Made by a program: the position numbers and the translations under genes | Notes under the pieces: model-generated | The model's input: only the letters and a program-made list of their open reading frames with translations | Database searches by the model: none | What the model was told of the DNA's origin: nothing | Virus genome (UHGV): UHGV-0194471 | Strand: one strand, 5' to 3' | DNA: 37,103 bases | From: a virus | In this document: positions 1-37,103 of the stretch, piece after piece | Layout of the letters: each line of letters opens with the position of its first letter | How positions within the stretch are numbered: the first letter of the stretch is position 1

Positions 1-570
1 GATGCAGTAAATCCTGATAGATCCCCGTTAATATGCCATTTGGCGCAAATTGTTTTTTAATCCACTGCGTCACCTGACCGGTGGCAGAGTGCTGGGTTGC
101 GAGTAACATGCGTGAATCCTGGCGCGGGTTATGGATTTGTCGGGTAACCAGCAAGGATTGCGCCATCGCCTCACGGACCATGTAATCCGGCAAAAAACCA
201 ATTCCTTCACCTAAAATCTGGCACTGACATTTGGTGTTGAAATCGGGCACCAGAATCGATTCCTGCCCATGCAGCAACCAGCCTACTTTTTTATTAATCG
301 TATGCGCGGTGTCCTCCACCATGATATTAGGGTAGAGACGCAGCTGGCTTTCGGCGATCGGCTCCGGCACAAAGGCTAATGGGTGATCCGGGGCGATGGC
401 AAAAGCCCAGCGAATCGCGCCAATCTCCGTGTAATCAATGCCGCCACCGTCCAGCAGCGTGTCGGGTGCGCCGATAGCGATATTTGCCTGATTATTAATA
501 ATCGCATCCCAGACGCCGTTATACACTTCGGTGGTGACGGTAATCTGGCAGGTAGGAAACTGCTTTTTCA
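1..570 (-). pseudogene. 3' portion of host LysR-family regulator gene (substrate-binding domain), separated from its 5' portion by the prophage; runs off the window edge
   Basis: Minus-strand translation from 569-571 reads KKQFPTCQITVTTEVYNGVWDAIINNQANIAIG..., a LysR effector-domain pattern; it continues in frame from the N-terminal fragment at 36526..36883 (...LLQVLK | KQFP...). Confidence 0.7.
565..570. repeat. Left copy of target-site duplication (TTTTCA)
   Basis: Identical hexamer at 36526..36531; joining the two flanks restores a continuous LysR reading frame (gtg ctg aaa aag cag). Confidence 0.7.
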
Positions 571-620
571 TAATCAGTAGTGAGATAAACCCACCATCAT
601 CTGCACGATAATTATGGGAT
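571..620. repeat. Left-end terminal repeats, candidate transposase-binding sites (GAGATAAA, CGATAA)
   Basis: GATAAA sits at offset 13 from both inferred termini when the right end is reverse-complemented; CGATAA/GATAAA motifs recur at 36442..36525. Confidence 0.4.
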
Positions 621-676
621 TAGATGGGGTGAGGTGAGTTTTAACGGGACGATTTCTGTAATTGCTTTTCAGATAC

Positions 677-711
677 TGAAACGAGGCCAACATCATTACG
701 ACCTCGTTTCA
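677..711. other. 10-bp inverted repeat (TGAAACGAGG / CCTCGTTTCA, 15-nt loop) just beyond the mor-like stop
   Basis: Read directly in sequence; no clear U-run on the minus-strand transcript, so terminator function is uncertain. Confidence 0.4.
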
Positions 712-715
712 TTAA

Positions 716-1096
716 TCACTTCCGGGGTGATTTTACTGCTTCAGGTTCATCAATGATAGAGAATAATGGGAGCTGTCGGCGGGCGCTTTCAGAACGCTGG
801 ATCTTTTTCACCACTTTGTAGATCCACTGCAAAGTCAGGTTGTACTTCTTCGCCAGTTCGCGGTAGTTGCGTCCATCACACTCCTGCCAGATTTTATAGT
901 CCCGCGCCGATGTCATGAAGACCATGCCTTTGGGCAGGTAAATGGTTTGTCCGCCCCATGCCTGCATCATGTGATTAGCCACAGCGACGGCAATCTGTTC
1001 AGCGATATCATCTTCCATTCCAACCATTTCTTTCAATGTGTTTGCGACGTGGTGCGCAAGGTCAGCAAAGATTTCTGGCTGTTGCGGTTCTTTCAT
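716..1096 (-). CDS. Mor/C-family transcriptional activator (middle/late gene activator)
   Basis: C-terminal HTH pattern ...YLPKG...DYKIWQECDGRNYRELAKKYNLTLQWIYKVVKK typical of Mu Mor/C; start moved to the internal ATG preceded by GGGAGGGG, which overlaps the upstream stop as ATGA. Confidence 0.7.
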   Translation of the reverse strand: MKEPQQPEIFADLAHHVANTLKEMVGMEDDIAEQIAVAVANHMMQAWGGQTIYLPKGMVFMTSARDYKIWQECDGRNYRELAKKYNLTLQWIYKVVKKIQRSESARRQLPLFSIIDEPEAVKSPRK

Positions 1097-1497
1097 CTTC
1101 CCCTCCCGACACGTGCCAGCCATTTTTTCAGTTGTTCAATCACCTGGCTGGCCTGCTGATTGTTAAGCCACTCCAGCCGGGCGACGCCTGTCTGGCGTTG
1201 TACGAACTTATTTAACGCCGACAAACTGCCATCTCTGACCGTACCGCTGGAAGTCAGTTCCTGCCATAACGCGCGGATCATCGCAGACTGCTTATCATAG
1301 GAAGGAGGCTCTTTAGATGTGACTTTGAAGCCCTGTTTTTTCATCACAGCGAAAGCCTTAGCCAGTTGTGAGTCGCTCATTACCCGTAACGATTCACTGC
1401 CGCAGTGTGTTTTAAGTAATTGTCGATACGTAGCCTCATCCAGTCGCAGCTCTCGCCGGGCAACATGGATAACCCGCAATAATTGTGCTCTGTTCAT
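1093..1497 (-). CDS. GemA-like protein (Mu gp16 family)
   Basis: 134 aa, MNRAQLLRVIHVARRELRLDEATYRQLL... resembles Mu GemA; sits directly upstream of the mor-like gene as in Mu. Confidence 0.6.
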   Translation of the reverse strand: MNRAQLLRVIHVARRELRLDEATYRQLLKTHCGSESLRVMSDSQLAKAFAVMKKQGFKVTSKEPPSYDKQSAMIRALWQELTSSGTVRDGSLSALNKFVQRQTGVARLEWLNNQQASQVIEQLKKWLARVGRGR

Positions 1498-1551
1498 TCA
1501 TTCCTCCGTGAGGCGGTTATGACAGGCACAACCGCTGGATAATCAATGTGG

Positions 1552-1845
1552 CTACACGTCACCACATTGGCAGATCCCAACCATCCTTACGGTTAATACC
1601 GATGGCTCATTTGCGGGAGATATGCAGCTTTTATCGAGGCAGTAATCTTTGCCACGAGATCGGACAACCGCTGAATCATTATTGACGCTGGTTATTTTCC
1701 CTGTTTTTGTCGTTATTCTGATGCGAGTGTTACGGGCGCTCATAGATACTTGCTGCCAGGCAAAACTCACTTTGTCGCCAATGCGAAACGGTACTTCTTT
1801 CTCGGCATATTTCCCGCAGGCCGGGCATTTAACAAACATCATCAT
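1552..1845 (-). CDS. Small zinc-ribbon protein (CxxC...CxC), function unknown
   Basis: ORF with paired Cys motifs (KCPACG ... CQCG) in the early operon. Confidence 0.5.
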   Translation of the reverse strand: MMMFVKCPACGKYAEKEVPFRIGDKVSFAWQQVSMSARNTRIRITTKTGKITSVNNDSAVVRSRGKDYCLDKSCISPANEPSVLTVRMVGICQCGDV

Positions 1846-2107
1846 TTACTACCCCCAACCATTCAGCCAGTCGCGCCAGCTTTTTCGCTTTGCGATAATC
1901 GATTAGCTTTTCCATACCGTTCTGCCGGAACTGTTCGATCATGATTTCCACATCAGCCATTTCATCCGCCAGCACAGCTTCGTCACAGAAGCCTGTCAAA
2001 CCACGCGCGGTTGCGGCGCTGAGTTCGGCTGCTTCCTCGGCTAGCTTCGCCAGTTGTTTCTCCGGCCCCCACTTGCGTAAGGCTGCACGGTAGATAAGCG
2101 TTTTCAT
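1829..2107 (-). CDS. MazG-like nucleotide pyrophosphohydrolase domain protein
   Basis: 92 aa with EEAAELS ... DEMADVEIMIEQ pattern resembling the small all-alpha MazG/NTP-PPase fold. Confidence 0.45.
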   Translation of the reverse strand: MKTLIYRAALRKWGPEKQLAKLAEEAAELSAATARGLTGFCDEAVLADEMADVEIMIEQFRQNGMEKLIDYRKAKKLARLAEWLGVVNDDVC

Positions 2108-2313
2108 GCGCCTACCTCCGTTGCCGGGGTTAATTCCATAGTGGGAATAAAGGCGTTATAAGCCTGCTCGCAGTGCGGACAGAGCAAAATTAAATTTACG
2201 CACCACTCCTTATATTCATCAGTCTGCAATAAGCTTGCTTGTTGAAAATCCAGTTCAGTGACTTCTTTTTTGCAGTACACACATTTAATCGTCGCCATCT
2301 CACACCCCCGCAA
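2104..2313 (-). CDS. Small zinc-ribbon protein (CxxC x2), function unknown
   Basis: 69 aa with CVYCKK ... CPHCEQ; overlaps neighbouring genes in an operon-like arrangement. Confidence 0.5.
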   Translation of the reverse strand: MRGCEMATIKCVYCKKEVTELDFQQASLLQTDEYKEWCVNLILLCPHCEQAYNAFIPTMELTPATEVGA

Positions 2314-2917
2314 TATTCAGCACGACAGGCTGGTATTTATCGCTATCACCGACACGCTGATAAACCCGCACGTAACTTGTTGAGTTCACCACCTGCACCG
2401 ACTCGCCAATGGCCTCCATTGCCTTCAGCCAGCGTGGGTCGGTAATTTCATAGCGGCGCAGCGCCAGTACGCGCCCGGTGGAGATGTTGCCCTCTTTATC
2501 TTCTGCGAATGATTTCTCCACGATGACCTTCAGCTCTGGCGTGGCCTGTGCCGTCCACTCATGCAGGCACTCATCAATCAAGTTACGGGCGGCTTGTAAC
2601 CGTTCATCAAAGGCGATGTTTTCGGCAATCTGGCGCTGGATCTTGTAGCGACCATCAAATGAATGCAGGGTGATGTTGCCTTTCTTGCCTCCGGGGCGGG
2701 CATCATATTGTTCAACGGACAAATCAATAAACGCCTGTATATCGCCAAAACAGCGGTTTTTAAACTCAAGTAATTCAGCATTCATTTTCATTGCGTCGGC
2801 GACGATCTCCTTTACCAGCGCATCGCGTGCGCGGTCAATGGGCTTGATCATAGACTCGGGAACCAGACAACCTTTGGCGTCCTGCCAGTAACCTGCGGGG
2901 ATAGTTTTTTCAGTCAT
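2300..2917 (-). CDS. Conserved early-region protein of Mu-like phages (possibly DUF3164-type), function unknown
   Basis: 205-aa ORF directly downstream of the B-like gene; family name is from memory only. Confidence 0.45.
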   Translation of the reverse strand: MTEKTIPAGYWQDAKGCLVPESMIKPIDRARDALVKEIVADAMKMNAELLEFKNRCFGDIQAFIDLSVEQYDARPGGKKGNITLHSFDGRYKIQRQIAENIAFDERLQAARNLIDECLHEWTAQATPELKVIVEKSFAEDKEGNISTGRVLALRRYEITDPRWLKAMEAIGESVQVVNSTSYVRVYQRVGDSDKYQPVVLNIAGV

Positions 2918-2988
2918 AAAATAGTCTCCAGGGTGATTTCAGGGTGTGCGAAGCCTGCCGGGTTGACGGCATTTTTCTGCGACCTGAA

Positions 2989-3117
2989 TTAATTAAATAA
3001 GGCTATGAATATAAAAATCAGTGTAGTTATAGCGCTGGCCCATAATACAAAACGGTCAGCCAGCGATATCTTGCGGTATTGCATCACGTCCTTTCCGGTT
3101 AATTTGTGAAATACCAT
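2989..3117 (-). CDS. Candidate 42-aa hydrophobic peptide (not in the supplied ORF track)
   Basis: ATG at 3117 preceded by AAAGGAG 8 nt upstream; translation MVFHKLTGKDVMQYRKISLADRFVLWASAITTLIFIFIALFN has one predicted transmembrane helix; fills a 200-bp gap. Confidence 0.3.
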   Translation of the reverse strand: MVFHKLTGKDVMQYRKISLADRFVLWASAITTLIFIFIALFN

Positions 3118-3119
3118 TT

Positions 3120-4244
3120 TCACACTCCTTTAATCACATCCGCATTCACCACCGGCACGCCGATATCAGCGGCCAGATTCATTGCGGCGATAACCAGATT
3201 CCCCAGCGCCAGCGGATAAAGCAGACTGACGTCACCGCGTCGGGATGAATTACATAATCGGGCGCGGATAGCATCGGCGGTGCTATCATCCAGCACCTCG
3301 GAAACACCTTTCCCGGTACGCTGAAATTTGAACGCCAGAAACGCTTCCAGATAGTTATCCAGCGGCAGCAGTTCGACGACCTCGCAGCGCTGTACCACTT
3401 CGCGCACCTCCTGATTACGTTCAGAAAGTTTCAGCTTTAGCTCCGGCTGGCCAATCAACACCACCGACAGCAGCTTTTTAAAGCCGTCCTCCAGCTCAAA
3501 GAACCGCTTCAAATGCTTGAGCGTCGGCACCGGTAGCGAGTGCGCCTCTTCAATAACCAGACAATGTGAGAACCCGGCGCGGGCCGACTCTTTCAGCACC
3601 CGGTGCAACTGGCGGTAACGGGCCTCCTGCGAGCGTTTGACGTTCTCCAGCGGTGCGATGGTGTTGATGATGGCCTCGGCAATCGACGCCGCTTTCAGAG
3701 TTTTGCCTTTGGCGTCGTTGTCTTCCATCGCAATGATGTACGGTTCGATGAGGATAACTGGCGCGTTTTCACGGTTGATGCGATCAGCCAGGTCACGGCG
3801 TAGCGTGGTTTTCCCTGCGCCGGATTCGCCAACTACGGCGATAAATCCGCCATGTCGCGCGGTCTGATACAGTGCTTCACGCACGTAGCGGATATCTGGC
3901 GTGGTGAACACGTCGTCCGCACTCTGCATAACCTCATCGGCGAACGGGTCGCGGAACAACCCAAAATGCTTCTTCGCCGCTGGATTTAATACCTGTTTTG
4001 CCAGTAACATATTTTCGTCCTCACTGGATGATGTACCGGTGCAGGCGGTGGCCGCCGTCTGCGCCTCCTTCAGTTCAATACCTTTTTCTGCAAAAAATGT
4101 GCTGATGCGCTCCCGTAGTTCTTCTGTTTTCGGCCACAGGCCGTGATTAACCATCTGCGCGATAACCGCTGCGGAAACTCCGGTAGCCTGTGCTACTGCT
4201 GCCTGAGTGATGCCACGCTGGCGCAACTGTTGTTTAATCTGCAT
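3120..4244 (-). CDS. MuB-like transposition ATPase / target DNA activator
   Basis: N-terminal HTH, Walker A GESGAGKT and Walker B-like HCLVIEEAH; lies immediately downstream of the transposase as in Mu A-B. Confidence 0.8.
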   Translation of the reverse strand: MQIKQQLRQRGITQAAVAQATGVSAAVIAQMVNHGLWPKTEELRERISTFFAEKGIELKEAQTAATACTGTSSSEDENMLLAKQVLNPAAKKHFGLFRDPFADEVMQSADDVFTTPDIRYVREALYQTARHGGFIAVVGESGAGKTTLRRDLADRINRENAPVILIEPYIIAMEDNDAKGKTLKAASIAEAIINTIAPLENVKRSQEARYRQLHRVLKESARAGFSHCLVIEEAHSLPVPTLKHLKRFFELEDGFKKLLSVVLIGQPELKLKLSERNQEVREVVQRCEVVELLPLDNYLEAFLAFKFQRTGKGVSEVLDDSTADAIRARLCNSSRRGDVSLLYPLALGNLVIAAMNLAADIGVPVVNADVIKGV

Positions 4245-4253
4245 AACTCCCCC

Positions 4254-6008
4254 TTAACCGCCGACTACGTTCAGTTGCACTCGGGCGGTAAGCTGCTGCG
4301 CGGCGGCGTCCAGTTCTTCTTCCGCCACGCCTTCTGGCCAGCGTTTCACCAGTTCCTGATACAGTGCGACGTTCCATTCCGGCAACCGTGCTTTCAGCGC
4401 CTTCGCCGCCTCGACGTGAGTCAGACGCCGGGCTTCAACGCGTGGAGCGCGTACCGGGGAATCCTGACCACGACGCGGCAGGAACGCGGGCAGTTCGCTG
4501 TCGGTGATGGGTTTATACGGGTCAAGCCTGCCGCCGAACGGCAGCGCCTTCGCTTTACGCGCCGCAGCCGCGTCCGTCTCGTTATCTGTTCCGGTAACAA
4601 TCTGCTCAATCTGTTTAGCCGCAGTCTGCGCGGGTGTATCGGCGTGGCGCTTGTGATTCTGGCCCAGCACCGCCGCGCCTTCGGCAAAGCCGTATTCGTC
4701 CTTGCGGACTTCCTCCACCAGGTGAAAATACTCGTGGCCATCGTCACCGATGAGCACTACCTGCGCGGCATCGCTGCGCCACGGATTGCGGGTGATCATC
4801 AGTTTTTCACCCACCATCACATCTGGCACGGTGGAGACGTCGTATTCCGTACCCTGAAACGACACGCGCAGCTTCGGCGTTATCTTGCGGCTTTCCGGCG
4901 CGGCAACAGCCAGTTCGCGGCAGACCTCCACCGATGGCGCTTTGATAAGCTGCTGCGCGGTGATGGTCATCCAGACGTTACTACGCGACTTGCCGTGGCG
5001 GGTGTGAATCGCGGTGGCGTTGAAGTGCTGCCGCCACAGGCGCGCTTTGGCGTTCAGTTCCTCCAGGCTGTGAACCGGCTGGAACTTCAGCCCCGGTTCA
5101 AAGCGGCGTTCGATAATGTCGCGCGCCTTTTCCACCTGCCCGGTGGCGCGGGCGTTGTGGGCTTTATGCGCCACCACGTCAATGCCCAGCGAACGACAGA
5201 GGTTCTTCGTCATAGCGGCGGTGTTGGCCGAGCCGGGGTCGAGATACAACATATGCGGCACGCCGTGGAGCACATCCGCGCCGCCGCGCTCCTGCATGGC
5301 ATTGATGAGAACGGAACAGAGATTTTCGCCAGACTCCGCCCCCATCACGTATTCAACGTAGATCCAGCCGCTGGTATGGTCGGTCAGTTCATAGCTCCAT
5401 ACCCGGTCACTGGCGATACGTTGCAGGTTCTTCGGCTTGTTTTTGTAGAACGTCGCGCTGTCCATCACCTGTAACCCGCGCTGGCCGTTGCTGAGGTAGT
5501 ACAGCGTGCAGAGCGAGGCGTCGATTTCCCAGACGTGATTGGGGTGCAGACTGGCAAGCTCCGTCACTGGCGCGGGCTGGCTGAGTTGATCCGGGTGCAG
5601 GCCGTAGCCACGCAGCGCCCGGATGATGGTGCTTTCTGACAATGGCACCCACTCGCCGCTTTCCTCATCCAGCCGCCCGGCGTCAATCTCGCCGTTGGCG
5701 CGTAACATCTCCACGGCATCAATGACGGAATACAGGCGCTTGCCGTTCTTACGGGTGGCTTCCGTCAGCGTAGCGGAAATCATCACCGCCTCATCGCGGG
5801 TCAGCGCGGTTTTTCCGGCGTCGGTGCGGCGCTTGCGTTTATCGGTCACGGCAACCTCCTTTATTCTGCGTAACAGCGTGGCGCGGGACAGGCCAAGTTC
5901 CGCGCAGGCGGCAGTGTAGATTGCGCCGCGTGCGCCATGCCCGGCCTGCCGTGCAGCCTGAGCAACAGCAACTAAGCGTTCGGTCATGACGGCGCTCATG
6001 GTCAGCAT
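4254..6008 (-). CDS. Mu-family DDE transposase
   Basis: 584 aa with an integrase-type catalytic core (candidate DDE residues in WEIDAS, YLDPGS, QVEKARDIIERRFE); position upstream of the B-like ATPase. Confidence 0.8.
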   Translation of the reverse strand: MLTMSAVMTERLVAVAQAARQAGHGARGAIYTAACAELGLSRATLLRRIKEVAVTDKRKRRTDAGKTALTRDEAVMISATLTEATRKNGKRLYSVIDAVEMLRANGEIDAGRLDEESGEWVPLSESTIIRALRGYGLHPDQLSQPAPVTELASLHPNHVWEIDASLCTLYYLSNGQRGLQVMDSATFYKNKPKNLQRIASDRVWSYELTDHTSGWIYVEYVMGAESGENLCSVLINAMQERGGADVLHGVPHMLYLDPGSANTAAMTKNLCRSLGIDVVAHKAHNARATGQVEKARDIIERRFEPGLKFQPVHSLEELNAKARLWRQHFNATAIHTRHGKSRSNVWMTITAQQLIKAPSVEVCRELAVAAPESRKITPKLRVSFQGTEYDVSTVPDVMVGEKLMITRNPWRSDAAQVVLIGDDGHEYFHLVEEVRKDEYGFAEGAAVLGQNHKRHADTPAQTAAKQIEQIVTGTDNETDAAAARKAKALPFGGRLDPYKPITDSELPAFLPRRGQDSPVRAPRVEARRLTHVEAAKALKARLPEWNVALYQELVKRWPEGVAEEELDAAAQQLTARVQLNVVGG

Positions 6009-6301
6009 CCTTCCGGTAGTTCGGGAACTAACATCCAGTGGGTGATCTGTTTTGCCGGGTACGTTTCACTGGTGCAGTGAAACTCGCCATCAATATAGTT
6101 AGCGGTTTCCACGCCGTAGCCATCACAGACCAGCACAAGGTCATAGTCACCAGGCAGTTGTGCGTCAGTGGCTATCCACGGTGAGGCCAGCGCATCCTTA
6201 AAAGCGACTCTCAGCAGTCGGCCACCGAGGATATCGGCGTTAAAGTGGTAACTCGGCTCCTGCGGAGCCTTAGCGAAATCAATAACTAATGTGCGGATCA
6301 T
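6002..6301 (-). CDS. Hypothetical early protein
   Basis: 99-aa ORF whose stop overlaps the transposase start; no family recognised. Confidence 0.45.
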   Translation of the reverse strand: MIRTLVIDFAKAPQEPSYHFNADILGGRLLRVAFKDALASPWIATDAQLPGDYDLVLVCDGYGVETANYIDGEFHCTSETYPAKQITHWMLVPELPEGC

Positions 6302-7233
6302 GCGGCGTTCTCCTTATCGGTGGTCATCCAGTCCGGGCGTTCGATTTTAGGCGTGGGGTTTGTTACCCACTCCGGCGCGGCGTCACTGCGTGGTTCGACA
6401 GCAAGGCCAAACTCTTCACGCAGATAAACGGTGGCGCTGTCAATCTGGCATAACAGCCCGGTCATAAAGGCGTGAGGGTGCGTCTGAACCAGTGCCGAAT
6501 GATGTTGATTCAGGACGGTAAAAGCTTCGTGGAGCTTGCCGCGAATAATGGCCTCGGCTTCGAAGGCAATAGCCATGACTTCCTTGCGCAACTGCTCGTC
6601 CTCCACATCCGGGGGCGGCGGCGCGATGCGGGATTTTTTGGCAAGCTGGGTGGAGAGGTTGTCGATTTTGCTGTTCTTGTCAGCCAGAACGCGGCGCTGG
6701 GCGTCGGCGTCCTCGCGAGCTTCACGCAGGGCGGCGCGGAGTTCGCGACTGGTCATACGGTCGATATCGTCGAGGGTTAGCCCGGCAACGGTGCCGCCTT
6801 CGGTCAGGGCAGTGAGTTCGTCGTCATCTTCTGCCATTAACTCGAATAGTTTGGTTTTACCCAAATGTGCCAGCGCTGGCATATTTGATTTCAGCGCTGG
6901 AGATAAATATTTGGTTGATGCCTGCATCATCCTTACTGACGTGCGATATGGTAAGCCCAGTTCCTTTTCAATAAGTTCGATAAACTCCCCATGCGGCTCA
7001 TTCTCTTTCAGAATCACCAGGCGCTTACCCGCTTCCAGCATTGCCTCGGCGCTCTGCGACATATAAAACCGAGCCTCATGCACCACTCGGTCGCGCTCAT
7101 ACGGAAGGCCGTCGCCGAACTGCTGCATAATTTCGATGCGGTGTTCCGCCAGCGCGTTCAGGCTGACGTTCAGTTCAGTGTTCAGCGGTGCGTCCGGCAC
7201 CAGTTCAACAGGTGGTGATTTTTGACGTGCCAT
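6298..7233 (-). CDS. Hypothetical early protein (311 aa)
   Basis: Long ORF in the early operon with charged helical segments and a proline stretch; no family confidently recognised. Confidence 0.5.
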   Translation of the reverse strand: MARQKSPPVELVPDAPLNTELNVSLNALAEHRIEIMQQFGDGLPYERDRVVHEARFYMSQSAEAMLEAGKRLVILKENEPHGEFIELIEKELGLPYRTSVRMMQASTKYLSPALKSNMPALAHLGKTKLFELMAEDDDELTALTEGGTVAGLTLDDIDRMTSRELRAALREAREDADAQRRVLADKNSKIDNLSTQLAKKSRIAPPPPDVEDEQLRKEVMAIAFEAEAIIRGKLHEAFTVLNQHHSALVQTHPHAFMTGLLCQIDSATVYLREEFGLAVEPRSDAAPEWVTNPTPKIERPDWMTTDKENAA

Positions 7234-7244
7234 TAACTTGCTCC

Positions 7245-7544
7245 TTAGCGACTGCCAGCCAGCAACCGCTGATTCATTTCATTCAGCCTGTCCTGAGCGC
7301 GTGTGACTTCCGTCGCGTGGGCGTGGGCGATTTGCAGCATCGCCATACTCATGGCGAAGCGCCCATTTTCCAGCCGTTGTACCAGTCCCTCTTCGATCAG
7401 AGTGTCAGCGGCGCGGGTGATATTGGCCGGGGATTCATGCAACGCCGCCGCCAATTCGCCATTGGACAACCCAGTGAGCGAGTAGCCTTTCAGGGCTTTG
7501 AGTACGCGCAGGATACGTGCGCCGGAAGTAGAGGTGGGTTTCAT
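7245..7544 (-). CDS. Putative winged-helix DNA-binding protein
   Basis: ARILRVLKALKGYSLTGLSNGELAAALHESPANITRAADTLIEEGLVQRLENGRF resembles an IclR/MarR-type N-terminal HTH. Confidence 0.45.
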   Translation of the reverse strand: MKPTSTSGARILRVLKALKGYSLTGLSNGELAAALHESPANITRAADTLIEEGLVQRLENGRFAMSMAMLQIAHAHATEVTRAQDRLNEMNQRLLAGSR

Positions 7545-7780
7545 GCATGCATCTCCAGTGGTTGGACATGGCGGCTGATGTAGTGGTCAGAACAGGTGAT
7601 GTTGCCTGGATCGTCCGGGCCGTTCAGCCCGGCAAACTCATCAACCAGAAATACGCTATATGCGGATAATCCCTGCTGACGCGGAACGCGGCGAATAAAC
7701 GTGCCGTGGTATGGAGTTGATTGGCCAAATGAGGGCGTAATCAGTACGCGCTGGCTGGGGGTTAAATCGGTAGGTTTCAT
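7541..7780 (-). CDS. Hypothetical early protein
   Basis: 79-aa ORF overlapping its neighbour's start/stop. Confidence 0.4.
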   Translation of the reverse strand: MKPTDLTPSQRVLITPSFGQSTPYHGTFIRRVPRQQGLSAYSVFLVDEFAGLNGPDDPGNITCSDHYISRHVQPLEMHA

Positions 7781-7790
7781 TGCGCTCTCC

Positions 7791-8027
7791 TTAGTTAGGT
7801 TCGTGCAGGATGCCCGGCACGATCTCTTTGCCGATGGTGCGGGACAGCTCTTTCAGAATGCGAAACGTCAGCCGTCCACGCGGCAAATCCTGTTTACCCG
7901 CCCAGCGATCAACAGCTTGCGTAACCGTCCGGGGTTCGTAGCCGGTACTGATGGCGAACTGGCGAAAGTTGCTGCCCTGCTCAATCAGTCGCGCGTGGAT
8001 TTGGTGTTTGTTCATTAGTTTGTTCAT
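7791..8027 (-). CDS. Ner-like DNA-binding protein (early-operon regulator)
   Basis: 78 aa, resembles Mu Ner/Nlp family (…FAISTGYEPRTVTQAVDRW…); first gene of the leftward operon, divergent from the repressor; GAGGGAA precedes the ATG. Confidence 0.65.
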   Translation of the reverse strand: MNKLMNKHQIHARLIEQGSNFRQFAISTGYEPRTVTQAVDRWAGKQDLPRGRLTFRILKELSRTIGKEIVPGILHEPN

Positions 8028-8108
8028 TTGTTCCCTCTGAGCTATTATGTACTCAATTGGGTTTATTGTACGTACTCAAACGGGCAAGTCAACGACTAAT
8101 ATGCACAA
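8028..8108. promoter_or_regulatory. Divergent early/repressor promoter-operator region
   Basis: 81-bp AT-rich spacer between divergent ner-like and repressor genes with direct repeats GTACTCAA (twice) and TTGTAC. Confidence 0.5.
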
Positions 8109-8519
8109 ATGAACATAAAAGAAAGACTCAAAAAAATACTCGCTGACAAAGCGTTATCAATCACTGATGCTGCCGCACAGTGCGATATCCCATATCGTTC
8201 TCTACAAAACTATCTGCGTGGCGAGCGAGAACCAAATGCGGAGGCATTGATCTCAATAGGTACCCATTTGGGTATAAATATTGATTGGCTGCTCACCGGC
8301 AGAGGAGGAATGTATCTGTCTGAACATGCGGATGTTTTGACTGAGCAGCCGGAATACAGCCATGCCGATTTGAAGTTACTGGAATTTTTGAATCAGTTGG
8401 AACCGGATGTACGAAAGGATTTGTTACGCAGTGCTGAAGAAAAACAGCGAGTGGCCGCCCTAGAAAAAAGATTAGAGGAATTGGCTTTAGAACTCGAAAG
8501 CCTAAAACGTTCGGCGTAA
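8109..8519 (+). CDS. Putative prophage repressor, HTH XRE/cI-like
   Basis: N-terminal HTH (…LSITDAAAQCDIPYRSLQNYLRGEREPNAEALISIGTHLGINIDWLLTG) plus C-terminal coiled coil; divergent from the early operon. Confidence 0.65.
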   Translation: MNIKERLKKILADKALSITDAAAQCDIPYRSLQNYLRGEREPNAEALISIGTHLGINIDWLLTGRGGMYLSEHADVLTEQPEYSHADLKLLEFLNQLEPDVRKDLLRSAEEKQRVAALEKRLEELALELESLKRSA

Positions 8520-8557
8520 AGTGTTCTCATTAAGAACAAAACATGAAGGACTATGTT

Positions 8558-9079
8558 ATGAAACACTTTTTCTTACCTTTGGGGGTTTGTGCGCTGTTGT
8601 TGTCGGGATGTGGTGATGACGATGTTACACAGCCATCTGCATCGACAATGTTTACTGTTGAAACCGATAGTCCGGTAGTGAAGCGCGAATTGCCCTTTAT
8701 TCGCCAACAGTGTCCAGGACTGGATAAATACGCAGCAAACTTTGATAAATTTAAGGTCTACGACGACACGATGCGTCCGGTGACAACGGTGGAGTTTCAC
8801 GTCAAGAATGAGAACAGCATACCCGGTAATTACACCGCCTCTGATCATACCTGTTTCCTTTTCATCTCCAACAATACCCACGAAGTGAAGATTTCAAAAT
8901 CCGCCTGCCAGTCTGTTTGCTTCGATAAAGCGGATGTGCCTGGTGGGGATCTGGTTGTGAAACTGGATAAAGAAAGAGTTCCTATGACTGCTGATAAGAA
9001 GTCGCCGCGCGAGGGGTGCCTGATGGTTTACTCGCCAGAGCCAAACGGGGATTACTGGACGTGTCCAAGACAAGATTAA
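8558..9079 (+). CDS. Lipoprotein of unknown function
   Basis: Signal peptide with lipobox MKHFFLPLGVCALLLSGC; AAGGA precedes the ATG at 8558 (alternative start 8543); several Cys in the mature part; AT-rich. Confidence 0.6.
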   Translation: MKHFFLPLGVCALLLSGCGDDDVTQPSASTMFTVETDSPVVKRELPFIRQQCPGLDKYAANFDKFKVYDDTMRPVTTVEFHVKNENSIPGNYTASDHTCFLFISNNTHEVKISKSACQSVCFDKADVPGGDLVVKLDKERVPMTADKKSPREGCLMVYSPEPNGDYWTCPRQD

Positions 9080-9156
9080 ACATGTTGTAAACAAAACAAA
9101 AAAGCGTGCAGACAGCACGCATTTACTATCTAACTCTACTGAAGGTTTCAGATTCT

Positions 9157-10188
9157 ATGCCAGCAAATGAACCTGCAAATGCAATCGTTGTAAATCATGT
9201 GGTTATTCACCTTTTAGATAAAGAGCCGCATGGGGTGACATCCTTACAGCTTAGCCCAGCAGAGAGTGGCGTCACCGCAGCATCACAACGCTTAATAGAT
9301 GATATCTGTGGGAAATATGCAGGGCGAATGGGGAAAGGTTATGGCCATTTTGAAGATGACCCTGACAATTACCCGATGCAAACAATCGTATCAGACTATT
9401 TAGCTCAAGAGCATCCTGATGATTTTTACCGTAGCTCCTGCCGCATGATTCGTCATCTGGAATCTCGGATTCAAACAACACCACTCGCTACTGGTGGCTA
9501 TGTTCTATTCGCCCACATTACGATGAATCAACACGAGCATATTTTAGTTGCCATGTTAAGCCCCACGACGGGAACTGCGGTTAACGATGCCTTTGCTATC
9601 CAGGAAAGTGTCTACCTTGATATCGACAAGCTACGTGTGGCGGGGCGTATTGACATTACGTCCTGGCAATCAGGTGCCGAACGTTATATAAGTTTCCTGA
9701 AAGGGAGCAATGCTGTATCTGGTTACTTTAAGCAGTTCCTGGGCTGTAACGATGTTTTGATCGCCAAGCGTGAAACAGAGAAATTGCGGGATGCGTTGAA
9801 AGAGTTTGCGACTGAGCAAGGGCTTGACCCCGCACGTCGAGAGGCTTTTCTGCAAACGGCCCATGACCATTTGAAGCAACTGAGCAAAGATGGTGAGCCT
9901 GTAGATCTGACAACCTTTGTGAACGCAGTCTGGCCACAAGAACCAGAACTGCTATCGACTAAGCTGGCCAACCAAGAACTGGAACTGTCGGATGGTTTTG
10001 TCCCAGATGGACGCGTACTAAAAGGAATCATTTCCTTTAAAGGAAAGTCCAATCATTGGGAGCTAAAGTTTGATCGTGCTGGTCTTCAAGATGGTTCAAT
10101 TGAGTATAATCGTGATCAGGATGTAATCATTCTAAGGAATATTCCTGATAGCTTCAGAGAAGAGATACTGGATGAGGTTGAGGAGTGA
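9157..10188 (+). CDS. YejK/NdpA-like (NA37 family) nucleoid-associated protein homolog
   Basis: ~343 aa; central segments (GGYVLFAH…ILVAMLS…YLDIDKLRVAGRIDITSWQ…ERYISFLKG…FLGC) resemble the E. coli YejK family as recalled from memory; start placed at ATG 9157 (GAAGG upstream) rather than the track start 9106. Confidence 0.5.
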   Translation: MPANEPANAIVVNHVVIHLLDKEPHGVTSLQLSPAESGVTAASQRLIDDICGKYAGRMGKGYGHFEDDPDNYPMQTIVSDYLAQEHPDDFYRSSCRMIRHLESRIQTTPLATGGYVLFAHITMNQHEHILVAMLSPTTGTAVNDAFAIQESVYLDIDKLRVAGRIDITSWQSGAERYISFLKGSNAVSGYFKQFLGCNDVLIAKRETEKLRDALKEFATEQGLDPARREAFLQTAHDHLKQLSKDGEPVDLTTFVNAVWPQEPELLSTKLANQELELSDGFVPDGRVLKGIISFKGKSNHWELKFDRAGLQDGSIEYNRDQDVIILRNIPDSFREEILDEVEE

Positions 10189-11393
10189 GTATCAGTTTTG
10201 AGCAACTGGTGGGATTGTACAGGCAGATTACTTTCGGTAACGATATGGCCGAAGGTACGCTGGTGCTTACCCCAGAATCCTGCGAGTTGCTCAACGCTTT
10301 GCTTGAGGACACCGATACATATGGGATCTCTCTGGCACAAGGTGAAGTAGTGGCTGGCCAGCAGGTGTCGCTTTTTGTGAACGCCCCAAAGACAAAGCTA
10401 GGTCTGCTATGCCGTAATTTGGCGGCTTTGTTAAAGTCGCCAAAACACCAAAGCGAGGAACCTTCCCGCTACTACCTGATCGACAGCCAATTTTATAGTT
10501 CGGATGCGCCAACATCTGTAATTGAAAACTACCGCACTATCTTAACATTTCTGCGCCTGCTTAAAGAAAAGTCGGCATACTTTGATACCAGTGCATATGA
10601 ATGCGTTTTTTTCCGCGCCGATGTATTTAAATTACCTATACGTTACAGTGCAGAAACCGTAGAAAATCTTGATAAAACGACACTCGATGAACTCATTCAG
10701 CAGTTTTCTGACGACACACACAAAGAGCAGAAACTCTCGCTTTTAATTGAAAGCATCCAGTTAATCGGTCAGGAAACGGAAAACAATAAAGTCTTTGAGT
10801 ATGCACTGAAGAACATTGATAAATTAAAAGTTGAGTTCGATAAGGGTTATCGCCTCTTCACTTCTGGGTTCTCATACGAAAAGGTTCTGGATGAACTTAG
10901 AACCGCCAAAGTTGAAGAAATGGGACGTATCCATAAAGTCTTTTCAGATATCCAAAACCAGATACTGGGTATCCCAGTCGCAACCATTATCGTCGCGACA
11001 CAAATCAAGAAAGCAAGTGGTGATGTCTATCAAACCATTATCAATAGCGCAGTTTTTTTAGGGGCCTTTGTTTTTGCTACGTTGGTTATGTTGACTTTGT
11101 TCAACCAGTTACAGACGTTAACTGCTATCAAAGAAGAACTTCGACATAAAAAGACTCAGGTTGATAAAAAGTATGCATCAATAAAAAATGACATTGATAG
11201 TATCTTTTGCTCTGTACGTAAACGTCTTTGCCGTCAGGTTATCGCGTTCTGGTTTATTATTATGTTCCTTGTTGTCGCTATTATATCGACAGGATTAATT
11301 TACCTATACTGCACATACCCTGAAACATGGAATATCTTGGTTACAAAAGTGATGTCATGGCGGCATCACTTGAGTAATAAGCCCACTCCTTAA
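10185..11393 (+). CDS. Membrane-anchored protein of unknown function (large cytoplasmic N-domain, C-terminal TM helices)
   Basis: GTG start overlaps the upstream stop (GTGA); predicted TM segments AVFLGAFVFATLVMLTLF and VIAFWFIIMFLVVAIISTGLIYLY; markedly AT-rich. Confidence 0.55.
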   Translation: MSISFEQLVGLYRQITFGNDMAEGTLVLTPESCELLNALLEDTDTYGISLAQGEVVAGQQVSLFVNAPKTKLGLLCRNLAALLKSPKHQSEEPSRYYLIDSQFYSSDAPTSVIENYRTILTFLRLLKEKSAYFDTSAYECVFFRADVFKLPIRYSAETVENLDKTTLDELIQQFSDDTHKEQKLSLLIESIQLIGQETENNKVFEYALKNIDKLKVEFDKGYRLFTSGFSYEKVLDELRTAKVEEMGRIHKVFSDIQNQILGIPVATIIVATQIKKASGDVYQTIINSAVFLGAFVFATLVMLTLFNQLQTLTAIKEELRHKKTQVDKKYASIKNDIDSIFCSVRKRLCRQVIAFWFIIMFLVVAIISTGLIYLYCTYPETWNILVTKVMSWRHHLSNKPTP

Positions 11394-11432
11394 ACCCCTT
11401 TAAAAGCCTTCCTGCCTACCATTCCGCACACT

Positions 11433-11454
11433 GCCTCCATCACCCAATGGAGGC
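11433..11454 (+). promoter_or_regulatory. Hairpin enclosing the Shine-Dalgarno of the holin-like gene
   Basis: GCCTCCAT-cacccA-ATGGAGGC, 8-bp stem; the GGAGG at 11449..11453 is in the 3' arm, 5 nt before ATG 11459. Confidence 0.4.
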
Positions 11455-11458
11455 ACTT

Positions 11459-11749
11459 ATGAAAACTTCTCTTTTCCCGCGTTTATCCGGCTGGCTGGTG
11501 GCATCGGTGGTGTTGTTCGCGCTGATTGCGCTGATTTCCCCGCAGCAGCTTCCGGTCGTTGTTTACAAACTGAGCCTGATCTCGCTGGCGGCGGTGCTGG
11601 GCTACTGGCTGGATCGCAGCCTGTTTCCCTATGCGCGGCCAAATTATTTTCAGTCAGCGGAAAATGAACAACGTCTCTTTGCCGCCGCCATGCTGCGCCG
11701 TGCGGTGATTGTCGCGGCGGTGTGTCTGGCCGTGGCGATGGGGCTGTAG
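11459..11749 (+). CDS. Putative holin / small membrane protein (3 predicted TM helices)
   Basis: 96 aa, hydrophobic segments, immediately upstream of the endolysin; GGAGG RBS. Confidence 0.45.
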   Translation: MKTSLFPRLSGWLVASVVLFALIALISPQQLPVVVYKLSLISLAAVLGYWLDRSLFPYARPNYFQSAENEQRLFAAAMLRRAVIVAAVCLAVAMGL

Positions 11750-11751
11750 CC

Positions 11752-12486
11752 ATGACGCTGCATATGTACTGGCCGCAGGTTGTCTGGTCTGTGACGGCGC
11801 TGCTGGGGATGGGAATGGCGCTGGCGCGTCACGGGCAACCGCGCACCGATAAACACAATTTCTGGTACCAGTCGCTGGCGGTACTGATTGCAGGCTGGCT
11901 GCTCTGGTGCGGCGGTTTTTTTAGCCAGGCCAATGCCGCCGAACCGCCCGCTTCCGCCAAACCTTACCGCGCCGAACTGGTGCGTAATGCCCGCGCGGTA
12001 TGGGGGATGGATGCGCCTGTCGCCGATTTCGCCGGGCAGTTCCAGCAGGAATCCGACTGGAATCCCGCCGCCCGTTCACCCGTTGGTGCGCAGGGGATGG
12101 CGCAGTTTATGCCCTCCACTAGCGACTGGATCAGCCAACTGCTTCCCGAACTCCGCGCCCGAGAGCCGTTTAACCCGTCGTGGGCCATCCGGGCGCTGGT
12201 GCAATACGACCAGTGGTTGTGGCAGCGCGTCAGCGCCCGCGATGGTTGCCAGCGAATGGCATTCACCTTAAGCGCCTATAACGGCGGTTTAGGCTGGGTG
12301 AACCGCGATAAAAAGCTGGCGGCGCAGCGCGGGCTGGATGCCGCCGTCTGGTTTGACGCGGTGGCGACGGTCAACGCCGGGCGCAGCGCCGCCAACTGGC
12401 GCGAGAACCGGGGTTATCCGCAACGCATCCTGTACCAGAACGCGCCGCGCTATCTGTCATGGGGAGGGGCTAACTGTGTTCGATAA
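11752..12486 (+). CDS. Endolysin, lytic transglycosylase (SLT domain) with N-terminal membrane/SAR-like segment
   Basis: SLT signature ESDWNPAARSPVGAQGMAQFMPST; N-terminal hydrophobic helices; start taken at ATG 11752 (track start 11722 overlaps the holin gene). Confidence 0.7.
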   Translation: MTLHMYWPQVVWSVTALLGMGMALARHGQPRTDKHNFWYQSLAVLIAGWLLWCGGFFSQANAAEPPASAKPYRAELVRNARAVWGMDAPVADFAGQFQQESDWNPAARSPVGAQGMAQFMPSTSDWISQLLPELRAREPFNPSWAIRALVQYDQWLWQRVSARDGCQRMAFTLSAYNGGLGWVNRDKKLAAQRGLDAAVWFDAVATVNAGRSAANWRENRGYPQRILYQNAPRYLSWGGANCVR

Positions 12487-13069
12487 ACTCAAAACGGCGG
12501 GGTTAGCCGCCACGCTGATACTGCTATTCGTCGTGTTTGGCGGGTATTTCGCGTGGCTGCAAGGCCACAAACACGGCTACGAGAAGGCGCAGACTGAATG
12601 CCTGCGCCTGCAAAAACAGCAGGCCAAGGCCGGGCAACGGGCGTTGCAGGAGGAAATAAACCGCAGCCAGCAGCAGTTGATTCACATCCGGGAAAACGAG
12701 CAGACCTACCTCGCCCGGACAGAGGAACTGACCGCCCGCAACGCCGAACTACAGAGGAAAATTAACGATGTTACGCAGCATTACGTTGACGAAAAAGGCA
12801 AGGCTCATACTGTGGCCTGCGTGTTTACTCGCGGCTTCGTGCAGCAGTACAACGCCTCCCTCGGCGTGTCCGCCCCGGATGTTGCCGCCGCTACCCGCGA
12901 CGCTGGCGCGGCCGCCGCAGCCGTTCAGGGCGCTGACGCCCGGTTACGCGCCTCCGGCGTCAGCCAGCGCGACATCCTCGCCAATCTCGCCGACAACGGC
13001 CAGCGCTGCCAGCAGTTAGCGCTCCAGGTGCGTGGCTTGCAGAACTATATCGCGGAGGTGTCGCGATGA
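12476..13069 (+). CDS. Rz-like i-spanin
   Basis: GTG start preceded by GGGGAGGGG; N-terminal TM (LAATLILLFVVFGGYFAWL) then coiled-coil periplasmic domain; the track start 12338 is an upstream extension overlapping the endolysin. Confidence 0.6.
   Translation: MFDKLKTAGLAATLILLFVVFGGYFAWLQGHKHGYEKAQTECLRLQKQQAKAGQRALQEEINRSQQQLIHIRENEQTYLARTEELTARNAELQRKINDVTQHYVDEKGKAHTVACVFTRGFVQQYNASLGVSAPDVAAATRDAGAAAAAVQGADARLRASGVSQRDILANLADNGQRCQQLALQVRGLQNYIAEVSR
12768..13019 (+). CDS. Rz1-like o-spanin embedded in the +1 frame of Rz
   Basis: Lipoprotein signal with lipobox LLAASC followed by a proline-rich mature peptide; GAGGAAA RBS; fully nested in the i-spanin gene. Confidence 0.55.
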   Translation: MLRSITLTKKARLILWPACLLAASCSSTTPPSACPPRMLPPLPATLARPPQPFRALTPGYAPPASASATSSPISPTTASAASS

Positions 13070-13380
13070 TGTTGCAGATTGACTTCTGGGAGGTGATCTC
13101 GATGGCGCTGTCGTTTTTGGGCGTGCTGGTCGCCGCCGGGAAGATGCTGCTGACCCAGATTGAGAAGCGCCTCAACGAACGCTTTGAGTCGCTGGAAGCG
13201 GCACGTAAGGAGTCGGAATCCGGCTGGTCACGGCTGGAGCGCGAGTTCCTGGAGTTCCGCGCCGATATGCCGCTGAACTATGTGCGGCGTGAGGATTACA
13301 TCCGGGGACAAACGGTTATCGAGGCCAAGCTGGACGCGCTGTATAACAAAATCGAACTGTCGCAAGGGGGTGGTAAATGA
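13066..13380 (+). CDS. Small membrane protein, N-terminal TM plus coiled coil
   Basis: 104 aa, TM ISMALSFLGVLVAAG; sits between the lysis and packaging genes. Confidence 0.45.
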   Translation: MMLQIDFWEVISMALSFLGVLVAAGKMLLTQIEKRLNERFESLEAARKESESGWSRLEREFLEFRADMPLNYVRREDYIRGQTVIEAKLDALYNKIELSQGGGK

Positions 13381-13682
13381 TGGATAAAGTACGCTGTGAG
13401 TCGATGCGCTGGAATCTGATGCTGGCGCTGAACAAGGCGCGGCCCTATACCAGCAATGAACGGTTTTTACTGGCGGTGATGCAGGCGATTTACCCGGATG
13501 CCACCGCGCTGGAGCTGCGGCGCGAGCTGGACTATCTGGCCGACCGCCGGATGCTGGAACTGGTGAAGGAGCCGTCCGGCACCTGGTTCGGTGATTTAAC
13601 CCGTCTCGGTGTTGATGTGGTTGAGTACACTGTGGACTGCGGCCCCGGCATCGCCCGCCCGCAAAAGTACTGGAGCGAATGA
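13377..13682 (+). CDS. Hypothetical protein
   Basis: 101-aa ORF translationally coupled to its neighbours. Confidence 0.4.
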   Translation: MMDKVRCESMRWNLMLALNKARPYTSNERFLLAVMQAIYPDATALELRRELDYLADRRMLELVKEPSGTWFGDLTRLGVDVVEYTVDCGPGIARPQKYWSE

Positions 13683-14239
13683 TGGCCAGACGCAGCACCA
13701 TTGACAAACTCCCCGAAGAGGTCAGGCGCTGGCTGGAGCGGGCGCTGACCGACAGCGGCTTCAGCGGTTATGCCGAACTGGAAGCGCTGATGCGTGAGAA
13801 GGGCTTCCTTATCAGCAAGTCAGCCATTCATCGCTACGGCCAGAAAATCGAACGTCGTTTTACCGCCATCCGCGCAGCCACCGAAGCGGCGCGGATGCTG
13901 ACCGAGGGAGCCGCCGACGATCAGGACGCCCGTTCGGAGGCGGTGATTGCGCTGATCCAGACTGAATTGTTTGAGTCCATTGTCCAGTTACAGGAGGCGG
14001 AGGACGGCGAGATTGATCCGCAGGAGCGTGTGGCACTGCTATCGAAGGTGGCGAAGAACGTCGCCACGCTGTCACGCGCCAGCGTCAACCTGAAGAAGTT
14101 TCAGGCTGATATCCGTCGTGAGGCTCGTGAAGAGCTACAGCGCGAACAAGCTGCGGCACTGGAGAAAGAAGCCAAGGCGCAGGGGCTGGGTGAAGATCAG
14201 GTGCGCTTCTGGCGTGAGAAGATTTTGGGGATTCGATGA
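13679..14239 (+). CDS. Mu gp27-like protein (DUF3486), putative terminase small subunit
   Basis: MARRSTIDKLPEEVRRWLERAL… N-terminus typical of Mu-like gp27; directly upstream of the large terminase. Confidence 0.55.
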   Translation: MMARRSTIDKLPEEVRRWLERALTDSGFSGYAELEALMREKGFLISKSAIHRYGQKIERRFTAIRAATEAARMLTEGAADDQDARSEAVIALIQTELFESIVQLQEAEDGEIDPQERVALLSKVAKNVATLSRASVNLKKFQADIRREAREELQREQAAALEKEAKAQGLGEDQVRFWREKILGIR

Positions 14240-15843
14240 AACCTTTAAGCAGCACCGTCCGTATTGTTGACTGGGAGGAACTGCCGCCCAGAGCCAGAGA
14301 TATTCCGGCTGGTTTTAACCCAATGACCGACGGCGTTCTGATGAAACATCAGGTGGATGTCCTGAAAATCAGAAAGTCGATTCTCGCTGTGCCTAAAGGC
14401 CGTCGAACTGGCATCACCTTTGCCTTTGGCTTTGAAGCTGTCCTGACCGCAGCCGCCCGGAAAAGCAGCGGAGGTATGGACGTTTACTACATCGGCGATA
14501 CCAAAGAGAAAGGTCTGGAGTTTATCGGTTACTGCGCCAAATTCTCTCGTGTTATTGCCGAACAACAGGCGGATTCTGTCTCCAGCATTGAAGAGTTCTT
14601 GTTTGACGATCAGGACGAGGATGGCAACACCCGCAAAATCACCGCCTATCGTGTCCGCTATGCGTCAGGTTTTCAGACTGTCGCACTATCATCCCGTCCT
14701 GCGAATATTCGTGGTTTGCAAGGGATGGTGATCATAGACGAAGCTGCGTTCCATCAGGATGTTCAAGGGGTACTGGACGCGGCAACGGCACTTCTCATCT
14801 GGGGGGGTAGGATTGTGGTGATCTCCTCGCATAAAGGAAAATCGAACCGCTTCAACGCCTTTATTATTGATATTGAAAACGGCTTATACGGCGAGGATGC
14901 AGCGGTTTATACCGTGACTTTCGATGATGCTGTAGCTAACGGGCTGTACGAGCGCGTCTGTTTTATGCAGGGCGAAGAACCTACGCTGGAGGGGAAAACC
15001 GCCTGGTACAGTCGCATCCGTAATGCCTATGGCCCGCGTAAAGCCGCCATGCGCGAGGAACTGGACGCGATCCCCCGCGACGGCAATGGCATCTGTATTC
15101 CTGGGATCTGGATAGAAGCCGCGATGCCGCCGGGAGACGACCGGACAATACTGCGGCTGACGCTGGATGAGGGTTTCACGGCGAAATCCAGGAAGGAGCG
15201 CGAAGAGTACGTCACCGACTGGATCATGCGTTATCTGGAGCCGGTGATCGCCGGGCTTGATATCAGCCTGCGTTATGCAATGGGGGATGACTTTGCCCGC
15301 CACCGCGATTTTTCCGCCATTGTGCTGATGGCCATCATGCCCAACCTGTACCGCCGCGTGCCGCTGATTATTGAAATGCACAAGGTTCCCACCCGCCAAC
15401 AGGAGCAAATCCTGTGGTATCTGCTGCGCGCTCTGCGGTGTTTTTCCGGGGCGATGGATGCCACCGGGCCGGGGCAGACGCTGGCAGAGTATACCGCCGA
15501 TGAGTTCGGCACCAGCCGTATCGCGCAGGTTAACCTTAGTCGTTCCTGGTATGGGTTGTGGATGCCAAAGCTGATTCAGGCATTTGAAGATGGCGTGCTG
15601 ACATTACCAGCGGATGAGAACGTGCGGCAGGATCTGCATTCCGTCGAGGATATTGACGGTATTCCGATGGTTTCCTCGGTGCGTAAAGAAGACCTTAAAG
15701 ACCCGGAGCTGTTCCGCCACGGCGATACGGCTATTGCGCTGGCGCTGGCATGGTTTGCATCTGTCGCCATACATACCGGCCCGGTGACGGTGAACTCCCG
15801 CCGCCGTCGCCAGTCCGCACGATTACTGGAGAACTATCACTGA
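14236..15843 (+). CDS. Terminase large subunit (Mu gp28-like)
   Basis: 535 aa; Walker B-like VIIDEAAF; position between the gp27-like and portal genes. Confidence 0.7.
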   Translation: MKPLSSTVRIVDWEELPPRARDIPAGFNPMTDGVLMKHQVDVLKIRKSILAVPKGRRTGITFAFGFEAVLTAAARKSSGGMDVYYIGDTKEKGLEFIGYCAKFSRVIAEQQADSVSSIEEFLFDDQDEDGNTRKITAYRVRYASGFQTVALSSRPANIRGLQGMVIIDEAAFHQDVQGVLDAATALLIWGGRIVVISSHKGKSNRFNAFIIDIENGLYGEDAAVYTVTFDDAVANGLYERVCFMQGEEPTLEGKTAWYSRIRNAYGPRKAAMREELDAIPRDGNGICIPGIWIEAAMPPGDDRTILRLTLDEGFTAKSRKEREEYVTDWIMRYLEPVIAGLDISLRYAMGDDFARHRDFSAIVLMAIMPNLYRRVPLIIEMHKVPTRQQEQILWYLLRALRCFSGAMDATGPGQTLAEYTADEFGTSRIAQVNLSRSWYGLWMPKLIQAFEDGVLTLPADENVRQDLHSVEDIDGIPMVSSVRKEDLKDPELFRHGDTAIALALAWFASVAIHTGPVTVNSRRRRQSARLLENYH

Positions 15844-17321
15844 TGCCACGCGGAATCTACGTTACCCCCACCGAGTTTGTCTCATTCATCGAGCCGACCA
15901 AAAGCCTGTCAGAGCAAATCGCTGTCCGCTCGCGCTCGATTGATTTTTACGGGCTGGGAATGTACCTGCCCAACCCTGACCCCATTCTCAAGGCGCAGGG
16001 GCGCGATATCAAAATCTACCGCGAACTGCGCAGCGATCCCTTAGTCGGCGGTTGTATCCGGCGACGTAAAGCGGCGGTGAAAGCGCTGGAGCACGGTGTC
16101 GAACGCGGCAACGCCACGGCGCGGGTGTTTCGCTTTGTGCGTGATCTGTTCGCGGATTTAGATATCGCCCGCATCACCGGTGAAATGACCGACGCTGTGC
16201 TCTACGGCTATCAGCCGTGTGAACTGATGTGGGCGCGTGGCGGCAAATCATGGGCAGTGACCGATGTGGTGGGTAAGCCCCCGGAGTGGTTCCAGTTCGA
16301 TATGGAAAACCGCCTGCGCTTTCGCGCCCGTAATGCCGGACTAGAGGGCGAGTTGACGCCACCGTATAAATTCCTGCTGCCGCGTCAGGATGCGACCTAC
16401 GATAACCCGTATGGTTTCCCGGATCTGTCGATGTGCTTCTGGCCCGTGACCTTCAAGAAAGGCGGCATGAAGTTCTGGGTGCGCTTTGCCGAGAAATACG
16501 GCTCGCCGTGGGTTGTCGGCAAGCATCCGCGTGGTACGTCGCAGGGTGAGATTAACCAGTTGCTGGATTCGCTGGAGGCGATGATTGAGGATGCGGTGGC
16601 CGCTATCCCGGATGACTCTTCGGTGGATATCAAAGAGGCCGCAGGTAAAGCCGATTCCAGCGATATTTACCAGAACCTGATCACAATGTCGCGCAGTGAG
16701 ATTTCCATTGCCTTGCTGGGGCAGAATCAGACCACTGAAGCCAGCGCCAACAAAGCTTCGGCGCAGGCCGGGCTGGAAGTGACGGATGATATCCGTGACG
16801 GTGATGCATCCATTGTAACCAGCGCGTTTAACCAACTTATCCGCTGGATTGTGGAACTGAACTTTGGTGCGGTGGACTGCCCTGTGTTCCGTATGTGGGA
16901 GCAGAAAACGGTTGATGAGGTGCAGGCCGGACGCGACCAGAAGTTATCGCAGGCAGGTGTGAAATTCACCCCGCAGTACTGGAAGCGCGAGTATCAATTA
17001 CAGGATGGCGATATCGACGAAACCCCGGCACCTGCGCCAGTGGCATTTGCGGAGGCGGTGACAGCGGATGTCGCCGCGCAGGAGCTGCTTGACACGGCGC
17101 TGGATGAACTGATGACCAGCGGTAAGCTGGACGATACGCTGACGCCGGTGCTGGCTCCCTTGTTTGCGCGGGTACAAAAAGGCGTCGCACCAGCGGTGCT
17201 GATGGGCGAACTGGCGGAACTGTACCCCCAGATGAACACCGACGACCTGACAGAACGGCTGGCGCGTGTGCTGTTTGTGGCGAATATCTGGGGGCGGCTC
17301 CATGAGCGTGACGAGCAGTGA
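15843..17321 (+). CDS. Portal protein (Mu gp29-like, DUF935)
   Basis: ~492 aa; ATG overlaps the terminase stop; conserved synteny terminase-portal-F. Confidence 0.7.
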   Translation: MPRGIYVTPTEFVSFIEPTKSLSEQIAVRSRSIDFYGLGMYLPNPDPILKAQGRDIKIYRELRSDPLVGGCIRRRKAAVKALEHGVERGNATARVFRFVRDLFADLDIARITGEMTDAVLYGYQPCELMWARGGKSWAVTDVVGKPPEWFQFDMENRLRFRARNAGLEGELTPPYKFLLPRQDATYDNPYGFPDLSMCFWPVTFKKGGMKFWVRFAEKYGSPWVVGKHPRGTSQGEINQLLDSLEAMIEDAVAAIPDDSSVDIKEAAGKADSSDIYQNLITMSRSEISIALLGQNQTTEASANKASAQAGLEVTDDIRDGDASIVTSAFNQLIRWIVELNFGAVDCPVFRMWEQKTVDEVQAGRDQKLSQAGVKFTPQYWKREYQLQDGDIDETPAPAPVAFAEAVTADVAAQELLDTALDELMTSGKLDDTLTPVLAPLFARVQKGVAPAVLMGELAELYPQMNTDDLTERLARVLFVANIWGRLHERDEQ

Positions 17322-18123
17322 GCTGGCGTATTGTCTGAGTCTTCCACCAAAGCGAGCCATCGGCTATCTGGAGTCCAAAGGCTATACCCTGTCGTGGGAC
17401 TGGGAAGAAGTTTGGCAGGAGGCCCACGCCCGCGCCTTTACCGTGGCGAAGGTGACAAAGCTGGATGTACTGGAAGATATCCGCCGTGCACTGGAGCGGT
17501 CACTGGCAGAGGGCAAAACCGGCGCGTGGTTCCGTAAGGAGCTGGAACCAGTGCTGAAAGAGAAAGGCTGGTGGGGTGAGAAAGAAATCACCGACCCGGA
17601 CACCGGGGAAGTGACCATCATCCAGCAAGGCAGTACCTGGCGGCTTGATACCATCTACCGCACCAATATGACGGTGGTTTACAGTGCCGGGCGCTGGGCC
17701 GAACAGATGGAAAACGTCGACGATCGTCCATATGGGATGTACTGTGCCATTTGCGACAACCGCACCCGTCAACCCCACCTCCTGCTGCATCAGATGGTTA
17801 TGCGTCTTGATGATCCATTCTGGCAGTCATTCTACCCGCCTAACGGCTGGGGGTGCCGCTGTACAGTGATAGCAATGACTGAGGCGGATGTCCGCCGCCG
17901 CGGGCTGAAAATCACGGCCTCCGGCGATGCGCTGGGGGAAACGATGAAACTGATATCGATGCAAACCGGAGAATTGCAACCGGTGGCCACCTTTACTATT
18001 GGCAATACGATTATCACCCCGGATGCGGGCTGGTCATACGCGCCGGGCGCGGCGTACCGCCCGGACTTAGCCAAATACCAGGGCGTGCTCGCGCCGCTGG
18101 CGCAACAGGAGCTGGCACCATGA
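17302..18123 (+). CDS. Head morphogenesis protein, Mu F-like
   Basis: Conserved C-terminal cysteines (…YCAICDNRTRQPH…PPNGWGCRCTV…) typical of Phage_Mu_F; follows the portal gene. Confidence 0.7.
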   Translation: MSVTSSELAYCLSLPPKRAIGYLESKGYTLSWDWEEVWQEAHARAFTVAKVTKLDVLEDIRRALERSLAEGKTGAWFRKELEPVLKEKGWWGEKEITDPDTGEVTIIQQGSTWRLDTIYRTNMTVVYSAGRWAEQMENVDDRPYGMYCAICDNRTRQPHLLLHQMVMRLDDPFWQSFYPPNGWGCRCTVIAMTEADVRRRGLKITASGDALGETMKLISMQTGELQPVATFTIGNTIITPDAGWSYAPGAAYRPDLAKYQGVLAPLAQQELAP

Positions 18124-18659
18124 TGGAGATTAAGCTGGAGGATAATGCGTTACAGCACGCGCTGAAGAGCCTGGAGATCGGCTGTAAAGATTTAACCCCG
18201 GCGATGCGCAAAATTGCCGGATCGTTACAGACGGAAACGGCGGAAACCTTCGAGGCTGAAGGTCGCCCGGCATGGGTGCCGTCGCTGGCGGCGAAGAAAC
18301 GCGGTGGCCCGACGCTGCGCGATACCGGTGCGCTGGCGCGGTCAGTGACCACGCAGTACGACGCGCAGCACGCGGTAGTAGGATCTAATCTGGCCTATGC
18401 CGCCATTCACCAGCTCGGCGGTGAAGTGAAGCGTAAAGGCCGCAAAGTCTACTTTAAGCAGGGTGAGAATGGCCGCGTTGGTCGTCAGTTTGTGAAGAAG
18501 AAAAACAGCAACTTTGAACAGAACGCTGCCGACCATACCGCCACTTATCCGGCACGTCCGTTTTTGCCTGTTGATAGCGACGGCAACCTGACCACCCGCG
18601 CAAAACGGGTGGTGCTGGCGACGATTCTGCGCCATCTTGAATCAGCGGCCCGTAGATAA
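18120..18659 (+). CDS. Virion morphogenesis protein, Mu G-like
   Basis: 179 aa after the F-like gene; resembles Mu G. Confidence 0.55.
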   Translation: MMEIKLEDNALQHALKSLEIGCKDLTPAMRKIAGSLQTETAETFEAEGRPAWVPSLAAKKRGGPTLRDTGALARSVTTQYDAQHAVVGSNLAYAAIHQLGGEVKRKGRKVYFKQGENGRVGRQFVKKKNSNFEQNAADHTATYPARPFLPVDSDGNLTTRAKRVVLATILRHLESAARR

Positions 18660-18837
18660 GCCATTTCTCCGCGCCGGGCGGATGCCCGGCTTCACCGCCC
18701 AACCTGCTTTATAAAGATTTATAAAGCCCTTTACGCCCCGATTTTTACCTTCTCTTTCCCCGCAGTGATTAAAGCGCTTTAAAAGCGATTTTCGCCCGTT
18801 TTTATAAAGCTATTCCCTGACGTACTACGGAGGGAAT
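18660..18837 (+). promoter_or_regulatory. Repeat-rich intergenic region upstream of the protease/scaffold gene; candidate late promoter
   Basis: Hairpin GCCGGGC-ggat-GCCCGGC (18673..18690); three copies of TTTATAAAG (18708, 18718, 18801); palindrome AAAGCGCTTT; GGAGGG RBS before ATG 18838. Confidence 0.4.
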
Positions 18838-19929
18838 ATGCCCGCACCTATTCATATCTTTAAATCCGGCACGCATACCGCGATGAACGGTACGCGGATG
18901 CCGTTCACATCGGCGGAGCTGGCTGCCTGTGCCGCCGCCTACGATCCGGCGGTGCATGAAGCGCCGCTGGTTATCGGCCATCCGGCGCATGACGCTCCGG
19001 CCTACGGCTGGGTGAAGTCGTTAACCGCCTCGCAGGATGATTTGCAAGCCGAGCCTGACCAGGTTGATCCGGCCTTTGCCGAACTGGTCGGAGCCGGACG
19101 TTACAAGAAAATCTCCGCCTCGTTCTATCTGCCTGACTCCCCTAATAACCCAAAGCCCGGCGCGTTGTATCTGCGCCACGTGGGTTTTCTCGGTGCGCAG
19201 CCGCCTGCCGTAAAAGGCTTAAAGCCCGTCGAGTTCAGCGAGCAGGAGGAAGGCGTGGTCGAGTTCGCCGACTGGGGACTTTCAACCAGCGCAGGGATGT
19301 TTGCCCGCCTGCGCGATTTCCTGATCAGCAAGTTCAGCCTCGACGAGGCCGACAGCGTTTTGCCGGCCTGGCAAATCGATGCGTTACGCGATGAGGCGCA
19401 GCGTGATGACCCTAAACCCGATCCGGCTTTCAGTGAGCCAAAACCTGAACCAAAGGAGAAATCCGTGACTGAAGAAGAAATTAAGGCGATGCGCGAAGAG
19501 AATGCCCGCCTGAAAGCCGACGCTGCTGACCGCGCGAAGGCTGATGTAAAACGCCGTGCCGACGAACTGCACACTGCTAACGTCTCCTTTGCCGAGGAAC
19601 TGGTGACCGGCGGCAAGCTGACGCCTGCGGCTAAAGGCGTGGTTGTCGCGCTGCTGGATGAAGTAAGCAAAGGCGATGCGCCGGTGGAGTTCGCCGAGGG
19701 CGATGTGAAGAAACCACTGGCGATGGCCTTTAAAGAACTATTGACAGGCGCTGCGCCGGTGCTGGATTTCAGCGAAGTTGCCAGCAAAGACCGCGCCAAC
19801 CGCGACGTCGTGCGCACCGTCGATTTTGCCGACGCCGACCCGGAGCAACTGGCGGTGCATAACAAGGCCGTGGCGCTAGCGAAGGCTGAAGGCATCAGTT
19901 ACGAAGCTGCCGTTAAACGCTGCTTATAA
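18838..19929 (+). CDS. Head protease / scaffold protein (Mu I-like)
   Basis: 363 aa upstream of the major capsid gene; Mu-I-like N-terminal region and charged helical C-terminus. Confidence 0.6.
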   Translation: MPAPIHIFKSGTHTAMNGTRMPFTSAELAACAAAYDPAVHEAPLVIGHPAHDAPAYGWVKSLTASQDDLQAEPDQVDPAFAELVGAGRYKKISASFYLPDSPNNPKPGALYLRHVGFLGAQPPAVKGLKPVEFSEQEEGVVEFADWGLSTSAGMFARLRDFLISKFSLDEADSVLPAWQIDALRDEAQRDDPKPDPAFSEPKPEPKEKSVTEEEIKAMREENARLKADAADRAKADVKRRADELHTANVSFAEELVTGGKLTPAAKGVVVALLDEVSKGDAPVEFAEGDVKKPLAMAFKELLTGAAPVLDFSEVASKDRANRDVVRTVDFADADPEQLAVHNKAVALAKAEGISYEAAVKRCL

Positions 19930-19940
19930 AGGAGGAAAAA

Positions 19941-20879
19941 ATGCCAAATCATTTACAGGGTAAACGCGTCGTTAACCCGATCCTGACCACCGTCGCGCGC
20001 GGTTATAAAAACGCGGCGTTTATCGGGGAGAAGATTTTCCCGGTGGTGGAGATGGATAAAGAAGGCGCAACGGTGCCGACGTTCGGCAACGGCGTGTTTG
20101 CCGTCTATGAGACGAAACGCGCCGTGGGTGCTGACAGTAACGTCATGATCCGTGAGAAAACCGGTTCGGTAGATATCGTGCTGGATGAGCACGACCTTTC
20201 CGCGCCGGTGGATTACCGCGAAAGCGCCGAGAGCATCTTCGACGAGGAAGCAAAAGCCACCCGTCGCGCCACCAATGGCATCCTGTTGCGCCGTGAAGTC
20301 TACGCGGCGGCGCTAGCGCAGGATGCGAAAATCTATAAGCCCAATGCGAAGAAAGTCTTCACTGCGGCGGATTGCTGGGCCAACGGTCAGGGCGACCCGC
20401 TGCGCGACGTTGAAACCTATATGGATGCGGTACGCAATAACGTCGGTCTGCGCCCGAACATTATCACGATGGGCGCATCGGTGATGACGCTGCTGAAATT
20501 CCACCCGGTGATCCAGGCGGCAATCGGCGCGAACGAACGCAAGATTATTACTACCGATATTCTCAAAGAACTGTTCGGCGTGGATGAGGTGGTGGTCGGT
20601 AGCCCGGTATCGCTGGGCAAGGATGGTAAAGCTGCCGATCTCTGGAAAGACAATCTGATGGGCCACTACGTCACCCCGCCACAAGGTGGCGCGGCGTCTG
20701 CCGATGAGAATGAGCCATCGTTCGGCTATACCTTCCGCCGCAAGGGGATGCCTGTTATTGACCAATACGACACGGCAGGCGGCAAAGTGCGCAATTGTCG
20801 CTACACCGATATCTATAAGGTCGTTGTTGTCGGTTCTGACGCCGGGTTCCTGCTCTCTGGTCTGAAAGGAGGTGCATGA
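19941..20879 (+). CDS. Major capsid protein (Mu T-like)
   Basis: 312 aa directly after the protease/scaffold gene; resembles Mu gpT. Confidence 0.7.
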   Translation: MPNHLQGKRVVNPILTTVARGYKNAAFIGEKIFPVVEMDKEGATVPTFGNGVFAVYETKRAVGADSNVMIREKTGSVDIVLDEHDLSAPVDYRESAESIFDEEAKATRRATNGILLRREVYAAALAQDAKIYKPNAKKVFTAADCWANGQGDPLRDVETYMDAVRNNVGLRPNIITMGASVMTLLKFHPVIQAAIGANERKIITTDILKELFGVDEVVVGSPVSLGKDGKAADLWKDNLMGHYVTPPQGGAASADENEPSFGYTFRRKGMPVIDQYDTAGGKVRNCRYTDIYKVVVVGSDAGFLLSGLKGGA

Positions 20880-21217
20880 TGGCCGTCACTCAACAGGTCA
20901 TTCTGACCACCACCGTCGTTGCCGTTGACATCATTCTCCAGCAGCACTTTGTCGGCTTTGACGGCAAGGTCTGCGCGGCGGGTAAAGCCGTTCTCGGCGT
21001 CGCGGAAACCGATGCCAACGCAGAGGACGCCGTTGGCGTCAATGTGCTGGGGATTATTGCTGTTGAAGCAGGCGCAGCAATTGAAGCCGGTGCTTCCGTC
21101 CAGTCCGATGCCGAAGGCTGCGCCATTGCGAAAACCGGTAGCAACGCTGTCGCCGGAATCGCGCTGGATGCGGCAACGCAGGCGGGAGATACCGTGCGCA
21201 TTCTGCGCGGGGCGTGA
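20876..21217 (+). CDS. Small head-associated protein (Ala/Val-rich, possibly DUF2190-type)
   Basis: 113 aa immediately after the capsid gene; AAAGGAGG RBS. Confidence 0.45.
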   Translation: MMAVTQQVILTTTVVAVDIILQQHFVGFDGKVCAAGKAVLGVAETDANAEDAVGVNVLGIIAVEAGAAIEAGASVQSDAEGCAIAKTGSNAVAGIALDAATQAGDTVRILRGA

Positions 21218-21660
21218 TGATGGACTACTGCACCCCGGACGAACTTACCCTCTCGCTACCGTGGCAGACGCTGGTCTGGCTGTCGAATGAGGATGCCACG
21301 GCGACCACGGTGAATGAGGCCGTGGTGCAGGAAGCAATACGCCATGCTAACGAGCGCGTCGATGCCTACCTGCGCGGGCGCTACACGCTGCCGCTGCCGG
21401 AAGTGCCAACCGTTATCCATGACGTAGCCGTGTCGATTACCCGCTATCGCCTGTACGCCCGTCGCCCGGAAGGAGCGCTGCCGGATGCGGTAAAGGACGA
21501 CTACAAAGACGCCCTGAAACAGCTTACCGATATTCGTGATAACCGGATGACGCTGGCTCTGCCATCCACCGAAACCGATGCGCCGGAGTCCGGCGAGTTC
21601 CGGGTGCGCGCGCGGACGGCAACGTTTGGCGGCGCTAACGGCCTACTGGAGAAATACTGA
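21214..21660 (+). CDS. Mu gp36-like protein (DUF1320), head-tail connector/completion
   Basis: 148 aa in the conserved position after the capsid genes. Confidence 0.5.
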   Translation: MMMDYCTPDELTLSLPWQTLVWLSNEDATATTVNEAVVQEAIRHANERVDAYLRGRYTLPLPEVPTVIHDVAVSITRYRLYARRPEGALPDAVKDDYKDALKQLTDIRDNRMTLALPSTETDAPESGEFRVRARTATFGGANGLLEKY

Positions 21661-22124
21661 TGGACACATTAACTATCGTCGATGACGTGGTGGCGCGACT
21701 GCGCACCAAACTCCCGGCGCTACAGGTGGAATATTTCCCGGAGAAGCCAGAAGAGTTCCGGCTTAACCACCCGGCTGGCGCGGTGCTGGTGAGTTATATC
21801 AGCTCGAAGTACGACAACCCGGATGACACCTGTGCCGTCGTTCAGCCGCAGACCGTCACGCTGTGCGCCACTGTCATTATGCGCCAGCTTAACGGGCGCG
21901 GTGGTGCAGTTGCGGTACTTGAACTGGTGCGCCGTGCGCTCGGCGGCTGGCGTCCGGTGAACTGTCACCGCCCGATACGGCTGAAGCAGGACACGTTTAT
22001 TGGCGAAGTGGCGGGACTCTGGCAGTACGCGCTGGAGTTCGTCACCGACACTATGTTTGTAGAGGACAGCGAGGCGGATGAACTTCCGCTGCTGGTCAGC
22101 ATCGATTATGAGGAAAAATTATGA
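21660..22124 (+). CDS. Mu gp37-like protein (DUF1834)
   Basis: 154 aa, syntenic with Mu gp37. Confidence 0.5.
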   Translation: MDTLTIVDDVVARLRTKLPALQVEYFPEKPEEFRLNHPAGAVLVSYISSKYDNPDDTCAVVQPQTVTLCATVIMRQLNGRGGAVAVLELVRRALGGWRPVNCHRPIRLKQDTFIGEVAGLWQYALEFVTDTMFVEDSEADELPLLVSIDYEEKL

Positions 22125-22351
22125 AATTTATTTACCGCGGCCCGGCCAGCGGCGTGACGTTAGCCGATGGCGCAGAAGTGCTGCTCTGGCCAGAGCATGA
22201 GGTGGAACTGCCGGAAGATCTGGACTATGTGCAGACGCTGCTGGCGCTGAAGCATCTCACACCAGCGCCAGTTGAACCCGAAGTGGTGCCTGAACCTGAA
22301 CCACAACCCCTGAAGGGTAAAAAAGAGAAGGAGACAACCAGTGGCAGCTAA
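22121..22351 (+). CDS. Small protein preceding the sheath gene (Mu gp38-like)
   Basis: 76 aa with a proline/glutamate-rich C-terminus. Confidence 0.4.
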   Translation: MKFIYRGPASGVTLADGAEVLLWPEHEVELPEDLDYVQTLLALKHLTPAPVEPEVVPEPEPQPLKGKKEKETTSGS

Positions 22352-23756
22352 TTATTTACACGGCGTCGAGACTATCGAGATCGAACGCGGCCCGCGCCCG
22401 GTGCGTACCGTTAAGTCGGCGGTGATTGGTCTTGTAGGAACGGCTCCGGCTGGCCCGATTAACACATCGGTATTGTGCCTGTCAGAGAAAGACGCGGCGC
22501 AGTTCGGCTCGCAGGTTTCCGGGTTCAGTATCCCGCAGGCACTGGATGCGATTTATGACCACGGCGCGGGAACGGTGGTGGTAATTAACGTGGCCGATCC
22601 GGCAAAGCACAGCGTAACGGCCTCTACCATCGCACGTCGGGTTGATGATAATCATCAGATCAGGCTGGACTATGGCGCGGTCAGTAATGTCGTTTTGAAG
22701 GTGTCGGGCGCGAGTTCAGATTTAAGCCCGGCAAATTATACCGTTGATGCCGGAACTGGCGTTGTTACATGCCCGACGGTTAACGCAGGCGACACGCTGT
22801 TTGCCACATATCGTTATATCGATCCGACAAAAATCACCGCTGCCGATATCATCGGCGCGATCAATGCCGCAGGCCAGCGTATCGGGATGAAGCTGCTGGA
22901 GGATACCTATAGTCTCTATGGTTTTAAACCGAAAATCCTGATCGCCCCGGTGTTCTGTACGCAAAAATCGGTCAGTACCGAGCTGATTGCCCTGGCGGAA
23001 AAGCTGGACGCTATCACCTATATCGATGCGCCAGTTGGCACGACCTTCAGCCAGGTGCTGGCAGGCCGTGGCGCATCCGGGACTATCAACTTCAATACCA
23101 GTTCCGAACGCGCCCGTCTGTGCTACCCGCACGTTAAGGTGTATGACTCTGTCACCGACAGCGAACGGCTGGAGCCGCTTTCCTCCCGCGCCGCTGGCCT
23201 GCGTGCCAAAGTGGATCTGGATAACGGTTTCTGGTGGAGCAACTCCAACCAGGAGATCCTCGGCATCACTGGTGTGGAACGTTCGCTGTCGGCGATGATT
23301 GATGACCCGCAAAGCGAGGTGAATCAACTGAACGAAAACGGCATCACCACCGTTTTCAACAGCTACGGCACCGGGATGCGACTGTGGGGCAACCGTACCG
23401 CCGCCTGGCCGACCGTTACCCATATGCGCAACTTTGAAAATGTGCGGCGCACCGGGGATGTGATTAACGAGTCGATCCGTTACTTCAGTCAGCAGTATCT
23501 GGATATGCCGATTAACCAGGCGCTGATTGACGCGCTAACCGAATCGGTGAATGCCTATGGCCGCAAGCTGATTGGCGACGGCGCATTGCTGGGCTTCGAG
23601 TGCTGGTATGACCCGGCGCGTAATGAGCAGACCGAGCTGGCCGCTGGCCATCTGCTGCTCAGTTACAAATATACGCCGCCTCCGCCGCTGGAACGGCTGA
23701 CGTTTGAGACGGAAATCACTTCGGAATATCTGGTTAATCTGGAAGGTAAACGCTGA
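22341..23756 (+). CDS. Tail sheath protein (Mu L-like)
   Basis: 471 aa, directly followed by the tube gene. Confidence 0.7.
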   Translation: MAANYLHGVETIEIERGPRPVRTVKSAVIGLVGTAPAGPINTSVLCLSEKDAAQFGSQVSGFSIPQALDAIYDHGAGTVVVINVADPAKHSVTASTIARRVDDNHQIRLDYGAVSNVVLKVSGASSDLSPANYTVDAGTGVVTCPTVNAGDTLFATYRYIDPTKITAADIIGAINAAGQRIGMKLLEDTYSLYGFKPKILIAPVFCTQKSVSTELIALAEKLDAITYIDAPVGTTFSQVLAGRGASGTINFNTSSERARLCYPHVKVYDSVTDSERLEPLSSRAAGLRAKVDLDNGFWWSNSNQEILGITGVERSLSAMIDDPQSEVNQLNENGITTVFNSYGTGMRLWGNRTAAWPTVTHMRNFENVRRTGDVINESIRYFSQQYLDMPINQALIDALTESVNAYGRKLIGDGALLGFECWYDPARNEQTELAAGHLLLSYKYTPPPPLERLTFETEITSEYLVNLEGKR

Positions 23757-24280
23757 TGGGCGGAAAAATTGAAGTTAACCGTATTACCAACGCCAATATC
23801 TATATCAATGGTAATAACCTGCTGGGCCGCGCGGAGGAGATTAAGCTGCCGGATATCAGCATGATTATGCAGGAGCATAAGGCGCTGGGGATGGTCGGCA
23901 AGATTGAGTTGCCCGCTGGGTTCGACAAACTGGAGGGCGAAATCAAGTGGAACAGCTTCTATCGCGAAGTGATGCGCCATGCGGCTAACCCGTATAAGTC
24001 GCTGGCGTTGCAGTGCCGTTCGTCTATCGACCGCTATAACTCAACGGGGCGTATCGATGAAATCCCGCTGGTGACGCACCTGACGGTAATGTTCAAGAAG
24101 AATCCGCTGGGGACGTTTAAGCAACATGAGAACCCGGATTTTTCCAGTGCCTTTAGCTGCACCTATATCAAGCAGGTGGTGGACGGCGAGACGCTGCTGG
24201 AACTGGATTATCTGGCGAATATCTTCAAAGTGAATGGCGTGGATCAGTTGAGCACCTATCGCGCCAATATCGGCGGTTAA
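23756..24280 (+). CDS. Tail tube protein (Mu M-like)
   Basis: 174 aa immediately after the sheath gene. Confidence 0.65.
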   Translation: MGGKIEVNRITNANIYINGNNLLGRAEEIKLPDISMIMQEHKALGMVGKIELPAGFDKLEGEIKWNSFYREVMRHAANPYKSLALQCRSSIDRYNSTGRIDEIPLVTHLTVMFKKNPLGTFKQHENPDFSSAFSCTYIKQVVDGETLLELDYLANIFKVNGVDQLSTYRANIGG

Positions 24281-24328
24281 CCACTCATTAAAGCTGTTTA
24301 ATACTGTTTGTTTCATCCCTCCTCAATA

Positions 24329-24355
24329 CTGTCCTCAGTTCAACACTGAGGACAG
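24329..24355 (+). promoter_or_regulatory. Perfect 10-bp stem hairpin enclosing the Shine-Dalgarno of the tail chaperone gene
   Basis: CTGTCCTCAG-ttcaaca-CTGAGGACAG; the GAGGA in the 3' arm lies 8 nt before ATG 24361; direct repeat AATACTGT upstream. Confidence 0.45.
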
Positions 24356-24360
24356 TCACC

Positions 24361-24663
24361 ATGACAGACACATTCAAACTGCAATACCCCTTCACCGCAC
24401 CCTCCGGGCAGCGTATCGACGAACTGCAACTGACTCGCCTGAAGGTCAAAGATATGCGTGCGGCTCGACGTATCAGCGATAAACCTGAAGACTGGGACGA
24501 ACCGCTACTGGCGGCGATGACCGGACTGGTGCCGGAAGATTTGGCCGAAATGGATCTTGCTGACTATCAGGCGTTGCAGAAACGATTTCAGAACATGCTT
24601 GGGCTGGGCGGCGAACCCGCAGCAACTGTGGCAGGCGATGGCGCTGCTGGCACGGTGGTTTAG
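24361..24663 (+). CDS. Tail assembly chaperone (between tube and tape measure)
   Basis: 100 aa in the conserved chaperone position; an open +1 frame extends to 24763. Confidence 0.55.
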   Translation: MTDTFKLQYPFTAPSGQRIDELQLTRLKVKDMRAARRISDKPEDWDEPLLAAMTGLVPEDLAEMDLADYQALQKRFQNMLGLGGEPAATVAGDGAAGTVV

Positions 24664-24737
24664 GTTTCAACCAGGGGAAATTGACAATCTGGCGGTCGGG
24701 GATTTTGAACGCTGGCTTGATGAGGCCAGCGCCCAGA

Positions 24738-25016
24738 TTAAGCGTGAGAACGGCGGCGGTTGAGTACCCATTCGGTGATGCTGCCGACAAGGGCGAACAG
24801 GAAGGCCAGCAGGGAAATGGCCGGGCTAAATAACCAGCCTGCCAGTGCGGTCAGCAACAGTACACCAACGCTGCCCACACCAATCATCAAAGTTGCCGCC
24901 AGCCCATCATGGCAGTTATGCAGGGTATAGCTGACCACATGAAACAGCGCCCAACCATCCACCGCCACAATCGCGGCGATCAATAGTCCTTTAAACAGGG
25001 TTAATGCGTTGTTCAT
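24738..25016 (-). CDS. Minus-strand small membrane protein (3 predicted TM helices) inside the tail operon
   Basis: 92 aa; AAGAGG RBS 5 nt before the ATG; fills a gap between chaperone and tape-measure genes that no plus-strand gene covers. Confidence 0.5.
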   Translation of the reverse strand: MNNALTLFKGLLIAAIVAVDGWALFHVVSYTLHNCHDGLAATLMIGVGSVGVLLLTALAGWLFSPAISLLAFLFALVGSITEWVLNRRRSHA

Positions 25017-25056
25017 AACGCCTCTTTTTTATTGTGGTTTTCCGGGAGTGTAAAGC

Positions 25057-27831
25057 GTGGCTGCTGAATTTTCAATCGGTGTTCTTATTAGTGGCGCAGT
25101 CACTGGCGCATTTCGTTCTGCTATTGGAGGAACCCAGCGAGCGTTAAACGATCTCCAATCCACCACGCAGCGATTGCAAAACCGTCAGGCCGCGCTGACG
25201 CAGGCGATGACACGTTACGGGCAGGCAGGTATTAGCAGTACATCCCGGCTCAACAACGAATTACAGCAAGTCAGTCGCACAATGGCGCGGCTGGAAAGCC
25301 AGCAAAATAAATTATCCAGCGCAACGGCGCGTAGCCAGGCGATGCGTTCGCAGCGGATGGATCTTTACGCCCAGGGTGCAGAGACCTACGCGCTGGCCAG
25401 AACGATGTCGGCCCCTCTGGTGTCGTCAGTGAAAACCTATGCGGGGTTTGAATCAGGGCTGCGGGATATTGCCGTGACCGGGGATCTGGACAGTAAACAG
25501 GAAGCGGCGATCGATAACGCCATCCGTCAGGCAGCGGGTAAAGTCAACCAGTTGCAGGAAACGCTACTCGGTGGCGTGAATCAACTGGTAGCCGATGGTA
25601 TGAACCCGGAGAAAGCGGCGGGAATGGTGGATTTGCTTGGTAAAACCGCCACGGCCACCAAGGCTGATATGACCGATCTGGCAAAAATGACTTTCGCTTT
25701 TAGCGATGCCTTGAAGATTAGCGATGGAAAGGAGATGCAGGAAGCCTTTGCAATGGCAGCGGTCGGAGCAAAGACCGGCTCCTTTGAACTGAAAGATATG
25801 GCAAAGGCATTGCCTACCCTGACAAAAAGCTTTGCGGCTAAAGGTATTACGGGTAAGGAAGCGATTAAAGAAATTGTCGCCTCTCTCGAAGCTGCAAAAG
25901 GCTCTGGTTCGGCAGAAGAAGCCGTGACCAATATGACCAACTGGATGGGCGCAATGACGCGCGGCGATACCGTCAAGAAATATGAAAAGGCGGGCGTAAA
26001 TTATGAAGCGTCGATGAAAGATTATGTCGCCAAAGGTTATTCGCAATATGAAGCCTCGCTGATGATTGCTGACCGCTTTATTAAAGGTAAAGGCGATGCC
26101 TTTATAAAACAGTGGCAGGAAGCGGGGGCACGTGGCGACGGTGAGTCGCAACAGAAGTTGATGGAGTCGTTTGGTCTGTCGGAGGTTTTTACCGATATTC
26201 AAACCGTCAATCATCTGCTTTCCATGCGTCAGAACTGGGATCAATATCAGTCGAATAAAGCCAAAATGGGTGACCCGGCATCACAGAATGTGCTGGATAC
26301 TGATTTTAATAAGCAAAACGATACCCTGGAAGCCCGCTGGCGAAGCTCGCAGGTAGCGATGAATGAGATGGCAATCAGTATCGGTAGTTCTCTACGCCCG
26401 GCACTGGTCGAATTATCGGAAAGTCTGCTGCCAGTAATGAGTTCTTTTGCAAAATGGCTTTCAGCTAACCCGGAGATGGTGGCGAATATAGCCAAACTAC
26501 TGGCCGGATTTATTGCATTCAAAGCGGCGACGGTCGGTAGCAAGCTGGCTCTGAATATGATGTTGTCGCCGTTTGTGGATTGTATTAAAGCGGTAACGTT
26601 GCTTAACACGAAATGGCTGCTTCTGAAAACAGCCTTTTCGTCTGGCGGCAAACTGGCAGGCATCACTAAGTTGTTCGGCTCGCTAGCGCGTGGTGCCTTG
26701 TCATTAGGCAAAATCCTTGCCGGTGGATTAATGCGTGGCGTGATGATGGCCGCCCGTGCCGTAATGTTTCTGGGCCGTGCGCTGCTGATGAATCCCATCG
26801 GGTTGATTATCACTGGCATCGCGGCAGCCGCGTATCTGATTTATCGCTACTGGGGGCCCATTTCCGGCTTCTTTAAACGGCTGTGGGCGCAGGTCACGGT
26901 AGCGTTTCGCGGGGCGTGGAGCGGCATCAAAGGTATCTGGAGTGGCGTGTCGGGCTGGTTCTCTGGTATCTGGGCGCAAATCAAAACCGCATTCAGCGGT
27001 GGGATTGGCGGCGTGGCAAAGCTGATTACCAACTGGTCGCCGCTGGGCCTGTTCTATAAAGCTTTTGCCGGAGTGATGAAATACTTCGGTATCGATATGC
27101 CGAAGAACTTTACCGATTTTGGCGGTAATCTGATTAACGGTCTGATGAACGGTATCGGCAATGCGCTGACTGCTGCGAAAGAGACGGTCGTTAACTTTGG
27201 TAACTCGATTTCAGGCTGGTTTAAGGAGACGCTGGGCATTCACTCCCCGAGCCAGGTGTTTGCCGGGTTCGGCGACAATATCGCGCAAGGGGCCGCTATC
27301 GGTATCAACCGCACCGCCCCGGATGCGATTTCCGCCAGCCAACAGATGGCGGCGGCGTTAATTCCCCCGTTGCTGGATATCCGCGTTCCGGGTCTGGATG
27401 TTGCCGCAATACCACAGCGACCACCTGTTGCGGGTGGCATCGCGCCTCAACTCAACCCACTGCTGCCGAAAGTCGCACCGCCCACCATTGTGCCAGCCCC
27501 CACTGCGGCGGGTATGGCGCTGGCTGGGGCGGCGGGCGCGGTGTTATCTCGCCGCAAACCGCTGCCGCCAGTGCCACCAAAACCCGCCGTACCTGCCGTT
27601 CCTGAACTGCCGAAAAGTACCGCACCAGCCGCCAAAGGCCGCAATGCCAGTGCGCGTGTGCCGGGGCAGTCATCCGGGGTGAATGTGACCTTTGCGCCGC
27701 AAATTACCATCAAAGGCGCGGCATCGACGACCGAGGGCGAAATCACCTCTGCGCTGAAACTGAGCCTGCACGAACTTGAAAAGATGATGGAGCGGATTAT
27801 GGCGCGTCGTGAACGCCGGGAGTATGCATAA
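25057..27831 (+). CDS. Tail tape measure protein
   Basis: 924 aa, GTG start after GGGAG; long helical protein with internal hydrophobic segments and a Pro-rich C-terminal region; sits after the chaperone. Confidence 0.75.
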   Translation: MAAEFSIGVLISGAVTGAFRSAIGGTQRALNDLQSTTQRLQNRQAALTQAMTRYGQAGISSTSRLNNELQQVSRTMARLESQQNKLSSATARSQAMRSQRMDLYAQGAETYALARTMSAPLVSSVKTYAGFESGLRDIAVTGDLDSKQEAAIDNAIRQAAGKVNQLQETLLGGVNQLVADGMNPEKAAGMVDLLGKTATATKADMTDLAKMTFAFSDALKISDGKEMQEAFAMAAVGAKTGSFELKDMAKALPTLTKSFAAKGITGKEAIKEIVASLEAAKGSGSAEEAVTNMTNWMGAMTRGDTVKKYEKAGVNYEASMKDYVAKGYSQYEASLMIADRFIKGKGDAFIKQWQEAGARGDGESQQKLMESFGLSEVFTDIQTVNHLLSMRQNWDQYQSNKAKMGDPASQNVLDTDFNKQNDTLEARWRSSQVAMNEMAISIGSSLRPALVELSESLLPVMSSFAKWLSANPEMVANIAKLLAGFIAFKAATVGSKLALNMMLSPFVDCIKAVTLLNTKWLLLKTAFSSGGKLAGITKLFGSLARGALSLGKILAGGLMRGVMMAARAVMFLGRALLMNPIGLIITGIAAAAYLIYRYWGPISGFFKRLWAQVTVAFRGAWSGIKGIWSGVSGWFSGIWAQIKTAFSGGIGGVAKLITNWSPLGLFYKAFAGVMKYFGIDMPKNFTDFGGNLINGLMNGIGNALTAAKETVVNFGNSISGWFKETLGIHSPSQVFAGFGDNIAQGAAIGINRTAPDAISASQQMAAALIPPLLDIRVPGLDVAAIPQRPPVAGGIAPQLNPLLPKVAPPTIVPAPTAAGMALAGAAGAVLSRRKPLPPVPPKPAVPAVPELPKSTAPAAKGRNASARVPGQSSGVNVTFAPQITIKGAASTTEGEITSALKLSLHELEKMMERIMARRERREYA

Positions 27832-28748
27832 TGTTTGCCGTACTGGGTGATATTGAGTTTGAGGTGGTGACCTACTGGGACGGCTTTGATGCGTCGTTTG
27901 GTATGGATTATGCCGAACATGCCCGCATTGAAGGCAAACCGGGGTTGCAGTTTATCGGCGAAAAGCTGGATGAAGTGAGTATCAGCCTAGTGTTCCACGA
28001 TCACTATTGCCAGCCGGATGTTGAACTGGCGCGACTGCGTGACGCAATGGTGGCGCATCAGGCGCTGGCGCTGGTATTTGGCAACGGCGACTATCGCGGC
28101 TGGTTTGTGGTAACCGATATTCGGGCAACCAGCCAGCAGACCGATGGCCTCGGTAATGTGCAGGCGTTAAGTGCAGAGCTGTCGCTGAAGGAGTACATCG
28201 GCGATCCGAAAAATCCCCTGACGCCACCGGCTGTGTCCGGGGACGATCCGAATATCGATTCGTGGTCTGACGATGCCGACGACAGTTTTTCCGGCAGCGA
28301 TATGTTCGACGGCCTAAGCGATATTACCGACGGGCTGGATGCGGCATCGGACGCGCTGGATGCCGCAGAGCAGGCGTTCGATGAGGCAGTGTCGTGGGCG
28401 GAAGATGTGGTGGAGCAAGTTGAAGATGCGATTGATGACGTACTTTCACCGCTGGAGGACGTTCTCAATGAGGTGTTATCACCACTCGATGAGGTGATGC
28501 AGGCGCTGGAGGGTATCATGGGCGGCGGCGTACTGACCGATGCTCTCGGCGAGGTCGGGCAAGTCGCCTCGCAGATTTACGATGAAATCAGCAGTACGTT
28601 GACCGGGCTTGACGGTATCACCCCCGACAACTTTGCCGATCTGTTCTCGCAGGCACTGGACGTGGTGCGCAACGGTCAGTCATTGATGGAAGCGTGTTCT
28701 CCCGCCGTTAGCAGGCTGGCGGCGGCAATCATTACCAGGAGCGTGTGA
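27831..28748 (+). CDS. Mu N-like DNA circulation protein / P2 gpU-like tail protein, with acidic C-terminal extension
   Basis: N-terminal ~120 aa resemble the DNA_circ_N / gpU fold; the C-terminal ~170 aa are strongly D/E-rich with repeated VLSPL(E/D) motifs. Confidence 0.55.
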   Translation: MFAVLGDIEFEVVTYWDGFDASFGMDYAEHARIEGKPGLQFIGEKLDEVSISLVFHDHYCQPDVELARLRDAMVAHQALALVFGNGDYRGWFVVTDIRATSQQTDGLGNVQALSAELSLKEYIGDPKNPLTPPAVSGDDPNIDSWSDDADDSFSGSDMFDGLSDITDGLDAASDALDAAEQAFDEAVSWAEDVVEQVEDAIDDVLSPLEDVLNEVLSPLDEVMQALEGIMGGGVLTDALGEVGQVASQIYDEISSTLTGLDGITPDNFADLFSQALDVVRNGQSLMEACSPAVSRLAAAIITRSV

Positions 28749-28966
28749 TGGGCGGCTGGATTGAACATATCACCACCGAGGGCGAGCGCTGGGATAATCT
28801 GGCGTTCCTCTATTACGGCGATCCAATGGGCTATGAGCGCATCATTGTCGCTAACCCCCATATTGCGATCACGCCGACACTGGCCTCCGGGCTGCGGTTG
28901 CGTATTCCGGTGATCGGCCCGATGCAGGTGCATAACGTTGATGAGGTGCCGCCGTGGCTCAGGTAA
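28745..28966 (+). CDS. Tail protein X-like (LysM-like)
   Basis: 73 aa, …WDNLAFLYYGDP…ANPHIA…LASGLRLRIPV resembles P2 gpX. Confidence 0.55.
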   Translation: MMGGWIEHITTEGERWDNLAFLYYGDPMGYERIIVANPHIAITPTLASGLRLRIPVIGPMQVHNVDEVPPWLR

Positions 28967-30054
28967 ATGCCGTTATCACCCCCGTTTTCACCCTGTTTTA
29001 CGGGCAGAAAGATATCACTCACGATATTGCTCCTTTTGTCCTGAGCGTGACGTATACCGACAGTCTCAAGAGCGAATCGGATGAAATCGACGTGCAGGTG
29101 GAAGACACCGCCGGGCGCTGGCGCGAGGCGTGGTATCCGGGCAAAGGCGATATGCTGATGCTGAAGTTGGGCTATCAGGGCGAAGCGTTGCTGGACTGTG
29201 GAGCGTTCTCCATCGATGAGATTGAGCTGGGCGCACCGCCGGATACGGTATCCATTCGCGGCGTGGCGACGTCGGTCAACAGCGCTCTGCGTACCGCCTC
29301 CAGCGAGGGCTACGAAGAGACGACGCTGGATGCGATTGCCAGCCGTATCGCGCAGAAGCATGGTCTGAAGCTGGTCGGTCAGATAGAGCCGATTACCATT
29401 GACCGGGTGACGCAATACGCGGAAACCGACGTCGGTTTTCTGAAGCGGCTGGCGGGTGAGTATGGTTATGCGCTGAAAGTCACCACTGGCGAGCTGGTGT
29501 TTTCCCATCTGGCTACACTGCGAAGTAACGCGCCGGTGACGACGCTGACGCCGCAGGATGTAGCGCGCTGGTCGCTGCGCGATACCATCAACCGCATCTA
29601 TAAGGATGCAAAGGTGGCGCATCAGAAGAGTAAAGAGAAGACGCTGGTGACGTACCACGCCGACGGCCCGCCGACCACGGAGACGCGTGGTAAATCGACC
29701 AGCGCCGATACGCTCAAGGTCAATGCACGGGCGGCGGATCAGGGGACGGCGCAGGTGAAAGCCGAGGCGGCGCTGGATGACCATAACGAGTATCAGCAGA
29801 CCGGTTCGCTCTCGATGATGGGCAACACGCAGCTTATCGCCGGGAACAAAATCACTCTCGACGGGTTCGGCGTGCTCTCCGGGGAGTGGCTGATCACCAG
29901 CGCCCGTCACTCGTTTGACCGTTCATCGGGCTACAGCACCGAAATTGAGGTCGGACGTGGCCCGAAAACGGCCTCCGGCGGCGGGAAGAAGAAAAAACCG
30001 GATACGCTGACCGTCTATCACCCGGACGGCCCACCCACCCAGGAGAAAAAATGA
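28954..30054 (+). CDS. Tail protein, P2 gpD / Mu P-like
   Basis: 366 aa in the conserved position after the X-like gene. Confidence 0.6.
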   Translation: MAQVNAVITPVFTLFYGQKDITHDIAPFVLSVTYTDSLKSESDEIDVQVEDTAGRWREAWYPGKGDMLMLKLGYQGEALLDCGAFSIDEIELGAPPDTVSIRGVATSVNSALRTASSEGYEETTLDAIASRIAQKHGLKLVGQIEPITIDRVTQYAETDVGFLKRLAGEYGYALKVTTGELVFSHLATLRSNAPVTTLTPQDVARWSLRDTINRIYKDAKVAHQKSKEKTLVTYHADGPPTTETRGKSTSADTLKVNARAADQGTAQVKAEAALDDHNEYQQTGSLSMMGNTQLIAGNKITLDGFGVLSGEWLITSARHSFDRSSGYSTEIEVGRGPKTASGGGKKKKPDTLTVYHPDGPPTQEKK

Positions 30055-30542
30055 AAGGCGTCACCCGACAGACCGGGATTATCAGCGATATCGACGAGGT
30101 GAAGGTGTGCGTGCGCGTCACCCTGCCGGAATGCGACGATCTGCGCACCAACTGGCTCCCCATCCTGCAACGCAATACGCAGGACAATAAGGACTACTGG
30201 CTGCCGGATATCGGCGAGCAGGTGGAGGTGCTGCTGGATGATAACGGCGAGGATGGCGTGGTGCTGGGGGCGGTCTATTCGTCGGTGGATACGCCACCGG
30301 TGACGGACAAAGACAAGCGCTATGTGCGGTTCTCCGATAAGGCCGCGATTGAGTACGACCGCAAACAGCACCAGTTGACCATTAATGGCGGCATTGAAAA
30401 AATCGTGATTGAGGTGAAAACCAGCGTCAGCATCACCGCGCCGCAGGTGGTCATCACGGGTAATGTCCGCGTCACCGGCAATATCAGTGCGTCAGGCTCT
30501 ATCATCGACGCTGGCGGCAATACCAACCATCACTCTCATTAA
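30051..30542 (+). CDS. Baseplate spike / assembly protein V-like (Mu gp45-like)
   Basis: 163 aa, position within the baseplate cluster. Confidence 0.55.
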   Translation: MKGVTRQTGIISDIDEVKVCVRVTLPECDDLRTNWLPILQRNTQDNKDYWLPDIGEQVEVLLDDNGEDGVVLGAVYSSVDTPPVTDKDKRYVRFSDKAAIEYDRKQHQLTINGGIEKIVIEVKTSVSITAPQVVITGNVRVTGNISASGSIIDAGGNTNHHSH

Positions 30543-30588
30543 AGCGGTTTAATACCGCCACTTTAGCAACGGGGGCGACAATGCCCCC

Positions 30589-30948
30589 ATGAGCACACAA
30601 TCCCATCCTTTAAATCTGCACTGGCAACCGGCCCTGAAACGCGACGGCGAGTACGTCTGTGGGCTGGAGGATATCAGCCAGGCCGTTCACATCATTCTGC
30701 GCACGCCGCGCGGTAGCGATCCCCATCGCCCCTTTTTCGGTAGCGACCTGTGGCGCTATATCGACTGGCCTGCTGAACGGGCGATTCCCCATGTGGTGCG
30801 TGAGTCGGTGGAGGCTATCCGCCACTGGGAGCCGCGCTGCAAATTTCTCAAAGTGGTGCCGGAACTGGACGGCGAACATCTCACGCTGCGCATCCAGTGG
30901 CGCGCCGCCGATGGCGTTATTAATGAAACGGAGGTGGTATGGCGTTAG
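30589..30948 (+). CDS. Baseplate protein, GPW/gp25 family
   Basis: 119 aa with …ILRTPRGSDPHRPFFGSDLWRYID…, typical of gp25/GPW. Confidence 0.6.
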   Translation: MSTQSHPLNLHWQPALKRDGEYVCGLEDISQAVHIILRTPRGSDPHRPFFGSDLWRYIDWPAERAIPHVVRESVEAIRHWEPRCKFLKVVPELDGEHLTLRIQWRAADGVINETEVVWR

Positions 30949-32054
30949 CTGAACCCGATTTTATCGACCGCGACCCGGCGCAAATCACCAGTGAGATGAT
31001 TGCGCAGTATGAAGCGGTGAGCGGTAAAACGCTCTATCCGGCGCAGGCGGAGCGGCTGCTGATTGATGTTATTGCCTATCGTGAAAATCTGCTGCGCATC
31101 GGCATTCAGGAGGCGGCAAAGCAGAATCTGGTGGCGTTTTCCCGTGCGCCAATGCTCGATTACCTCGGCGAACTGGTGGGCGTGAAGCGCCTGCCTGCGC
31201 AGGCGGCACAGACCACGTTGCGGTTTTCCGTTGCCAGCGCGCAAAAGCGCAATGTGCTGATCCCGGAGGGCACCCGCGCCAGCGCGGCCAACAGCGTGAT
31301 GTTTGCCACCGATGACGATGTGCTGCTGCCAGCCGGAAGTCTGAGCGTCGATGTCACGGCCACATGTACCACCGCTGGCGTTGTGGGTAATGGCTGGCAA
31401 CCGGCGCAGATTAGCGCACTGGTGGACAGCGTGGCAGGTGTCGATTTGCAGGTGACGAACATTACCGCGTCCGGCGGCGGCTGCGCCGATGAAAGCGACG
31501 ACGCCCTGCGCGAGCGTATCCGGCTGGCTCCTGAAAGTTTCAGTAACGCGGGGAGTTATGGCGCATACCGCTTTCATGCGCTGTCAGTCAGCCAGGCGAT
31601 TATCGACGTGGCCATCCTCGGCCCGGATGAGGGGCTGGATGAAGGTTGCGTGGAGATTTACCCGCTGACGCAGGACGGTCTGCCGGGCGATGAGTTGCTG
31701 GCACAGGTGGTGCAGGATGTCAGTAAAGAGAAGAAACGCCCGTTGACCGATAAGGTAAGCGCGAAGAAACCACTGCGCGTGGCATATCAGATTAACGCGC
31801 AACTCACGCTATTCACTAAAGCCGATCAGGACTCGACGCTGCTGGCCGCGCGTAAGGCCATCGCCGACTGGACGGCAGAGCGCGAGCGCCATCTGGGGCG
31901 GGATATCGTCCCCAATCAAATCATCAAAGTGTTGCAGGTGGCGGGTGTCTATGACGTGGCGCTGGAAACACCTGCCAAACGAGTGCTCGCGGCACATGAG
32001 TGGGCGCAGTGTACCTCGATTGATGTGACCATCGCCGGGGTGAGCGATGGATAA
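30939..32054 (+). CDS. Baseplate J-like protein (Mu gp47-like)
   Basis: 371 aa following the gp25-like gene. Confidence 0.6.
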   Translation: MALAEPDFIDRDPAQITSEMIAQYEAVSGKTLYPAQAERLLIDVIAYRENLLRIGIQEAAKQNLVAFSRAPMLDYLGELVGVKRLPAQAAQTTLRFSVASAQKRNVLIPEGTRASAANSVMFATDDDVLLPAGSLSVDVTATCTTAGVVGNGWQPAQISALVDSVAGVDLQVTNITASGGGCADESDDALRERIRLAPESFSNAGSYGAYRFHALSVSQAIIDVAILGPDEGLDEGCVEIYPLTQDGLPGDELLAQVVQDVSKEKKRPLTDKVSAKKPLRVAYQINAQLTLFTKADQDSTLLAARKAIADWTAERERHLGRDIVPNQIIKVLQVAGVYDVALETPAKRVLAAHEWAQCTSIDVTIAGVSDG

Positions 32055-32766
32055 GTTACCGCTTCAACCGCCGCTCGCCGGGGATGAACGCTTTACCCGG
32101 CTGGCAAATCTTGCCGCTGAACGCTTCGCACAACTCGATCTGACCGCGCTTCTGATTTACCTGGTGGATCTGGTGGATGCCACGGCGCTGCCGTCGCTGG
32201 CAGAACAGTTCCACGTTCAGGGGCTGGAAGGCTGGCTGTTTGCCCGCGATGAGCGACAAAAGCGCGATCTGATCAAGCAGGCCATTGAGCTGCACCGCTA
32301 TCGCGGTACGCCGTGGGCAGTGCGTCAGGTACTGAAGATTCTGGCGTTGGACGGCGATATCAGCGAGTGGTTTGAGTATGGCGGTAAGCCGTACTTTTTC
32401 CGCATGGATGTCACGCTTGAGACGCGCGGGCTGACTGAGGATGAATTTAACGCGCTGATTGTGCTGATCCATGAGTACAAGAACGTCCGCTCAAAGCTGG
32501 AGATGCTGACTATCTGGCTGATTAACCAGAGCCAGATCCCGGTTATCGCCAGTGCTGTTCAGGGCGGCGAGATTGCTACCGTTCTGCCGTGGATTGCGGA
32601 GAGCGTGAGTCAGTCGTCTGCGGTTTATCTGGCGACGGAGTGTTTGAGTGCAGAGGTGGTAACGGTGTTGCCTCCGCTGCATGGCAATGTTGAGCAGACC
32701 AGCGTTATGAGTGTTGGAGCGGGCTGCTGGAGTATTGAGTTTGTCACTGTTTACCCGGAGGAGTAA
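32047..32766 (+). CDS. Tail protein I-like (P2 gpI / Mu gp48-like)
   Basis: 239 aa, …ATALPSLAEQFHVQGLEGW… pattern; lies before the tail fibre. Confidence 0.55.
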   Translation: MDKLPLQPPLAGDERFTRLANLAAERFAQLDLTALLIYLVDLVDATALPSLAEQFHVQGLEGWLFARDERQKRDLIKQAIELHRYRGTPWAVRQVLKILALDGDISEWFEYGGKPYFFRMDVTLETRGLTEDEFNALIVLIHEYKNVRSKLEMLTIWLINQSQIPVIASAVQGGEIATVLPWIAESVSQSSAVYLATECLSAEVVTVLPPLHGNVEQTSVMSVGAGCWSIEFVTVYPEE

Positions 32767-34466
32767 TGGCGAGTGAATTTTTTACCATTTTAACCGCCGC
32801 TGGCCGCGCGAAGATTGCTGCGGCGCTGGCGGAACAAAAGCAGATAGTGCTGCAAACAATGGTCGTTGGCGACGGCGGCGGGCAGTATGCCGAACCGAAA
32901 GAGAGCCAGACAAAGGTGGTGCGTGAAGTCTGGCGCGGGTCACTGAATACGCTGAAAATCGCCCCGGAAAACCCGGCGTGGGTGATTGCCGAGGCGGTAC
33001 TGCCGGAAGCGAAAGGCGGCTGGTATATCCGCGAGGTGGGATTGCTGGATATGGACGGCGTGCTGATTGCCATCGGCAAGTTCCCGGAAACCTATAAGCC
33101 GAAGCTGCCTGCCGGGGCCAGTAAGCAAATTGTGATCCGCGCTGTGATGGAAGTGACGAACGCGGCGGCGGTAACGCTGATGGTTGATCCGTCGCTGGTG
33201 ATGGCAACGGTAGATTATGTGGACTCCAGTATTGAAGAGCACGAAAGATCACATAATCACCCGGACGCAACGCTGACGCAGAAAGGCTTTACGCAGCTTA
33301 ACAGCTCCACCAATAGCACGCTGGAAACGCAGGCAGCAACGCCGAAGGCGGTGAAGGCGGCGATGGATAAGGCGAATGAGGCACTGGAAAAAGCTGGGGC
33401 TGATAAAGCGCATAAACATCCGTGGGCCGATATTACCGGGGTGCCGGATGGGACAACGGCGCAGAAAGGGGTTGTGAAGCTTAATAGCTCAACGAACAGT
33501 ACCAGTACGACGGAGGCTGCGACACCGAGTGCGGTTAAGGCGGCATATGACCTGGCGAATGGTAAGGCGGCGGGGAGCCATAAACATGCCTGGGGCGATA
33601 TTACCGGGGTACCGGATGGCACTACGGCGCAAAAAGGGATCGTAAAGCTCAACAGCGCGACGAACAGCACCAGTACTACCGAAGCGGCCACGCCCGGCGC
33701 AGTGAAGGCGGCGTATGACCTGGCGAACGGGAAAGCGGCTTCCAGCCATACTCACGCATGGAGTCAGATTACCGGCGTACCGGATGCAACTACAGCGCAA
33801 AAAGGGGTTGTGAAGCTTAATAGCGCGACGAACAGTACCAGTACGACTGAAGCCGCAACGCCGAGCGCGGTTAAGGCGGCGTATGACAAGGCGAATACAG
33901 CAATCTCCAGTTTTGCTCTTTTCACGTCGAATGGGACGTTTACGGTGCCAGTCGGGGTAACGAAAGTGATGGTGGAAATGATTGGAGGTGGAGGTGGTGG
34001 CGGCGGCGGTGGTGTGGGTGGTGGTGAGCGAATTGGTTATCCGACAGCAGGTAAACCATCACTTTTTGTTCAAGGGATTGTTGCTGTGAACTCTGGACAA
34101 AATGTAACCGTCACAGTCGGCGGAGGCGGTGTTGGGGGATCATCAAAAGTAGATACTGGTGGTGGTTCGATGACCGGGAGTAATGGGTACGCCGGAGGAA
34201 ACTCAATTTTCTTAACGCTCACTTCTGTTGGTGGTAGCGGCGGCGGCGGTGCATTGCCAGATTCTGGTCCTGGCAACGCATTAAATGAGCCAGGTTCTGA
34301 TTCAACGCATGGCTATGGCGGGGGGACTAAGTATAACTCGCAGAAAAATGCCGTAGGTTATGGTTCGAGTGGTGCGGCTGGTACCTCTAAAGGCGTCAGA
34401 ACTGTTGAAGGGGACTCTACAGCAGGTGGCAATGGTGCTTCAGGTTTTGTCAGAATATGGTGGTAA
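32766..34466 (+). CDS. Tail fibre protein with tandem repeats and Gly-rich C-terminal domain
   Basis: 566 aa; conserved N-terminal baseplate-attachment region; five ~40-aa repeats; C-terminus with poly-Gly runs and lower GC. Confidence 0.7.
   Translation: MASEFFTILTAAGRAKIAAALAEQKQIVLQTMVVGDGGGQYAEPKESQTKVVREVWRGSLNTLKIAPENPAWVIAEAVLPEAKGGWYIREVGLLDMDGVLIAIGKFPETYKPKLPAGASKQIVIRAVMEVTNAAAVTLMVDPSLVMATVDYVDSSIEEHERSHNHPDATLTQKGFTQLNSSTNSTLETQAATPKAVKAAMDKANEALEKAGADKAHKHPWADITGVPDGTTAQKGVVKLNSSTNSTSTTEAATPSAVKAAYDLANGKAAGSHKHAWGDITGVPDGTTAQKGIVKLNSATNSTSTTEAATPGAVKAAYDLANGKAASSHTHAWSQITGVPDATTAQKGVVKLNSATNSTSTTEAATPSAVKAAYDKANTAISSFALFTSNGTFTVPVGVTKVMVEMIGGGGGGGGGGVGGGERIGYPTAGKPSLFVQGIVAVNSGQNVTVTVGGGGVGGSSKVDTGGGSMTGSNGYAGGNSIFLTLTSVGGSGGGGALPDSGPGNALNEPGSDSTHGYGGGTKYNSQKNAVGYGSSGAAGTSKGVRTVEGDSTAGGNGASGFVRIWW
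33280..33900 (+). repeat. Five tandem ~120-nt coding repeats in the tail fibre gene
   Basis: Repeated peptide …TAQKGVVKLNS(S/A)TNSTSTTEAATP(S/G)AVKAAYD(L/K)AN…. Confidence 0.7.
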
Positions 34467-34469
34467 CAC

Positions 34470-35072
34470 ATGAAATATGCGTATTTTGAACCCTCATCAA
34501 TGAAGGTTTTAGACTGGCTGGATACCGAACAATTATCCTTTGTTTTGCCTGACAGTGTTGTTTCGGTAACTGATGAGCAATGGTGTTATCGTGATCGTGA
34601 ATTCTGGGTCAATATTTCAACCACAGAAATCATCACAACACCTCCACCCGGTGATTTTTATCGGCTTGATGGTGATAAGTGGGTGTATGACGCAACCAGC
34701 TATACTGCTGCGCTAGACGGTGCTAAGTCACTAGTTGTTAAGGCAATCAAGGCGCTACGCGATGAAGTCACTGCCGATTATATCATTATCGGCGACTATC
34801 ACTTTCACAGCGATGCCAGCAGTCGTATCCAGCAAATGTCACTCACCAGGATGGGGCAAACGAAGCAAATCCCCAAAGGCTTAATGTGGCAGACCAAAAA
34901 CCTCGGACTTCTCGAGCTAACCAATGAAATCGCGGCGCAGTTTGAGTCCATTACAATGGATCACGATATGCGCCTCTTTGCCAATGCCCAGCGACATATT
35001 GCCGCCGTTGAGGCGCTGGAAGATATCCTGGCAGTTCAGGAGTATGACTACTCTACGGGGTGGCAACCATGA
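34470..35072 (+). CDS. Tail fibre assembly protein
   Basis: 200 aa immediately downstream of the fibre gene; stop overlaps the next start. Confidence 0.55.
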   Translation: MKYAYFEPSSMKVLDWLDTEQLSFVLPDSVVSVTDEQWCYRDREFWVNISTTEIITTPPPGDFYRLDGDKWVYDATSYTAALDGAKSLVVKAIKALRDEVTADYIIIGDYHFHSDASSRIQQMSLTRMGQTKQIPKGLMWQTKNLGLLELTNEIAAQFESITMDHDMRLFANAQRHIAAVEALEDILAVQEYDYSTGWQP

Positions 35073-35521
35073 AGCCGGTGTATCTGGCGTTCTATAAAGG
35101 GCGAGCCGATCATCATGGGTTCGCACGTCTTTCCGACTGGCTGACGCGGCTGGTGACGCGGGGTGAGTATTCTCACTGCGAGCTGGCTGTTGACCAGGGT
35201 AACGGCGAGTTTCTTTGTTATTCGTCGTCGGTGCGTGACAAGGGGGTGCGCTGTAAGCAAATGCCGCTGCCACTCGATAAATGGGATCTTATCGCGCTAA
35301 ATGCGCTACCAACCAGTGTGGAGCAGTTCTTCCGTCGAAACGACGCCATGAAATATGACTGGCTGGGGGCTGTGGGATTCGTTGTTTTTAATCGTGGACG
35401 GGAGAACAAATATTTCTGTAGCGAGTTTTGCGCAGATTTTCTTGGACTGGTCGATAGCTGGCGTTATTCACCCAATATGCTCCACGCGCTGGCCAGCAGT
35501 ATTCAGACTATGAAGTTATAA
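35069..35521 (+). CDS. Cys/His-rich protein of unknown function
   Basis: 150 aa with six Cys (YSHCE, FLCYSS, VRCKQ, FCSEFC); ATG 35069 preceded by GGGGTGG and overlapping the upstream stop. Confidence 0.5.
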   Translation: MKPVYLAFYKGRADHHGFARLSDWLTRLVTRGEYSHCELAVDQGNGEFLCYSSSVRDKGVRCKQMPLPLDKWDLIALNALPTSVEQFFRRNDAMKYDWLGAVGFVVFNRGRENKYFCSEFCADFLGLVDSWRYSPNMLHALASSIQTMKL

Positions 35522-35534
35522 GGGAAACAGCGAC

Positions 35535-35621
35535 CAGAGTCAGGCGGTCACCTGACTCTGACCAGCTAACCCGCAGGAAGTGTCTGCGAGCCGCCCAGGG
35601 CTGCCACTGATGGCCATCAGT
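35535..35621 (+). promoter_or_regulatory. Two palindromic elements upstream of the dam gene
   Basis: Hairpin CAGAGTCAGG-cggtca-CCTGACTCTG (35535..35560) and a perfect 16-bp palindrome ACTGATGGCCATCAGT (35606..35621), ~47 bp before the dam ATG. Confidence 0.4.
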
Positions 35622-35667
35622 CCAATAAGCCTAACAGTTTTTCACATACTGAAAAAGGTTTGCAGAA

Positions 35668-36441
35668 ATGAAAACATTACCCATTATTCCGTGGCCCGGC
35701 GGTAAGCGTCGTCTGGCCAAAAAGTTATTACCGTTATTTCCTGAGCACCAGTGTTATGTAGAGCCATTCTGCGGCGGTGCAGCCTTGTATTTCATGAAGG
35801 AGCCGGTTGAAGCTGAAGTCCTGAACGATATCAACGGCGAACTGGTGAATCTGTACCGTGTGGTTAAAAATCATCTTGAAGAGTTTGTGCGCCAGTTCAA
35901 GTGGGCGTTGAGCAGCAGGCAGATTTTTGAATGGTCGAAAATGACCATCCCGGAGACGCTAACTGATATTCAGCGTGCAGCGCGGTTTTATTATCTCCAG
36001 AAGCAATCATTCGGAGGGAAAGTGGAATCACAGACGTATGGAACGGCGACCACTTCTGCACCACGGCTTAATCTGCTAAGGCTGGAAGAGGAGTTGAGCG
36101 CCGCCCATTTGCGGCTATCACGCACGTTTGTAGAACATTTACCGTGGCGTACCTGCATTGAGAAGTATGATCGCCCGCACACACTGTTCTATTGCGATCC
36201 CCCGTATTGGGGAACGGAGGGCTACGGTGTTGAATTTGGACTGGAGCAGTACACCCAACTTGCAGAGTTGGCCAGAACGATAAAAGGCAGGATGTTGATC
36301 AGTGTGAACGATATCCCGGAGATGCGTGAAACCTTTGCGGACTTGTCGATTGATACGGTAGATATTCGCTATACGTTGAGCGGTGGGCCTAATGCTAATC
36401 GCTCGAAAGTCAGCCGTGAGCTGGTCATTCGTAACTGGTAA
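35668..36441 (+). CDS. dam: DNA N6-adenine methyltransferase (Dam-like)
   Basis: FCGGAA (AdoMet-binding motif I-like) and DPPY catalytic motif; 257 aa; last gene before the prophage right end. Confidence 0.8.
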   Translation: MKTLPIIPWPGGKRRLAKKLLPLFPEHQCYVEPFCGGAALYFMKEPVEAEVLNDINGELVNLYRVVKNHLEEFVRQFKWALSSRQIFEWSKMTIPETLTDIQRAARFYYLQKQSFGGKVESQTYGTATTSAPRLNLLRLEEELSAAHLRLSRTFVEHLPWRTCIEKYDRPHTLFYCDPPYWGTEGYGVEFGLEQYTQLAELARTIKGRMLISVNDIPEMRETFADLSIDTVDIRYTLSGGPNANRSKVSRELVIRNW

Positions 36442-36525
36442 AGTGGAATTCTTTTGCAATAGGTGAAAAAAGTCGCAGCGCGATTTATCTCGCAGATTCA
36501 GGCGAATTTATCGCGCGCGGCTTTA
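36442..36525. repeat. Right-end terminal repeats, candidate transposase-binding sites
   Basis: Reverse complement contains GCGATAAATTCGC and GAGATAAATCGCG, matching the GATAAA motifs at the left end at the same offset from the terminus. Confidence 0.4.
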
Positions 36526-36883
36526 TTTTCAGCACCTGTAATAAGCGTGCGGTGTGTTTGGGCGTATAAAGCAGCTGATTAATACAAATTCGCACACGCG
36601 CTTCTATGCCCTGCGAAATAGTATCGATACTGCGTTTAATGGTATGAAAATCATTCAGCAGGTCGGTAGCTTTGCGGAAAAAATAACGCCCGGACTCCGT
36701 TAACTCAATGCTGCGGGTACTGCGAGTGAACAGCACCACATCCAGCCCCGTCTCCATACGTTTAATGGTGTAGCTAATGGCGGAAGTGGTTAAACCCAAC
36801 TCTTCTGCGGCTTTACTGAAGCTGCCAAAACGCGCAGCGGTAGTAAATGCCAACAGATTCTCTTCGGTAAAAATTGAGTTCAT
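36485..36883 (-). pseudogene. 5' portion of host LysR-family regulator gene (HTH domain), fused to prophage-end sequence
   Basis: N-terminal LysR HTH (…FSKAAEELGLTTSAISYTIKRMETGLDVVLFTR…); the host-derived reading frame ends at the junction near 36526 and the last 13 codons (IKPRAINSPESAR) are read from prophage DNA. Confidence 0.7.
36526..36531. repeat. Right copy of target-site duplication (TTTTCA)
   Basis: Identical to 565..570; host LysR sequence resumes here. Confidence 0.7.
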
Positions 36884-37103
36884 TAAACCATTCTCGCCAT
36901 TATCTACTATGAATTTCTCCAGCTATGACTGTAGAGGTATCGGTTAAAGATAGATAATCATTTTTGAATAACTTTTAATACCCGTCGCGTTTAGTCGTCG
37001 CTTCGCTTAATTTTTGTCCGCCATATTCTGAAATTATCCCCACGCAGTTACCCGCCAGAAAACCCAGTAATGTCACCGTCCAGTTCATCCCGCTGGCAAA
37101 AAA

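Follow-up and report, generated by a model that had tools for sequence, protein, structure and literature searches.

Transposable phages of the BcepMu/B3 group

Phages of the BcepMu/B3 group have a Mu-like lifestyle, encode a Tn552-related transposase (TnpA) together with an AAA+ protein (TnpB), and carry an early operon that is inverted relative to the late genes. Their packaged DNA ends in host sequence that varies, as headfuls are taken from integrated copies. Few features of DDE elements are as well conserved as the terminal CA. The TnpA proteins of B3 and BcepMu have been placed among the Tn552-related, rve-type DDE transposases, and TG...CA termini have been described as characteristic of the group (PMC2628397, PMC8705779). 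B3, which has an inverted early operon (PMC5977238), is reported to make a 6-bp target duplication, which is given as the footprint of transposases of the B3/Tn552 family, whereas the duplication made by Mu is 5 bp long (PMC8705779). The duplication length of BcepMu is taken here from secondary sources and from B3. A TA dinucleotide at both ends together with a 6-bp duplication has been defined for Leptospira prophages, and the survey in question left open whether TA-TA transposable prophages occur in bacteria beyond Leptospira (PMC8705779).

The window analysed here is the whole 37,103-nucleotide stretch of UHGV virus genome UHGV-0194471, and it contains a 35,955-bp prophage inside yahB (b0316) of E. 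coli (Table 1). The phage is a new, ordinary member of the known BcepMu/B3 transposable group. Its TnpA (584 residues) is 76% identical to that of KP12 and PhiKM, 68% to BcepMu gp09 and 59% to that of B3 (tblastn, 96% of the length), with a range of 68-69% for the two Burkholderia phages BcepMu (Bcepmuvirus) and phiE255. BcepMu and the window phage are both about 36 kb long, with Mor at the left end and the early operon on the strand opposite to the late genes, and the BcepMu ends share the motif G[TC]G[AC]GATA, which occupies positions 10-17 and recurs about 23 nt inward. However, BcepMu starts with TG (TGAAG...), has no nucleotide-level similarity to the window phage and carries an acyltransferase as right-end cargo in place of a Dam methylase. 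Pseudomonas phage B3 (Beetrevirus) likewise has homologous ends, but these are of the TG...CA type, and its host is different.

The closest sequenced phages are PhiKM, KP12 and Phi06_2974 B of E. coli and Klebsiella, which show patches of about 77% nucleotide identity. Prophages of this type are present in 639 of 5,426 complete E. coli genomes, and they have the same end register and 6-bp duplications in hybA and wcaJ. However, only 10-13% of their genome aligns at the nucleotide level, their accessory genes differ, and their ends read TGATTAG...GCGCATCA (TG...CA). In nucleotide searches of the phage collection, no sequenced phage came close: coverage did not exceed 13%, with an identity of about 77%. 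Escherichia phage Mu shares the lifestyle, Mor, GemA, Mu gp27, the Mu portal, Mu F, the pairing of a transposase with an ATPase, and random insertion with a short duplication. The window phage differs from Mu in a TnpA without detectable MuA similarity, the 6-bp duplication, the inverted early operon and the TA...TA ends. The Leptospira TA-TA prophages (WETA1 type) resemble it in having TA at each end, a 6-bp duplication and a B3/Tn552-type transposase; their hosts belong to a distant phylum, and the likeness is drawn from the published description (PMC8705779). Tn552 itself is a small transposon, not a phage, and its kinship with TnpA is taken from the literature (PMC2628397, PMC8705779).

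Insertion of the prophage into yahB

The product of yahB is an uncharacterised LysR-type regulator. Joining positions 1-570 to 36532-37103, with one TTTTCA kept, gives 1,142 nt that recreate an intact yahB. The joined sequence aligns along its whole length and in a single piece with yahB-yahC in 5,067 of 5,426 complete E. coli genomes, with identities of up to 99.2%. In two such genomes read at the site, the 44-nt stretches on either side are parted by exactly one TTTTCA. The encoded protein differs from WP_001084388.1 only by A81T across 307 visible residues. It has an N-terminal HTH_1 domain and a LysR substrate-binding domain, is collinear with intact YahB and is thus the LysR-type YahB itself. 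The gene lies in the pdeL-yahB-yahC context and is found at a median of one place per complete genome. The initial annotation had proposed that one LysR gene, whose frame is restored when the flanks are joined, is split by a prophage between TTTTCA direct repeats, and had advised aligning the flanks with an uninterrupted allele; the alignment bears out the split, the in-frame rejoining and the repeat, and the gene can now be named.

YahB residues 1-119 are encoded on the minus strand from 36883 to 36526 and are followed by 13 phage codons up to a stop. At the left junction, the phage base A and the host TG form an in-frame ATG (MKKQFPT...) that opens the 3' part of yahB, and another assembly with the same insertion (L014) has this part called as a 198-aa LysR_substrate gene. 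A promoter and terminator scan around the left junction gave matches at chance level. Insertion at codon 119/120 parts the N-terminal DNA-binding domain, left in a 132-aa fusion ORF, from the effector-binding domain, so that normal YahB function is most likely abolished.

Gene content and transposition proteins

All ORFs of the prophage look uninterrupted, and it is apparently intact. Pfam searches identify Mor, GemA and an AAA+ TnpB adjoining TnpA, as expected of a B3/BcepMu-type phage. The early genes occupy the minus strand (716-8027) and the late genes, from 8109 onwards, the plus strand, an inverted early operon of the kind described for B3; the candidate repressor gene is divergent from the early operon. 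Apart from the methyltransferase, PADLOC detects no defence system among the accessory genes.

Table 1 Features of the yahB insertion and of related insertions. Positions refer to the window; for insertions elsewhere, the site is named instead.
Feature	Position or site	Strand	Basis or remark
3' part of yahB, codon 119/120 to beyond the window edge, LysR substrate-binding domain	1..570	-	Translation; identical to intact YahB once joined
Left copy of 6-bp target-site duplication TTTTCA	565..570	.	Single copy at empty site
Transposable prophage, BcepMu/B3 type, 35,955 bp, ends 5'-TAATCAG...GGCTTTA-3'	571..36525	+	Identical ends at four host sites; gene content
Left terminal region, two putative TnpA-binding repeats, GTGAGATAAAC (end positions 10-20) and GCACGATAATT (~33-43); terminal dinucleotide TA	571..613	+	In register with BcepMu, B3 and E. 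coli relatives
Mor-family late transcription activator	716..1123	-	Pfam PF08765, E = 1.7e-39
GemA-like protein	1093..1497	-	Pfam PF06252, E = 5.1e-35
DUF3164 protein, kept in early regions of relatives examined	2300..2917	-	Pfam PF11363, E = 5.2e-82; annotated in relatives' prophages
TnpB-like AAA+ ATPase (transposition target-binding protein)	3120..4244	-	Pfam AAA_22, E = 2e-20; directly downstream of tnpA, as in relatives
TnpA, DDE transposase, BcepMu/B3 (Tn552-related) type	4254..6008	-	tblastn; Pfam rve, 30.1 bits
DUF3102 protein upstream of tnpA	6298..7233	-	Pfam PF11300; same position in relatives
Candidate lysogeny repressor, HTH_3/CI-repressor-like	8109..8519	+	Pfam HTH_3, E = 4.7e-08, and Phage_CI_repr; putative role from position
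Head/tail morphogenesis block: Mu gp27-like, large terminase, Mu-type portal, Mu F-like, virion morphogenesis protein, capsid, sheath, tube	13679..24280	+	Pfam Phage_Mu_Gp27, Terminase_6N, Portal_Mu, Phage_Mu_F, Phage_tail_S, Phage_cap_E, Phage_sheath_1; tube (23756-24280) named from RefSeq annotation of 95% relative
P2-like tail, baseplate and fibre genes	25057..35521	+	Pfam PhageMin_Tail, Phage_GPD, Baseplate_J, DUF4376; RefSeq annotation of 95% relative
Dam-type N6-adenine DNA methyltransferase, right-most gene	35668..36441	+	Pfam PF02086, E = 1.5e-28; PADLOC MTase_II, E = 6e-109
Right terminal region, two putative TnpA-binding repeats, GCGCGATAAAT and GCGAGATAAAT (read inward from the end); terminal dinucleotide TA	36483..36525	-	Alignment, motif positions
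5' part of yahB, residues 1-119 (HTH_1) plus 13 phage-encoded codons, 132-aa ORF	36485..36883	-	Translation; Pfam HTH_1 on called gene
Right copy of 6-bp target-site duplication TTTTCA	36526..36531	.	Single copy at empty site
GCTTCC duplication, 95% relative	Between grxA and ybjC		Empty site 100% identical over 388 nt
GGCGAT duplication, same phage	ABC permease gene		Empty site 400/400
GCACCG duplication, same phage	SLC13 permease gene		Empty site 400/400; left and right junctions from different assemblies
AGTAAC duplication, 75% relative	hybA		Join restores full-length reading frame
CATAGC duplication, 75% relative	wcaJ		Join restores full-length reading frame

The catalytic residues of TnpA are probably D163, D257 and E293, an assignment drawn from the spacing of invariant acidic residues. 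In sequence, TnpA shows no detectable resemblance to MuA or to other transposases of solved structure (phmmer, MuA chains in the PDB, E <= 1), and the Pfam domains of MuA are absent from the phage at E <= 0.001, which places it outside the MuA type. Matches of TnpB to solved proteins are generic P-loop ones. Beside the invariant acidic residues, TnpA carries two lineage-specific changes, I208L and K302R. Its closest relative (88% identity), in Lelliottia wanjuensis, belongs to a deleted remnant with a degenerate end.

Target-site duplication and integration mechanism

A temperate BcepMu/B3-group transposable phage has almost certainly integrated by DDE transposition into yahB at codon 119/120, and the 6-bp repeat is then a true target-site duplication. 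In the chemistry proposed, the transposase would join both phage 3' ends to target phosphates with a 6-bp stagger, after which gap repair would produce the TTTTCA duplication; a repeat of this length is thus what such joining and repair would leave. The same phage is present at two further E. coli sites besides yahB, a 95% relative at a fourth, and 75% relatives in hybA and wcaJ. Each of these six independent insertions is bordered by a duplication of 6 bp, the length reported for B3 and its group, and not by the 5 bp of Mu. Scans of IMG/VR for both end sequences returned only insertion sites already known. The copies at other sites show 1-2 mismatches to the window in 2-3 kb, which points to recent activity, and the prophage may still be active. 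The initial annotation spoke of replicative or transpositional insertion. The DDE transposase and the unrelated sites uphold the transpositional part, but a target duplication is no proof of the replicative part.

It had also been suggested that the duplication may be 5 bp long, the length made by Mu itself, and that the sixth matching base could be coincidental. An extra chance match on either side would indeed be expected in about 44% of insertions. However, six of six insertions show exactly 6 bp with the ends in a fixed register, for which the chance is about 0.44^6 = 0.007, and in uninterrupted genomes each of the four target sites used by the TA-TA lineage holds a single 6-bp copy (4/4). 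TAATCAG at the left phage end is preceded by A, C, T and G at these four sites; this outside base varies by site and is therefore host-derived, whereas a 5-bp duplication would need the terminal base of the phage to change from site to site. Since the transposase is also of the BcepMu/B3 type and not MuA, the 5-bp proposal is wrong in all likelihood, with only a very small chance left to it. Still less probable is a right phage end reading ...GGCTTTATTTTCA, in which the right TTTTCA would be phage-derived and no target would be duplicated. Such an end would yield the canonical 3'-CA, but GGCTTTA is followed elsewhere by GCTTCC, GGCGAT or GCACCG, each duplicated at the opposite junction and single-copy at the empty site, and the left end would still start with TA.

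Short direct repeats also border prophages inserted by integrases, and TTTTCA could on that ground be an att core used in site-specific integration. However, no integrase was detected beside either end, where the proximal genes encode Mor and the Dam methylase. The same phage occurs at unrelated sites with unrelated 6-bp repeats, and it encodes a DDE transposase with an AAA+ partner, so that an integrase origin is exceedingly improbable. One fixed pair of junction hexamers would match by chance with a probability of 1/4096. That the LysR fragments belong to two separate genes, or that the junction is an assembly chimera, is an a priori possibility to which we give hardly any credence: the joined flanks and the intact yahB of the 5,067 complete genomes are collinear, which contradicts separate genes, and the junction ORF recurs in independent public assemblies and metagenomes (32 blocks, of which 24 contigs were read) and is therefore not an assembly artefact of the window.

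TA...TA termini

The ends read TAATCAG...GGCTTTA at four host sites and thus lack the TG...CA of the group. The deviation amounts to one base per end; the remainder of each end is homologous to the BcepMu and B3 ends, and an alignment of the terminal 20 nt keeps all of these ends in register. Among 80 related loci scanned, about 40 relatives have a recognisable left end, and all of these start with TG; the ends were found by a position-weight scan downstream of Mor, since a strict regular expression missed many in the 80 loci.

With TA at both ends and a flanking 6-bp duplication, the phage corresponds to a TA-TA prophage as defined in Leptospira, and the literature searched reports TA...TA termini only for Leptospira prophages. 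The TA ends probably arose independently of the Leptospira elements, because the nearest relatives all have TG...CA. The evidence tips slightly towards a recently active BcepMu/B3-type lineage of E. coli in which both termini have changed from the near-universal TG...CA to TA...TA, independently of Leptospira. On that reading, I208L and K302R in TnpA would be candidate changes for coping with a non-CA 3' terminus.

Implications

For annotation, the 6-bp repeat is to be read as a true footprint of the B3/BcepMu type and not as a noisy 5-bp repeat of Mu, with exact phage boundaries at 571 and 36525. Lineages with the insertion amount to natural disruption mutants of yahB. For transposition biology, only the TA...TA termini are of wider interest; they are carried by a near-identical phage at three E. 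coli sites and by its 95% relative at the fourth. If the change of both termini is borne out, this lineage would offer a genetically tractable E. coli system for studying how a DDE transposase manages with a 3' terminus other than CA.

Disruption of yahB by the prophage

The host sequences on either side of the prophage (Table) are the two halves of one gene. Joining 1-570 to 36532-37103 with a single TTTTCA kept gave a 1,142-nt query. Of the 5,426 complete E. coli genomes searched, 5,067 contain it as one unbroken full-length alignment, with identities of up to 99.2%; the genes it covers are annotated yahB and yahC. The protein encoded by the joined flanks is YahB (WP_001084388.1, 310 aa) except for A81T. 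Two of these uninterrupted E. coli genomes have exactly one TTTTCA between the two 44-nt junction sides. The LysR-type gene split by a prophage, its rejoinable flanks and the TTTTCA direct repeat, all proposed in the initial annotation, are thus confirmed. Because the 132-aa junction ORF recurs in public assemblies and metagenomes (32 blocks, of which 24 contigs were read), the yahB insertion is real and lineage-borne.

YahB (b0316), a transcription factor of the LysR family, is uncharacterised (PMC8464067; PMC9068703). The insertion cuts its HTH domain (residues 1-119) off from the effector-binding domain, and therefore normal YahB function should be lost. The inactivation of a host regulator stated initially accordingly stands as an expectation from this domain separation, and truncated YahB products may be made. 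The ATG formed at the junction starts a 198-aa ORF that corresponds to the effector-binding domain, with the Mor gene upstream on the same strand; read-through expression of the ORF is conceivable.

Table. Features of the prophage and its junctions
Feature	Window position	Strand	Description
3' yahB part	570 to 1 (window edge)	minus	same protein continued (...KKQFPTCQITV...)
Target repeats	565-570; 36526-36531		TTTTCA
Junction ATG	568-573	minus	in frame; A from phage end, TG from duplicated host hexamer
Prophage	571-36525		35,955 bp; two gene blocks
Terminal TA	571-572; 36524-36525		both phage ends
Early block	from left end	minus	Mor, GemA, DUF3164, AAA+ ATPase, 584-aa rve-type DDE transposase (TnpA), DUF3102
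Plus-strand block, first genes		plus	divergent HTH repressor candidate; lysis gene (SLT transglycosylase)
Accessory block	8543-11393		178-aa ORF without family match; NA37 homologue; 402-aa ORF without Pfam/PADLOC match
Plus-strand block, head		plus	Mu gp27-like, large terminase, Mu portal, Mu F-like, virion morphogenesis protein, capsid
Plus-strand block, remainder		plus	contractile-tail and baseplate genes, Dam-type methyltransferase (35668-36441)
5' yahB ORF	36883 to stop at 36485	minus	LysR-type N-terminus; 119 host then 13 phage-encoded codons; 132 aa

Length of the target duplication

A relative about 95% identical to the window phage (left-end region compared) lies between grxA and ybjC in two complete E. 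coli genomes, A35 and OkiPb01694. Its ends, TAATCAG...GGCTTTA, are those of the window phage, GCTTCC stands at both sides, and the empty site with a single GCTTCC is matched at 100% over 388 nt in thousands of uninterrupted genomes. The OkiPb01694 copy is intact; in that of A35, several genes are annotated as pseudogenes, among them those for TnpB, the tape measure protein and gpD. Sequencing errors or decay of one lineage could account for this.

Further sites were sought by exact-protein look-ups with Mor and Dam. One contig of GCA_025306795.1 carries a copy of the same phage (1-2 mismatches to the window in 2-3 kb) flanked by GGCGAT, and its empty site is an ABC permease gene (400/400 match). 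GCACCG is present at both a left and a right junction found in other assemblies, and an SLC13 permease gene is recovered once the two are joined (400/400 match). Two prophages with about 75% identical tnpA split hybA with AGTAAC and wcaJ with CATAGC, and full-length open frames are restored on joining with a single 6-bp copy.

The duplication is therefore 6 bp in all six insertions. The initial suggestion of a 5-bp, Mu-type duplication extended by a chance base is refuted: the left end adjoins a different host base (A, C, T, G) at each of the four sites of the TA-ended lineage, so this base is neither phage sequence nor coincidence, and the phage is not MuA-type. Mu duplicates 5 bp and B3 6 bp, the latter being described as the footprint of B3/Tn552-family transposases (PMC8705779).

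Transposase and mode of integration

No MuA Pfam domain was found in TnpA, and its sequence matched neither MuA nor any of the other solved transposases. In tblastn comparisons, its identity is 76% with the transposases of Klebsiella phage KP12 and E. coli phage PhiKM, 68-69% with those of Burkholderia phages BcepMu and phiE255, and 59% with that of Pseudomonas phage B3. The window phage belongs to the described group of transposable phages whose transposase is Tn552-related and whose early operon is inverted (PMC5977238; PMC2628397). At the nucleotide level no close sequenced phage was found (best coverage 13% at about 77% identity). The phage adds a new member to a known group, and its insertion is ordinary.

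Of the 5,426 complete E. coli genomes, 639 carry prophages with about 75% identical tnpA. These prophages have TG...CA ends, reach 3 copies per genome and interrupt housekeeping genes, hybA and wcaJ among them. Among species representatives, the closest TnpA (88%) sits in a Lelliottia wanjuensis prophage remnant that has lost early genes to an internal deletion and whose left end is degenerate.

The DDE transposase has an AAA+ partner, the terminal repeats are homologous, the target sites are unrelated and the duplication is always 6 bp; these findings bear out the transpositional integration first proposed. The replicative mode proposed with it is not sustained, because the duplication cannot tell the modes apart; lysogenic integration of Mu is non-replicative. 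By established DDE chemistry, as described for Mu (PMC8705779), the 3'-OH phage ends would attack phosphates of the target at a 6-bp stagger, and repair of the gaps would duplicate the hexamer.

Accessory genes

The accessory block, situated between the repressor and lysis genes, is common to the A35 relative and is absent from PhiKM-like prophages. One of its products is a homologue of the 37-kDa nucleoid-associated protein NA37 (E = 6e-74). At the right end, where the window phage carries the methyltransferase, the 95% relative carries Mom and Com (adenine methylcarbamoylation; A35 locus, 2988-3879) in both A35 and OkiPb01694.

TA termini

Over their first 20 nt, both ends can be aligned in register with the ends of BcepMu, B3 and the E. 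coli relatives. A G[TC]G[AC]GATA motif is conserved at positions 10-17 and recurs about 23 nt inward; these repeats are presumably TnpA-binding sites. TG...CA is the usual pair of ends in Mu, B3 and BcepMu-like phages and has been called characteristic of the Tn552-related group (PMC2628397), whereas the window phage and the 95% relative have TA at both termini and all comparators start with TG. Because both ends start with TA, the transferred 3' ends are ...TA, not ...CA. Among 80 TnpA-relative loci from species-representative genomes of gamma- and beta-proteobacteria, about 40 have a recognisable left end, and all start with TG. TA termini were seen in the window, at the grxA-ybjC insertions and at four other loci (L012, L013, L015 and L016). 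The near-identical TA-TA phage occupies three E. coli sites and the 95% relative a fourth, which argues that the TA ends are functional.

When TnpA was aligned with 44 TG-type sequences, the sole positions conserved in at least 43 of these yet changed in both TA-type sequences were I208L, adjoining the invariant E207, and K302R, near the invariant acidic residues E293, E300 and E304. Since they come from a single lineage, a link of these substitutions to the TA ends is only a lead. In the literature consulted, TA-TA ends have been reported only for Leptospira prophages, their existence in other bacteria being left for future study (PMC8705779), and a literature text search found no other report. 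TA...TA termini in an enterobacterial member of the group are a modest, checkable novelty.

Follow-up and report, generated by a model that had tools for sequence, protein, structure and literature searches.

Is the short hydrophobic reading frame that directly follows the B-like gene of this prophage a gene, and what could its product do at the place where phage Mu carries kil? The initial annotation of the window (the whole stretch of viral DNA analysed here, 37,103 nt) had singled out the frame as an unannotated 42-codon ORF, possibly encoding a small membrane toxin or a host-takeover peptide. Its coordinates proved exact, and we can add the strand, which had not been stated: the coding sequence occupies positions 2989..3117 on the minus strand, with an ATG at 3117-3115, 42 sense codons and a TAA at 2991-2989, and the product read from the window is MVFHKLTGKDVMQYRKISLADRFVLWASAITTLIFIFIALFN. 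The good ribosome-binding site that had been described is indeed present, as a Shine-Dalgarno sequence AAAGGAG (3125..3131, minus strand) located 7 nt upstream of the ATG, within the last codons of gene B. The placement directly downstream of B is equally correct, the ATG lying only 2 nt past the TGA of that gene (3122-3120), a layout that suits translational coupling. An in-frame GTG is found upstream of the ATG, at 3123; it is lost in a Lelliottia wanjuensis locus (L013) and in L097, and both of these keep the ATG together with a GGAG/GGGA-type Shine-Dalgarno sequence at the same distance. As the GTG is not conserved in relatives, we take the ATG at 3117 as the start. A consensus scan of positions 2700-3400, which could miss a weak promoter, detected no sigma-70-like promoter on either strand.

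The preceding gene (3120..4244, minus strand) encodes a transposition ATPase of 374 aa that matches Pfam AAA_22 (2e-20) and the PHROG family 'DNA transposition protein' (2.5e-88). It adjoins an rve-type transposase gene, and genes for DUF3164, GemA and Mor come after it, the DUF3164 gene (2300..2917, minus strand, Pfam DUF3164 5e-82) being the next one in the early operon. The nearest described phages are BcepMu, phiE255, B3 and one E. coli phage classified as Bcepmuvirus, which makes the element a transposable prophage of the BcepMu kind rather than a close relative of Mu. The comparison with Mu in the initial annotation needs a correction here: the prophage and its B gene are of the BcepMu type, with an AAA_22/ExeA-like ATPase and an rve transposase, and not of the Mu type. 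The peptide gene is located in the early (transposition) operon of this BcepMu-like E. coli prophage. At the chromosomal side, positions 1-570 of the window are E. coli yahB, 100% identical to that of strain E2348/69, and the prophage end falls between 571 and the mor stop at 716, which fits a Mu-like insertion in or beside yahB. In two other loci (L001 and L002) a related prophage adjoins ybjC/nfsA instead.

Does the frame encode a protein? Its length says little, since 105 ORFs of at least 25 aa overlap the first 8 kb of the window and 42 codons alone are therefore not beyond chance. It is on this commonness of ORFs as long that one could base the opposite reading, a chance ORF whose conservation comes from a nucleic-acid element, for instance an untranslated 3′ region of B or a structured RNA. 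The combination of features, unlike the length, is unusual. Among the 186 ATG-initiated ORFs of 30-60 aa on both strands of the window, an SD-like sequence precedes 6, and so hydrophobic a 17-residue segment is found in 2, which are the peptide ORF and its own nested internal start; the two properties together occur only in this ORF and its nested start. Conservation of the ORF and of its frame in related prophages, the check that had been proposed, was then decisive. We found 11 distinct homologous sequences, 40-98% identical, in which the frame is kept open; they are 42-53 residues long, with the exception of one 100-residue form that carries the module at its C-terminus. In the 10 loci checked, the peptide frame is the only one free of stops throughout, the other five hitting stops in relatives. 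When compared with those of L095, L004 and L013, respectively, the window gene differs at 4/2/15, 4/3/15 and 7/4/21 sites (first/second/third codon positions), with pS of 0.53-0.70, pN of 0.065-0.127 and dN/dS of 0.066-0.077; its pN/pS (0.12-0.18) resembles that of the neighbouring genes A (0.11-0.16) and B (0.05-0.20). Within the LTG(K/D)DVM block, synonymous codons differ between loci, and the constraint is therefore on the protein and not on an internal ribosome-binding site. An internal start at M12, preceded by GGAAAGGA as Shine-Dalgarno sequence, was considered as the reason why this residue is invariant and was rejected, because the codons vary synonymously and the SD-like string is lost in relatives.

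These comparisons indicate a gene that is conserved and under purifying selection, and the 42-codon ORF is almost certainly a real protein-coding gene. The third-position substitution bias with a dN/dS of about 0.07, a frame that stays open in relatives down to 40% identity, an amino-acid motif kept through synonymous changes, and the absence of an Rfam match or of an unusual fold in the region all argue against a chance ORF, a reading that we hold to be extremely improbable and, on this sequence evidence, effectively refuted already. The 100% identity of the ORF and spacer in several E. coli prophages is neutral in this respect, such a comparison being uninformative on coding.

Prophages with an identical ORF provide two further observations. 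In L001, L002 and L096 the peptide ORF and the spacer are 100% identical to the window, and B is only ~93.5% identical in DNA; the synonymous differences end about 20 nt before the 3′ end of B (in the window, the ~3117-3140 region), and their cessation there suggests a recent recombination boundary at the junction between B and the peptide gene. In L002 (E. coli A35, 3321-4241), B is annotated as a frameshifted pseudogene, and the downstream peptide ORF is intact and identical.

That annotation pipelines miss this small gene, as had been supposed, is borne out by PGAP: the identical ORF is found in two RefSeq E. coli genomes (the prophage type being present in 2 of 5,426 complete genomes), and in both of them the gap between B and the DUF3164 gene is empty. 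The description of the ORF as unannotated therefore applies to these two genomes but not to all relatives, as NCBI lists the Lelliottia and Limnobaculum homologues under the name 'hypothetical protein'.

The 71-nt spacer that runs from the peptide stop to the next gene (2918-2988) contains a 5-bp hairpin, TGCCG-N6-CGGCA (2956..2971, not assigned to a strand), which may not belong to the peptide gene. This spacer is nearly invariant in L095, L004 and L201, even with a different downstream gene. The hairpin, outside the peptide ORF, is terminator-like only on the plus strand, antisense to the operon, where 1 such site was found against 0.7 expected, and the spacer folds no better than its shuffled versions (z = -1.0). 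No match was obtained in Rfam. A terminator or an RNA element was thus rejected for this hairpin, which is no better than chance and shows no covariation.

How widespread is the peptide? Two homologues, P0001 and P0002, are 98% and 83% identical, and tblastn on loci fetched via the B protein added L095 (88%), L013 of Lelliottia wanjuensis (74%) and L097 (~50%), the peptide of the latter being identical to protein P0004 of Limnobaculum xujianqingii. Profile searches then added P0005-P0007, a 53-aa form (P0008) and a 100-aa form (P0009). In P0009, a 57-residue N-terminal domain is fused to the module, which makes up the last 43 residues, so that this form consists of the 57-residue domain, …LHQLTGDDVMHHRKVSLADRLAVW and the TM segment. 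It is located at 4001-4303 of L206 and at ~3780-4070 of L227 (reverse strand), in both cases after a B that is 44% identical. We considered that its N-terminal domain might be a truncated Kil; hhalign, pairing 'HRPCIRIPVDN' with 'SKPVIRIARNG', gave a probability of only 0.2%, and the idea was dropped. The IMG genome 2890520432 carries the 100-aa form (L227) and a 45-aa form (L174) in two different prophages.

The family has few members and is seldom met: we found it in a few prophages of Enterobacterales, among them those of E. coli, Lelliottia and Limnobaculum, as well as in 5-6 contigs of IMG/VR and 1 metagenome contig. Scanning metagenomes with a back-translated KLTGKDVM pattern returned 21 matches, a single one of them real (L181, identical to the window); a looser motif scan of viral contigs gave one new member, L227, its other matches being to an unrelated LTGDDVM-containing protein. 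A full HMMER scan of 1.84 billion representative proteins returned 6 matches, 5 of them family members and the sixth (P0010) a spurious repeat protein. Two further proteins, P0011 and P0012, have in common a '(A/S)DRxVLWASAI + TM' stretch and are encoded in small-gene arrays of phage or phage-like contigs devoid of visible Mu-type genes; with E-values of 0.58 and 6.9 and no PHROG link, they were not counted as members.

The context of the gene changes among these loci. In L013 (4080-4208), L199 (4001-4516) and L200, the peptide gene comes after B, and mor immediately after the peptide gene, a minimal early operon without the DUF3164, pyrophosphohydrolase and GemA genes in which the peptide gene is nevertheless retained. 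Four other loci, L201-L203 and L205, have an additional gene of 72 aa inserted after B and before the peptide gene, and there the peptide has a different N-terminus (MPASHF.../MPVSHY...) and its own Shine-Dalgarno sequence, GGAGG or GGAG. In L204 the stop of the peptide gene is overlapped by the next gene.

The peptide can be divided into two parts. Codons 1-22 (3052-3117, minus strand) encode a basic N-terminal segment, predicted to be cytoplasmic, the invariant core of which is LTGKDVM (codons 6-12, 3082..3102, minus strand). In the alignment of the 11 distinct sequences, L6, T7, G8, D10, V11, M12, K16 and D21 are invariant, and K5, A20, W26, S28, I30 and I34 nearly so. Codons 23-41 (2995..3051, minus strand) encode a predicted TM helix, FVLWASAITTLIFIFIALF, beyond which N42 is the only residue. 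The single TM helix announced by the initial annotation is supported both by hydropathy, residues 23-41 forming the single hydrophobic stretch with a best 17-residue Kyte-Doolittle mean of 2.44, and by AlphaFold2, whose model has one helix, from residue 8 to residue 41, with a pLDDT of 88-93 across the hydrophobic residues and of 54-68 at the N-terminus. Residues 23-41 are hydrophobic in every member, with a divergent sequence, from ...WASAITTLIFIFIALF to ...WLASVGLIILAILGMIGG in P0004; small residues recur at 28, 31 and 39 (S28, T/G31, A/G39), on one helical face, and the helix has no charged or strongly polar residue. All charges are found before it (K5, K9, D10, R15, K16, D21 and R22, net +3) and none after, from which, by the positive-inside rule, we infer a cytoplasmic N-terminus. 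The peptide is thus very probably anchored in the membrane in an N-in topology, and would be a tail-anchored inner-membrane protein with essentially nothing in the periplasm.

Searches of described families with this protein were largely negative. Pfam gave no family for the peptide, NCBIfam none for the 5 members searched, and PADLOC none for 5 members at E up to 5. When two members were searched by tblastn in 50,697 phage records, nothing matched even at an E threshold of 10, low-complexity filtering probably masking the helix; megablast of the region against phage records gave no match either. A PDB sequence search gave only a non-significant TM-segment similarity to the 50-residue subunit IV of aa3 cytochrome oxidase (E 0.5); Foldseek, run with the single-helix model against viral structures, found nothing, as expected, and a literature search for the LTG(K/D)DVM-type motif returned nothing. 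The only library family matching several members is phrog_11981, with consistent though weak matches for six of them (E 0.0019, 0.0004, 0.027, 0.0043, 0.062 and 0.00093) that cover the N-terminal motif and part of the helix.

What normally occupies the place of this gene? In Mu, kil is the first gene after B, and as PMC3961180 puts it in a passage citing Waggoner et al. 1989, its expression turns E. coli cells spherical. In every locus fetched by means of the B protein, we located the end of B and determined which ORF comes next. In most enterobacterial relatives, this ORF encodes an 89-aa soluble protein that starts 2 nt past the B stop, the same spacing as for the peptide gene; KP12 and PhiKM carry this protein, and BcepMu gp07 and B3 ORF10 are in the same place. 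The slot proteins align with Mu Kil through common RPxI and GC(R/Q)(I/V)xW motifs, and a profile of slot proteins built without Mu Kil matches Mu Kil over 65 columns (hhalign E 5e-5, probability 67%). Moreover, the KP12 protein matches a PHROG family annotated Kil (E 0.006), and BcepMu gp07 links to the KP12 family. For some of the slot proteins, the label 'Kil-like' comes from one alignment and a moderate hhalign probability (67%). Since Mu kil is the first gene after B and the slot proteins are related to Mu Kil, the slot after B is a Kil slot, and the statement that the ORF occupies the position of kil in Mu is borne out.

The occupants of this slot seem to replace each other. Among 187 loci with B, counted with redundant ones (the same or near-identical contigs), a Kil-like gene was found near B in 120, the peptide in 29 and both in none, and no Kil-like gene was detected anywhere in the 37-kb window. 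Because the loci are redundant and largely follow the B phylogeny, this exclusion may reflect only one or two replacement events. The peptide carriers belong essentially to one B clade (78-100% identity), to which a distant lineage is added (L206/L227, B 44% identical), and loci whose B is 51-76% identical to that of the window are without the peptide. The slot can also hold unrelated genes: in Haemophilus prophages the gene there encodes a 67-aa lipoprotein, and in L056 and L086 the genes encode other small TM proteins. The lipoprotein of L062-L074 (Haemophilus and other Pasteurellaceae, ~4177-4383) measures 63-68 aa (MRKTTLILTAFLLAGC...) and is neither Kil-like nor the peptide. A common slot would not, however, prove a common function with Kil. 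When compared with the Kil-like profile (A5) by hhalign, the peptide family (A4) gave an E-value of 0.35 and a probability of 0.2%, and it matched no PHROG Kil family.

We propose the following explanation, to which we give, as a whole, a probability of roughly 0.4. Ribosomes that have just finished translating B would translate the peptide through the Shine-Dalgarno sequence in the last codons of B. The product would be tail-anchored in the inner membrane, N-in/C-out, with about 22 basic residues in the cytoplasm and residues 23-41 spanning the membrane. On induction of the prophage, it would act early in lytic growth as a host-takeover factor, its invariant LTG(K/D)DVM...K...D residues and the conserved small-residue face of its helix binding some host protein on the cytoplasmic side of the inner membrane. 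In doing so it would perform the job that Kil does in the relatives, namely arresting host morphogenesis or division. A Kil-like host-takeover role of this kind is a tentative proposal that we hold to be somewhat doubtful when taken alone. The binding mechanism is favoured because the invariant residues are predicted to be cytoplasmic, the helix behaving as an uncharged anchor of replaceable sequence, with small residues conserved on one side. It also has a precedent in the Staphylococcus phage PhiNM1, whose Gp11, one of the small membrane proteins from early phage genes that interfere with cell-wall synthesis or division of the host, blocks division by binding MurG and DivIC rather than by making a pore (PMC11237401).

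A more specific version can be formulated, in which an undescribed family of tail-anchored phage effectors displaced Kil in one lineage of transposable phages, LTG(K/D)DVM docking onto a morphogenetic or division protein and so arresting elongation or division. We regard it as speculative and rather unlikely. If it were true, LTG(K/D)DVM would be a short transferable membrane-proximal inhibitor module, as the module is also found fused to the 57-residue domain of P0009.

The toxin suggested by the initial annotation would act differently, the helix of a type I toxin- or holin-like peptide oligomerising to depolarise or permeabilise the inner membrane, and thereby killing the cell or priming lysis. 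The peptide has the small size and the hydrophobicity for this, and S28, T/G31 and A/G39 on one helix face could support helix-helix packing. However, the strongest constraint is on the N-terminus, predicted to be cytoplasmic, and not on the helix, which lacks charged or strongly polar residues; such a pattern, with an invariant motif and a variable, uncharged TM segment, argues against a simple membrane-damaging toxin. Neither a promoter of its own (in 2700-3400) nor evidence for an antisense RNA was found, and no toxin or holin family was matched in Pfam or NCBIfam. Furthermore, the prophage has a complete lysis cassette elsewhere (11447-13069, plus strand, opposite to the peptide gene), made of a Holin_2-3 holin (11447-11749, plus strand, 4e-33), an SLT-domain endolysin with a hydrophobic N-terminus (11722-12486, plus strand, SLT 1e-14) and an Rz-like ORF (12338-13069, plus strand) that embeds an Rz1-like lipoprotein ORF (12768-13019). 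A simple membrane toxin seems to be the less likely version of the host-takeover reading, and improbable in itself. Could the peptide serve B instead? ExeB is a small bitopic partner of the AAA_22 ATPase ExeA, and since B belongs to the AAA_22/ExeA-type family, the peptide might be an accessory transposition factor that holds the B ATPase, or else the transpososome, at the inner membrane or regulates it there, in an ExeB-ExeA-like manner. Its coupling arrangement with B, its inheritance with one B clade (78-100% identical) and its persistence in early operons reduced to A, B, the peptide gene and mor (L013, L199) are all consistent with such a partnership, but the 72-aa gene that separates it from B in L201-L203 and L205, the presence of the module beside a B only 44% identical (L206) and its absence beside B proteins 51-76% identical are not. 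Moreover, the slot normally holds Kil-like proteins, the Mu prototype of which acts on cell shape, and we consider a B partner improbable as well.

Small inner-membrane proteins of phages are also known to exclude superinfecting phages, as do T4 Imm, P22 SieA and HK97 gp15. With this precedent, and with a small lipoprotein in the same slot of the Haemophilus relatives, one may think of a factor that excludes superinfecting phages or modifies the envelope, and that in lytic growth would shut out incoming DNA or block an inner-membrane component linked to a receptor. The early operon being repressed and no promoter being detected, no product is expected in the lysogen, which speaks against exclusion, as does the predicted location of the conserved part on the cytoplasmic side; this reading is a very improbable one. 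An accessory-looking cassette (8543-11393, plus strand) between the repressor (8109-8519) and the holin could be a defence or exclusion module. It encodes a 178-aa lipoprotein, a 360-aa homologue of the NA37 nucleoid-associated protein (PF04245, 6e-74) and a 402-aa protein with C-terminal hydrophobic stretches and no Pfam or PADLOC match.

Here, a small-protein gene is verified for a type of prophage in which PGAP misses it in the two E. coli RefSeq genomes. The slot after B in BcepMu-like phages is exchangeable, being occupied mostly by a Kil-like protein and here by a 42-residue membrane peptide; the most interesting point is this clean replacement of Kil at the same coupled position, together with a short invariant motif. 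If the peptide does the job of Kil, a host-takeover gene of a phage would here have been replaced by a non-homologous one, and the peptide would offer a very short handle for finding a host target at the inner membrane. Its 42 codons, its clear motif to mutate and the natural variants at hand make it easy to approach by experiment.

No described family matches the peptide, which on its sequence features joins a known class, the small single-pass membrane proteins of phage early regions. It has the architecture of tail-anchored small inner-membrane proteins, with a TM helix at the very C-terminus, a predicted cytoplasmic N-terminus and no signal peptide, a likeness that implies no homology. The library family that scores, weakly, against it, phrog_11981, is a 49-position profile without annotated function. 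We do not place it among the holins, since its gene lies outside the lysis cassette and its product matches no Pfam family. The type I toxins Hok, TisB, Ldr and Ibs are alike in small size and in having one hydrophobic helix. These toxins, however, consist mainly of the helix or begin with it, and each is expressed from a dedicated promoter and paired with an antisense RNA, whereas in the peptide the helix is C-terminal, behind a conserved polar N-terminus, and the gene would be coupled to B in an operon. The resemblance to PhiNM1 Gp11 is of a general kind only, the host and the phage type being different and no homology being detected. The closest parallel of position is Kil itself: Mu Kil (gp5, 74 aa), BcepMu gp07, B3 ORF10 and the KP12-PhiKM protein occupy the same slot as the peptide, first after B, and in most enterobacterial relatives the Kil-like gene starts, like the peptide gene, 2 nt past the B stop. 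The Kil proteins are soluble, of 74-113 residues, and bear the RPxI...GC(R/Q)(I/V)xW signature, whereas the peptide that takes their place has 42 residues and a TM helix.

Follow-up and report, generated by a model that had tools for sequence, protein, structure and literature searches.

Comparison of the 37,103-nucleotide stretch of DNA analyzed here (the window) with related phages and prophages showed that the four genes lying between its ner-like gene and its transposase gene are of two kinds. Two of them, encoding a winged-helix-turn-helix (wHTH) protein and a DUF3102 protein, constitute, as judged from homology and gene order, a conserved core pair located upstream of the transposase in essentially every member of the phage family, and the other two (orf79 and a DUF551 gene) are, by their distribution among prophages, independent accessory insertions into otherwise tight operon junctions. 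On the same comparative grounds, the minimal operon of the family consists of the ner-like HTH, wHTH, DUF3102, TnpA (transposase) and TnpB (ATPase) genes. The explanation that we consider the best one overall, and that we regard as probable, is that the segment covers the part nearest the promoter of an early (Pe) operon belonging to a transposable E. coli prophage of the BcepMu/B3 type, and that this core pair and the two insertions act there through the mechanism proposed below.

The early operon and its relatives

The first-pass annotation had placed four ORFs between the ner-like gene and the transposase, and all of them are indeed found exactly there on the minus strand, as a block of tightly packed genes (79, 99, 311 and 99 aa) with junctions of -4 to +11 bp. 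A TAAGGAG Shine-Dalgarno sequence precedes orf79, the DUF3102 gene and the DUF551 gene, and GGAG precedes the wHTH gene; all of the encoded proteins are found verbatim in public E. coli records (about 200-230 contigs each), and diverged homologues with intact reading frames exist for every one of the four. The ribosome-binding sites, the verbatim copies and the intact homologues thus indicate that these ORFs are more than chance reading frames.

The first gene of the operon (7791-8027, minus strand) encodes a 78-aa HTH protein with a pI of 10.6 that matches phrog_8503 (E 1.4e-38). As far as profile comparisons tell, it is a distant BcepMu gp16-type HTH protein, matched by a hidden Markov model built from the gp16-like ORFs of related loci (E 2.4e-7) and scoring 21.6 bits against TIGR04111 (BcepMu_gp16), below the cut-off of 34. 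No Pfam family matched it at E up to 0.1, so there was no Ner/HTH_35 match; membership in the Mu Ner family was accordingly rejected, and the gene is Ner-like by position only. An 81-bp gap separates it from a divergent cI-type repressor gene (8109-8519, plus strand; HTH_3 and Phage_CI_repr), and within this gap, upstream of the ner-like gene, lies a candidate Pe-like early promoter (8065-8092, minus strand) of the sigma-70 type (TTGACT-16-TACAAT). The candidate agrees with the consensus at 10 of 12 positions, a level reached in the region by a chance number of sites, so that its position is the argument for it; operator-like direct repeats are located at 8046-8061 and 8069-8084. The presence of this promoter candidate upstream, together with the failure to find a convincing terminator inside the four-gene block, makes plausible the earlier proposal that the four genes are co-transcribed with the transposition genes, in agreement with RNA-seq data on the homologous pE operon of phage Fc02, which show transcription after induction from ner through the early genes (PMC9936078). 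Most ORFs of that operon have no assigned function (PMC9936078).

Downstream of the block, the DDE (rve) transposase gene (4254-6008, minus strand) is of the BcepMu/B3 (Tn552-like) type. Its product matches phrog_310 (E 4e-132) over profile positions 127-687 of 696, scores 30.1 bits with Pfam rve (cut-off 32.6, not reached), and is 68% identical to BcepMu gp09 and 59% identical to B3 ORF12. Translation probably starts at the ATG at 5999 (581 aa) rather than at 6008, to judge from a GGAAGGA Shine-Dalgarno sequence 7 nt before 5999 and from the transposases of relatives, which are annotated at 581 aa. The next gene (3120-4244, minus strand) encodes a transposition ATPase of the AAA+ class (AAA_22/ExeA-like) that corresponds to MuB, with matches to AAA_22 (E 2e-20) and to phrog_296, "DNA transposition protein" (E 2.5e-88), and with 54-60% identity to the B proteins of B3, BcepMu and phiE255. 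A gp09/ORF12-type rve transposase followed by an ExeA/AAA_22 ATPase is the arrangement of BcepMu/B3-type operons, as are the divergent cI-type repressor, the small HTH first gene and the GemA (1093-1497) and Mor (716-1123) genes at the distal end.

The early operons of BcepMu (gp16, gp13, gp12, gp11, gp10, gp09 TnpA and gp08) and phiE255 (gp45 to gp39) have the same layout: an HTH gene and small genes that vary are followed by the genes for the wHTH protein (about 100 aa), the DUF3102 protein (about 310 aa), an rve transposase and an ATPase of the ExeA type. Both phages also share with the window the divergent cI-type repressor. Identity to the window in these two phages is 68% for the transposase, 59-60% for B and 41-57% for the DUF3102 protein. 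Both carry upstream of the wHTH gene a gp13-like gene of 159-172 aa that replaces orf79, and in neither is DUF3102 separated from the transposase by another gene; BcepMu has in addition the 70-aa gp11 between its wHTH and DUF3102 genes. B3 (ORF17 to ORF11), Fc02, Ps56, JBD25 and PM105 likewise share the ner-like, wHTH, DUF3102, A and B module with the window, but the slot after ner is occupied in B3 and the other beetreviruses by accessory genes unrelated to those of the window, and the DUF551 insertion is absent. The proteins in the DUF3102 position of Fc02 and JBD25 have only their C-terminal part in common with the window protein (tblastn).

The first-pass annotation had read the four genes against phage Mu, where ner directly precedes A. 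That is correct for Mu (ner 1099-1326, A 1328-3319), yet the comparison is misleading: the transposase of the window (581/584 aa) has no BLASTP similarity to MuA (663 aa), so Mu is not the relevant reference, and genes interposed at this place are normal for the BcepMu/B3 type, an ordinary feature of the family that will not surprise specialists in transposable phages. As in the early operon of Mu (c, ner, A, B), a divergent repressor in the window adjoins an early promoter, the first gene of the operon encodes a small HTH protein, the DDE transposase is accompanied by an AAA+ activator of target DNA, and GemA and Mor are distal, but Mu contains neither a DUF3102 gene nor this wHTH gene. This prophage is therefore to be read against BcepMu and B3, in which the wHTH and DUF3102 genes belong to the normal gene set.

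The winged-helix and DUF3102 genes

Conservation of the pair was assessed in 82 related loci, all of which have an ORF of the DUF3102 family; 78 came from scanning a collection with one genome per species, and the E. coli and phage loci L001-L005 were added. The set covers Enterobacterales, Burkholderiales, Neisseriales, Rhodocyclales, Cellvibrionales and Pseudomonas. The wHTH gene was detected by a profile search in 80 of the 82, next to the DUF3102 gene in at least 70, and the transposase adjoins the pair in 68 of 75 loci with a modal gap of 3 bp. The two genes are also adjacent in the window, 11 bp apart, as in BcepMu/B3-type operons, and their orthologues are gp12/gp10 in BcepMu, gp42/gp41 in phiE255, ORF14/ORF13 in B3, gp16/gp15 in JBD25 and gp14/gp13 in Fc02, with equivalent genes also in KP12, Bhz63 and Bise. 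Median pairwise identities are close to one another (wHTH 43%, DUF3102 47%, transposase 54%, B 55%); the pair is thus about as conserved as the transposase and the ATPase, beside which it is found in beta- and gammaproteobacterial relatives. Identities co-vary more strongly between wHTH and DUF3102 (Spearman 0.66) than between wHTH and transposase (0.40). BcepMu shows 68% identity to the window in the transposase but 37% in the wHTH protein, the values for B3 being 59% and 67%. Such mosaicism inside the module argues against a strict co-evolution of the pair with the transposase.

These comparisons across BcepMu-like prophages, which the first-pass annotation had suggested, separated two core from two variable genes. 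Its view of the four as lineage-specific candidates holds for orf79 and the DUF551 gene, each of which comes and goes without the other and has diverged further than the genes beside it, and fails for the wHTH and DUF3102 genes, given the 80 of 82 loci and the phages named above. Nor are all four conserved core genes with assigned transposition-accessory functions: only the wHTH and DUF3102 genes belong to the core, and no function has been assigned to any of the four.

The wHTH gene (7245-7544, minus strand), whose ATG overlaps the stop codon of orf79 (ATGA), encodes a 99-aa protein of the MarR/IclR type. It scores above the Pfam cut-offs for MarR (32.0 bits, cut-off 24.6) and HTH_IclR (28.1, cut-off 22) and matches phrog_1368 (E 8e-40), in agreement with the winged-helix regulator first proposed for this ORF, and a PDB profile of a MarR-family regulator matches it with an E of 5.7e-7. 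The Pfam matches span 38-49 residues, that is, the HTH alone, and an IclR C-terminal effector-binding domain was not found. Canonical MarR/IclR membership was rejected, since the MarR fold comprises about 140-150 aa with N- and C-terminal dimerization helices; the protein, a minimal wHTH followed by a single helix at its C terminus, resembles MarR/IclR proteins. Its identity is 63-67% to B3 ORF14 and 36-38% to BcepMu gp12 and the phiE255 counterpart, and among 50,697 phage records the gene was present in 27, solely B3-like and BcepMu-like phages and enterobacterial relatives.

The DUF3102 gene (6298-7233, minus strand) encodes a 311-aa protein whose residues 64-171 match DUF3102 (PF11300) with 25.0 bits (gathering cut-off 24.4); 44 of its 46 homologues match the same family, and its fold matches in BFVD are DUF3102 proteins. 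The structure model is all-helical, with a disordered N-terminal tail, a region (about residues 47-160) that weakly resembles the HTH DNA-binding domain of ParB/KorB, and long helices at 162-201, 208-248 and 254-275. None of the 46 homologues matched ParBc or a related Pfam family even at E up to 1, and neither Foldseek, at a significant level, nor sequence comparison tied the protein to ParB/Spo0J/KorB. Full ParB/KorB membership was rejected because the protein has no N-terminal ParB/Srx CTP-binding domain; in the model, the ParB/Spo0J/KorB likeness is a resemblance and a lead rather than family membership. The KorA-KorB pair of IncP plasmids, a small HTH protein with a ParB-like one, offers a likeness for the wHTH/DUF3102 pair, here without the ParB CTPase domain.

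Possible roles of the core pair

In the mechanism that we favor, Pe would on induction drive transcription of the entire block before A and B are reached, and the basic wHTH protein would bind phage DNA, most likely as a dimer. Together with it, the DUF3102 protein would probably serve as an adaptor with a DNA-binding or bridging function, to regulate or support either early transcription or the TnpA/TnpB transposition-replication step. The orf79 and DUF551 proteins would target the host or competing phages, through superinfection exclusion, host takeover or anti-defense, and the position of their genes would ensure that they are made before transposition starts. Tn552 transposes with just its transposase and ATPase, which indicates that the wHTH/DUF3102 pair is not a general requirement of this type of transposase. 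The pair provides a defined, testable candidate accessory factor in Tn552-like replicative transposition or in its control.

A stronger version, in which the BcepMu/B3-type transposition machine cannot do without the wHTH and DUF3102 proteins as its third and fourth components and the orf79 and DUF551 products are new host-takeover or anti-defense proteins, is possible but, taken as a whole, less likely than not. The two core proteins would then bind and bridge DNA as a pair to mark the phage ends or an internal enhancer, or couple TnpA/TnpB to the host replication machinery, and would replace in trans the winged-helix domain of MuA. MuA carries this enhancer-binding domain at its own N terminus, and the free-standing wHTH protein has no sequence similarity to it.

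The pair might instead be a transcription-control module without a direct role in transposition, and control the switch between lysis and lysogeny or the timing of the early-to-middle transition (as a second repressor or an anti-repressor, for example), in which case its place beside the transposase would reflect operon order alone. MarR/IclR-type wHTH proteins are typically transcription factors, and the independence of Tn552-type transposases from such partners points the same way. However, the immunity regions are mosaic and the pair is constant: homologues of the window repressor were found in 26 ORFs and the ner type in 5 of 83 loci, whereas the wHTH gene was present in 80 of 82. The spacing to the transposase hardly varies (3 bp or overlapping), which suggests translational coupling and stoichiometric co-production of the pair with TnpA. 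We therefore regard a purely transcriptional module as unlikely.

Less probable again is that the DUF3102 protein is an acidic helical scaffold or adaptor that does not bind DNA and might, for instance, recruit a host factor or modulate TnpA/TnpB, its ParB-like resemblance being a generic helical-bundle match. That all four genes are lineage-specific regulatory or anti-defense cargo placed between ner and the transposase, as the abutment of ner and A in Mu, the lack of an assigned function for any of the four and the lineage-specific nature of two of them might suggest, is highly improbable, because the wHTH/DUF3102 genes recur in 80 of 82 loci across several beta- and gammaproteobacterial orders and lie beside the transposase in BcepMu, phiE255, B3, Fc02, KP12, Bhz63 and Bise, because synteny and conservation oppose a recent independent acquisition of these orthologues, and because a transposase unlike MuA deprives the Mu comparison of its force.

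The accessory genes orf79 and DUF551

The two accessory genes are distributed separately, even among nearly identical prophages. Both are present in the window and in a Salmonella Llandoff prophage, orf79 occurs without DUF551 in E. coli OkiPb01694, DUF551 occurs without orf79 in E. fergusonii, and KP12 and most other relatives have neither.

The orf79 gene (7541-7780, minus strand) occupies the slot between the ner-like and wHTH genes. Its product had no match in Pfam, PHROG, NCBIfam or PADLOC, nor among the 50,697 phage records, and its family is small: a set of 1.84 billion proteins contains 44 representative clusters of it, in which the motif TFxRRxP...FxGLNGPDDxG..SDY is conserved. It was present in 4 of 83 related loci, each time directly 5' of the wHTH gene, and is missing from an otherwise nearly identical E. 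fergusonii prophage. Identity is 67-70% for orf79 where neighboring genes show 82-100%.

The DUF551 gene (6002-6301, minus strand) lies between the DUF3102 gene and the transposase, and it fills a DUF3102-transposase junction of 289 bp in place of the 3-bp abutment that is modal in the family. Comparison of this junction among relatives identifies it as an insertion variant common only to a few Escherichia and Salmonella prophages: the gene was found in 0 of 83 loci of the first set, just 7 clusters of its protein, each from Escherichia or Salmonella, exist in a set of 5.8 billion proteins, and the Salmonella Llandoff and E. fergusonii prophages carry it at the same junction, with 61-71% identity compared with 82-100% for neighboring genes. 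The 99-aa protein (pI 4.5) combines a conserved N-terminal part of 41 residues with an acidic, variable DUF551-like C-terminal domain (pI 4.05). PF04448 matches residues 42-97 with a score of 21.6 bits, which falls slightly short of the cut-off (22), and a precomputed PF04448 match exists for the 71%-identical homologue P0271; phrog_6925 matches with an E of 4.4e-24, PADLOC gave no match to a catalogued defense family, and the AF2 model was unusable (pLDDT 44). DUF551 (PF04448) is a portable domain, found as the C-terminal domain of the Ea22 V2 variant and in YfdS of CPS-53 (PMC10834534, PMC4776307). The window protein resembles these early-region proteins of temperate enterobacterial phages in its small acidic C-terminal module (PMC10834534, PMC4776307), but it has an N-terminal part of its own, and its gene lies inside a transposition operon rather than in a lambdoid exo-xis region.

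Superinfection exclusion has been shown experimentally for the gene that follows ner in Fc02 and Ps56 (gene 10) (PMC9936078). Orf79 is not homologous to this Fc02 exclusion protein (hhalign probability 0.1), and it is by analogy of position that the precedent makes a host-interaction role plausible for orf79 and the DUF551 gene; the greater divergence of both accessory genes could equally reflect relaxed constraint. The two insertions mark precise hot spots at which small genes expressed early are acquired by this family of phages, and these junction slots are reasonable places to seek exclusion or anti-defense functions.

Layout and expression signals of the early operon

The four ORFs that the first-pass annotation had placed between the ner-like gene and the transposase gene were found exactly there, all on the minus strand, in the order orf79 (7541-7780, 79 aa), a winged-helix (wHTH) gene (7245-7544, 99 aa), a DUF3102 gene (6298-7233, 311 aa) and a DUF551 gene (6002-6301, 99 aa). 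Upstream of this block lies the ner-like gene (7791-8027), which encodes a 78-aa HTH protein, with a cI-type repressor gene (8109-8519) beyond it on the strand opposite to the early operon; downstream lie the genes for an rve/DDE transposase (4254-6008) and for B, an AAA_22/ExeA-like ATPase (3120-4244). The four ORFs were confirmed as real genes. Their ribosome-binding sites are strong on the minus strand (TAAGGAG before orf79, the DUF3102 gene and the DUF551 gene; GGAG before the wHTH gene), their junctions range from a 4-bp overlap to 11 bp, and the four proteins are identical in public E. coli records (about 200-230 contigs apiece). Translational coupling signals run through the block and, like its gene order and conservation pattern, were directly observed. 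With its listed start at 6008, the transposase ORF overlaps the stop codon of the DUF551 gene; the ATG at 5999 follows a GGAAGGA ribosome-binding site by 7 nt and fits the 581-aa annotation of relatives, which makes it the likelier start.

The sole sensibly placed sigma-70-like site, TTGACT-16-TACAAT (8092-8065), lies 5' of the ner-like gene, and no credible terminator was detected within the four-gene block. A terminator-like hairpin in the DUF551 gene (6229-6210) was discarded, as the region holds 4 such sites against 6.9 expected from shuffled sequence, and no Rfam family reached its gathering threshold across the whole window. In the homologous operon of Fc02, RNA-seq placed the beginning of pE transcription at ner after induction (PMC9936078).

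Two kinds of repeat are candidate operators. A 16-nt direct repeat is present in the repressor/ner intergenic region in two copies (TATGTACTCAATTGGG and TACGTACTCAAACGGG, 8046-8061 and 8069-8084, spacing 23 bp) that overlap the -10 element of the candidate early promoter, and a perfect 11-nt inverted repeat (TGTTCATTTGT/ACAAATGAACA, 8021-8031 and 8105-8115) spans both divergent start codons. A 105-aa plus-strand ORF (7701-8018) overlaps the ner-like gene and the beginning of orf79 in the antisense direction and precedes the repressor gene on the same strand. In the equivalent position Fc02 carries the forward-strand olg1 and olg2, which are transcribed with the repressor, olg1 leading to exclusion (PMC9936078); the ORF of the window looks like antisense noise.

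The wHTH and DUF3102 genes

In Mu, as the first-pass annotation stated, ner is directly followed by A. Mu is the wrong yardstick for this operon: by BLASTP the window transposase has no sequence-level similarity to MuA, and it is 68% identical to BcepMu gp09 and 59% identical to B3 ORF12, with phiE255 gp40 also related. The order of the block is that of eight annotated phages (BcepMu, phiE255, B3, JBD25, Fc02, KP12, Bhz63 and Bise), in which a wHTH gene of about 100 aa is followed by a DUF3102-type gene of about 300-325 aa, the transposase gene and the ATPase gene. The window block is an ordinary early operon of BcepMu/B3 type to which two cassettes have been added.

The window wHTH protein shares 63% identity with B3 ORF14 and 36% with BcepMu gp12, and the DUF3102 protein can be aligned over its full length with BcepMu gp10, phiE255 gp41 and B3 ORF13. 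A scan of one genome per species added 78 loci from Enterobacterales, Burkholderiales, Neisseriales, Rhodocyclales, Cellvibrionales and Pseudomonas. A wHTH profile found the gene in 80 of the 82 loci bearing a DUF3102 ORF, the other two being a contig edge and a decayed Sodalis copy, and the transposase gene was adjacent in 68 of 75 loci, most commonly at a gap of 3 bp. Of 50,697 phage records, only those of the BcepMu/B3-type clade contained the wHTH gene, which always stood beside the DUF3102 gene. Median pairwise identities were 43% for wHTH, 47% for DUF3102, 54% for the transposase and 55% for B; identity co-varied more closely between wHTH and DUF3102 (Spearman 0.66) than between wHTH and the transposase (0.40), and was highest for the transposase and B (0.78). 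This conservation and co-variation indicate that the wHTH and DUF3102 genes are a conserved pair within a four-gene core and not lineage-specific cargo, and the winged-helix regulator, highlighted in the first-pass annotation as one of four candidates for lineage-specific functions, is thus a core gene.

In the wHTH protein, whose pI is 10, a minimal winged helix of MarR/IclR type is followed by a single C-terminal helix. The DUF3102 protein was modelled from a 46-sequence alignment as all-helical (mean pLDDT 77), with an HTH-like helix pair, the conserved LGLxxRTAxRMMQAS segment, within residues ~47-160 and three long helices after them. Foldseek returned no significant match for this model, ParB and Spo0J being the highest-probability ones; a BFVD fold search returned other DUF3102 proteins only, and a PDB search with the DUF3102 profile gave nothing below E 0.6. 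The HTH-like region is acidic, and a ParB/KorB-like reading found no support at the sequence level, so that a ParB/KorB-like DNA-binding domain is a lead, not a classification. For the four genes, no PADLOC match went above E 2e-4, those obtained being generic HTH matches for the wHTH protein, and NCBIfam gave no useful match.

In the likeliest reading, the wHTH protein would bind phage DNA and the DUF3102 protein would be a DNA-binding or bridging adaptor working with it, the two regulating early transcription or assisting a transposition-replication step. That the pair is constant and joined to the transposase gene by a 3-bp junction, while the immunity region is mosaic, favours, if not strongly, a role tied to transposition over one in the immunity switch; the pair may instead be a regulator. 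A reading of the wHTH protein as the N-terminal winged-helix domain of MuA in detached form found no support in sequence (hhalign probability 0.2, and a transposase lacking BLASTP similarity to MuA), and its being a functional counterpart of that domain is speculation. The pair is conserved about as well as the transposition proteins, and a literature search found no function assigned to DUF3102, BcepMu gp10/gp12 or B3 ORF13/ORF14.

Accessory genes in two junction slots

The claim of lineage specificity held for orf79 and the DUF551 gene, which are gained or lost separately and have diverged, and the comparison across BcepMu-like loci that the first-pass annotation proposed separated them from the core; the four genes are not all core, and none has an assigned function. 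No DUF551 homologue was present in the 83 loci first examined, and its subfamily comprises only 7 clusters in 5.8 billion proteins, all from Escherichia or Salmonella. Of those 83, four carried a homologue of orf79, one in E. coli, one in Brenneria and two in Pectobacterium, and in each it immediately preceded the wHTH gene. Every combination of the two genes was seen: the window and a Salmonella Llandoff prophage have both, E. coli OkiPb01694 has orf79 alone, E. fergusonii the DUF551 gene alone, and KP12 and most other relatives neither. In near-identical prophages, identity to the window was 82-100% for core proteins, 67-70% for orf79 and 61-71% for the DUF551 protein. The slot 5' of the wHTH gene generally varies in content, being mostly empty in Enterobacterales and holding a gp13-like gene (160-190 aa) in beta-proteobacteria and Pseudomonas; since the DUF3102-transposase slot is almost never filled, the DUF551 insertion is unusual for this phage family. 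The two slots are defined places in which to seek early-expressed host-interaction genes.

The product of orf79 defines a small uncatalogued family, with 44 representative clusters, a conserved FxGLNGPDDxG..SDY motif and no Pfam or PHROG entry. A single-protein scan for more distant loci returned close relatives only, and the family alignments were too variable for a pattern search. Sharing of a C-terminal HVQPLE had suggested a truncated gp13-like gene, but HMM and hhalign comparisons were empty, and the likeness is probably due to the ribosome-binding site (GGAG) of the following gene, embedded in this stretch. Weak multi-stretch matches of orf79 to P0304 (1177 aa) and P0319 (3036 aa) fall in Big_6 and DUF5801/Big_9 repeats; they were judged probably compositional, driven by the G-x-D-D-x-G motif, the alternative being a small beta-domain in common.

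Within its rare subfamily, the DUF551-like protein keeps its 41 N-terminal residues nearly invariant, and the remainder (residues 42-99) is variable; this would be compatible with a constant interface on the phage side linked to a target-binding module that varies. Its DUF551 part is acidic (pI 4.05), and an AF2 model from 8 homologues was too low in confidence for use (mean pLDDT 44). The literature treats DUF551 solely as a portable domain, found in a variant of Ea22 and in YfdS (PMC10834534, PMC4776307).

Exclusion of superinfecting phages is the work of the gene that comes after ner in Fc02 and Ps56 (PMC9936078). It would be the best available analogy for both accessory genes, a positional one; the gene is unrelated to orf79, comparison of orf79 with Fc02 gene 10 having given no homology.

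Other genes of the prophage

The window comprises a near-complete Mu-like prophage, with DUF3164 (2300-2917), GemA (1093-1497) and Mor (716-1123) genes at the distal end of the early operon and a Dam methylase gene (35668-36441) at the opposite prophage end. It splits a minus-strand host gene for a LysR-family regulator (window 1-580 and 36485-36883), whose HTH_1 N-terminal part is 36485-36883 and whose remainder is on the left flank; the phage ends are likely near 581 (TGAGATAAAC...) and 36494 (...TTTATCTCGCA). A further small gene of the distal early operon (1829-2107, minus strand) encodes a 92-aa MazG/PRA-PH-like nucleoside triphosphate pyrophosphohydrolase, is so annotated also in an E. 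coli relative, and could act on host nucleotide pools or signalling.

Between the repressor and holin genes lies a low-GC (43-47%) cassette of three genes (8543-11393, plus strand) encoding a 178-aa lipoprotein-like protein, a 360-aa YejK/NdpA-like nucleoid-associated protein and a 402-aa membrane protein. PADLOC v2 gave no match to it, and the 360-aa and 402-aa proteins scored 66 and 74.5 bits, far under the cut-offs, against NCBIfam DS1_1_antiphage and DS1_2_antiphage, respectively. The cassette is also present in the E. coli OkiPb01694 and E. fergusonii prophages and is probably a diverged DS-1-like defence moron carried by the prophage.

Follow-up and report, generated by a model that had tools for sequence, protein, structure and literature searches.

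Llp of phage T5 and Cor of phages phi80, N15 and HK022 are outer-membrane lipoproteins that inactivate FhuA, and their genes adjoin receptor-binding or tail genes, not the repressor gene. Bor of phage Lambda is an outer-membrane lipoprotein and serum-resistance factor encoded near the lysis genes. The lactococcal exclusion gene sie2009 lies next to the repressor gene and is expressed from the prophage. Ltp (PF07553) of Streptococcus thermophilus phage TP-J34 is a lipoprotein made from the prophage, and its gene is an exclusion gene in the lysogeny module next to the repressor gene; the protein, exposed on the outer side of the cytoplasmic membrane, is the prototype of prophage lipoproteins that block DNA injection, and it does not act on adsorption (PMC3952083). 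In P22, sieA is also a prophage-expressed exclusion gene next to the repressor gene (PMC10883804). Llp of T5 is disulfide-stabilised and is found in the inner leaflet of the outer membrane (PMC9586334). An exclusion gene placed beside the repressor gene is the genomic logic common to Ltp, sie2009 and SieA, and the lipoprotein gene described here occupies such a position.

The window, meaning the whole 37,103 nt stretch of DNA that was analysed, is an almost complete BcepMu-like (Mu-type) transposable prophage. Its DDE transposase shares 68% identity with that of BcepMu and 76% with those of Klebsiella phage KP12, Escherichia PhiKM and Phi06_2974 B. The leftward early operon is made up of genes for a Ner-like protein, a 79-aa ORF, a MarR/IclR-type regulator, a DUF3102 protein and the DDE transposase, and the Ner-like and repressor genes diverge across an 81-nt intergenic region. 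Rightward, beyond the lipoprotein gene, are the holin, SLT endolysin and spanin genes and ORFs matching the terminase, portal and tail genes of relatives. The features of the window referred to below are as follows.

4254..6008, minus strand: DDE transposase gene, in the leftward early operon
7791..8027, minus strand: Ner/Cro-like gene, first of the leftward early operon and divergent from the repressor gene (phrog_8503, 1.4e-38; weak matches to HTH repressor PHROGs)
8046-8061 and 8069-8084, no strand assigned: two direct repeats TAYGTACTCAANNGGG, candidate operators in the c/ner intergenic region
8092..8065, minus strand: early promoter-like site for the leftward early operon, 10/12 match to sigma-70, in the c/ner intergenic region
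8109..8519, plus strand: repressor (c-like) gene, 136 aa (HTH_3, 4.7e-8; Phage_CI_repr, 1.5e-4; PHROG 'transcriptional repressor' families)
8523..8537, plus strand: inverted repeat GTTCTCATTAAGAAC, lying past the repressor stop and ahead of the lipoprotein ribosome-binding site
8545..8550, plus strand: Shine-Dalgarno sequence GAAGGA, 7 nt before the ATG at 8558
8558..9079, plus strand: lipoprotein gene, 173 aa (ATG at 8558, TAA at 9077-9079)
8600..8611, plus strand: lipobox L15-S16-G17-C18, with Cys18 the predicted lipidated N-terminus
9104..9120, plus strand: GC-rich hairpin GCGTGC-AGACA-GCACGC, 25 nt past the lipoprotein stop, with A-run and ATTT flanks
11447..11749, plus strand: holin gene, lysis cassette
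11722..12486, plus strand: SLT endolysin gene, lysis cassette
12338..13069, plus strand: Rz-like i-spanin gene, lysis cassette
12768..13019, plus strand: o-spanin gene, proline-rich lipoprotein with lipobox LAASC, embedded in the i-spanin gene
25057..27831: tape-measure gene

The repressor has an N-terminal HTH and a C-terminal region that is probably helical. The first-pass annotation had described an AT-rich lipoprotein gene immediately downstream of the repressor gene and in the same direction, and this description stands on each point. The gap from the repressor stop to the lipoprotein start is 38 nt and both genes are on the plus strand, while the G+C content of the lipoprotein gene is 47.6%, compared with about 58% for the phage, and the gene falls in a block (8001-11500) of 40-49% G+C flanked by phage DNA of roughly 55-64%. 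A longer form of the ORF begins at 8543 with no Shine-Dalgarno sequence ahead of it; the AAGGA motif that precedes the ATG at 8558 is found in identical placement in all relatives.

In the N-terminus of the protein (MKHFFLPLGVCALLLSGC), a basic n-region and a hydrophobic core precede the lipobox that had been noticed on first reading. Residues 15-18 (LSGC) conform to the pattern [LVI][ASTVI][GAS]C of signal peptidase II substrates, Cys18 is invariant in 24/24 homologues, and the residue before it is Gly in at least 90%. Cys18 is followed by Gly at +2 and Asp at +3, a pair ('GD') found in 21/24 homologues. Under the +2 rule, Gly at this position (with Asp at +3) predicts an outer-membrane location. 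Counted from Cys18, the mature protein has 156 aa. The signal peptide and a disordered linker, which extends about 10 residues beyond Cys18, take up residues 1-28, and an AlphaFold2 model built with the 24 homologues has a confidently predicted alpha+beta core at residues 39-169 (mean pLDDT 80.5).

Searches of Pfam, NCBIfam and PADLOC with the lipoprotein gave no match. In PHROGs it matched phrog_10002 and, weakly, phrog_8801, both families with no assigned function. The predicted fold had no structural match in the PDB or BFVD, and a profile built from 130 family members found none among PDB sequences. Nothing on this family turned up in the literature searched on BcepMu-type phages, lipoproteins and exclusion. 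The protein thus belongs to an unnamed family that includes phrog_10002 and has no characterised member in Pfam, NCBIfam, PADLOC, the PDB or the literature searched. Since no fold match was found, no relationship can be detected to Llp, to Ltp, to MliC-type inhibitors, to LolB-like proteins or to any other solved lipoprotein.

Like Cor and Llp, the window protein is a phage-encoded lipoprotein facing the periplasm. However, it shares no sequence or structural similarity with them, its gene is in the immunity region, many of its relatives are anchored in the inner membrane, and Cor and Llp are about half the size of the 156-aa mature protein. The Cor- or Llp-like identity put forward by the first-pass annotation is therefore not upheld. 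As with Ltp, the window gene is found beside the repressor gene, and one distant homologue (P0046) bears two Ltp repeats; the window protein itself has neither a PF07553 repeat nor a fold match to Ltp, and it comes from a Gram-negative, Mu-like myophage. With Bor it has in common that it is a lipoprotein expressed from the prophage in the lysogen, if the transcription proposed below is correct, though no homology was found in the Pfam scan.

Among 5.8 billion proteins searched, only 30 relatives came up, at 57-88% identity; every one of them is enterobacterial and annotated as hypothetical. Most of the core is conserved among the homologues. Against relatives with dS of about 0.8, dN/dS for the gene was 0.09-0.12; against the KP12-like clade dN was about 0.21 and synonymous sites were saturated. 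A dN/dS of about 0.1 indicates that the gene is real and under purifying selection, and with homologues at 57-88% identity the possibility of a non-coding artefact was rejected. Variability among related prophages had been suggested as a property to check, and it was found in the flanks of the gene, the gene itself being strongly conserved.

To place the gene in context, 27 close-relative loci (L001-L027) were collected from genomes, phage records and IMG/VR, and the proteins of the window were mapped onto them. They come from Escherichia coli, Salmonella, Klebsiella phage KP12, Pantoea, Serratia, Apirhabdus and IMG/VR contigs. Wherever a locus includes upstream sequence, the lipoprotein gene is directly 3' of the repressor region and on the same strand; in the Serratia lineage it comes after a repressor-linked membrane protein gene rather than the repressor gene. 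The interval between the lipoprotein and holin genes varies from 0.5 to 4 kb and differs in gene content among the relatives. A Dam-type methylase gene on the opposite strand is present in 11 loci, and an IS21-type element, a BcepMu gp19-like protein and other genes are found elsewhere.

A YejK-like gene and a gene for a 402-aa membrane protein, together resembling a DS-1 defence pair, are downstream only in the window and E. coli A35 types. Here the three genes are adjacent and co-oriented and fall within one AT-rich block, an arrangement that could make the lipoprotein a third component of the defence operon. Most relatives, however, have the lipoprotein gene without both of these genes and carry a Dam methylase or other genes instead; among L001-L027 all three were found together only in L008 and L009 (near-identical copies of the window) and in L002 and L010 (A35 type). 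The DNA homology of the window to L023, L001 and L015 ends at 9080, 1 base beyond the lipoprotein stop, and the hairpin at 9104..9120 separates the lipoprotein gene from the pair. Membership of the defence operon is accordingly very improbable.

On the other side, E. coli A35 has a repressor/Ner pair unrelated to that of the window, and DNA homology restarts at 8546, just ahead of the ribosome-binding site. Despite this swap, the A35 lipoprotein is 83% identical to the window protein. Recombination junctions thus bound the gene on both sides, and it behaves as a discrete module that survives exchange of both immunity genes and cargo. Its retention through these swaps indicates that it is tied neither to one repressor specificity nor to the downstream cargo. 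The domain is absent altogether from PhiKM, one enterobacterial Bcepmuvirus.

The first-pass annotation had also allowed for conservation of the gene as a virion or lysis component, and the comparison showed that it is conserved as a component of the immunity region. The gene is upstream of the lysis cassette and on the same strand, which is what could be expected of an o-spanin or other outer-membrane lysis lipoprotein, but the phage already has a holin, an SLT endolysin, an i-spanin and an embedded o-spanin. In addition, 2.3 kb of cargo separates the lipoprotein gene from the cassette, and in relatives this interval is variable and sometimes on the opposite strand. With a complete cassette that includes the o-spanin at 12768..13019, a role in lysis has a negligible chance of being correct and is in practice excluded.

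The sequence between the repressor and lipoprotein genes was examined for signals that would separate their expression. No terminator-like site was seen in the 38-nt gap. The inverted repeat at 8523-8537 has no T-run and is not terminator-like; it is present as a single copy in the window and is kept as GTTCCTATTAAGAAC or GTTCCCATTAAGAAC in relatives at about 68% DNA identity. Because no further copy occurs at the c/ner operators, it is no obvious repressor site. Past the lipoprotein gene, the hairpin at 9104..9120 looks like a bidirectional terminator that would be weak on the plus strand, where the T-tract that follows it is poor (ATTTACTATC tail). Unrelated hairpin sequences are found at the same place 3' of the lipoprotein gene in the KP12-like and related lineages, and in L023 there is no obvious hairpin after the lipoprotein stop. 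The holin and endolysin genes are downstream on the same strand, so the repressor transcript must stop before reaching them in a lysogen. The strongest argument at hand that the lipoprotein is made in the lysogen is the placing of this stop beyond the lipoprotein gene and not directly behind the repressor gene, and from these signals we infer that the two genes are co-transcribed and expressed there.

An exhaustive HMM search of 1.84 billion cluster representatives (E <= 1e-3) recovered 133 clusters at 50% identity. The family core is about 100 residues and contains a PGLDKY motif and conserved cysteines, with P53, G54, Y58, C99 and C117 near-invariant across 130 sequences. A lipobox, signal peptide or membrane anchor is present at the start of nearly all full-length members, so the domain is extracytoplasmic throughout the family. 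In many relatives it is tethered to the inner membrane through a transmembrane helix or a lipobox with Asp at +2, and in four members a cytoplasmic zinc ribbon and a membrane anchor precede it. When proteins were searched again by a word index with the 130-sequence profile, only a few more distant members came to light, and no informative name was among them.

The cysteines occur in pairs. Cys99 and Cys117 are both present in 124/129 sequences, while for Cys52 and Cys121 there are 94 sequences with both, 24 with neither and 11 mixed (Fisher p = 4e-17, kinship ignored). Paired occurrence of this kind points to disulfide bonds and hence to a periplasmic protein, and the window lipoprotein is probably disulfide-bonded and extracytoplasmic.

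A disulfide-stabilised periplasmic lipoprotein, as these pairs suggest, could be a murein-hydrolase inhibitor that shields the wall of the lysogen from the phage's own SLT-type endolysin or from incoming tail lysins. Proteinaceous lysozyme inhibitors such as MliC are lipoproteins, and in all the close-relative phages the gene is upstream of that for the SLT endolysin. Against this, the protein resembles MliC, PliC, Ivy and PliG neither in sequence nor in fold, and further afield the slot in L064 and L065 precedes regions with no listed SLT match, while L051-type phages carry a non-SLT enzyme. The lipoprotein therefore does not co-vary with the type of endolysin, and an inhibitory role of this kind is quite improbable.

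P0046 has a membrane anchor followed by the domain and then two Lipoprotein_Ltp repeats (PF07553, 5.5e-28), and is the only one of the 130 family members with such repeats. It sits on a 4.2-kb contig that is not obviously from a phage, and the fusion is represented by a single cluster. Scans of viral contigs with P0046 and P0052 found no relatives.

The genomic setting of distant members was read for six with enough flanking DNA (P0157, P0167, P0163, P0041, P0038 and P0045); P0052, P0056 and P0071 were left out because their contigs are too short. All six were found in the same slot of a Mu-like phage, although P0163 is only 46% identical to the window protein and the other five only 25–40%. 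P0157 and P0167 (143 aa, 26–28% identity) start 27 nt after the gene for a 137-aa protein that is divergent from the transposase operon. P0163 (319 aa, from Escherichia albertii) comes after a Phage_CI_repr repressor, and P0041 is present in 12 viral contigs. P0038 and P0045 occupy this slot in further Mu-like phages. Across the group, the pairing of this periplasmic domain with a repressor gene is thus both ancient and common.

A lysogenic-conversion factor, helping the host independently of phages through serum or complement resistance, envelope stress tolerance or adhesion, would follow the model of Bor. It would suit a prophage lipoprotein predicted to be in the outer membrane from Gly at +2, AT-rich like many accessory genes and found in animal-associated Enterobacteriaceae. 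However, the protein matches neither Bor nor any other Pfam family, and its domain is tied to Mu-like immunity regions in diverse samples, environmental ones included, where it is often anchored in the inner membrane. The gene is also a fixed feature, unlike the variable cargo of typical morons. Such a factor is improbable here.

Fifteen loci from sister enterobacterial prophages have no separate lipoprotein. Instead, the slot contains a gene for a bitopic protein of 324-328 aa (phrog_10002) that overlaps the end of the repressor gene. In this protein a single transmembrane helix connects a cytoplasmic domain with a periplasmic one that is homologous to the lipoprotein; residues 19-130 of the window protein match the C-terminal third of phrog_10002 (1.3e-12; hhalign probability 99%, E 2.1e-18). 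Both are products of the post-repressor slot, but in phrog_10002, at about 325 aa, a cytoplasmic domain of about 180 aa and the transmembrane helix replace the lipobox, and the C-terminal Cys154-Cys169 tail of the window protein is missing. In Serratia sp. Ag1 the bitopic protein and the lipoprotein are both present, in tandem. In the P0041 and P0038 clades a gene for a tail-anchored cytoplasmic protein is followed by an adjacent lipoprotein gene, and one such cytoplasmic protein carries a Flk_N match in precomputed annotation.

In BcepMu itself the slot is taken by the gene for a membrane protein, gp18, which overlaps the end of the repressor gene (gp17). Like the bitopic relatives, gp18 has a cytoplasmic domain, one transmembrane helix and a small periplasmic domain containing Cys, but its periplasmic domain is unrelated to that of the lipoprotein. 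Homology between gp18 and the bitopic relatives was considered and is unsupported (hhalign probability 0.4%).

In the lineages with a repressor-linked membrane protein, the C-terminal tail of the repressor and the N-terminus of the membrane protein have a common motif, which changes in both together between lineages. Because the membrane protein copies the repressor tail and the two change together, a coupling to the repressor is conceivable. A trans-envelope module of repressor, tail-anchored cytoplasmic protein and periplasmic lipoprotein could connect an envelope event, such as phage attack or cell-wall damage, to the stability or activity of the repressor and so to induction or immunity. 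That the domain is the periplasmic sensor of such a module, with the window lipoprotein a reduced form of it, is an improbable reading.

Also unlikely is that the window lipoprotein is a free-standing periplasmic module of an ancestral repressor-linked membrane system, sensing or binding an envelope factor. The system would then tune lysogeny, induction or the timing of lysis, the domain would not form a barrier to entry, and the window protein may pair with another membrane partner. The homology to the periplasmic part of the bitopic proteins, the adjacent genes for the cytoplasmic part with its anchor and for the lipoprotein in other clades, the Flk_N match and the co-varying motif are all in keeping with this reading. 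In the window, however, no homologue of the cytoplasmic domain was found (best tblastn E 0.39), and the repressor ends in an unrelated sequence (EEKQRVAALEKRLEELALELESLKRSA) without the common motif. A lipoprotein alone would be unable to signal across the inner membrane, and this one has been kept unchanged through a swap of repressor type. Compared with the split and fused arrangements, the window has a reduced form in which only the lipoprotein is left.

Of the functions considered for the lipoprotein, exclusion of superinfecting phages at the entry step has the most support, though we propose it tentatively and on the basis of genomic context. The repressor and lipoprotein genes would be transcribed together from the lysogenic promoter, so that the protein is made in the lysogen, with the transcript probably ending at the hairpin after the lipoprotein gene, ahead of the accessory genes and the lysis cassette. 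After export the protein would receive its lipid at Cys18 and fold in the periplasm, where disulfide bonds would form. It may act in the periplasm by blocking a step after adsorption, namely the passage of the incoming tail tip, ejection proteins or DNA through the periplasm and inner membrane.

This proposal draws on the position of the gene, the fusion to Ltp repeats and the inner-membrane tethering of many relatives. The gene has a fixed place beside the repressor gene in relatives both diverged and heteroimmune, no terminator intervenes between the pair, a hairpin comes after the lipoprotein gene, and the protein is predicted to be extracytoplasmic and probably disulfide-bonded, all of which fit a role in exclusion. 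Since relatives tether the domain to the inner membrane, action in the periplasm or at the inner membrane is favoured, and masking of an outer-membrane receptor appears less likely.

Several observations count against exclusion. One is the strong purifying selection on the gene and its retention across hosts and immunity types, as factors engaged in an arms race often diversify. The cytoplasmic domain that mimics the repressor tail in sister phages hints at a regulatory role, rather than that of a barrier, for the ancestral system. The absence of the domain from PhiKM, the weakness of the plus-strand terminator after the lipoprotein gene and the occurrence of the Ltp fusion on one 4.2-kb, not obviously phage contig also weigh on this side.

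The stand-alone lipoprotein, with its predicted new fold, is probably an ordinary exclusion-type accessory protein, and the arrangement of repressor, membrane protein and lipoprotein is more unusual. The slot just after the lipoprotein gene is a cargo hotspot, containing the DS-1-like defence pair, Dam methylases or an Acb2/Tad1-like gene, and could be mined. The fixed pairing of a repressor with an envelope protein, in split and fused forms and with a common motif, draws attention to a neglected part of the immunity region across the entire BcepMu group. If the lipoprotein excludes phages, it would represent a new, structurally unrelated family of exclusion proteins of Gram-negative Mu-like prophages, with a single-gene phenotype that would be easy to test, and would help to show how transposable phages with contractile tails get across the periplasm.

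In the sister prophages L030–L044, a cytoplasmic domain, a transmembrane helix and a lipoprotein-like periplasmic domain are joined in a single protein. The same parts were found as two adjoining genes in the clades represented by L051–L062 and L064, and in L062 one in-frame stop codon separates the membrane-anchored cytoplasmic portion from the lipoprotein-like periplasmic domain. The C-terminal tail of the repressor shares one short motif with the N-terminus of the membrane protein whose gene follows in BcepMu (gp17 and gp18), in L031 and L037 with the fused form, and in L051, L062 and L064 with the split form. This motif varies from lineage to lineage and agrees inside each phage, as in the following pairs (repressor tail, then membrane protein N-terminus):

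FHGAVGQAVAGNITN / FHGEVGQAAGGDINN
HGDVLGNVIKGNVTIG / NGDVGNVVSGDVTI
GNRAAGRDYHE / QNRVAGRDYYE

The motif was not found in the window's repressor. Where it is present, the resemblance suggests either mimicry or one partner for both proteins.

Comparison of the window with the E. coli A35 type (L002) revealed an immunity-module swap, in which unrelated genes take the place of the Ner-like and repressor genes. The breakpoints lie at approximately 7780 and 8546, and the flanks are 84–94% identical. One feature was located between the repressor stop codon and the lipoprotein ribosome binding site:

8523–8537, inverted repeat GTTCTCATTAAGAAC

This repeat is kept in KP12-type relatives at only about 68% overall DNA identity and is missing in relatives with a different repressor module; it may serve in RNA processing or translation. 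Three copies of a direct repeat, TAYGTACYCA..GGG, are candidate operator sites. Two (8046–8061 and 8069–8084) lie within the c/ner intergenic region, overlapping an early promoter-like site, while the third (8257–8272) is internal to the repressor gene.

Across L001–L049, the interval from the lipoprotein gene to the holin gene is a hotspot for variable cargo, which includes, together with further small genes:

Dam-type methylase, opposite strand, 11 loci
Acb2/Tad1-hairpin protein, L045–L048
IS21-type genes, L005
BcepMu gp19-like protein, L025

In the window, the lipoprotein gene is followed by two overlapping genes:

9157..10188, + strand, YejK/NA37-like nucleoid-associated protein (Pfam, 6.2e-74)
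10185..11393, + strand, 402-aa membrane protein

The GTG listed as the start of the first gene (9106) is probably incorrect; E. coli A35 is annotated in RefSeq with a start that agrees with the ATG at 9157. The pair matched the NCBIfam anti-phage protein models DS1_1 and DS1_2 weakly, at 66 and 74.5 bits, both under the respective cutoffs of 330 and 315 bits. YejK-domain defence of the DS-1 type was validated by the DefensePredictor study (PMC13092281), and the two genes here are probably a divergent defence cargo.

Two features were recorded in the lysis region:

11433–11454, GC-rich 8 bp hairpin, GCCTCCAT-CACCCA-ATGGAGGC, overlapping the holin ORF at its first ATG (11447)
12768..13019, + strand, proline-rich lipoprotein ORF (lipobox LAASC) embedded out of frame in the Rz-like gene 12338..13069

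The second holin ATG (11459) may be the real or an alternative start. The embedded ORF and its host gene are an Rz/Rz1-type spanin pair, arranged like the BcepMu spanin pair gp23/gp24.

Escherichia phage PhiKM (L028), an enterobacterial Bcepmuvirus, has the backbone seen in the window, with a transposase 74–76% identical. The lipoprotein-like domain was not found in PhiKM, and the only repressor-like ORF there is short and unannotated. The same backbone occurs without this domain, so the lipoprotein is dispensable for the phage life cycle.

Follow-up and report, generated by a model that had tools for sequence, protein, structure and literature searches.

The tail assembly chaperone gene in the 37,103-nucleotide viral DNA analyzed here (the whole stretch is called the window below) is preceded by a perfect inverted repeat that encloses its Shine-Dalgarno (SD) sequence, and the corresponding pairing is evolutionarily maintained in most relatives by different stem sequences and compensatory changes. 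[quoted passage not shown] The main interest of this mechanism, which is of a known type, is its apparently systematic use at several late promoters over a wide group of Mu-like prophages.

Genomic context and structure of the hairpin

The phage of the window is transposable and BcepMu-like (Bcepmuvirus-type). Its early operon, on the minus strand, encodes the transposase, an AAA+ transposition ATPase, GemA, and an activator of the Mor family, while the plus-strand genes are those of lysis, the head, and a P2-like tail. The homologues of the Mor gene are annotated as C/Mor in the phages PhiKM and BcepMu, and its product is the presumed activator of the box-containing promoters described below. 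The genes concerned and the elements of the hairpin are the following:

716-1123, minus strand: Mor-family transcription activator gene (PF08765 Mor, E = 1.7e-39)
23756-24280, plus strand: tail tube gene, 174 aa (PF04985 Phage_tube, E = 2.5e-57)
24305-24370, plus strand: optional outer helix in read-through RNA, in which UGUUUGUU (24305-24312) pairs with GACAGACA (24363-24370)
24328-24339, plus strand: 5' arm of the hairpin (anti-SD), ACTGTCCTCAGT, at about -10 to +2 of the predicted promoter
24340-24344, plus strand: hairpin loop, TCAAC
24345-24356, plus strand: 3' arm of the hairpin, ACTGAGGACAGT, holding the SD sequence GAGGA (24348-24352)
24361-24663, plus strand: tail assembly chaperone gene of the gpE/gp41 type, 100 aa (PF10109 Phage_TAC_7, E = 8.6e-21; phrog_166)

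The identity of the chaperone gene is backed by the annotation of E. coli A35, and the gene is overlapped in another frame by a GpE-type ORF ending at 24763 (phrog_8286). The intergenic region between the tube and chaperone genes is 80 nt long, and a terminator scan detected no terminator-like site from the tube stop codon to the hairpin. The tube gene would thus be the source of the read-through transcription entering the hairpin.

A sequence-only reading of this DNA had proposed an inverted repeat at 24329-24355, with a perfect 10-bp stem containing the GAGGA of the chaperone gene. The repeat is indeed present there and sequesters the SD sequence, which lies within the 3' arm, 8 nt upstream of the ATG at 24361; the stem is perfect, as claimed, but longer, since one extra pair on each side brings it to 12 bp, with a loop of 5 nt. 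The predicted folding energy of the hairpin RNA is -19.6 kcal/mol (z = -5.35), which was equalled by none of 200 shuffles. In the read-through context (24290-24375), the folding energy amounts to -24.5 kcal/mol (z = -4.37) and the SD region is paired with a probability of 1.00; among the 46 gene starts in the window, that of the chaperone gene shows the highest predicted pairing at positions -14 to -6 (1.00). The optional outer helix surrounds both the hairpin and the start codon, and is kept only partly in the closest relative. The covariance models of Rfam 15 yielded no family at the gathering score, either over the whole window or in a permissive search of the hairpin region, the sole match in the window being a minus-strand miRNA at chance level (19.3 bits vs. 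a gathering score of 80).

It might be argued that this complementarity arose by chance and has no function, since the region upstream of any start codon contains an SD sequence, which a pyrimidine-rich discriminator may complement accidentally. When the whole 37-kb window was shuffled 300 times with its dinucleotide composition preserved, however, only 6 of the shuffled sequences contained, at any position, a perfect stem of 12 bp or more around a loop of 3-10 nt, and this explanation, which also has to contend with the compensatory changes in close relatives and with the permutation test reported in the next section, is scarcely credible.

Pairing of the SD region in relatives

The comparison drew on around 150 loci carrying chaperone homologues, taken from IMG/VR, annotated phages, and genomes of E. 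coli, along with a set holding a single genome for each GTDB species. These loci gave 97 to 101 distinct upstream regions, including that of the window, depending on the flank compared, and several of the conservation statistics given below take in sequences that are related to one another. The clade of the window type (E. coli A35, Lelliottia, and two IMG/VR contigs) comprises four distinct sequences only, and remained at that number because a 14-mer scan run on viral contigs yielded one known variant and, for the most part, chance matches. In this clade, 10 stem pairs are invariant, the stem is broken in no variant, and the top two pairs show compensatory changes (G-C to U-A and U-A to C-G), giving the combinations CAGT/ACTG, CATC/GATG, and CATT/AATG.

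In other clades the SD sequence is covered by stems of different sequence:

E. coli/Klebsiella: TGCTCTG..CAGGAGCA
Pectobacterium: GCTCC..GGAGC
Xenorhabdus/Photorhabdus: TGATACT..AGTATCA
IMG/VR contig L100: CCTCAA..TTGAGG
Brenneria: GTTCCTG..33 nt..CAGGAGC
Burkholderia: GTGCTC..GAGCAC
Pseudomonas: GATGCTC-AAGG..CCTTGGAGCATC
Pandoraea: SD sequence likewise covered by a different stem
Pasteurellaceae: 14-bp stem, AAACTCCTTTGTGA..TCACAAAGGAGTTT

The Pasteurellaceae stem shows changes on both sides at 4 of its 11 consensus pairs. When 35 enterobacterial upstream regions were aligned with MAFFT and submitted to RNAalifold, no consensus structure was obtained, because the pairing register shifts between clades. 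This approach was replaced by a cross-pairing permutation test on 23 non-redundant representatives, in which the -10-proximal segment was paired either with its own SD region or with those of other clades. The mean energy was -11.2 kcal/mol for the cognate pairs and -6.75 kcal/mol for the non-cognate ones, and none of 20,000 permutations was as good as the cognate pairing. Lack of conservation of the pairing in orthologous regions, which the sequence-only reading had named as the observation that would speak against it, is therefore not what the comparison yielded.

The Salmonella STM4212-type clade is a clear exception: its intergenic region measures 50 nt, with a free AAGGA, no activator box, and a GGGGCNNCGGCCCC hairpin downstream of the tube gene. 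The four loci found in a metagenome scan with the chaperone protein are all of this Salmonella type and have no hairpin. Among the 101 distinct sequences, the SD sequence is paired in 64 of the 71 that bear the box defined in the next section and in 7 of the 30 that lack it (Fisher p = 7e-11), an association which amounts to a trend only, the sequences not being phylogenetically independent. Two groups of relatives count against the masking model: the promoter motif occurs without SD pairing in Neisseria, Moraxella, and Kingella kingae, and the hairpin is present at the Burkholderia loci, where the box is merely degenerate.

A predicted Mor/C-type promoter overlapping the hairpin arm

The intergenic region is predicted to hold a Mor-dependent late promoter with the following elements:

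24287-24302, plus strand: predicted Mor/C-type activator box, ATTAAAGCTGTTTAAT, consisting of two 5-bp inverted repeats with a 6-bp spacer
24325-24330, plus strand: predicted -10 hexamer AATACT, 23 nt downstream of the box, with no -35 element
24337-24338, plus strand: predicted transcription start, 7-8 nt after the hexamer, placed from the sigma-70 geometry and a Mor/C box centre at about -43

The core of the box, TTAA-N6-TTAA, lies at 24288-24301. This motif occurs five times in the window, vs. 0.28 copies expected, always just upstream of the start of a late gene and in four of the five cases in an intergenic region:

11390: upstream of the holin gene
18769: upstream of the head gene starting at 18838
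24288: upstream of the chaperone gene
24991: upstream of the tape measure gene, overlapping the 5' end of the minus-strand ORF 24738-25016
30539: upstream of gpW

In the E. coli phage PhiKM, the motif is present three times (0.10 expected), upstream of the chaperone, gpW, and holin genes. In L052, L062, and L064, a second TTAA-N6-TTAA sits in the hairpin loop.

Fifteen clade representatives, from Moraxella and Neisseria at one end to Pseudomonas and the Enterobacterales at the other, were scanned for hexamers at offsets 14-32 from the box. The pattern NANNNT was found exactly 23 nt 3' of the box in all 15 of them, and at every other offset in at most 3. The hexamers at offset 23, such as TATAAT (Moraxella), CATAAT, TAAACT, GATGCT, and NATACT, show on average 4.13 matches out of 6 with TATAAT, and the sequence between the box and the hexamer is not conserved. 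A placement of the Pasteurellaceae hexamer in the hairpin loop was considered and rejected, the box-anchored analysis assigning TAAACT to the 5' arm. At the 5' edge of the stem, ATACTG is invariant in the 35 enterobacterial upstream regions, though its pairing partner varies by clade, which indicates that ATACTG is subject to a constraint other than pairing.

The spacing between the hexamer and the start is supported by gpW, where a hexamer, 6 nt, and the ATG follow each other with a fixed spacing in 33 of 39 relatives, in line with a start at hexamer +7. With the predicted start, the centre of the box (24294.5) would lie 42.5-43.5 nt upstream, i.e., at about -43, a figure that depends on that prediction. 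The fact that AATACT agrees with TATAAT at four of the six positions only counts against the promoter. A standard sigma-70 scan, which requires a -35 element, detected nothing in the tube-chaperone intergenic region, as expected of a promoter that lacks this element.

The promoters of phage Mu that depend on Mor or C have a 16-bp element composed of 5-bp inverted repeats and a 6-bp GC-rich spacer, centred at -43.5, which stands in for the -35 element, a normal -10 element being present (PMC4390567, PMC2582627). The resemblance of the window to the Mu promoters Pm, Plys, PI, PP, and Pmom extends to the presence of a Mor-family gene, the 16-bp dyad with its 5-bp repeats and 6-bp spacer centred close to -43.5 relative to the predicted start, the recognisable -10 element without a -35 element, and the spread of several promoters along the late region. 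The half-site TTAA was derived here, and the likeness with the Mu sites is one of format. The papers cited here on the Mu promoters describe no anti-SD arm in the -10 element or discriminator, which sets them apart from the arrangement proposed for the window (PMC4390567, PMC2582627). Our literature search found no description of the late promoters of BcepMu-type phages, nor any measurement of a start site, of Mor binding, or of translation in this phage family.

The 5' arm of the hairpin (24328-24339) begins with the final three bases of the -10 hexamer, runs through the discriminator, and ends at the predicted position +2/+3. Given this overlap with the hexamer and the predicted start, transcripts initiated at the promoter of the chaperone gene itself should lack the arm and leave the SD sequence free. 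The predicted transcript of this kind (24337-24375) shows a folding energy of -4.8 kcal/mol (z = +0.29); its SD sequence is about 50% engaged in a weak 4-bp helix, which counts against full unmasking. A start located 2-3 nt further upstream would leave a short residual helix, as the arm reaches about +2/+3. In every clade the arm and the hexamer stay together, including clades whose SD sequence is 30-40 nt farther downstream. When the segment that pairs best with the SD region was sought, a search informative only for clades with long leaders since the true arm is clipped in those with short ones, it was located at -17 to +5 of the predicted start in Brenneria, Pandoraea, Pseudomonas, Pasteurellaceae, Necropsobacter, Haemophilus, and a Kingella MAG.

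According to the model that we favor, RNA polymerase starting at about 24337 would produce a 24-nt leader devoid of the anti-SD arm, with an accessible GAGGA. The read-through RNA, which comes from the upstream sheath/tube operon and enters by way of the tube gene, would contain both arms and form the -19.6 kcal/mol stem, and the binding of the 30S subunit would be blocked. The output of the chaperone would thereby be tied to its own promoter and not to the abundant tube message. The binding of Mor to the box, the start site, the read-through transcription, and the effect on translation are what we infer in this model; its observed components are the structure and its thermodynamics, the conservation and covariation of the arms, the promoter-like motif with its fixed geometry, and the presence of a Mor gene. 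Two further points count against it. The reason for blocking the translation of the chaperone from a read-through message that is itself late is not obvious, and the hairpin gives no cover to genes further downstream, that of the tape measure protein for example.

A rival explanation, in line with the common translational control suggested by the sequence-only reading, places the hairpin on every chaperone mRNA, as a constitutive attenuator lowering initiation so that the chaperone is made far below the level of the tube protein. There would then be no functional internal promoter, or the start site would lie upstream of the arm. The strength of the hairpin, the occlusion of the SD sequence, and the conservation of the pairing are all compatible with this explanation, as is the absence of a terminator separating the tube and chaperone genes, which makes their co-transcription plausible. 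That the ratios of late proteins are set by translation initiation is established in lambda, reportedly by Sampson, Hendrix and coworkers in 1988, which counts in its favor. A perfect stem of this energy over the SD sequence would however nearly abolish initiation rather than tune it. Nor does an attenuator account for the signature formed by the box, the 23-nt gap, and the hexamer in every clade sampled, or for the lack of a hairpin at the majority of box-less loci. The linkage between the arm and the hexamer, kept in Brenneria, Pseudomonas, and Pandoraea in spite of their distant SD sequences, is needed by a mask specific to read-through RNA, whereas a plain attenuator gives no reason for it. 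We therefore regard constitutive attenuation as rather unlikely.

Other late genes and known systems

The holin and head genes of the window are preceded by elements of the same kind:

11390-11461, plus strand: holin sister element, with the box at 11390-11403, a 23-nt gap, the hexamer CACACT at 11427-11432, and the ATG at 11459
18769-18841, plus strand: head-gene sister element, with the box at 18769-18782, the hexamer AAAGCT at 18806-18811 (+23), and the gene start at 18838

At the holin gene, a 9-bp stem (11432-11440 / 11447-11455) covers GGAGG (-14.8 kcal/mol, z = -4.49), and at the head gene, the hairpin 18809-18818 / 18831-18841 covers both GGAGGG and the AUG (-13.9 kcal/mol, z = -2.7). 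The holin loci of relatives show the box, 23 nt, [C/G/A]ATGCT, and GTCTCC...GGAGAC; an outer helix often pairs the hexamer with the start codon, with folding energies down to -20.8 kcal/mol. Other clades show different stems (CTCTGACTGT/ACAGTCAGAG and ACCACCTC/GAGGTGGT). A covariation test on 35 closely related holin leaders of the E. coli type was not significant, 199-252 of 500 shuffles having reached the observed values; in this group the inner helix is almost invariant, and its variation consists of six U-G cells vs. one mismatch. Between groups, cognate arms of the holin hairpin gave -14.0 kcal/mol vs. -10.6 kcal/mol for non-cognate ones, and none of 20,000 permutations was as good. The holin hairpin of BcepMu has no SD sequence inside it, which counts against a uniform design.

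The claim that the holin gene has the same arrangement as the chaperone gene thus holds in the window and in relatives, and extends to the head gene at 18838. As for the common translational control that had been deduced from it, the arrangement is indeed common to these late genes, but a simple hairpin on every chaperone mRNA is improbable. Since the 5' arms of the chaperone and holin hairpins both fall on the hexamer, the discriminator, and the predicted start, promoter-dependent unmasking is the more likely shared mechanism. At the holin gene, the equivalent device would prevent a lethal translation from RNA reading through from upstream genes.

The perfect repeat overlaps the predicted -10 hexamer and start site, and the hairpin loops of gpW and of the BcepMu holin gene hold the hexamer. 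These features would also suit a palindrome acting at the DNA level between -10 and +20, either as the operator of a dimeric regulator or as a modulator of promoter opening, RNA folding being irrelevant. This seems extremely unlikely, in view of the fact that the half-sites are wholly different between clades with similar proteomes and yet always complementary to their own SD region, and that loop length varies between 4 and over 30 nt, a variation at odds with a protein operator. In addition, most variants are C-to-U changes giving U-G wobble pairs (as in L064, L160, L212, L214, L217, and L223), which are tolerated in RNA but are mismatches in terms of DNA symmetry; the wobble cells of the inner holin helix, set against its single true mismatch, point in the same direction.

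In Neisseria relatives, a terminator replaces the SD mask: a 12-bp stem followed by a T-run stands directly after the hexamer, its 5' arm overlapping the latter, and the SD sequence is free downstream. In Pasteurellaceae, the homologous SD hairpin is followed by T6-T7, and in many relatives the tube gene is followed by a distinct GC-rich hairpin resembling a terminator. All these cases might suggest that the hairpin is an element defining or stabilising the 3' end of the sheath/tube mRNA (by terminating transcription, by pausing it, or by blocking 3' exonucleases), its overlap with the SD sequence being incidental to a compact intergenic region. The stem of the window is however followed by CACCATGACAG / CACCAUGACAG, with no U tract, so that it differs from an intrinsic terminator, in which a GC-rich stem is directly followed by such a tract, and the terminator scan makes no call there. 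The 3' arm tracks the SD sequence, and often the AUG, across clades, rather than the end of the upstream gene, and the SD hairpin is retained in relatives already provided with an upstream terminator. This explanation is very unlikely for these reasons. From their predicted positions, all the hairpin variants described here, whether masks or terminators, can form only in RNA arriving from upstream.

The closest documented mechanism to the read-through mask proposed here is that of the T4 genes e, soc, 49, and I-TevI. In these genes, early and middle transcripts fold and sequester the ribosome-binding site (SD sequence and/or AUG), and a late promoter is located in the DNA encoding the 5' strand of the helix, so that late transcripts lack this strand and are translated (PMC3014915, PMC2988022). 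The effect measured in gene e is about 100-fold, and the T4 start sites have also been measured (PMC3014915, PMC2988022). The window resembles these genes in that a stable helix includes the SD sequence, and it would share their promoter geometry as well, the -10 hexamer and the start being predicted within the 5' arm. It differs from them in several respects. The T4 promoters are gp55-dependent TATAAATA late promoters, whereas the window combines a -10 hexamer of the sigma-70 type with a Mor/C-type box; T4 silences early and middle read-through, whereas the message arriving at the chaperone gene would be that of the late sheath/tube operon; and the start site and effect, measured in T4, are deduced in the window from sequence and folding.

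Similar hairpins are known in insertion sequences and at other phage late genes. [quoted passage not shown] The starts of phage late or lysis genes can also be controlled by a local stem-loop, as in the case of the sdi stem-loop of lambda S and the com/mom hairpin of Mu, the former being modulated via the choice between two start codons and the latter via the protein activator Com. These lambda and Mu hairpins sit in functional mRNA, whereas that of the window would be removed by the choice of promoter. In IS200, protection from impinging transcription is provided by a terminator at the left end, and the 5'UTR of tnpA holds another inverted repeat, which is thought to sequester the SD sequence (PMC4513863). 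The insertion sequences follow the same logic against outside transcription but concern transposase genes and have no activator-dependent promoter, whereas the genes in the window are phage morphogenesis genes. A literature search for SD hairpins before tail chaperone genes found none described.

It is possible, with chances that we would put slightly short of even, that a common late-operon rule is shared by the BcepMu-like phages and the related Mu-like prophages of Beta- and Gammaproteobacteria. According to this rule, Mor-dependent promoters would embed an arm directed against the ribosome-binding site, or a terminator arm, in their -10 element and discriminator; the first genes of the operons (holin, head, and tail chaperone) would be translated only from transcripts of their own promoters, and the baseplate gene gpW would be leaderless, its mRNA starting at the AUG. 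If this is true, adjacent late operons would be systematically insulated from each other at the level of translation, which would set the ratios of the structural proteins. Translation restricted to own-promoter transcripts, in the T4 style, would extend to unrelated transposable Mu-like phages using sigma-70 and Mor, and would reach a morphogenetic gene the dosage of which, relative to the tube and tape measure proteins, matters in tail assembly.

The analysis yields a testable map of the late promoters of Bcepmuvirus-type prophages, and the succession of the box, 23 nt, the hexamer, and the anti-SD arm may serve as an annotation rule helping to place gene starts and operon boundaries in phages of this type. 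Bcepmuvirus-type prophages are common in the genomes of E. coli, Klebsiella, Pectobacterium, and Pasteurellaceae.

Activator box repeat and the start of gpW

The following two elements were identified at the baseplate gene gpW (gp25-like) and, in the case of the first one, also before the chaperone gene (L-numbers denote the loci of relatives compared with the window).

24284-24308 and 30535-30559: near-identical 25-nt direct repeat, CTCATTAAAGCNGTTTAATACNG
30539-30591 (L361 17223-17274; L362 30777-30825; also L363-L442): gpW upstream element

The repeat copies are the activator box region, one lying before the chaperone gene and the other before gpW. Upstream of gpW, a Mor-type box (TTAA-N6-TTAA) is accompanied by a hairpin that has a GGGGGC/GCCCCC stem, with compensatory variants in the relatives, and carries a -10 hexamer in its loop. 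The ATG begins exactly 7 nt past the hexamer, and this spacing (hexamer, 6 nt, ATG) is kept in 33 of the 39 distinct relatives. Since gpW has no usable SD, the box and the hexamer-ATG spacing lead us to predict a leaderless mRNA, the 5' end of which would be the A of the AUG.

Variants of the tube-chaperone interval in relatives

L002, L003, L008, and L009 (e.g., L002 2081-2362): extra small genes between the tube and chaperone genes
L048, L050, L071, and L074, roughly 60 to 20 nt upstream of the chaperone start: Neisseria terminator hairpin

In the first four loci, which belong to E. coli and Klebsiella relatives, one or two genes encoding a hypothetical protein and a Gp49-family protein are inserted into the interval, and a terminator-like hairpin (GGGGCTTCGGCCCC) is present 3' of these genes, immediately upstream of the activator box. 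In the four Neisseria loci, the hairpin overlapping the -10 hexamer CAGAAT constitutes a complete intrinsic terminator with a 12-bp stem and a T-run, and the chaperone SD is free, downstream of the hairpin. This terminator would be the transcription-level form of the same read-through insulation, i.e., the proposed silencing of RNA entering from the upstream gene.

Chaperone extension and tape measure upstream region

24557-24763: GpE-type extension ORF (phrog_8286), versus the chaperone ORF at 24361-24663
24991-25057: fifth TTAA-N6-TTAA box, preceding the tape measure gene, whose GTG is at 25057
24738-25016, minus strand: 92-aa ORF lying after the chaperone gene and ahead of the tape measure gene

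The GpE-type ORF lies in the +1 frame (equivalent to -2) relative to the chaperone ORF, which it overlaps around GGTGGTTTAGG (24654-24664). Judging from the reading frames, this arrangement would fit a -2 frameshift of the kind reported in Mu (cited in PMC2628397) rather than the usual -1.

The promoter call before the tape measure gene is uncertain because TATTGT, the best hexamer, has an offset of +25 from the box instead of +23. The would-be spacer also includes a weak terminator-like hairpin (25006-25021) followed by T6, and the start of the minus-strand ORF overlaps this hairpin. The product of this ORF is hydrophobic, had no match in Pfam or PHROG, and is likewise listed as hypothetical by the E. 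coli A35 annotation; the ORF is possibly a moron.

Holin starts and other features

11447-11461: two in-frame holin ATGs, at 11447 and 11459 (MEALMK...)
35535-35560: perfect 10-bp hairpin, CAGAGTCAGG..CCTGACTCTG, 6-nt loop
9106-10188, plus strand: NA37-family nucleoid-associated protein gene, 360 aa

The first holin ATG is inside the 3' arm of the holin hairpin. The two in-frame ATGs could form a dual-start (holin/antiholin) arrangement similar to that of lambda S. The hairpin at 35535-35560, directly after a gene ending at 35521, may mark where the late tail-fibre operon ends. The NA37-family gene, with a repressor-like HTH gene on one side and the lysis cassette on the other, is an unusual cargo in this BcepMu-like type of phage.

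Follow-up and report, generated by a model that had tools for sequence, protein, structure and literature searches.

Programmed frameshifting in the tail chaperone gene is a classical, textbook case of recoding. The P2 proteins gpE and gpE+E' were reportedly described by Christie et al. 2002, and the -2 frameshift of Mu is said to have been verified by Xu, Hendrix and Duda in 2004. In P2 the shift is -1 on T_TTT_TTG, in lambda gpG gives gpGT by a -1 shift on G_GGA_AAG, and in Mu the ribosome moves two bases back on CGG_GGG_CGA, where CGA is the next unread codon. According to a 2016 review of recoding, -1, -2 or +1 shifts are found in different tailed phages, the sole +1 case in this gene being that of a haloarchaeal myovirus, presented as 'very likely' (PMC5009743). 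Natural conserved +1 sites of bacteria that operate without a stop codon are few, and according to PRFect a general motif for forward frameshifts has yet to be identified. In influenza virus, mass spectrometry demonstrated a +1 shift at the PA-X site, UCC_UUU_CGU, and the authors predicted a wider class of sites, 'UUU_C plus restricted A- and E-site codons' (PMC3498833). UUU_Ynn is also +1-prone in bacteria, where the YopN-TyeA site is likely to be of this kind. An orthologue of the module analysed here is found in phage BcepMu (AY539836): its gp41 is a PF10109 chaperone, in whose +1 frame the E' ORF, gp42, is encoded, while the record names gp42 and gp43 as the lambda G/T-like slippage pair. 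We found no literature or database description of a +1 event in the BcepMu-like/P2 E' family, though an earlier mention may exist.

The stretch analysed, hereafter the window, is a virus genome sequence of 37,103 nucleotides (UHGV-0194471). Its content is that of an almost complete BcepMu-like transposable prophage, with Mu-type transposition and head genes and a P2-type tail; besides the genes given below, it carries homologues of GpU and GpD (P2-type tail), a tail fibre gene and a gene for a Dam-like methylase.

3120-4244, minus strand: MuB-like ATPase
4254-6008, minus strand: rve-type transposase
15750-17321: portal, Mu-type
22341-23756: sheath (Pfam sheath domains)
23756-24280, plus strand: tail tube gene, P2 FII type (PF04985 Phage_tube, E 2.5e-57), directly 5' of the chaperone gene
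24361-24663, plus strand: tail assembly chaperone, short form of 100 aa, zero frame (PF10109)
24521-24763, plus strand: the +1 frame over its whole open length, 80 sense codons followed by TGA at 24761-24763 (from translation)
24738-25016, minus strand: gene for a 92-aa hydrophobic protein (no family matched in the window; homologues in the same slot)
25057-27831, plus strand: tape measure protein gene, the downstream partner of the chaperone (PF10145 PhageMin_Tail, E 2.7e-16)

The chaperone ORF ends in GTT TAG, with its stop at 24661-24663 as the initial annotation placed it. It matches PF10109 (Phage_TAC_7, 'E, or 41 or 14') over residues 4-80 with an E value of 8.6e-21 and 74 bits against a cut-off of 25, and phrog_166, a tail protein; a scan of NCBIfam returned zero matches for this ORF or the +1 ORF. 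The initial annotation took it for a tube-to-tape-measure chaperone with a long form in the +1 frame, and the order PF04985, PF10109, PF10145 agrees with this, as does the conservation of the +1 frame described below. The location between tube and tape measure genes is that of lambda G/GT, where a short chaperone and its rare frameshift-extended form likewise precede the tape measure gene, although the shift differs in direction and signal and comparison with G and T revealed no similarity of sequence. The two further features that mark G/GT are also present, namely an overlapping ORF without conserved start and a conserved slippery sequence, the latter being of a +1 type and not a -1 heptamer. 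The P2 slot is the same (FII tube, E, T tape measure). Mu gp41/Mu_56 is again a myophage chaperone encoded between tube and tape measure genes, but a more distant relative: its match to PF10109, in the N domain, is weak, and that domain belongs to PF23746, which the window protein does not match; the comparison with Mu covers the N domains.

The +1 frame had been reported open from at least 24557 to 24763, and it is; it actually begins at 24521 and not just at the TTG at 24557. Beyond the zero-frame stop it gives the 33 residues quoted at the outset, RFQPGEIDNLAVGDFERWLDEASAQIKRENGGG. An open alternative frame of 81 codons is by itself only marginally unusual, with a rough estimate of a few percent in GC-rich coding DNA, and it is because of its conservation that we take the +1 frame to be beyond chance.

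That conservation is apparent at several levels. The +1 peptide matches phrog_8286 with an E value of 1.4e-20. Among 53 distinct enteric relatives, amino-acid identity from 39 nt past the putative slip codon onwards is 0.84, 0.71 and 0.66 in the +1 frame, as against 0.42-0.61 in the other two frames of the same region. In the same 53 sequences, variability peaks at codon position 3 of the zero frame upstream of the Phe76 codon (TTT), and at codon position 3 of the +1 frame from about 30 nt downstream of it. When the window is compared with Salmonella-type relatives, those nucleotide differences that fall under LWQAMALLARWFRF prove synonymous when read in the +1 frame (CTG/CTA, GCG/GCA, and the Arg pairs CGG/AGA and AGG/CGC), whereas they alter the zero-frame tail, e.g. 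from GDGAAGTVV* to GNGATGEMVSLSAQ*. Conservation of the +1-frame protein sets in at least some 45 nt before the zero-frame stop (LWQAMALLARWF...). As judged by these sequence comparisons, the +1-frame peptide is a real, conserved protein domain.

The identity of this domain comes from its relatives. The extensions of 17 out of 20 diverse aligned relatives match PF06528 (Phage_P2_GpE), the best with an E value of 3.3e-10. In the window, residues 93-127 of the predicted fusion give a weak match (E 0.024, 14.5 bits) that is below the threshold of 23, and the extension scanned alone gives no match even at E 10. In an E. coli prophage (A35) with 87% identity, PGAP annotates at this place a separate protein of 41 aa under the name 'GpE family phage tail protein'. 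The assignment of the extension to the PF06528 family is therefore made through the relatives and the PGAP name, the window copy itself being sub-threshold. With a PF10109 N terminus and a PF06528 extension, the arrangement is that of P2, where the two forms have 91 and 142 aa compared with 100 and a predicted 133 aa here. No PDB relative of the fusion profile was found.

To delimit the transition between the two frames, we used 184 related loci, gathered via peptide patterns that did not include the junction or the site; they came from 18 + 80 IMG/VR contigs, 79 GTDB species genomes and several phage records, and the frame of E' was assigned with HMMs for the N and E' domains. E' lies in the +1 frame in 168 loci, from Enterobacterales, Burkholderiales, Neisseriales and Pseudomonas. 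In 12 loci, from Pasteurellaceae and Moraxella, it is in the -1 frame, each with the lambda heptamer G_GGA_AAG at the end of the ORF; use of this heptamer by members of this chaperone family is a further link to lambda (PMC5009743). In the remaining 4 loci it is in frame through single-base indels. All of the 168 +1 loci contain, within the overlap, exactly one zero-frame TTT_C, always at the homologous Phe codon and 31-67 nt before the conserved domain.

A first set of 90 +1 loci was collapsed into 35 clusters at 85% nucleotide identity. The Phe codon is TTT in 35/35 clusters, the local share of TTT among Phe codons ranging from 0.08 to 0.84, and hosts of high GC content retain it as well. 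In all 35 clusters a C comes next, while the residue it helps to encode varies between Gln, Arg and Leu: the codons found are CAG (12 clusters), CGC (9), CAA (7), CTG (6) and CGT (1). The preceding codon is CGA in 18/35 clusters, and at the level of loci CGA is present in 70 of the 71 that have Arg before TTT, for a background of about 13% of Arg codons. Naive products of probabilities are 1e-16 for the use of TTT and 1e-17.5 for that of CGA, but these ignore shared ancestry and so overstate the significance. Such restriction of both flanking codons is a property of the UUU_Y class of +1 sites. The absence of CGA from about half of the clusters means that it is not a universal requirement.

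Stop codons in the relatives narrow the interval further. In six clusters (L023, L068, L070, L073, L076 and L102) the +1 frame opens 8 nt before TTT, as illustrated by the Ralstonia phage sequence G TGA AGA CCC GAT TTC (L023), and in another (L097) the zero-frame stop begins 6 nt after it (TTT CGC TGA). Going by these stops, the shift is confined to the 17-nt interval from -8 to +8 around TTT; if the site is homologous across the family, it falls within CGA_TTT_CNN. In the window this corresponds to the following features.

24583-24591, plus strand: predicted +1 shift site CGA_TTT_CAG, with CGA at 24583-24585, TTT (Phe76) at 24586-24588 and C at 24589
24590-24763, plus strand: predicted +1-frame part of the long form, RTCLGW...RENGGG (57 aa), then TGA (translation; phrog_8286; frame-specific conservation)
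24638-24742, plus strand: E' domain core, P2 GpE-like (LLARWFRFQPGEID...WLDEA..QIK), from PF06528 and the PGAP name of the E. coli copy

The site has a UUU codon followed by a pyrimidine and a new ORF in the +1 frame, the constellation expected for UUU_Y slippage. The predicted long form has 133 aa, M1 to F76 (24361-24588) followed by 57 residues from 24590-24760, and the extension would thus be longer than the 33 aa first put forward, since the relatives delimit the shift around TTT. The evidence for a +1 shift is comparative throughout; it strongly supports a +1 recoding event, and a +1 programmed frameshift at CGA_UUU_C in the tail chaperone gene is, in our judgement, the best explanation and a probable one. 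That the event is a ribosomal shift, and in the +1 rather than the -2 direction, we infer from the pairing possibilities at the site: only a +1 re-pairing works, because a -2 move of tRNA-Phe lands on GAU.

A search for known stimulators around the site gave little. There is no prfB-like Shine-Dalgarno sequence in the window, where the upstream hexamer is CAGAAA; GGAG at the prfB spacing of 3 nt occurs in a few relatives only (L068, L071, L098, L101 and L102). The A-site codon in the window is CAG, which departs from a prfB-type +1 site; CAG is moreover a common and not a rare codon, which counts against a shift. The first +1 codon, AGA, is rare (3.1 per 1000) and should not favour capture of the new frame. 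Downstream of the site, the window has no significant stimulatory fold (z = +0.54), the fold predicted from the alignment (-6.3 kcal/mol) contains zero compensatory pairs and no covariation, and no Rfam family was matched. As a side observation, a second +1-prone tetranucleotide, CCC_G at 24616-24619, lies in the window between the site and the conserved domain; it is not conserved and could contribute.

Several other readings of the locus have to be weighed. One is that there is no recoding at all and that independent translation of the +1 ORF yields a small protein, of 41 aa from the ATG at 24638 in the PGAP version. Such an ATG is indeed present in the window, and PGAP calls not only the separate protein of E. 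coli A35 but also a 73-aa version in Pectobacterium (P0055). However, these starts differ by genus, the E. coli one being after the slip site and the Pectobacterium one before it, and no start is conserved: 20 of the 35 clusters lack an ATG ahead of the domain in the +1 frame, and 6 lack any ATG, GTG or TTG. Independent initiation would also leave the invariant TTT_C and the CGA unexplained, and in P2 the homologous E' exists solely as part of a fusion, for which the GenBank record AF063097 gives a -1 join. We regard this reading as very unlikely.

Another possibility is that the same frame is reached by a different route: by -2 slippage as in Mu, by a +1 shift at another tetranucleotide such as the CCC_G mentioned above, or by slippage of RNA polymerase. 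Since +1 and -2 shifts lead to the same frame, the example of Mu is pertinent: its gp41 also matches PF10109 and uses a verified -2 shift, its long form is likewise read one base ahead of the zero frame, and its site contains a CGA codon. In Mu, though, the site permits -2 re-pairing, whereas in the window the GAU on which tRNA-Phe would land does not, and the CGA here precedes the slip codon, with re-pairing forward by one. A Mu-like -2 site was rejected, as no counterpart of Mu CGGGGGCGA was present at or near the delimited site. Also in favour of such routes are the singleton database proteins fused by the loss of 1 nt in a poly-C tract, which show this region to be indel-prone. But CCC_G and the poly-C runs, seen in some Salmonella relatives, are not conserved across relatives and fall outside the -8 to +8 interval set by the stops of the clusters named above, and TTT is too short a homopolymer for transcriptional slippage. 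Taken together, these routes appear quite unlikely.

The initial annotation had the kind of event and the frame right, but placed the shift at the stop codon: ribosomes would pause there and tRNA-Val would slip +1 at GTT_TAG_G (24658-24664), adding just the last 33 residues. The stop codon and the following G are present, and stop codons are known to stimulate +1 shifting in prfB (PMC10885494). This site and mechanism were nevertheless rejected, given the conservation of the +1 protein upstream of the stop and the wandering of the stop itself. Conservation begins about 45 nt upstream, which means that half of the conserved LLARWFRF motif would be lost; the zero-frame stop lies anywhere from 6 to 96 nt past the conserved Phe codon in the relatives and in varying contexts, e.g. 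CAG_TGA; and re-pairing of tRNA-Val from GUU to UUU would be poor according to codon-anticodon rules. A slip at the stop is extremely improbable, and we place the site at the TTT located 75 nt upstream. Scarcely credible, too, is the notion that the +1 ORF is a decaying remnant and the short chaperone the sole product, for although some prophages do show decay, with indels that fuse or break the extension in 4/184 loci, purifying selection acts on an intact +1 frame in Enterobacterales, Burkholderiales, Neisseriales and Pseudomonas.

A canonical -1 heptamer was considered as well and rejected: as previously noted, the zero frame of the chaperone ORF contains no X_XXY_YYZ motif, and the -1 frame is not conserved in relatives. 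The -1 frame happens to be open in the window, yet in relatives it closes at varying places.

The extension had also been seen to overlap by 26 nt the 3' end of the minus-strand ORF at 24738-25016, and it was suspected that one of the two calls might be wrong. The overlap is as described, but the suspicion is not upheld: in alignments of orthologous regions both the +1 frame and the antisense ORF are conserved. Homologues of the minus-strand ORF occupy the same slot in 12 loci, with 34-100% amino-acid identity; conservation in place extends over several genera at 34-79% (79% in E. coli A35, where PGAP annotates the gene, 45% in locus L005, and 34-43% in Brenneria, Pectobacterium and Symbiopectobacterium), while the gene is absent from the Salmonella-type relatives. 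A promoter-like site is found on the minus strand just upstream of the ORF, at 25075-25047. The minus-strand ORF is a real, independent gene and not part of the recoding device. The convergent 3' overlap of 26 nt is unproblematic and both calls are right.

Returning to the +1 shift at CGA_UUU_C, we propose the following course of events. Most ribosomes would translate 24361-24663 and make the 100-aa short chaperone. A minority would shift +1 at CGA_UUU_C (24583-24589), where the peptidyl-tRNA-Phe would re-pair from UUU to the overlapping UUC (24587-24589), its better-matched codon; with its GAA anticodon, tRNA-Phe forms a G:U wobble pair on UUU and a Watson-Crick pair on UUC. Decoding would resume at AGA (24590-24592) and run through the conserved E' domain to the TGA at 24761, yielding the 133-aa long form with the predicted junction ...ALQKRF|RTCLGW.... 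Two variants of this scheme can be imagined, both of them inferences that lead to the same protein. In one, CGA has moved to the E site when the peptidyl-tRNA-Phe slips in the P site. In the other, the P site holds tRNA-Arg(ICG), paired to CGA through an I:A wobble, and Phe-tRNA binds UUC out of frame, as in yeast Ty3; this second variant would account for CGA being kept even in high-GC hosts.

In either case the shift signal appears to consist of the tetranucleotide and its flanking codons. The search for a stop codon, a Shine-Dalgarno sequence or an RNA structure as part of it was negative, which suggests a low rate of shifting at CGA_UUU_C, and a low rate is also to be expected from the common A-site codons and the rare first +1 codon AGA. 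Such a rate would fit a chaperone of which few long copies are required. In lambda, for example, the ratio of G to GT is about 30:1 (PMC5009743). By analogy with G/GT of lambda and E/E+E' of P2, the short and the long form would both cover the tape measure protein, and the role of the extension would be to bring in tube subunits.

How does the site compare with those already described? The P2 slippery element also has a Phe codon, TTT, where the N domain ends; the difference is that P2 shifts -1 on a heptamer, whereas the window has none, its E' occupies the +1 frame and what is conserved is (CGA_)TTT_C. The closer resemblance in signal is to the PA-X/YopN-TyeA class: +1 on UUU_C, re-pairing of tRNA-Phe to UUC, no stop codon or RNA structure, and flanking codons that matter. 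Gene and host kingdom are different, however, and so are the neighbours of UUU, which are UCC and the rare CGU in PA-X, as opposed to mostly CGA before and CAR or CUG after in the present family. For BcepMu we propose that gp41 is extended into gp42 by a +1 shift at UCC_UUU_CGC, a sequence close to the UCC_UUU_CGU of PA-X. None of the 16 matched phage records joins the gp41-like and gp42-like ORFs, and the annotated fused proteins found in a collection of 5.8 billion proteins are singletons only, resulting from indels or deletions.

A more far-reaching hypothesis, to which we give even weight for and against, is that CGA_UUU_C, with its variants NCC_UUU_CGC and UGG_UUU_CGY, is a dedicated and evolutionarily maintained +1 signal that needs neither stop codon nor RNA structure, that it sets the ratio of short to long chaperone in a large group of proteobacterial BcepMu-like prophages, and that its main stimulator is the I:A wobble of tRNA-Arg on CGA before the slippery UUU. 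If true, bacteria would possess their own equivalent of the influenza PA-X site and of the class predicted by Firth et al. 2012, 'UUU_C plus restricted flanking codons'.

The finding should be of interest mainly to recoding specialists and phage annotators. For the latter, two annotations are corrected: PGAP divides the gene in two, a chaperone and a free-standing 'GpE family' mini-protein whose starts are arbitrary, and the BcepMu reference record puts the slippage between the wrong ORFs. For the former, the family supplies well over 100 natural versions of a single UUU_C site; their flanking codons are informative, and they could serve in testing E-site and P-site models of +1 shifting and in training frameshift predictors. 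As to the phages themselves, the direction of frameshifting would change within one protein family while the two-product logic remains unchanged: if the hypothesis holds, relatives would have solved the same problem by a +1 shift on UUU_C and by -1 shifts on two heptamers, G_GGA_AAG and T_TTT_TTG.

The entire window (1-37103) looks like a single BcepMu-like transposable prophage with P2-type tail genes. The features bearing on this description, together with a small reading frame lying among the tail genes, are the following.

3120-4244, minus strand: MuB-like ATPase
4254-6008, minus strand: rve transposase
15750-17321: Mu portal
24738-25016, minus strand: 92-aa hydrophobic ORF, between the tail assembly chaperone and tape measure genes and on the strand opposite to them
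32766-34466: tail fibre
35668-36441: Dam-like methyltransferase

The position of the 92-aa ORF is kept in E. coli, Brenneria, Pectobacterium and Symbiopectobacterium prophages, while its sequence evolves fast (34-79% amino-acid identity); a family search with it returned no match, and a promoter-like site for it is found at 25075..25047. Its location resembles a moron slot, and in Pseudomonas phage Bise a minus-strand ORF of 96 aa is found at the corresponding place. The Salmonella-type relatives L006-L021 are without this minus-strand gene between chaperone and tape measure. About 5-30 nt past the stop codon of E', the conserved +1-frame extension domain of the chaperone, and ahead of the tape measure start, they carry a GC-rich hairpin with a T-rich stretch behind it (e.g. 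CGCAGGCTTAACGCCTGCGGGTTTC in L021), which looks like a terminator or an attenuator within the tail operon.

In the deposited BcepMu sequence (AY539836, 4603-5364; our locus L107), gp42 and gp43 are named as a slippage pair resembling lambda G/T. What is called gp42 is the E' ORF, lying +1 relative to gp41, with UCC_UUU_CGC as the site; as for gp43, which precedes the tape measure gene in high-GC DNA, our guess is that this ORF is spurious.

Around the predicted slip site, the sequence AAACGAUUUC (24580-24589) is complementary, in all enteric relatives, to the RWF codons GRGRUGGUUU (24650-24660) located ~65 nt downstream. Because both sides are constrained at the protein level, there is no covariation by which a pairing could be tested. 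The linker separating the slip site from the E' domain contains additional +1-prone tetranucleotides: CCC_G at 24616-24619 in the window and, in some Salmonella relatives, C6-C7 runs (L016/L017, offsets ~265-275). These are not conserved, but may contribute a small amount of shifting or make the region more prone to indels.

Versions with E' in frame are rare, with four loci and two database proteins as examples. The frames are joined by a 1-nt insertion upstream of the slip site in L027, by an indel ~8 codons past the TTT in L134, and by loss of 1 nt from a poly-C tract in P0001 and P0002; in L032 and L141, 1 nt is lost in a GGGGG run within E', and the LLARWF half is gone. Each of the six could be a product of decay or of faulty assembly, or a constitutive fusion that occurs naturally.

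Finally, E' lies in the -1 frame in Pasteurellaceae and Moraxella members of this protein family (L077, L081, L082, L086-L089, L093, L096, L100, L103 and L104), which have the heptamer of lambda, G_GGA_AAG, at the extreme end of the short ORF. The direction of frameshifting has therefore switched inside one protein family.

Follow-up and report, generated by a model that had tools for sequence, protein, structure and literature searches.

The stretch of DNA analysed here (37,103 nucleotides; hereafter the window) represents a transposable prophage of E. coli that resembles BcepMu. Its early genes, among them the rve transposase (4254-6008) and an AAA ATPase (3120-4244), are located on the minus strand, and it also encodes a Mu-type portal (15750-17321) and a Dam methylase (35668-36441). 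A lysis cassette at ~11.4-13.1 kb comprises a holin-like ORF (11447-11749), an SLT endolysin (11722-12486) and an Rz-like ORF (12338-13069). The tail module is of the P2 type. The sheath (22341-23756) is followed on the plus strand by the tail tube (23756-24280, assigned by Pfam), the tail assembly chaperone E (24361-24663, PF10109), the segment E' (24638-24763), which lies in the +1/-2 frame with respect to E and ends at a conserved terminus, and the tape measure T of 924 aa (25057-27831, PF10145). The assignment of E and E' is further based on the PGAP annotation “GpE family phage tail protein” in a related locus (L001) and on phrog_8286.

The stop of E' and the start of T are 293 nt apart, and this gap is filled by a gene on the minus strand, which we call X (24738-25016). 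X and T are divergent, their starts being separated by a 40-nt spacer. The preliminary description had placed an ORF between the chaperone and tape-measure genes in a gap free of plus-strand genes, and this arrangement is confirmed, as each plus frame contains 3-5 stops across the gap in the window. The upstream neighbor, however, is more precisely E', with which X shares a convergent overlap of 26 nt (24738-24763), so that the X tail ...NRRRSHA and its stop are antisense to the E' end ...KRENGGG and its stop. The overlap is 100% identical in two relatives (L003 and L079). The E' C-terminus QIKRENG.. (..QIKRENGGG before the stop in the window) is kept in relatives with or without X, and since it is retained even where X is absent, the overlap is constrained by E'.

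X encodes 92 aa from an ATG start. A Shine-Dalgarno sequence, AAGAGG (25021-25026, minus strand), precedes this ATG by 4 nt. Hydropathy indicates three hydrophobic segments at approximately residues 4-30, 38-62 and 64-86, and the AlphaFold2 model contains three helices spanning residues 2-34, 38-62 and 64-91 at a mean pLDDT of 84. The three transmembrane (TM) helices and the good ribosome-binding site of the preliminary description are thus borne out. TM2 and TM3 bear small-xxx-small or glycine motifs (MIGGGA and AGVGAL), while the C-terminal tail, NRRRSHA, is basic. Judged from charge only, the positive-inside rule gives as the probable topology an N-terminus in the periplasm and a basic tail in the cytoplasm. 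The family shares an N-terminal M-x-N-A-L motif, the MIGGGA of helix 2, an LQP turn and a C-terminal RRSHA/V. The GC content of X equals that of the window (0.548 each; late region 0.567), and its GC3 of 0.63 is inside the range of the neighboring genes. The exact X protein is found on 199 E. coli contigs, where it is labelled “hypothetical protein”.

The neighboring chaperone region has features of its own. Of 147 related loci, 145 have E' in the +1 (or -2) frame with respect to E; the usual frame for tail-chaperone frameshifts is -1, and a -2 shift is reported for Mu. In the window, where E ends with ...GTG GTT TAG G, reaching E' would require the ribosome to slip by +1 at GUU ahead of the stop codon or to shift by -2. 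A 12-bp perfect hairpin (24328-24356, CTGTCCTCAGT..ACTGAGGACAG; folding-energy z = -3.9) is situated between the tube gene and E, and its 3' arm includes the GAGGA ribosome-binding site of E, 5 nt before the ATG. This hairpin may lower the translation of the chaperone compared with that of the tube protein. The tube-E interval is also a second variable slot, which ranges from ~55 nt to ~2 kb among the related loci L004-L156 (~400 nt in many Pectobacterium loci, ~680 nt in L036 and ~2 kb in L047). Some relatives thus have additional genes at this site, and Klebsiella phage KP12 carries a 93-aa ORF in this interval.

For a comparative analysis, approximately 150 related tail modules were gathered using the tube protein as query, and annotated phages were added. 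The X frame is free of stops in all 24 X-bearing loci, which extend from Burkholderia to the Enterobacterales and have nucleotide identities down to ~50%. On the opposite strand, one plus frame is interrupted by stops in 21 of these loci and the other two in every one. For X pairs that are not saturated, dN/dS is 0.10-0.35, and substitutions are most frequent at the third codon position, followed by the first and then the second. All loci with an E'-T gap of 268-298 nt have a hydrophobic minus-strand ORF of 80-98 aa. These include E. coli/Salmonella, Pectobacterium, Brenneria, Dickeya, Serratia, Xenorhabdus and Symbiopectobacterium/Sodalis-like symbionts, as well as two betaproteobacterial genomes and the Burkholderia phages BcepMu and phiE255; two far-diverged members of the family (P0037 and P0038) occupy the identical antisense slot. 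While 92 open codons alone could occur by chance, an open frame in 24 of 24 loci together with the third-position bias cannot. X thus codes for a protein on the strand opposite to the tail genes, and we consider it with high confidence to be a real, separately transcribed gene.

The annotation of BcepMu (NC_005882.1, our locus L157) seems to contradict this, because it assigns the equivalent stretch to a plus-strand gene, [quoted passage not shown] (24977-25363 of the record, 2978-3364 of the locus), and one plus frame is indeed open across the interval in the GC-rich Burkholderia phages. The minus strand of the same region encodes an 80-aa membrane protein (ATG at L157 3307, stop at 3065; a 243-nt ORF), and the corresponding ORF of phiE255 is annotated as minus-strand membrane protein gp17 (BTHphiE255_0017). 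Both resemble X in slot, antisense orientation, convergent abutment to E', hydrophobicity and basic C-terminus, and they match the family profile with E-values of 1e-6 to 2e-7, but they have 80 aa instead of 92 and are only ~12-23% identical to X. Between BcepMu and phiE255, substitutions are distributed 2/1/10 over the three codon positions of the minus frame, with a dN/dS of 0.10. The sequence comparison thus suggests that “gp43” is most likely spurious and that the real gene is on the opposite strand, as for gp17 of phiE255; the true BcepMu chaperone pair is gp41 and gp42. A chaperone frameshift extension of the G/GT type, as represented by “gp43”, is likewise contradicted by the plus-frame stops in 21-24 of the 24 loci. 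We rejected a non-coding gap or a plus-strand extension on the basis of the plus-frame stops, the substitution pattern and the E' terminus, which stays at QIKRENG.. even where T follows within 3 nt.

Family searches place X outside the described protein families. No family was found in Pfam-A by hmmscan at E ≤ 0.1, the only PHROGs match was a weak one to phrog_25743 (E 0.03, function unknown), PADLOC-DB gave no match at E ≤ 1 for either X or a homologue with 40% identity (P0014), and the NCBIfam scan of X produced noise only; for X and its 40% homologue these four collections contained nothing usable. A tblastn search of X against 50,697 phage records gave no match, and BcepMu and phiE255 were reached via the tape measure instead. 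Foldseek comparison of the AlphaFold2 model with the PDB and BFVD retrieved nothing below an E-value of 0.29. A profile of the X family, searched against 1.84 billion representative proteins, recovered 16 clusters. The named members are all “hypothetical protein” except that of phiE255 (“gp17, putative membrane protein”), and the family is restricted to this prophage slot and lacks chromosomal homologues. In the literature we found no study or experiment on any member, the one relevant data set being a table of transcription start sites (TSS) for B. cenocepacia J2315.

This table provides direct information on the BcepMu homologue. By dRNA-seq, a forward-strand TSS was mapped at position 584611 of J2315 replicon 3 (AM747722); it is TEX-enriched (6.1 to 23.2) and shows a leading edge in gRNA-seq (Sass et al. 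2015, Table S3, sheet “Repl. 3 Forward”; PMC4603805). It was classed as “internal antisense” to BCAS0513 (582079-584619, minus strand) (PMC4603805). BCAS0513 has 2541 nt, the same length as the BcepMu44 tape measure, and the TSS corresponds to its nucleotide 9 and is directed away from this ORF. As the ATG of the BcepMu X homologue is located 29 nt beyond the T start, the 5' UTR would be ~38 nt long. In a bona fide J2315 lysogen, the BcepMu homologue of X therefore has its own primary promoter, and since the start was filed as “antisense”, X is presumably unannotated in J2315. Other forward-strand starts in this BcepMu prophage include the primary TSS of BCAS0504 at 573344 and one at 586008 that is antisense to the 3' end of the sheath gene BCAS0518 (PMC4603805).

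In the window, a σ70-like promoter was found by a promoter scan on the minus strand across the T start (25047-25075), with a -35 hexamer TTGAAA (25075-25070), a 17-nt spacer and a -10 hexamer TACACT (25052-25047), scoring 9 out of 12. All enterobacterial X-bearing loci have such an arrangement at 7-9/12, compared to 4-8/12 in loci lacking X. The candidate promoter overlaps, on the opposite strand, the Shine-Dalgarno sequence and the first codons of T, and because the hexamers coincide with this ribosome-binding site and with conserved codons, their conservation is only suggestive. From the BcepMu homologue we infer that the copy in the window is also transcribed from its own promoter. Another minus-strand promoter-like site lies within the tube gene (24234-24207). 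No terminator was found downstream of X on the minus strand, where the fold has no U-tract (z = -1.5), and the X RNA should consequently extend antisense into E' and E. A plus-strand hairpin with a T-run (25006-25021) is not conserved in other X loci.

X is not present in all related tail modules. In many relatives E' and T are separated by 3-110 nt without any gene, for example in Photorhabdus prophages (3 nt), in Klebsiella phage KP12 (92 nt) and in an S. Typhimurium-type remnant (93 nt), compared with 268-298 nt where X is present at exactly this junction. An intermediate situation is seen in Brenneria alni (L030) and B. izbisi (L052), where gaps of ~190 nt harbor decayed remnants of X (L030 5082-5278 and L052 5088-5279; hmmsearch E-values of 8e-10 and 1.5e-5) with an N-terminal deletion, stops and a frameshift. 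As read from their sequences, these remnants represent gene loss in progress. In the 14-16 kb tail clusters of Pectobacterium (L005-L014 and L081-L108), the E'-T gap is constant at ~216 nt and contains neither a recognizable X remnant nor a conserved ORF; these tail-only clusters are probably tailocin-like. A degraded prophage on a metagenome contig (L163, 633-1202) carries an intact X allele next to a tape measure of which only the first ~65 codons are left, and an unrelated 216-aa ORF follows this stub. The X-less relatives, including KP12, and the pseudogene remnants show that X is dispensable and not required for building virions. Because the slot is shared from Burkholderia to the enterobacteria and pseudogenes occur in it, X looks like an ancestral accessory gene that has been lost repeatedly rather than recently gained.

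Where X is present, it is the fastest-evolving gene of the tail module. Over 105 pairs, X is less conserved than the N-terminus of T in 102 and less conserved than the tube protein in all 105, with median identities of 38%, 66% and 80% for X, the T N-terminus and the tube protein, respectively. The comparison of the window with a Salmonella relative (L003) is an example: identity is 93-97% for the tube protein, E, E' and T, but 40% for X. Such alleles, 40-42% identical, sit in flanks that are 93-98% identical. The borders against L003 are sharp, with an identity of 100% over the E' overlap, 97% over the first 31 nt of X and 97.5% over the X-T spacer, and the hypervariable body between them (24764-24985, minus strand), which behaves as an exchanged allele cassette, is only 42% identical at the nucleotide level with flanks at 82-100%. 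A further locus (L079) shows the same pattern, except that the break is at the T start. For the divergent X alleles dS is saturated as well, which argues that distant alleles were imported by recombination and did not arise solely by fast change in place. We also looked for co-variation of X alleles with the tape-measure N-terminus and saw none; the window and L003 differ in X (40%) at 93% identity in T, while the window and L001 are 79% identical in X and 81% in T.

A moron, in the sense of Hendrix and Juhala, is extra DNA between otherwise adjacent genes that has its own promoter and terminator, is expressed from the repressed prophage and has a foreign composition; HK97 gp15 was the first to be defined. 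The preliminary description took opposite-strand genes within packed late operons to be usually independently expressed morons with exclusion, toxin or lysogenic-conversion functions. For X, this is partly supported by the promoter-like site, the BcepMu TSS and the variable presence of the gene, and X is indeed extra DNA between genes that are adjacent in relatives (the E'-T gap). The outcome that would have spoken against it, a gap that is non-coding or taken up by a plus-strand gene in relatives, is not what the sequences show. On the other hand, a terminator of its own was not found, the composition does not differ from the surroundings (GC 0.548 vs. 0.548) and the gene looks ancestral. Given its typical composition and its ancestry in the lineage, X is not a classic, recently inserted, compositionally foreign moron.

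What could be the role of a dispensable membrane protein that is encoded against the late operon and evolves faster than any of its neighbors? X is a genuine accessory gene of this BcepMu-like prophage and encodes a 92-aa inner-membrane protein with three TM helices. We hypothesize that it is transcribed from its own σ70-type promoter across the T start, opposite to the late tail operon. With such a promoter and this orientation, X could be produced in a lysogen whose late genes are not expressed. Residing in the cytoplasmic membrane, it may then block DNA delivery by incoming related contractile-tailed phages. This reading of X as a lysogen-expressed inner-membrane superinfection-exclusion factor, which we favor with a probability of roughly 0.38, is based on the membrane location, the anti-late orientation, the TSS in the BcepMu lysogen, the fact that X is dispensable, an allele turnover suggestive of conflict, and the analogy with HK97 discussed below. 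Allele swapping within conserved flanks combined with the fastest divergence of the module is the signature of an arms race. Several observations weigh against an exclusion function: X resembles none of the exclusion or defence proteins covered by Pfam, PHROGs, PADLOC, NCBIfam or Foldseek, either in sequence or in fold, its alleles do not co-vary with the tape-measure N-terminus, it lacks a terminator, and its retention from Burkholderia to E. coli with a host-like composition would also suit a role in the phage life cycle. A wider proposal, that X founds a lineage-wide anti-injection family in BcepMu-like contractile-tailed transposable phages, antisense at the chaperone/tape-measure junction, with hypervariable allele cassettes setting the specificity between competing prophages, is doubtful at present.

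Alternatively, X could be a lysogenic-conversion or host-physiology factor that modulates a host membrane machine such as a transporter, a sensor or an envelope stress response and thereby raises host fitness. The antisense TSS in the BcepMu lysogen, the membrane character and the dispensability would fit such a factor equally, and the missing co-variation with the tape measure speaks for it. However, fast divergence and allele swaps point more to a conflict interface than to the partner of a conserved host protein, and the family is confined to this prophage slot without chromosomal homologues, which makes a host-directed function unlikely.

A toxic activity appears less probable still. Type I toxin-antitoxin toxins usually have fewer than 60 aa, a single hydrophobic helix and an antisense RNA partner, and X with its 92 aa and three helices does not correspond to this type. 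Class I holins such as lambda S105 and P2 Y, by comparison, are proteins of ~90-105 aa with three TM helices and a charged C-terminal tail. X has this architecture, i.e. ~90 aa, three TM helices and a basic, cytoplasmic C-terminus in a topology derived from charge only, and the small-xxx-small/glycine motifs MIGGGA and AGVGAL in TM2 and TM3 would suit a holin-like, membrane-permeabilizing protein that acts as abortive-infection effector or as modulator of lysis timing. Class I holins are, however, encoded in the lysis cassette beside the endolysin and expressed late, whereas X lies outside the separate cassette of this phage (11447-13069), faces against the late operon and matches no holin family or fold. 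Moreover, the constitutive TSS mapped in a healthy BcepMu lysogen (PMC4603805) is difficult to reconcile with an unregulated toxin.

A role of X in the lytic cycle or infection of the phage itself, for instance in membrane crossing by the tape measure or the DNA or in tail assembly at the membrane, is improbable. Its fixed position beside the tape-measure gene across Beta- and Gammaproteobacteria and its host-like composition would be expected for such a role, but functional or complete relatives do without X (KP12 and the Photorhabdus prophages with their 3-nt gap), the gene is antisense to the late operon, and it is a pseudogene in some loci and survives in a degraded prophage missing most of T. 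Very little speaks for the transcript rather than the protein being what matters, in that antisense RNA across E' and the end of E would damp read-through or leakage of the late operon in lysogens: the 26-nt convergent overlap and the lack of a terminator after X are compatible with this, yet it is the amino-acid sequence that is under purifying selection, and all 24 loci keep the frame open, so that the RNA could have at most an additional role. The weakest reading, that X is not a gene, retains hardly any weight after the comparison with BcepMu and phiE255 described above.

Functional parallels to the proposed exclusion by X are found in other phages. T4 Imm, made by the resident phage, is an inner-membrane blocker of phage DNA entry. 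In P22, SieA is a membrane protein of the resident phage that stops DNA delivery (PMC3594210). Imm and SieA are not homologous to X and differ from it in genomic location, so that the analogy is one of function only. In addition, comparison of X with the PADLOC-DB models did not assign it to any defence system.

The closest parallel comes from HK97, a siphovirus. Its gp15 is a small inner-membrane exclusion protein that the prophage produces and that prevents genome entry, with a specificity that maps to the tail; it has a YebO-like N-terminal region and chromosomal homologues (PMC3594210). Like X, gp15 is a small membrane protein whose gene occupies the slot between the chaperone and tape-measure genes (PMC3594210). 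The two proteins have no sequence relationship, as X has no Pfam match and only the weak PHROGs hit and thus no detectable homology to YebO or gp15, and they differ in the number of helices, which is three in X. X is furthermore antisense, overlaps E' and is found only in this prophage slot. Independently of its function, recognition of X corrects the reference annotation of BcepMu, in which “gp43” is most likely spurious, and accounts for the “internal antisense” TSS of J2315 as the promoter of an unannotated gene. If exclusion holds true, the natural allele series of X would be a ready system for mapping what such proteins recognize, and X would represent a second, unrelated solution at the slot of HK97 gp15, in contractile-tailed Mu-like phages of the pathogens E. 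coli, Salmonella, Pectobacterium and Burkholderia.

Follow-up and report, generated by a model that had tools for sequence, protein, structure and literature searches.

At the right end of a Mu-like prophage of Escherichia coli, an orphan Dam-type DNA methyltransferase gene stands where sister prophages carry com and mom. Here, we show by comparison of these prophages that dam was substituted for com-mom beneath the same leader and ribosome-binding site, without Com, in an exchange that is precise at the ATG. Both genes on which the original prediction was built are real, ORF-A at 35069-35521 (150 aa) and the methyltransferase at 35668-36441 of the window, by which we mean the whole analysed stretch of 37,103 nucleotides (UHGV virus genome UHGV-0194471). 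We consider it likely that the window presents a Dam (D12 class, alpha-group) in a right-end DNA-modification slot, and that ORF-A is a separate gene that belongs to the tail-fibre module. The features are as follows.

716-1123, minus strand: Mor/C-family late transcription activator (PF08765 Mor, E 1.7e-39; PHROG 532, late transcriptional activator)
34470-35072, plus strand: tail-fibre assembly gene, DUF4376 type (PF14301, E 1.4e-9; PHROG tail families)
35069-35521, plus strand: ORF-A, 150 aa, predicted permuted papain-like (YiiX/YaeF, NlpC-P60 superfamily) Cys-His hydrolase/acyltransferase, putative catalytic pair H36/C117
35522-35667, plus strand: conserved 146-bp leader/regulatory region up to the start codon of the swap, common to the com-mom sister prophages
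35535-35560, plus strand: 10-bp GC-rich hairpin, CAGAGTCAGG / CCTGACTCTG, directly past the ORF-A stop, without a U-tract
35606-35621, no strand assigned: perfect 16-bp palindrome ACTGATGGCCATCAGT, candidate activator-binding site
35668-36441, plus strand: orphan D12/Dam-family N6-adenine DNA methyltransferase, 257 aa (PF02086, TIGR00571, PADLOC)
36442-36525, no strand assigned: prophage right end, presumed transposase-binding end, terminal ...ATTTATCGCGCGCGGCTTTA
36526-36531, no strand assigned: right copy of the TTTTCA target-site duplication in yahB (left copy at 565-570)

The window is a ~36-kb BcepMu-like (Mu-like) transposable prophage, at about 571-36525, in E. coli yahB; the uninterrupted yahB locus aligns to window positions 1-570 and 36526-37103 with a 6-bp overlap. 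The phage type is apparent from the minus strand, which encodes a transposase, an AAA+ B-like protein, GemA and Mor, and from the closest Dam, which is found in a Bcepmuvirus; the Dam of Bcepmuvirus PhiKM is 71% identical to the window enzyme. The methyltransferase gene is the final gene of the prophage, with host yahB DNA from 36526. The mom-bearing A35 prophage ends in the same terminal ...ATTTATCGCGCGCGGCTTTA, and the dam-bearing prophage L089 does so with one mismatch; the last ~25 bp of the phage are retained across the cargo swap. By megablast, none of 50,697 phage records matched the right end, and the com-mom sister prophage occurs in 2 of 5,426 complete E. coli genomes, from all of which the dam cassette is absent at megablast level.

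The evidence for the exchange comes from the region around the start codon of dam. The 146-bp leader has a mean column identity of 94% across four prophages, whatever their cargo, and it is followed by com and mom, after an ORF-A homologue, in E. coli A35, in a Salmonella Hillegersberg contig and in one IMG/VR contig. Homology between the window and the com-mom-bearing A35 prophage covers ORF-A and the entire intergenic region and ends exactly at the ATG, as it does with the com-mom locus L087 of Salmonella, whereas the dam-bearing L089 matches the window continuously to the phage end. Among IMG/VR contigs with the leader, four carry dam and one com-mom. The sister loci L001, L087 and L093 encode both the Com zinc ribbon (PF10122) and Mom (PF25680), and the window encodes neither. 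The ATG of dam takes the position of the com ATG in the sister phages, and the 146 bp that precede it correspond by homology to the DNA 5′ of com in these phages, so that they leave no room for com. The placement of the methyltransferase in the com-mom slot, as originally proposed, is thereby borne out. The wider proposal, that both genes form a functional replacement of com-mom, is supported for the methyltransferase, as to its place, but not for ORF-A: a homologue of ORF-A also lies 5′ of com-mom in the sister prophages, which speaks against its being a replacement part, a regulator or a cofactor.

Such a methyltransferase-for-mom swap is already known from B3, FluMu and Pnm1. In the Mu-like transposable phage B3 of Pseudomonas, ORF47 (Com) and ORF48 (Dam-like) make up the corresponding pair, and ORF48 has been described as replacing Mom, its activity being untested as of 2011 (PMC3299994); along its full length it shares 65.5% identity with the window enzyme. 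The B3 gene differs in that it follows and overlaps a Com homologue, while the window has no com, and in its location, which is within the tail cluster ahead of the tape-measure gene and not at the genome end. In FluMu and Pnm1 the mom position is taken by Hia5-type methyltransferases (Drozdz et al, 2012; PMC3299994), as it is by Hin1523, Hia5 and Nme1821, and enzymes of this type were silent in lysogens, even on induction (PMC3299994). Like the window enzyme, Hia5, Hin1523 and Nme1821 are orphan adenine methyltransferases encoded at the right ends of Mu-like prophages, in synteny with mom; in contrast to it, they belong to another subfamily with local similarity at DPPY only, their genes follow com, and their specificity is relaxed. 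Hia5 has since been adopted as a reagent for chromatin footprinting (Fiber-seq). In SuMu the order is ORF-A homologue, Com, methyltransferase, and an ORF-A homologue is also found upstream in many Pasteurellaceae and Neisseriaceae loci. Compared with com-mom of Mu itself, dam shares the place of the last genes at the right end, the leader found with com-mom in sister BcepMu-like prophages and presumably the same late, activator-dependent control, but it encodes N6-methylation, whereas Mom carries out a methylcarbamoyl/acetamido modification of adenine. Of 80 other loci, 10 have a D12 Dam in the slot after ORF-A, 23 a Hia5-type enzyme and 4 a C5 methyltransferase.

Is the methyltransferase itself an intact and solitary enzyme? 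It matches PF02086 (D12 class) with an E-value of 1.5e-28 and 100.7 bits (gathering score 22), passes the cut-off of the Dam-family model TIGR00571 marginally (116.5 bits against 114.85) and is matched by the PADLOC type II model MTase_II at 6e-109. The motifs GGK (residues 11-13), FCGGA (motif I, 34-38) and DPPY (motif IV, 177-180) are in place; FCGGA is a variant of the AdoMet motif I FxGxG that is common to the whole B3-ORF48-type subfamily, and this variant, GGK and DPPY are all kept family-wide. Against the diverged sister copy in L089, whose product shares 97% of its amino acids with the window enzyme, the codon differences are 79 synonymous and 9 non-synonymous, and three IMG/VR contigs carry 100% identical copies. 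Judged from its sequence, the enzyme looks intact and under purifying selection, with no sign of inactivation. Its orphan status, also part of the original prediction, holds to this extent: it is the last prophage gene, the ORFs scanned, which were those of the early and accessory regions, matched no restriction-endonuclease-like family, and PADLOC reported no defence-system partner for it or for nearby accessory genes. On these scans of the early and accessory regions, we reject the possibility that it is one half of a restriction-modification pair.

The methylation target is probably GATC. The window enzyme shares its Pfam family, motif order, GGK and DPPY with E. coli Dam (EcoDam), DpnM and T4 Dam, which are GATC-specific and have solved structures, and it has near full-length matches to DpnM (8.5e-16) and EcoDam (1.5e-15), at a low similarity of 60-61 bits. 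It scores 70.9 bits against the EcoDam equivalog NF008152, for which the cut-off is 441. In EcoDam, N120, L122, R124 and P134 of a beta-hairpin reportedly contact GATC. In our phmmer alignment, which has high posterior support at these four hairpin positions, they correspond to G116, K118, E120 and S130 of the window enzyme and are not conserved; the B3-ORF48-type subfamily has a conserved hairpin segment of its own, FGG(K/R)...GT.TTS. Since the contact residues are replaced, GATC specificity is not established. Phage T1 Dam is GATC-specific; we rejected it as a close relative that could anchor the specificity, as it is unrelated in sequence. The accessible literature, including the papers on VP882, PY54 and Chania, yielded no report on the specificity of close relatives.

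The divergent target-recognition hairpin, together with the shared genomic position, could also mean that the enzyme, like Hia5, Hin1523 and Nme1821, methylates adenine with relaxed specificity or non-specifically and gives broad, Mom-like protection. We regard this as improbable. BLASTP against a member of the Hia5 family (281 aa, H. influenzae Mu-like prophage locus L061) gives a 49-residue local match around DPPY only, the window enzyme falls in a separate BLAST cluster and exceeds the cut-off of the Dam family, and B3 ORF48 is absent among the 1000 closest relatives of Hia5 (PMC3299994). A broader reading, in which B3-ORF48-type Dam enzymes would be non-GATC or relaxed with Mom-like broad protection and, independently of this, the ORF-A family would be thiol enzymes that may act on the fibre, the host surface or defence molecules, is only slightly less doubtful.

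More serious is the question whether protection from restriction is the chief function of this Dam at all. E. coli possesses its own Dam, and since such a host already methylates GATC, a GATC enzyme would add little protection there. The enzyme might instead keep phage GATC sites methylated in the replication burst, avoiding nicking by MutH, or serve phage regulation, transposition, packaging or lysogen physiology, as described for the Dam proteins of P1, T4 and 933W; the roles of phage Dam homologues have been summarised (PMC5005818, PMC8541194). The prophage has fewer GATC sites than expected (O/E 0.51), as has also been reported for enterobacteriophages. Nonetheless, dam holds the slot and the leader of a dedicated anti-restriction operon, the same slot in relatives is filled by other broad protective methyltransferases of Hia5 and C5 type (PMC3299994), and a GATC specificity is unproven for the window enzyme. 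We see a chiefly non-anti-restriction function as a minority possibility, though the strongest of the alternatives.

What controls expression of dam beneath the inherited leader? The leader RNA folds at -53.3 kcal/mol (z -3.4), the hairpin at 35535-35560 is part of the MFE fold, and its stem is kept in the sister prophages. The palindrome ACTGATGGCCATCAGT is invariant in four prophages and is the sole perfect match in the window, with 0.08 matches expected by chance at up to 3 mismatches. The other matches have 3 mismatches each and lie within two overlapping long plus-strand ORFs, 14236-15843 and 15750-17321, which we read as putative head-region genes; no other intergenic region or putative late promoter of the window has the palindrome. 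No sigma-70 promoter was found in a scan of 34900-36700, leader included, no Rfam family matched 35300-36600 at E-values up to 1, and blastn of the leader (35500-35700) against phage records including Mu gave no DNA similarity. By homology of the leader, we expect dam to be transcribed in the manner of com-mom in the sister phages, and by analogy with Mu it would be a late function activated by Mor/C. The Mor homologue at 716-1123, at the far end of the leftward early operon, is on the same analogy a candidate activator of this com-mom-type promoter, and a Mor site at -43.5 is speculative. Given the absence of a sigma-70 promoter and the unrepeated palindrome, dependence on Mor is an analogy only. 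Translation of dam would not need Com, unlike that of mom, B3 dam and hia5. The enzyme would then methylate replicated phage DNA ahead of packaging. In the next host, this DNA would be shielded from m6A-sensitive restriction; in addition or instead, its sites would be kept fully methylated during the replication burst.

ORF-A had been described as a protein with six Cys/His-Cys motifs. It contains five Cys (37, 50, 62, 117 and 121), four His and one H-C dipeptide, with no CxxC pair, and across 30 homologues C117 is the only invariant Cys, C37 and C50 being nearly so while C62 and C121 vary. We rejected a Com-like zinc finger, as conserved CxxC/CxxH pairs are lacking. The HMM and fold checks that had been suggested for this protein returned no Pfam family even at E 10, no NCBIfam match and, in a structure search, papain-like folds only, instead of a Cys-rich regulator. 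ORF-A shows a conserved, putatively catalytic permuted His...Cys pair and the predicted fold of the Peptidase_C92 type, represented by YiiX/YaeF (PDB 2if6, 3kw0; NlpC/P60 superfamily), from which it differs by its shorter length (150 aa against 180-214) and its phage tail-module context. As no Pfam model matches, it is to be seen as a distant superfamily relative and not as a demonstrated member of PF05708. The structural model suggests a permuted papain-like thiol enzyme (His36/Cys117), presumably active and cytoplasmic. We also rejected an enoyl-CoA hydratase/crotonase, the name attached to PHROG 1128, because no ECH Pfam family matches; the "enoyl-CoA hydratase-like" name in PHROGs appears to be a propagated mis-annotation.

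The surroundings of ORF-A connect it to the tail-fibre module. Its ATG overlaps the TGA of the DUF4376 tail-fibre assembly gene (ATGA), and the two genes are probably translationally coupled. In at least 37 of 74 other loci, the ORF-A homologue likewise has an assembly gene of this type 5′ of it, and the family (PHROG 1128, at least 213 homologues) travels with DUF4376 genes across Mu-like, P2-like and other prophages. Its codon differences against the diverged sister copy are 38 synonymous and 15 non-synonymous. Elsewhere, homologues lie 5′ of Hia5-type or C5 methyltransferases, in 7 P2-like loci they are found immediately 5′ of the sheath and tube genes, and in Moraxella phages they occur without any methyltransferase. 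As ORF-A keeps its place whether com-mom, a methyltransferase or P2-type sheath genes follow, it lies outside the modification cassette. The case named against the original prediction, a protein of a known tail-fibre accessory family beside an inactive methyltransferase, thus applies in part: by position ORF-A is in the tail-fibre module, but no tail-fibre accessory family that has been characterised matches it, and the methyltransferase gives no hint of inactivation.

These observations leave a very small chance that ORF-A serves the methyltransferase as a Cys-rich, metal-binding regulator or cofactor, analogous to Com, and that the two genes together replace com-mom. The genes are adjacent on the same strand, and ORF-A homologues are often beside DNA-modification genes in Mu-like prophages, but an ORF-A homologue coexists with genuine Com and Mom in the sister prophages and exists without a methyltransferase in P2-like and Moraxella phages, the Cys pattern and the predicted papain-like hydrolase fold do not fit, and the swap junction lies 3′ of ORF-A, at the dam ATG. 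Less remote, if still unlikely, is a lysogenic-conversion moron, perhaps an acyl-hydrolase or acyltransferase, that acts on lipids or the envelope of the host and has no tail-fibre or lytic function. PHROG places ORF-A in the moron category, the modelled fold is related to PLAAT/LRAT acyltransferases and RID, and in P2-like prophages ORF-A lies between the tail-fibre assembly gene and the sheath gene, which we take to be the known P2 Z/fun moron site. Against this, the overlap with the stop of a late tail-fibre assembly gene implies late co-expression, the sequence has no evident signal peptide or transmembrane segment, and ORF-A stays next to the assembly gene in Mu-like, P2-like and other phages. 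Within the tail-fibre module, which we prefer, the biological role of ORF-A is a guess. If it acts on the fibre, it might for instance mature or clean tail fibres as an isopeptidase or deacylase, say by stripping off ubiquitin-like conjugates that the host has attached; modification of the receptor is an alternative.

In conclusion, the current understanding of Mu-like phages is unchanged by these results, and the locus provides an unusually clean natural case of cassette exchange in a phage anti-restriction slot. For ORF-A, the annotation of a widespread phage family is corrected to that of a predicted papain-like thiol enzyme. In Mu-like prophages, the slot past the tail-fibre module is a hot spot for at least four modification genes, Mom, D12 Dam, Hia5-type and C5 methyltransferases, which makes it useful in prophage annotation and in the mining of anti-restriction enzymes.

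The methyltransferase gene dam of this prophage begins precisely where a sister prophage begins the Mu-like anti-restriction operon com-mom. The relevant genes at the right-hand end are as follows.

34470-35072, + strand: gene for a DUF4376 tail-fibre-assembly protein, directly upstream of ORF-A
35069-35521, + strand: ORF-A, 150 aa
35668-36441, + strand: dam, encoding a 257-aa D12-class N6-adenine DNA methyltransferase (PF02086, TIGR00571, PADLOC), with GGK at residues 11-13, FCGGA at 34-38 and DPPY at 177-180

Matches to 34757-35671 at 88% occur in two complete E. coli genomes, A35 and OkiPb01694. In A35, Com, Mom and then host DNA come after the ORF-A homologue. The whole 146-bp spacer between ORF-A and dam aligns with that of A35 at ~93-94% identity, and homology stops at the initiation codon (GCAGAA followed by ATGAAAAC for dam, GCAGA followed by ATGACAGAC for com). 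Com and Mom are also found on a Salmonella contig with a 94%-identical ORF-A. The 19 contigs with a 90%-identical ORF-A have one common gene neighbourhood; the one locus shown has the same 257-aa methyltransferase next, at the same spacing, and its homology to the window reaches the phage end, at a different insertion site. Among IMG/VR contigs with the leader, as we call the spacer, four carry dam (three 100% identical) and one com-mom. This distribution of cargo among sister prophages and contigs shows that one phage lineage circulates with two cargo variants, and the original prediction of a replacement at the com/mom position was right for the methyltransferase.

Both predicted genes, ORF-A and dam, are real. 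The dam product matches PF02086 (E 1.5e-28), the TIGR00571 'Dam family' (116.5 bits, cut-off 114.85) and the PADLOC type II MTase model (6e-109), and its closest relatives with a solved structure are DpnM and EcoDam (E ~1e-15). Compared with the diverged copy in the dam-bearing relative L089 (88% nucleotide, 97% amino-acid identity), the codon differences are 79 synonymous and 9 non-synonymous, and dam is therefore under purifying selection; neither the motifs nor this comparison gives any sign of inactivation. The enzyme was described as an orphan, which holds for what was scanned: the family scans detected no partner resembling an endonuclease in the early and accessory regions, outside the stretch with the head and most tail ORFs (13679-30939).

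What does the enzyme methylate? EcoDam contacts GATC through N120, L122, R124 and P134. The phmmer alignment of the two enzymes, gap-free and confident through the recognition hairpin, places G116, K118, E120 and S130 of the window enzyme at these positions, and its subfamily has a conserved segment of its own, FGG(K/R)...GT.TTS. We regard GATC as the somewhat probable target, another short motif as rather unlikely and relaxed specificity as improbable. In the prophage (571-36525), GATC (O/E 0.51) and CTAG (0.42) are the rarest 4-bp palindromes against second-order expectation, with CATG and GGCC also depleted (~0.6); the scarcity of GATC is compatible with either reading of specificity. Sequence comparison rejected assignment to the Hia5 type, the orphan adenine methyltransferases at the mom position of Mu-like prophages, and T1 Dam is unrelated.

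The leader (35522-35667) is 94% conserved among four prophages with either cargo, compared with 85-92% in flanking coding DNA. It contains three dyad symmetries, one a perfect 16-bp palindrome (35606-35621), and the fold of its RNA is more stable than those of shuffled controls (z -3.4); in a predicted long-range helix, the Shine-Dalgarno region pairs with a segment further upstream. The leader holds neither a sigma-70 consensus nor an Rfam match. By analogy with Mu Pmom, it may act as a late promoter that depends on an activator, the Mor homologue. Because dam starts at the com start codon, its translation should be independent of Com.

ORF-A, in contrast, had been taken for a Cys-rich part of the modification replacement, and neither description stands. 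It has five Cys and no CxxC, and C117 is the sole invariant Cys in 30 homologues, where further invariant residues include H36, E38, S118, E119, D23, R56 and D57. The family profile matches 3kw0, labelled 'cysteine peptidase', at E 3.5e-5, and the alignment brings the His and Cys motifs of the two into register; the AlphaFold model has a pLDDT of 86.5, and viral structure matches include 'permuted papain-like amidase, YaeF/YiiX, C92'; ORF-A is therefore predicted to be a thiol enzyme of the permuted NlpC/P60 type. Its label in PHROG, 'enoyl-CoA hydratase/carnithine racemase-like', is a mis-annotation, as the fold evidence points to a thiol enzyme. The ATG of ORF-A overlaps the TGA of the tail-fibre-assembly gene (ATGA). 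Since at least half of the examined loci have such a gene before the homologue, and homologues accompany Mom at some loci, methyltransferases at others and neither at others still, we assign ORF-A to the tail-fibre module and not to the modification cassette. ORF-A might mature the fibre, modify the receptor or envelope, act in counter-defence or serve as a moron; our literature search found no paper characterising it.

From other species, we collected 80 loci with an ORF-A homologue and sorted them by what lies downstream of it.

10 loci: D12 Dam of the cluster shared with the window enzyme, preceded in 8 of 10 by a Com-like CxxC...CxxC ORF
23 loci: Hia5/Hin1523-type methyltransferase (281 aa, DPPY near position 194)
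4 loci: C5-cytosine methyltransferase, in 3 of 4 also with a Hia5-type gene
7 loci: tail sheath and tube (P2-like prophages)
Remaining loci: host genes or unknowns

A C5-cytosine enzyme occurs in some Pasteurellaceae and Kingella prophages (L027, L055, L057, L062), in the last three loci beside both a Com-like ORF and the Hia5-type gene. Dam of Kingella kingae L041 is apparently in two fragments, which suggests a frameshift. The P2-like prophages, of Pasteurellaceae and Neisseriaceae (L016, L020, L021, L030, L039, L040, L072), have the order tail-fibre-assembly gene, ORF-A homologue, sheath and tube, at the site of P2's non-essential Z/fun gene.

The prophage of the window is transposable and interrupts the E. 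coli gene yahB. The uninterrupted locus aligns to 1-570 and 36526-37103 with a 6-bp overlap, TTTTCA, which marks the target duplication; its presence on both sides (565-570 and 36526-36531) implies a duplication of 5-6 bp. At 36525 the phage ends in ...ATTTATCGCGCGCGGCTTTA, a terminus that mom-bearing A35 shares exactly and dam-bearing L089 shares but for one base. The last phage gene is dam, and the truncated 5' part of yahB (132-aa ORF, 36485-36883, - strand) runs into the phage end antisense to it. The early genes read leftward.

~7544-716, leftward: early operon with a regulator, DDE transposase, AAA+ B-like protein, DUF3164, GemA and Mor/C-family activator
4254-6008, leftward: DDE transposase
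716-1123, leftward: Mor/C-family activator

Repressor and lysis genes read rightward, as do the tail genes at the right-hand end. We take this layout to be BcepMu-type, in line with the nearest phage Dam (71% identity) coming from a Bcepmuvirus. Relatives differ mainly in the tail-fibre gene (32766-34466), where 2.9 tandem copies of a 168-bp unit (33411-33896) give four Phage_fiber_2 repeats and a glycine-rich C-terminal domain (PF21722) closes the protein. A candidate moron, ORF 24738-25016 on the - strand, codes for 92 aa of hydrophobic, membrane-protein-like sequence and lies in a 393-bp gap in the tail operon, which itself reads rightward; it directly precedes a 924-aa ORF (25057-27831) that is probably the tape-measure gene, from its size and position. 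At 9106-11393, with the repressor region on one side and the lysis genes on the other, two overlapping genes encode a 360-aa homologue of the nucleoid-associated protein NA37 and a 402-aa protein; PADLOC matched neither these accessory genes nor ORF 24738-25016. Several TTTATAAAG-like motif copies in the intergenic region 18660-18837, ahead of a possible head gene (18838-19929), could be late-activator sites, and are unlike the palindrome upstream of dam.

Finally, the exchange has precedents. The Hia5-type enzymes Hin1523, Hia5 and Nme1821 take the place of mom in Mu-like prophages (PMC3299994). Phage SuMu has the order tail-fibre assembly gene, ORF-A homologue, Com, methyltransferase, and the Pseudomonas Mu-like phage B3 has Com and a Dam homologue in place of Mom (PMC3299994), its ORF48 being 65.5% identical to the window methyltransferase. 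The case described here therefore belongs to a known kind: replacement of Mom by a methyltransferase is already established, and what distinguishes this one is an exchange that dispenses with Com and is precise to the start codon.
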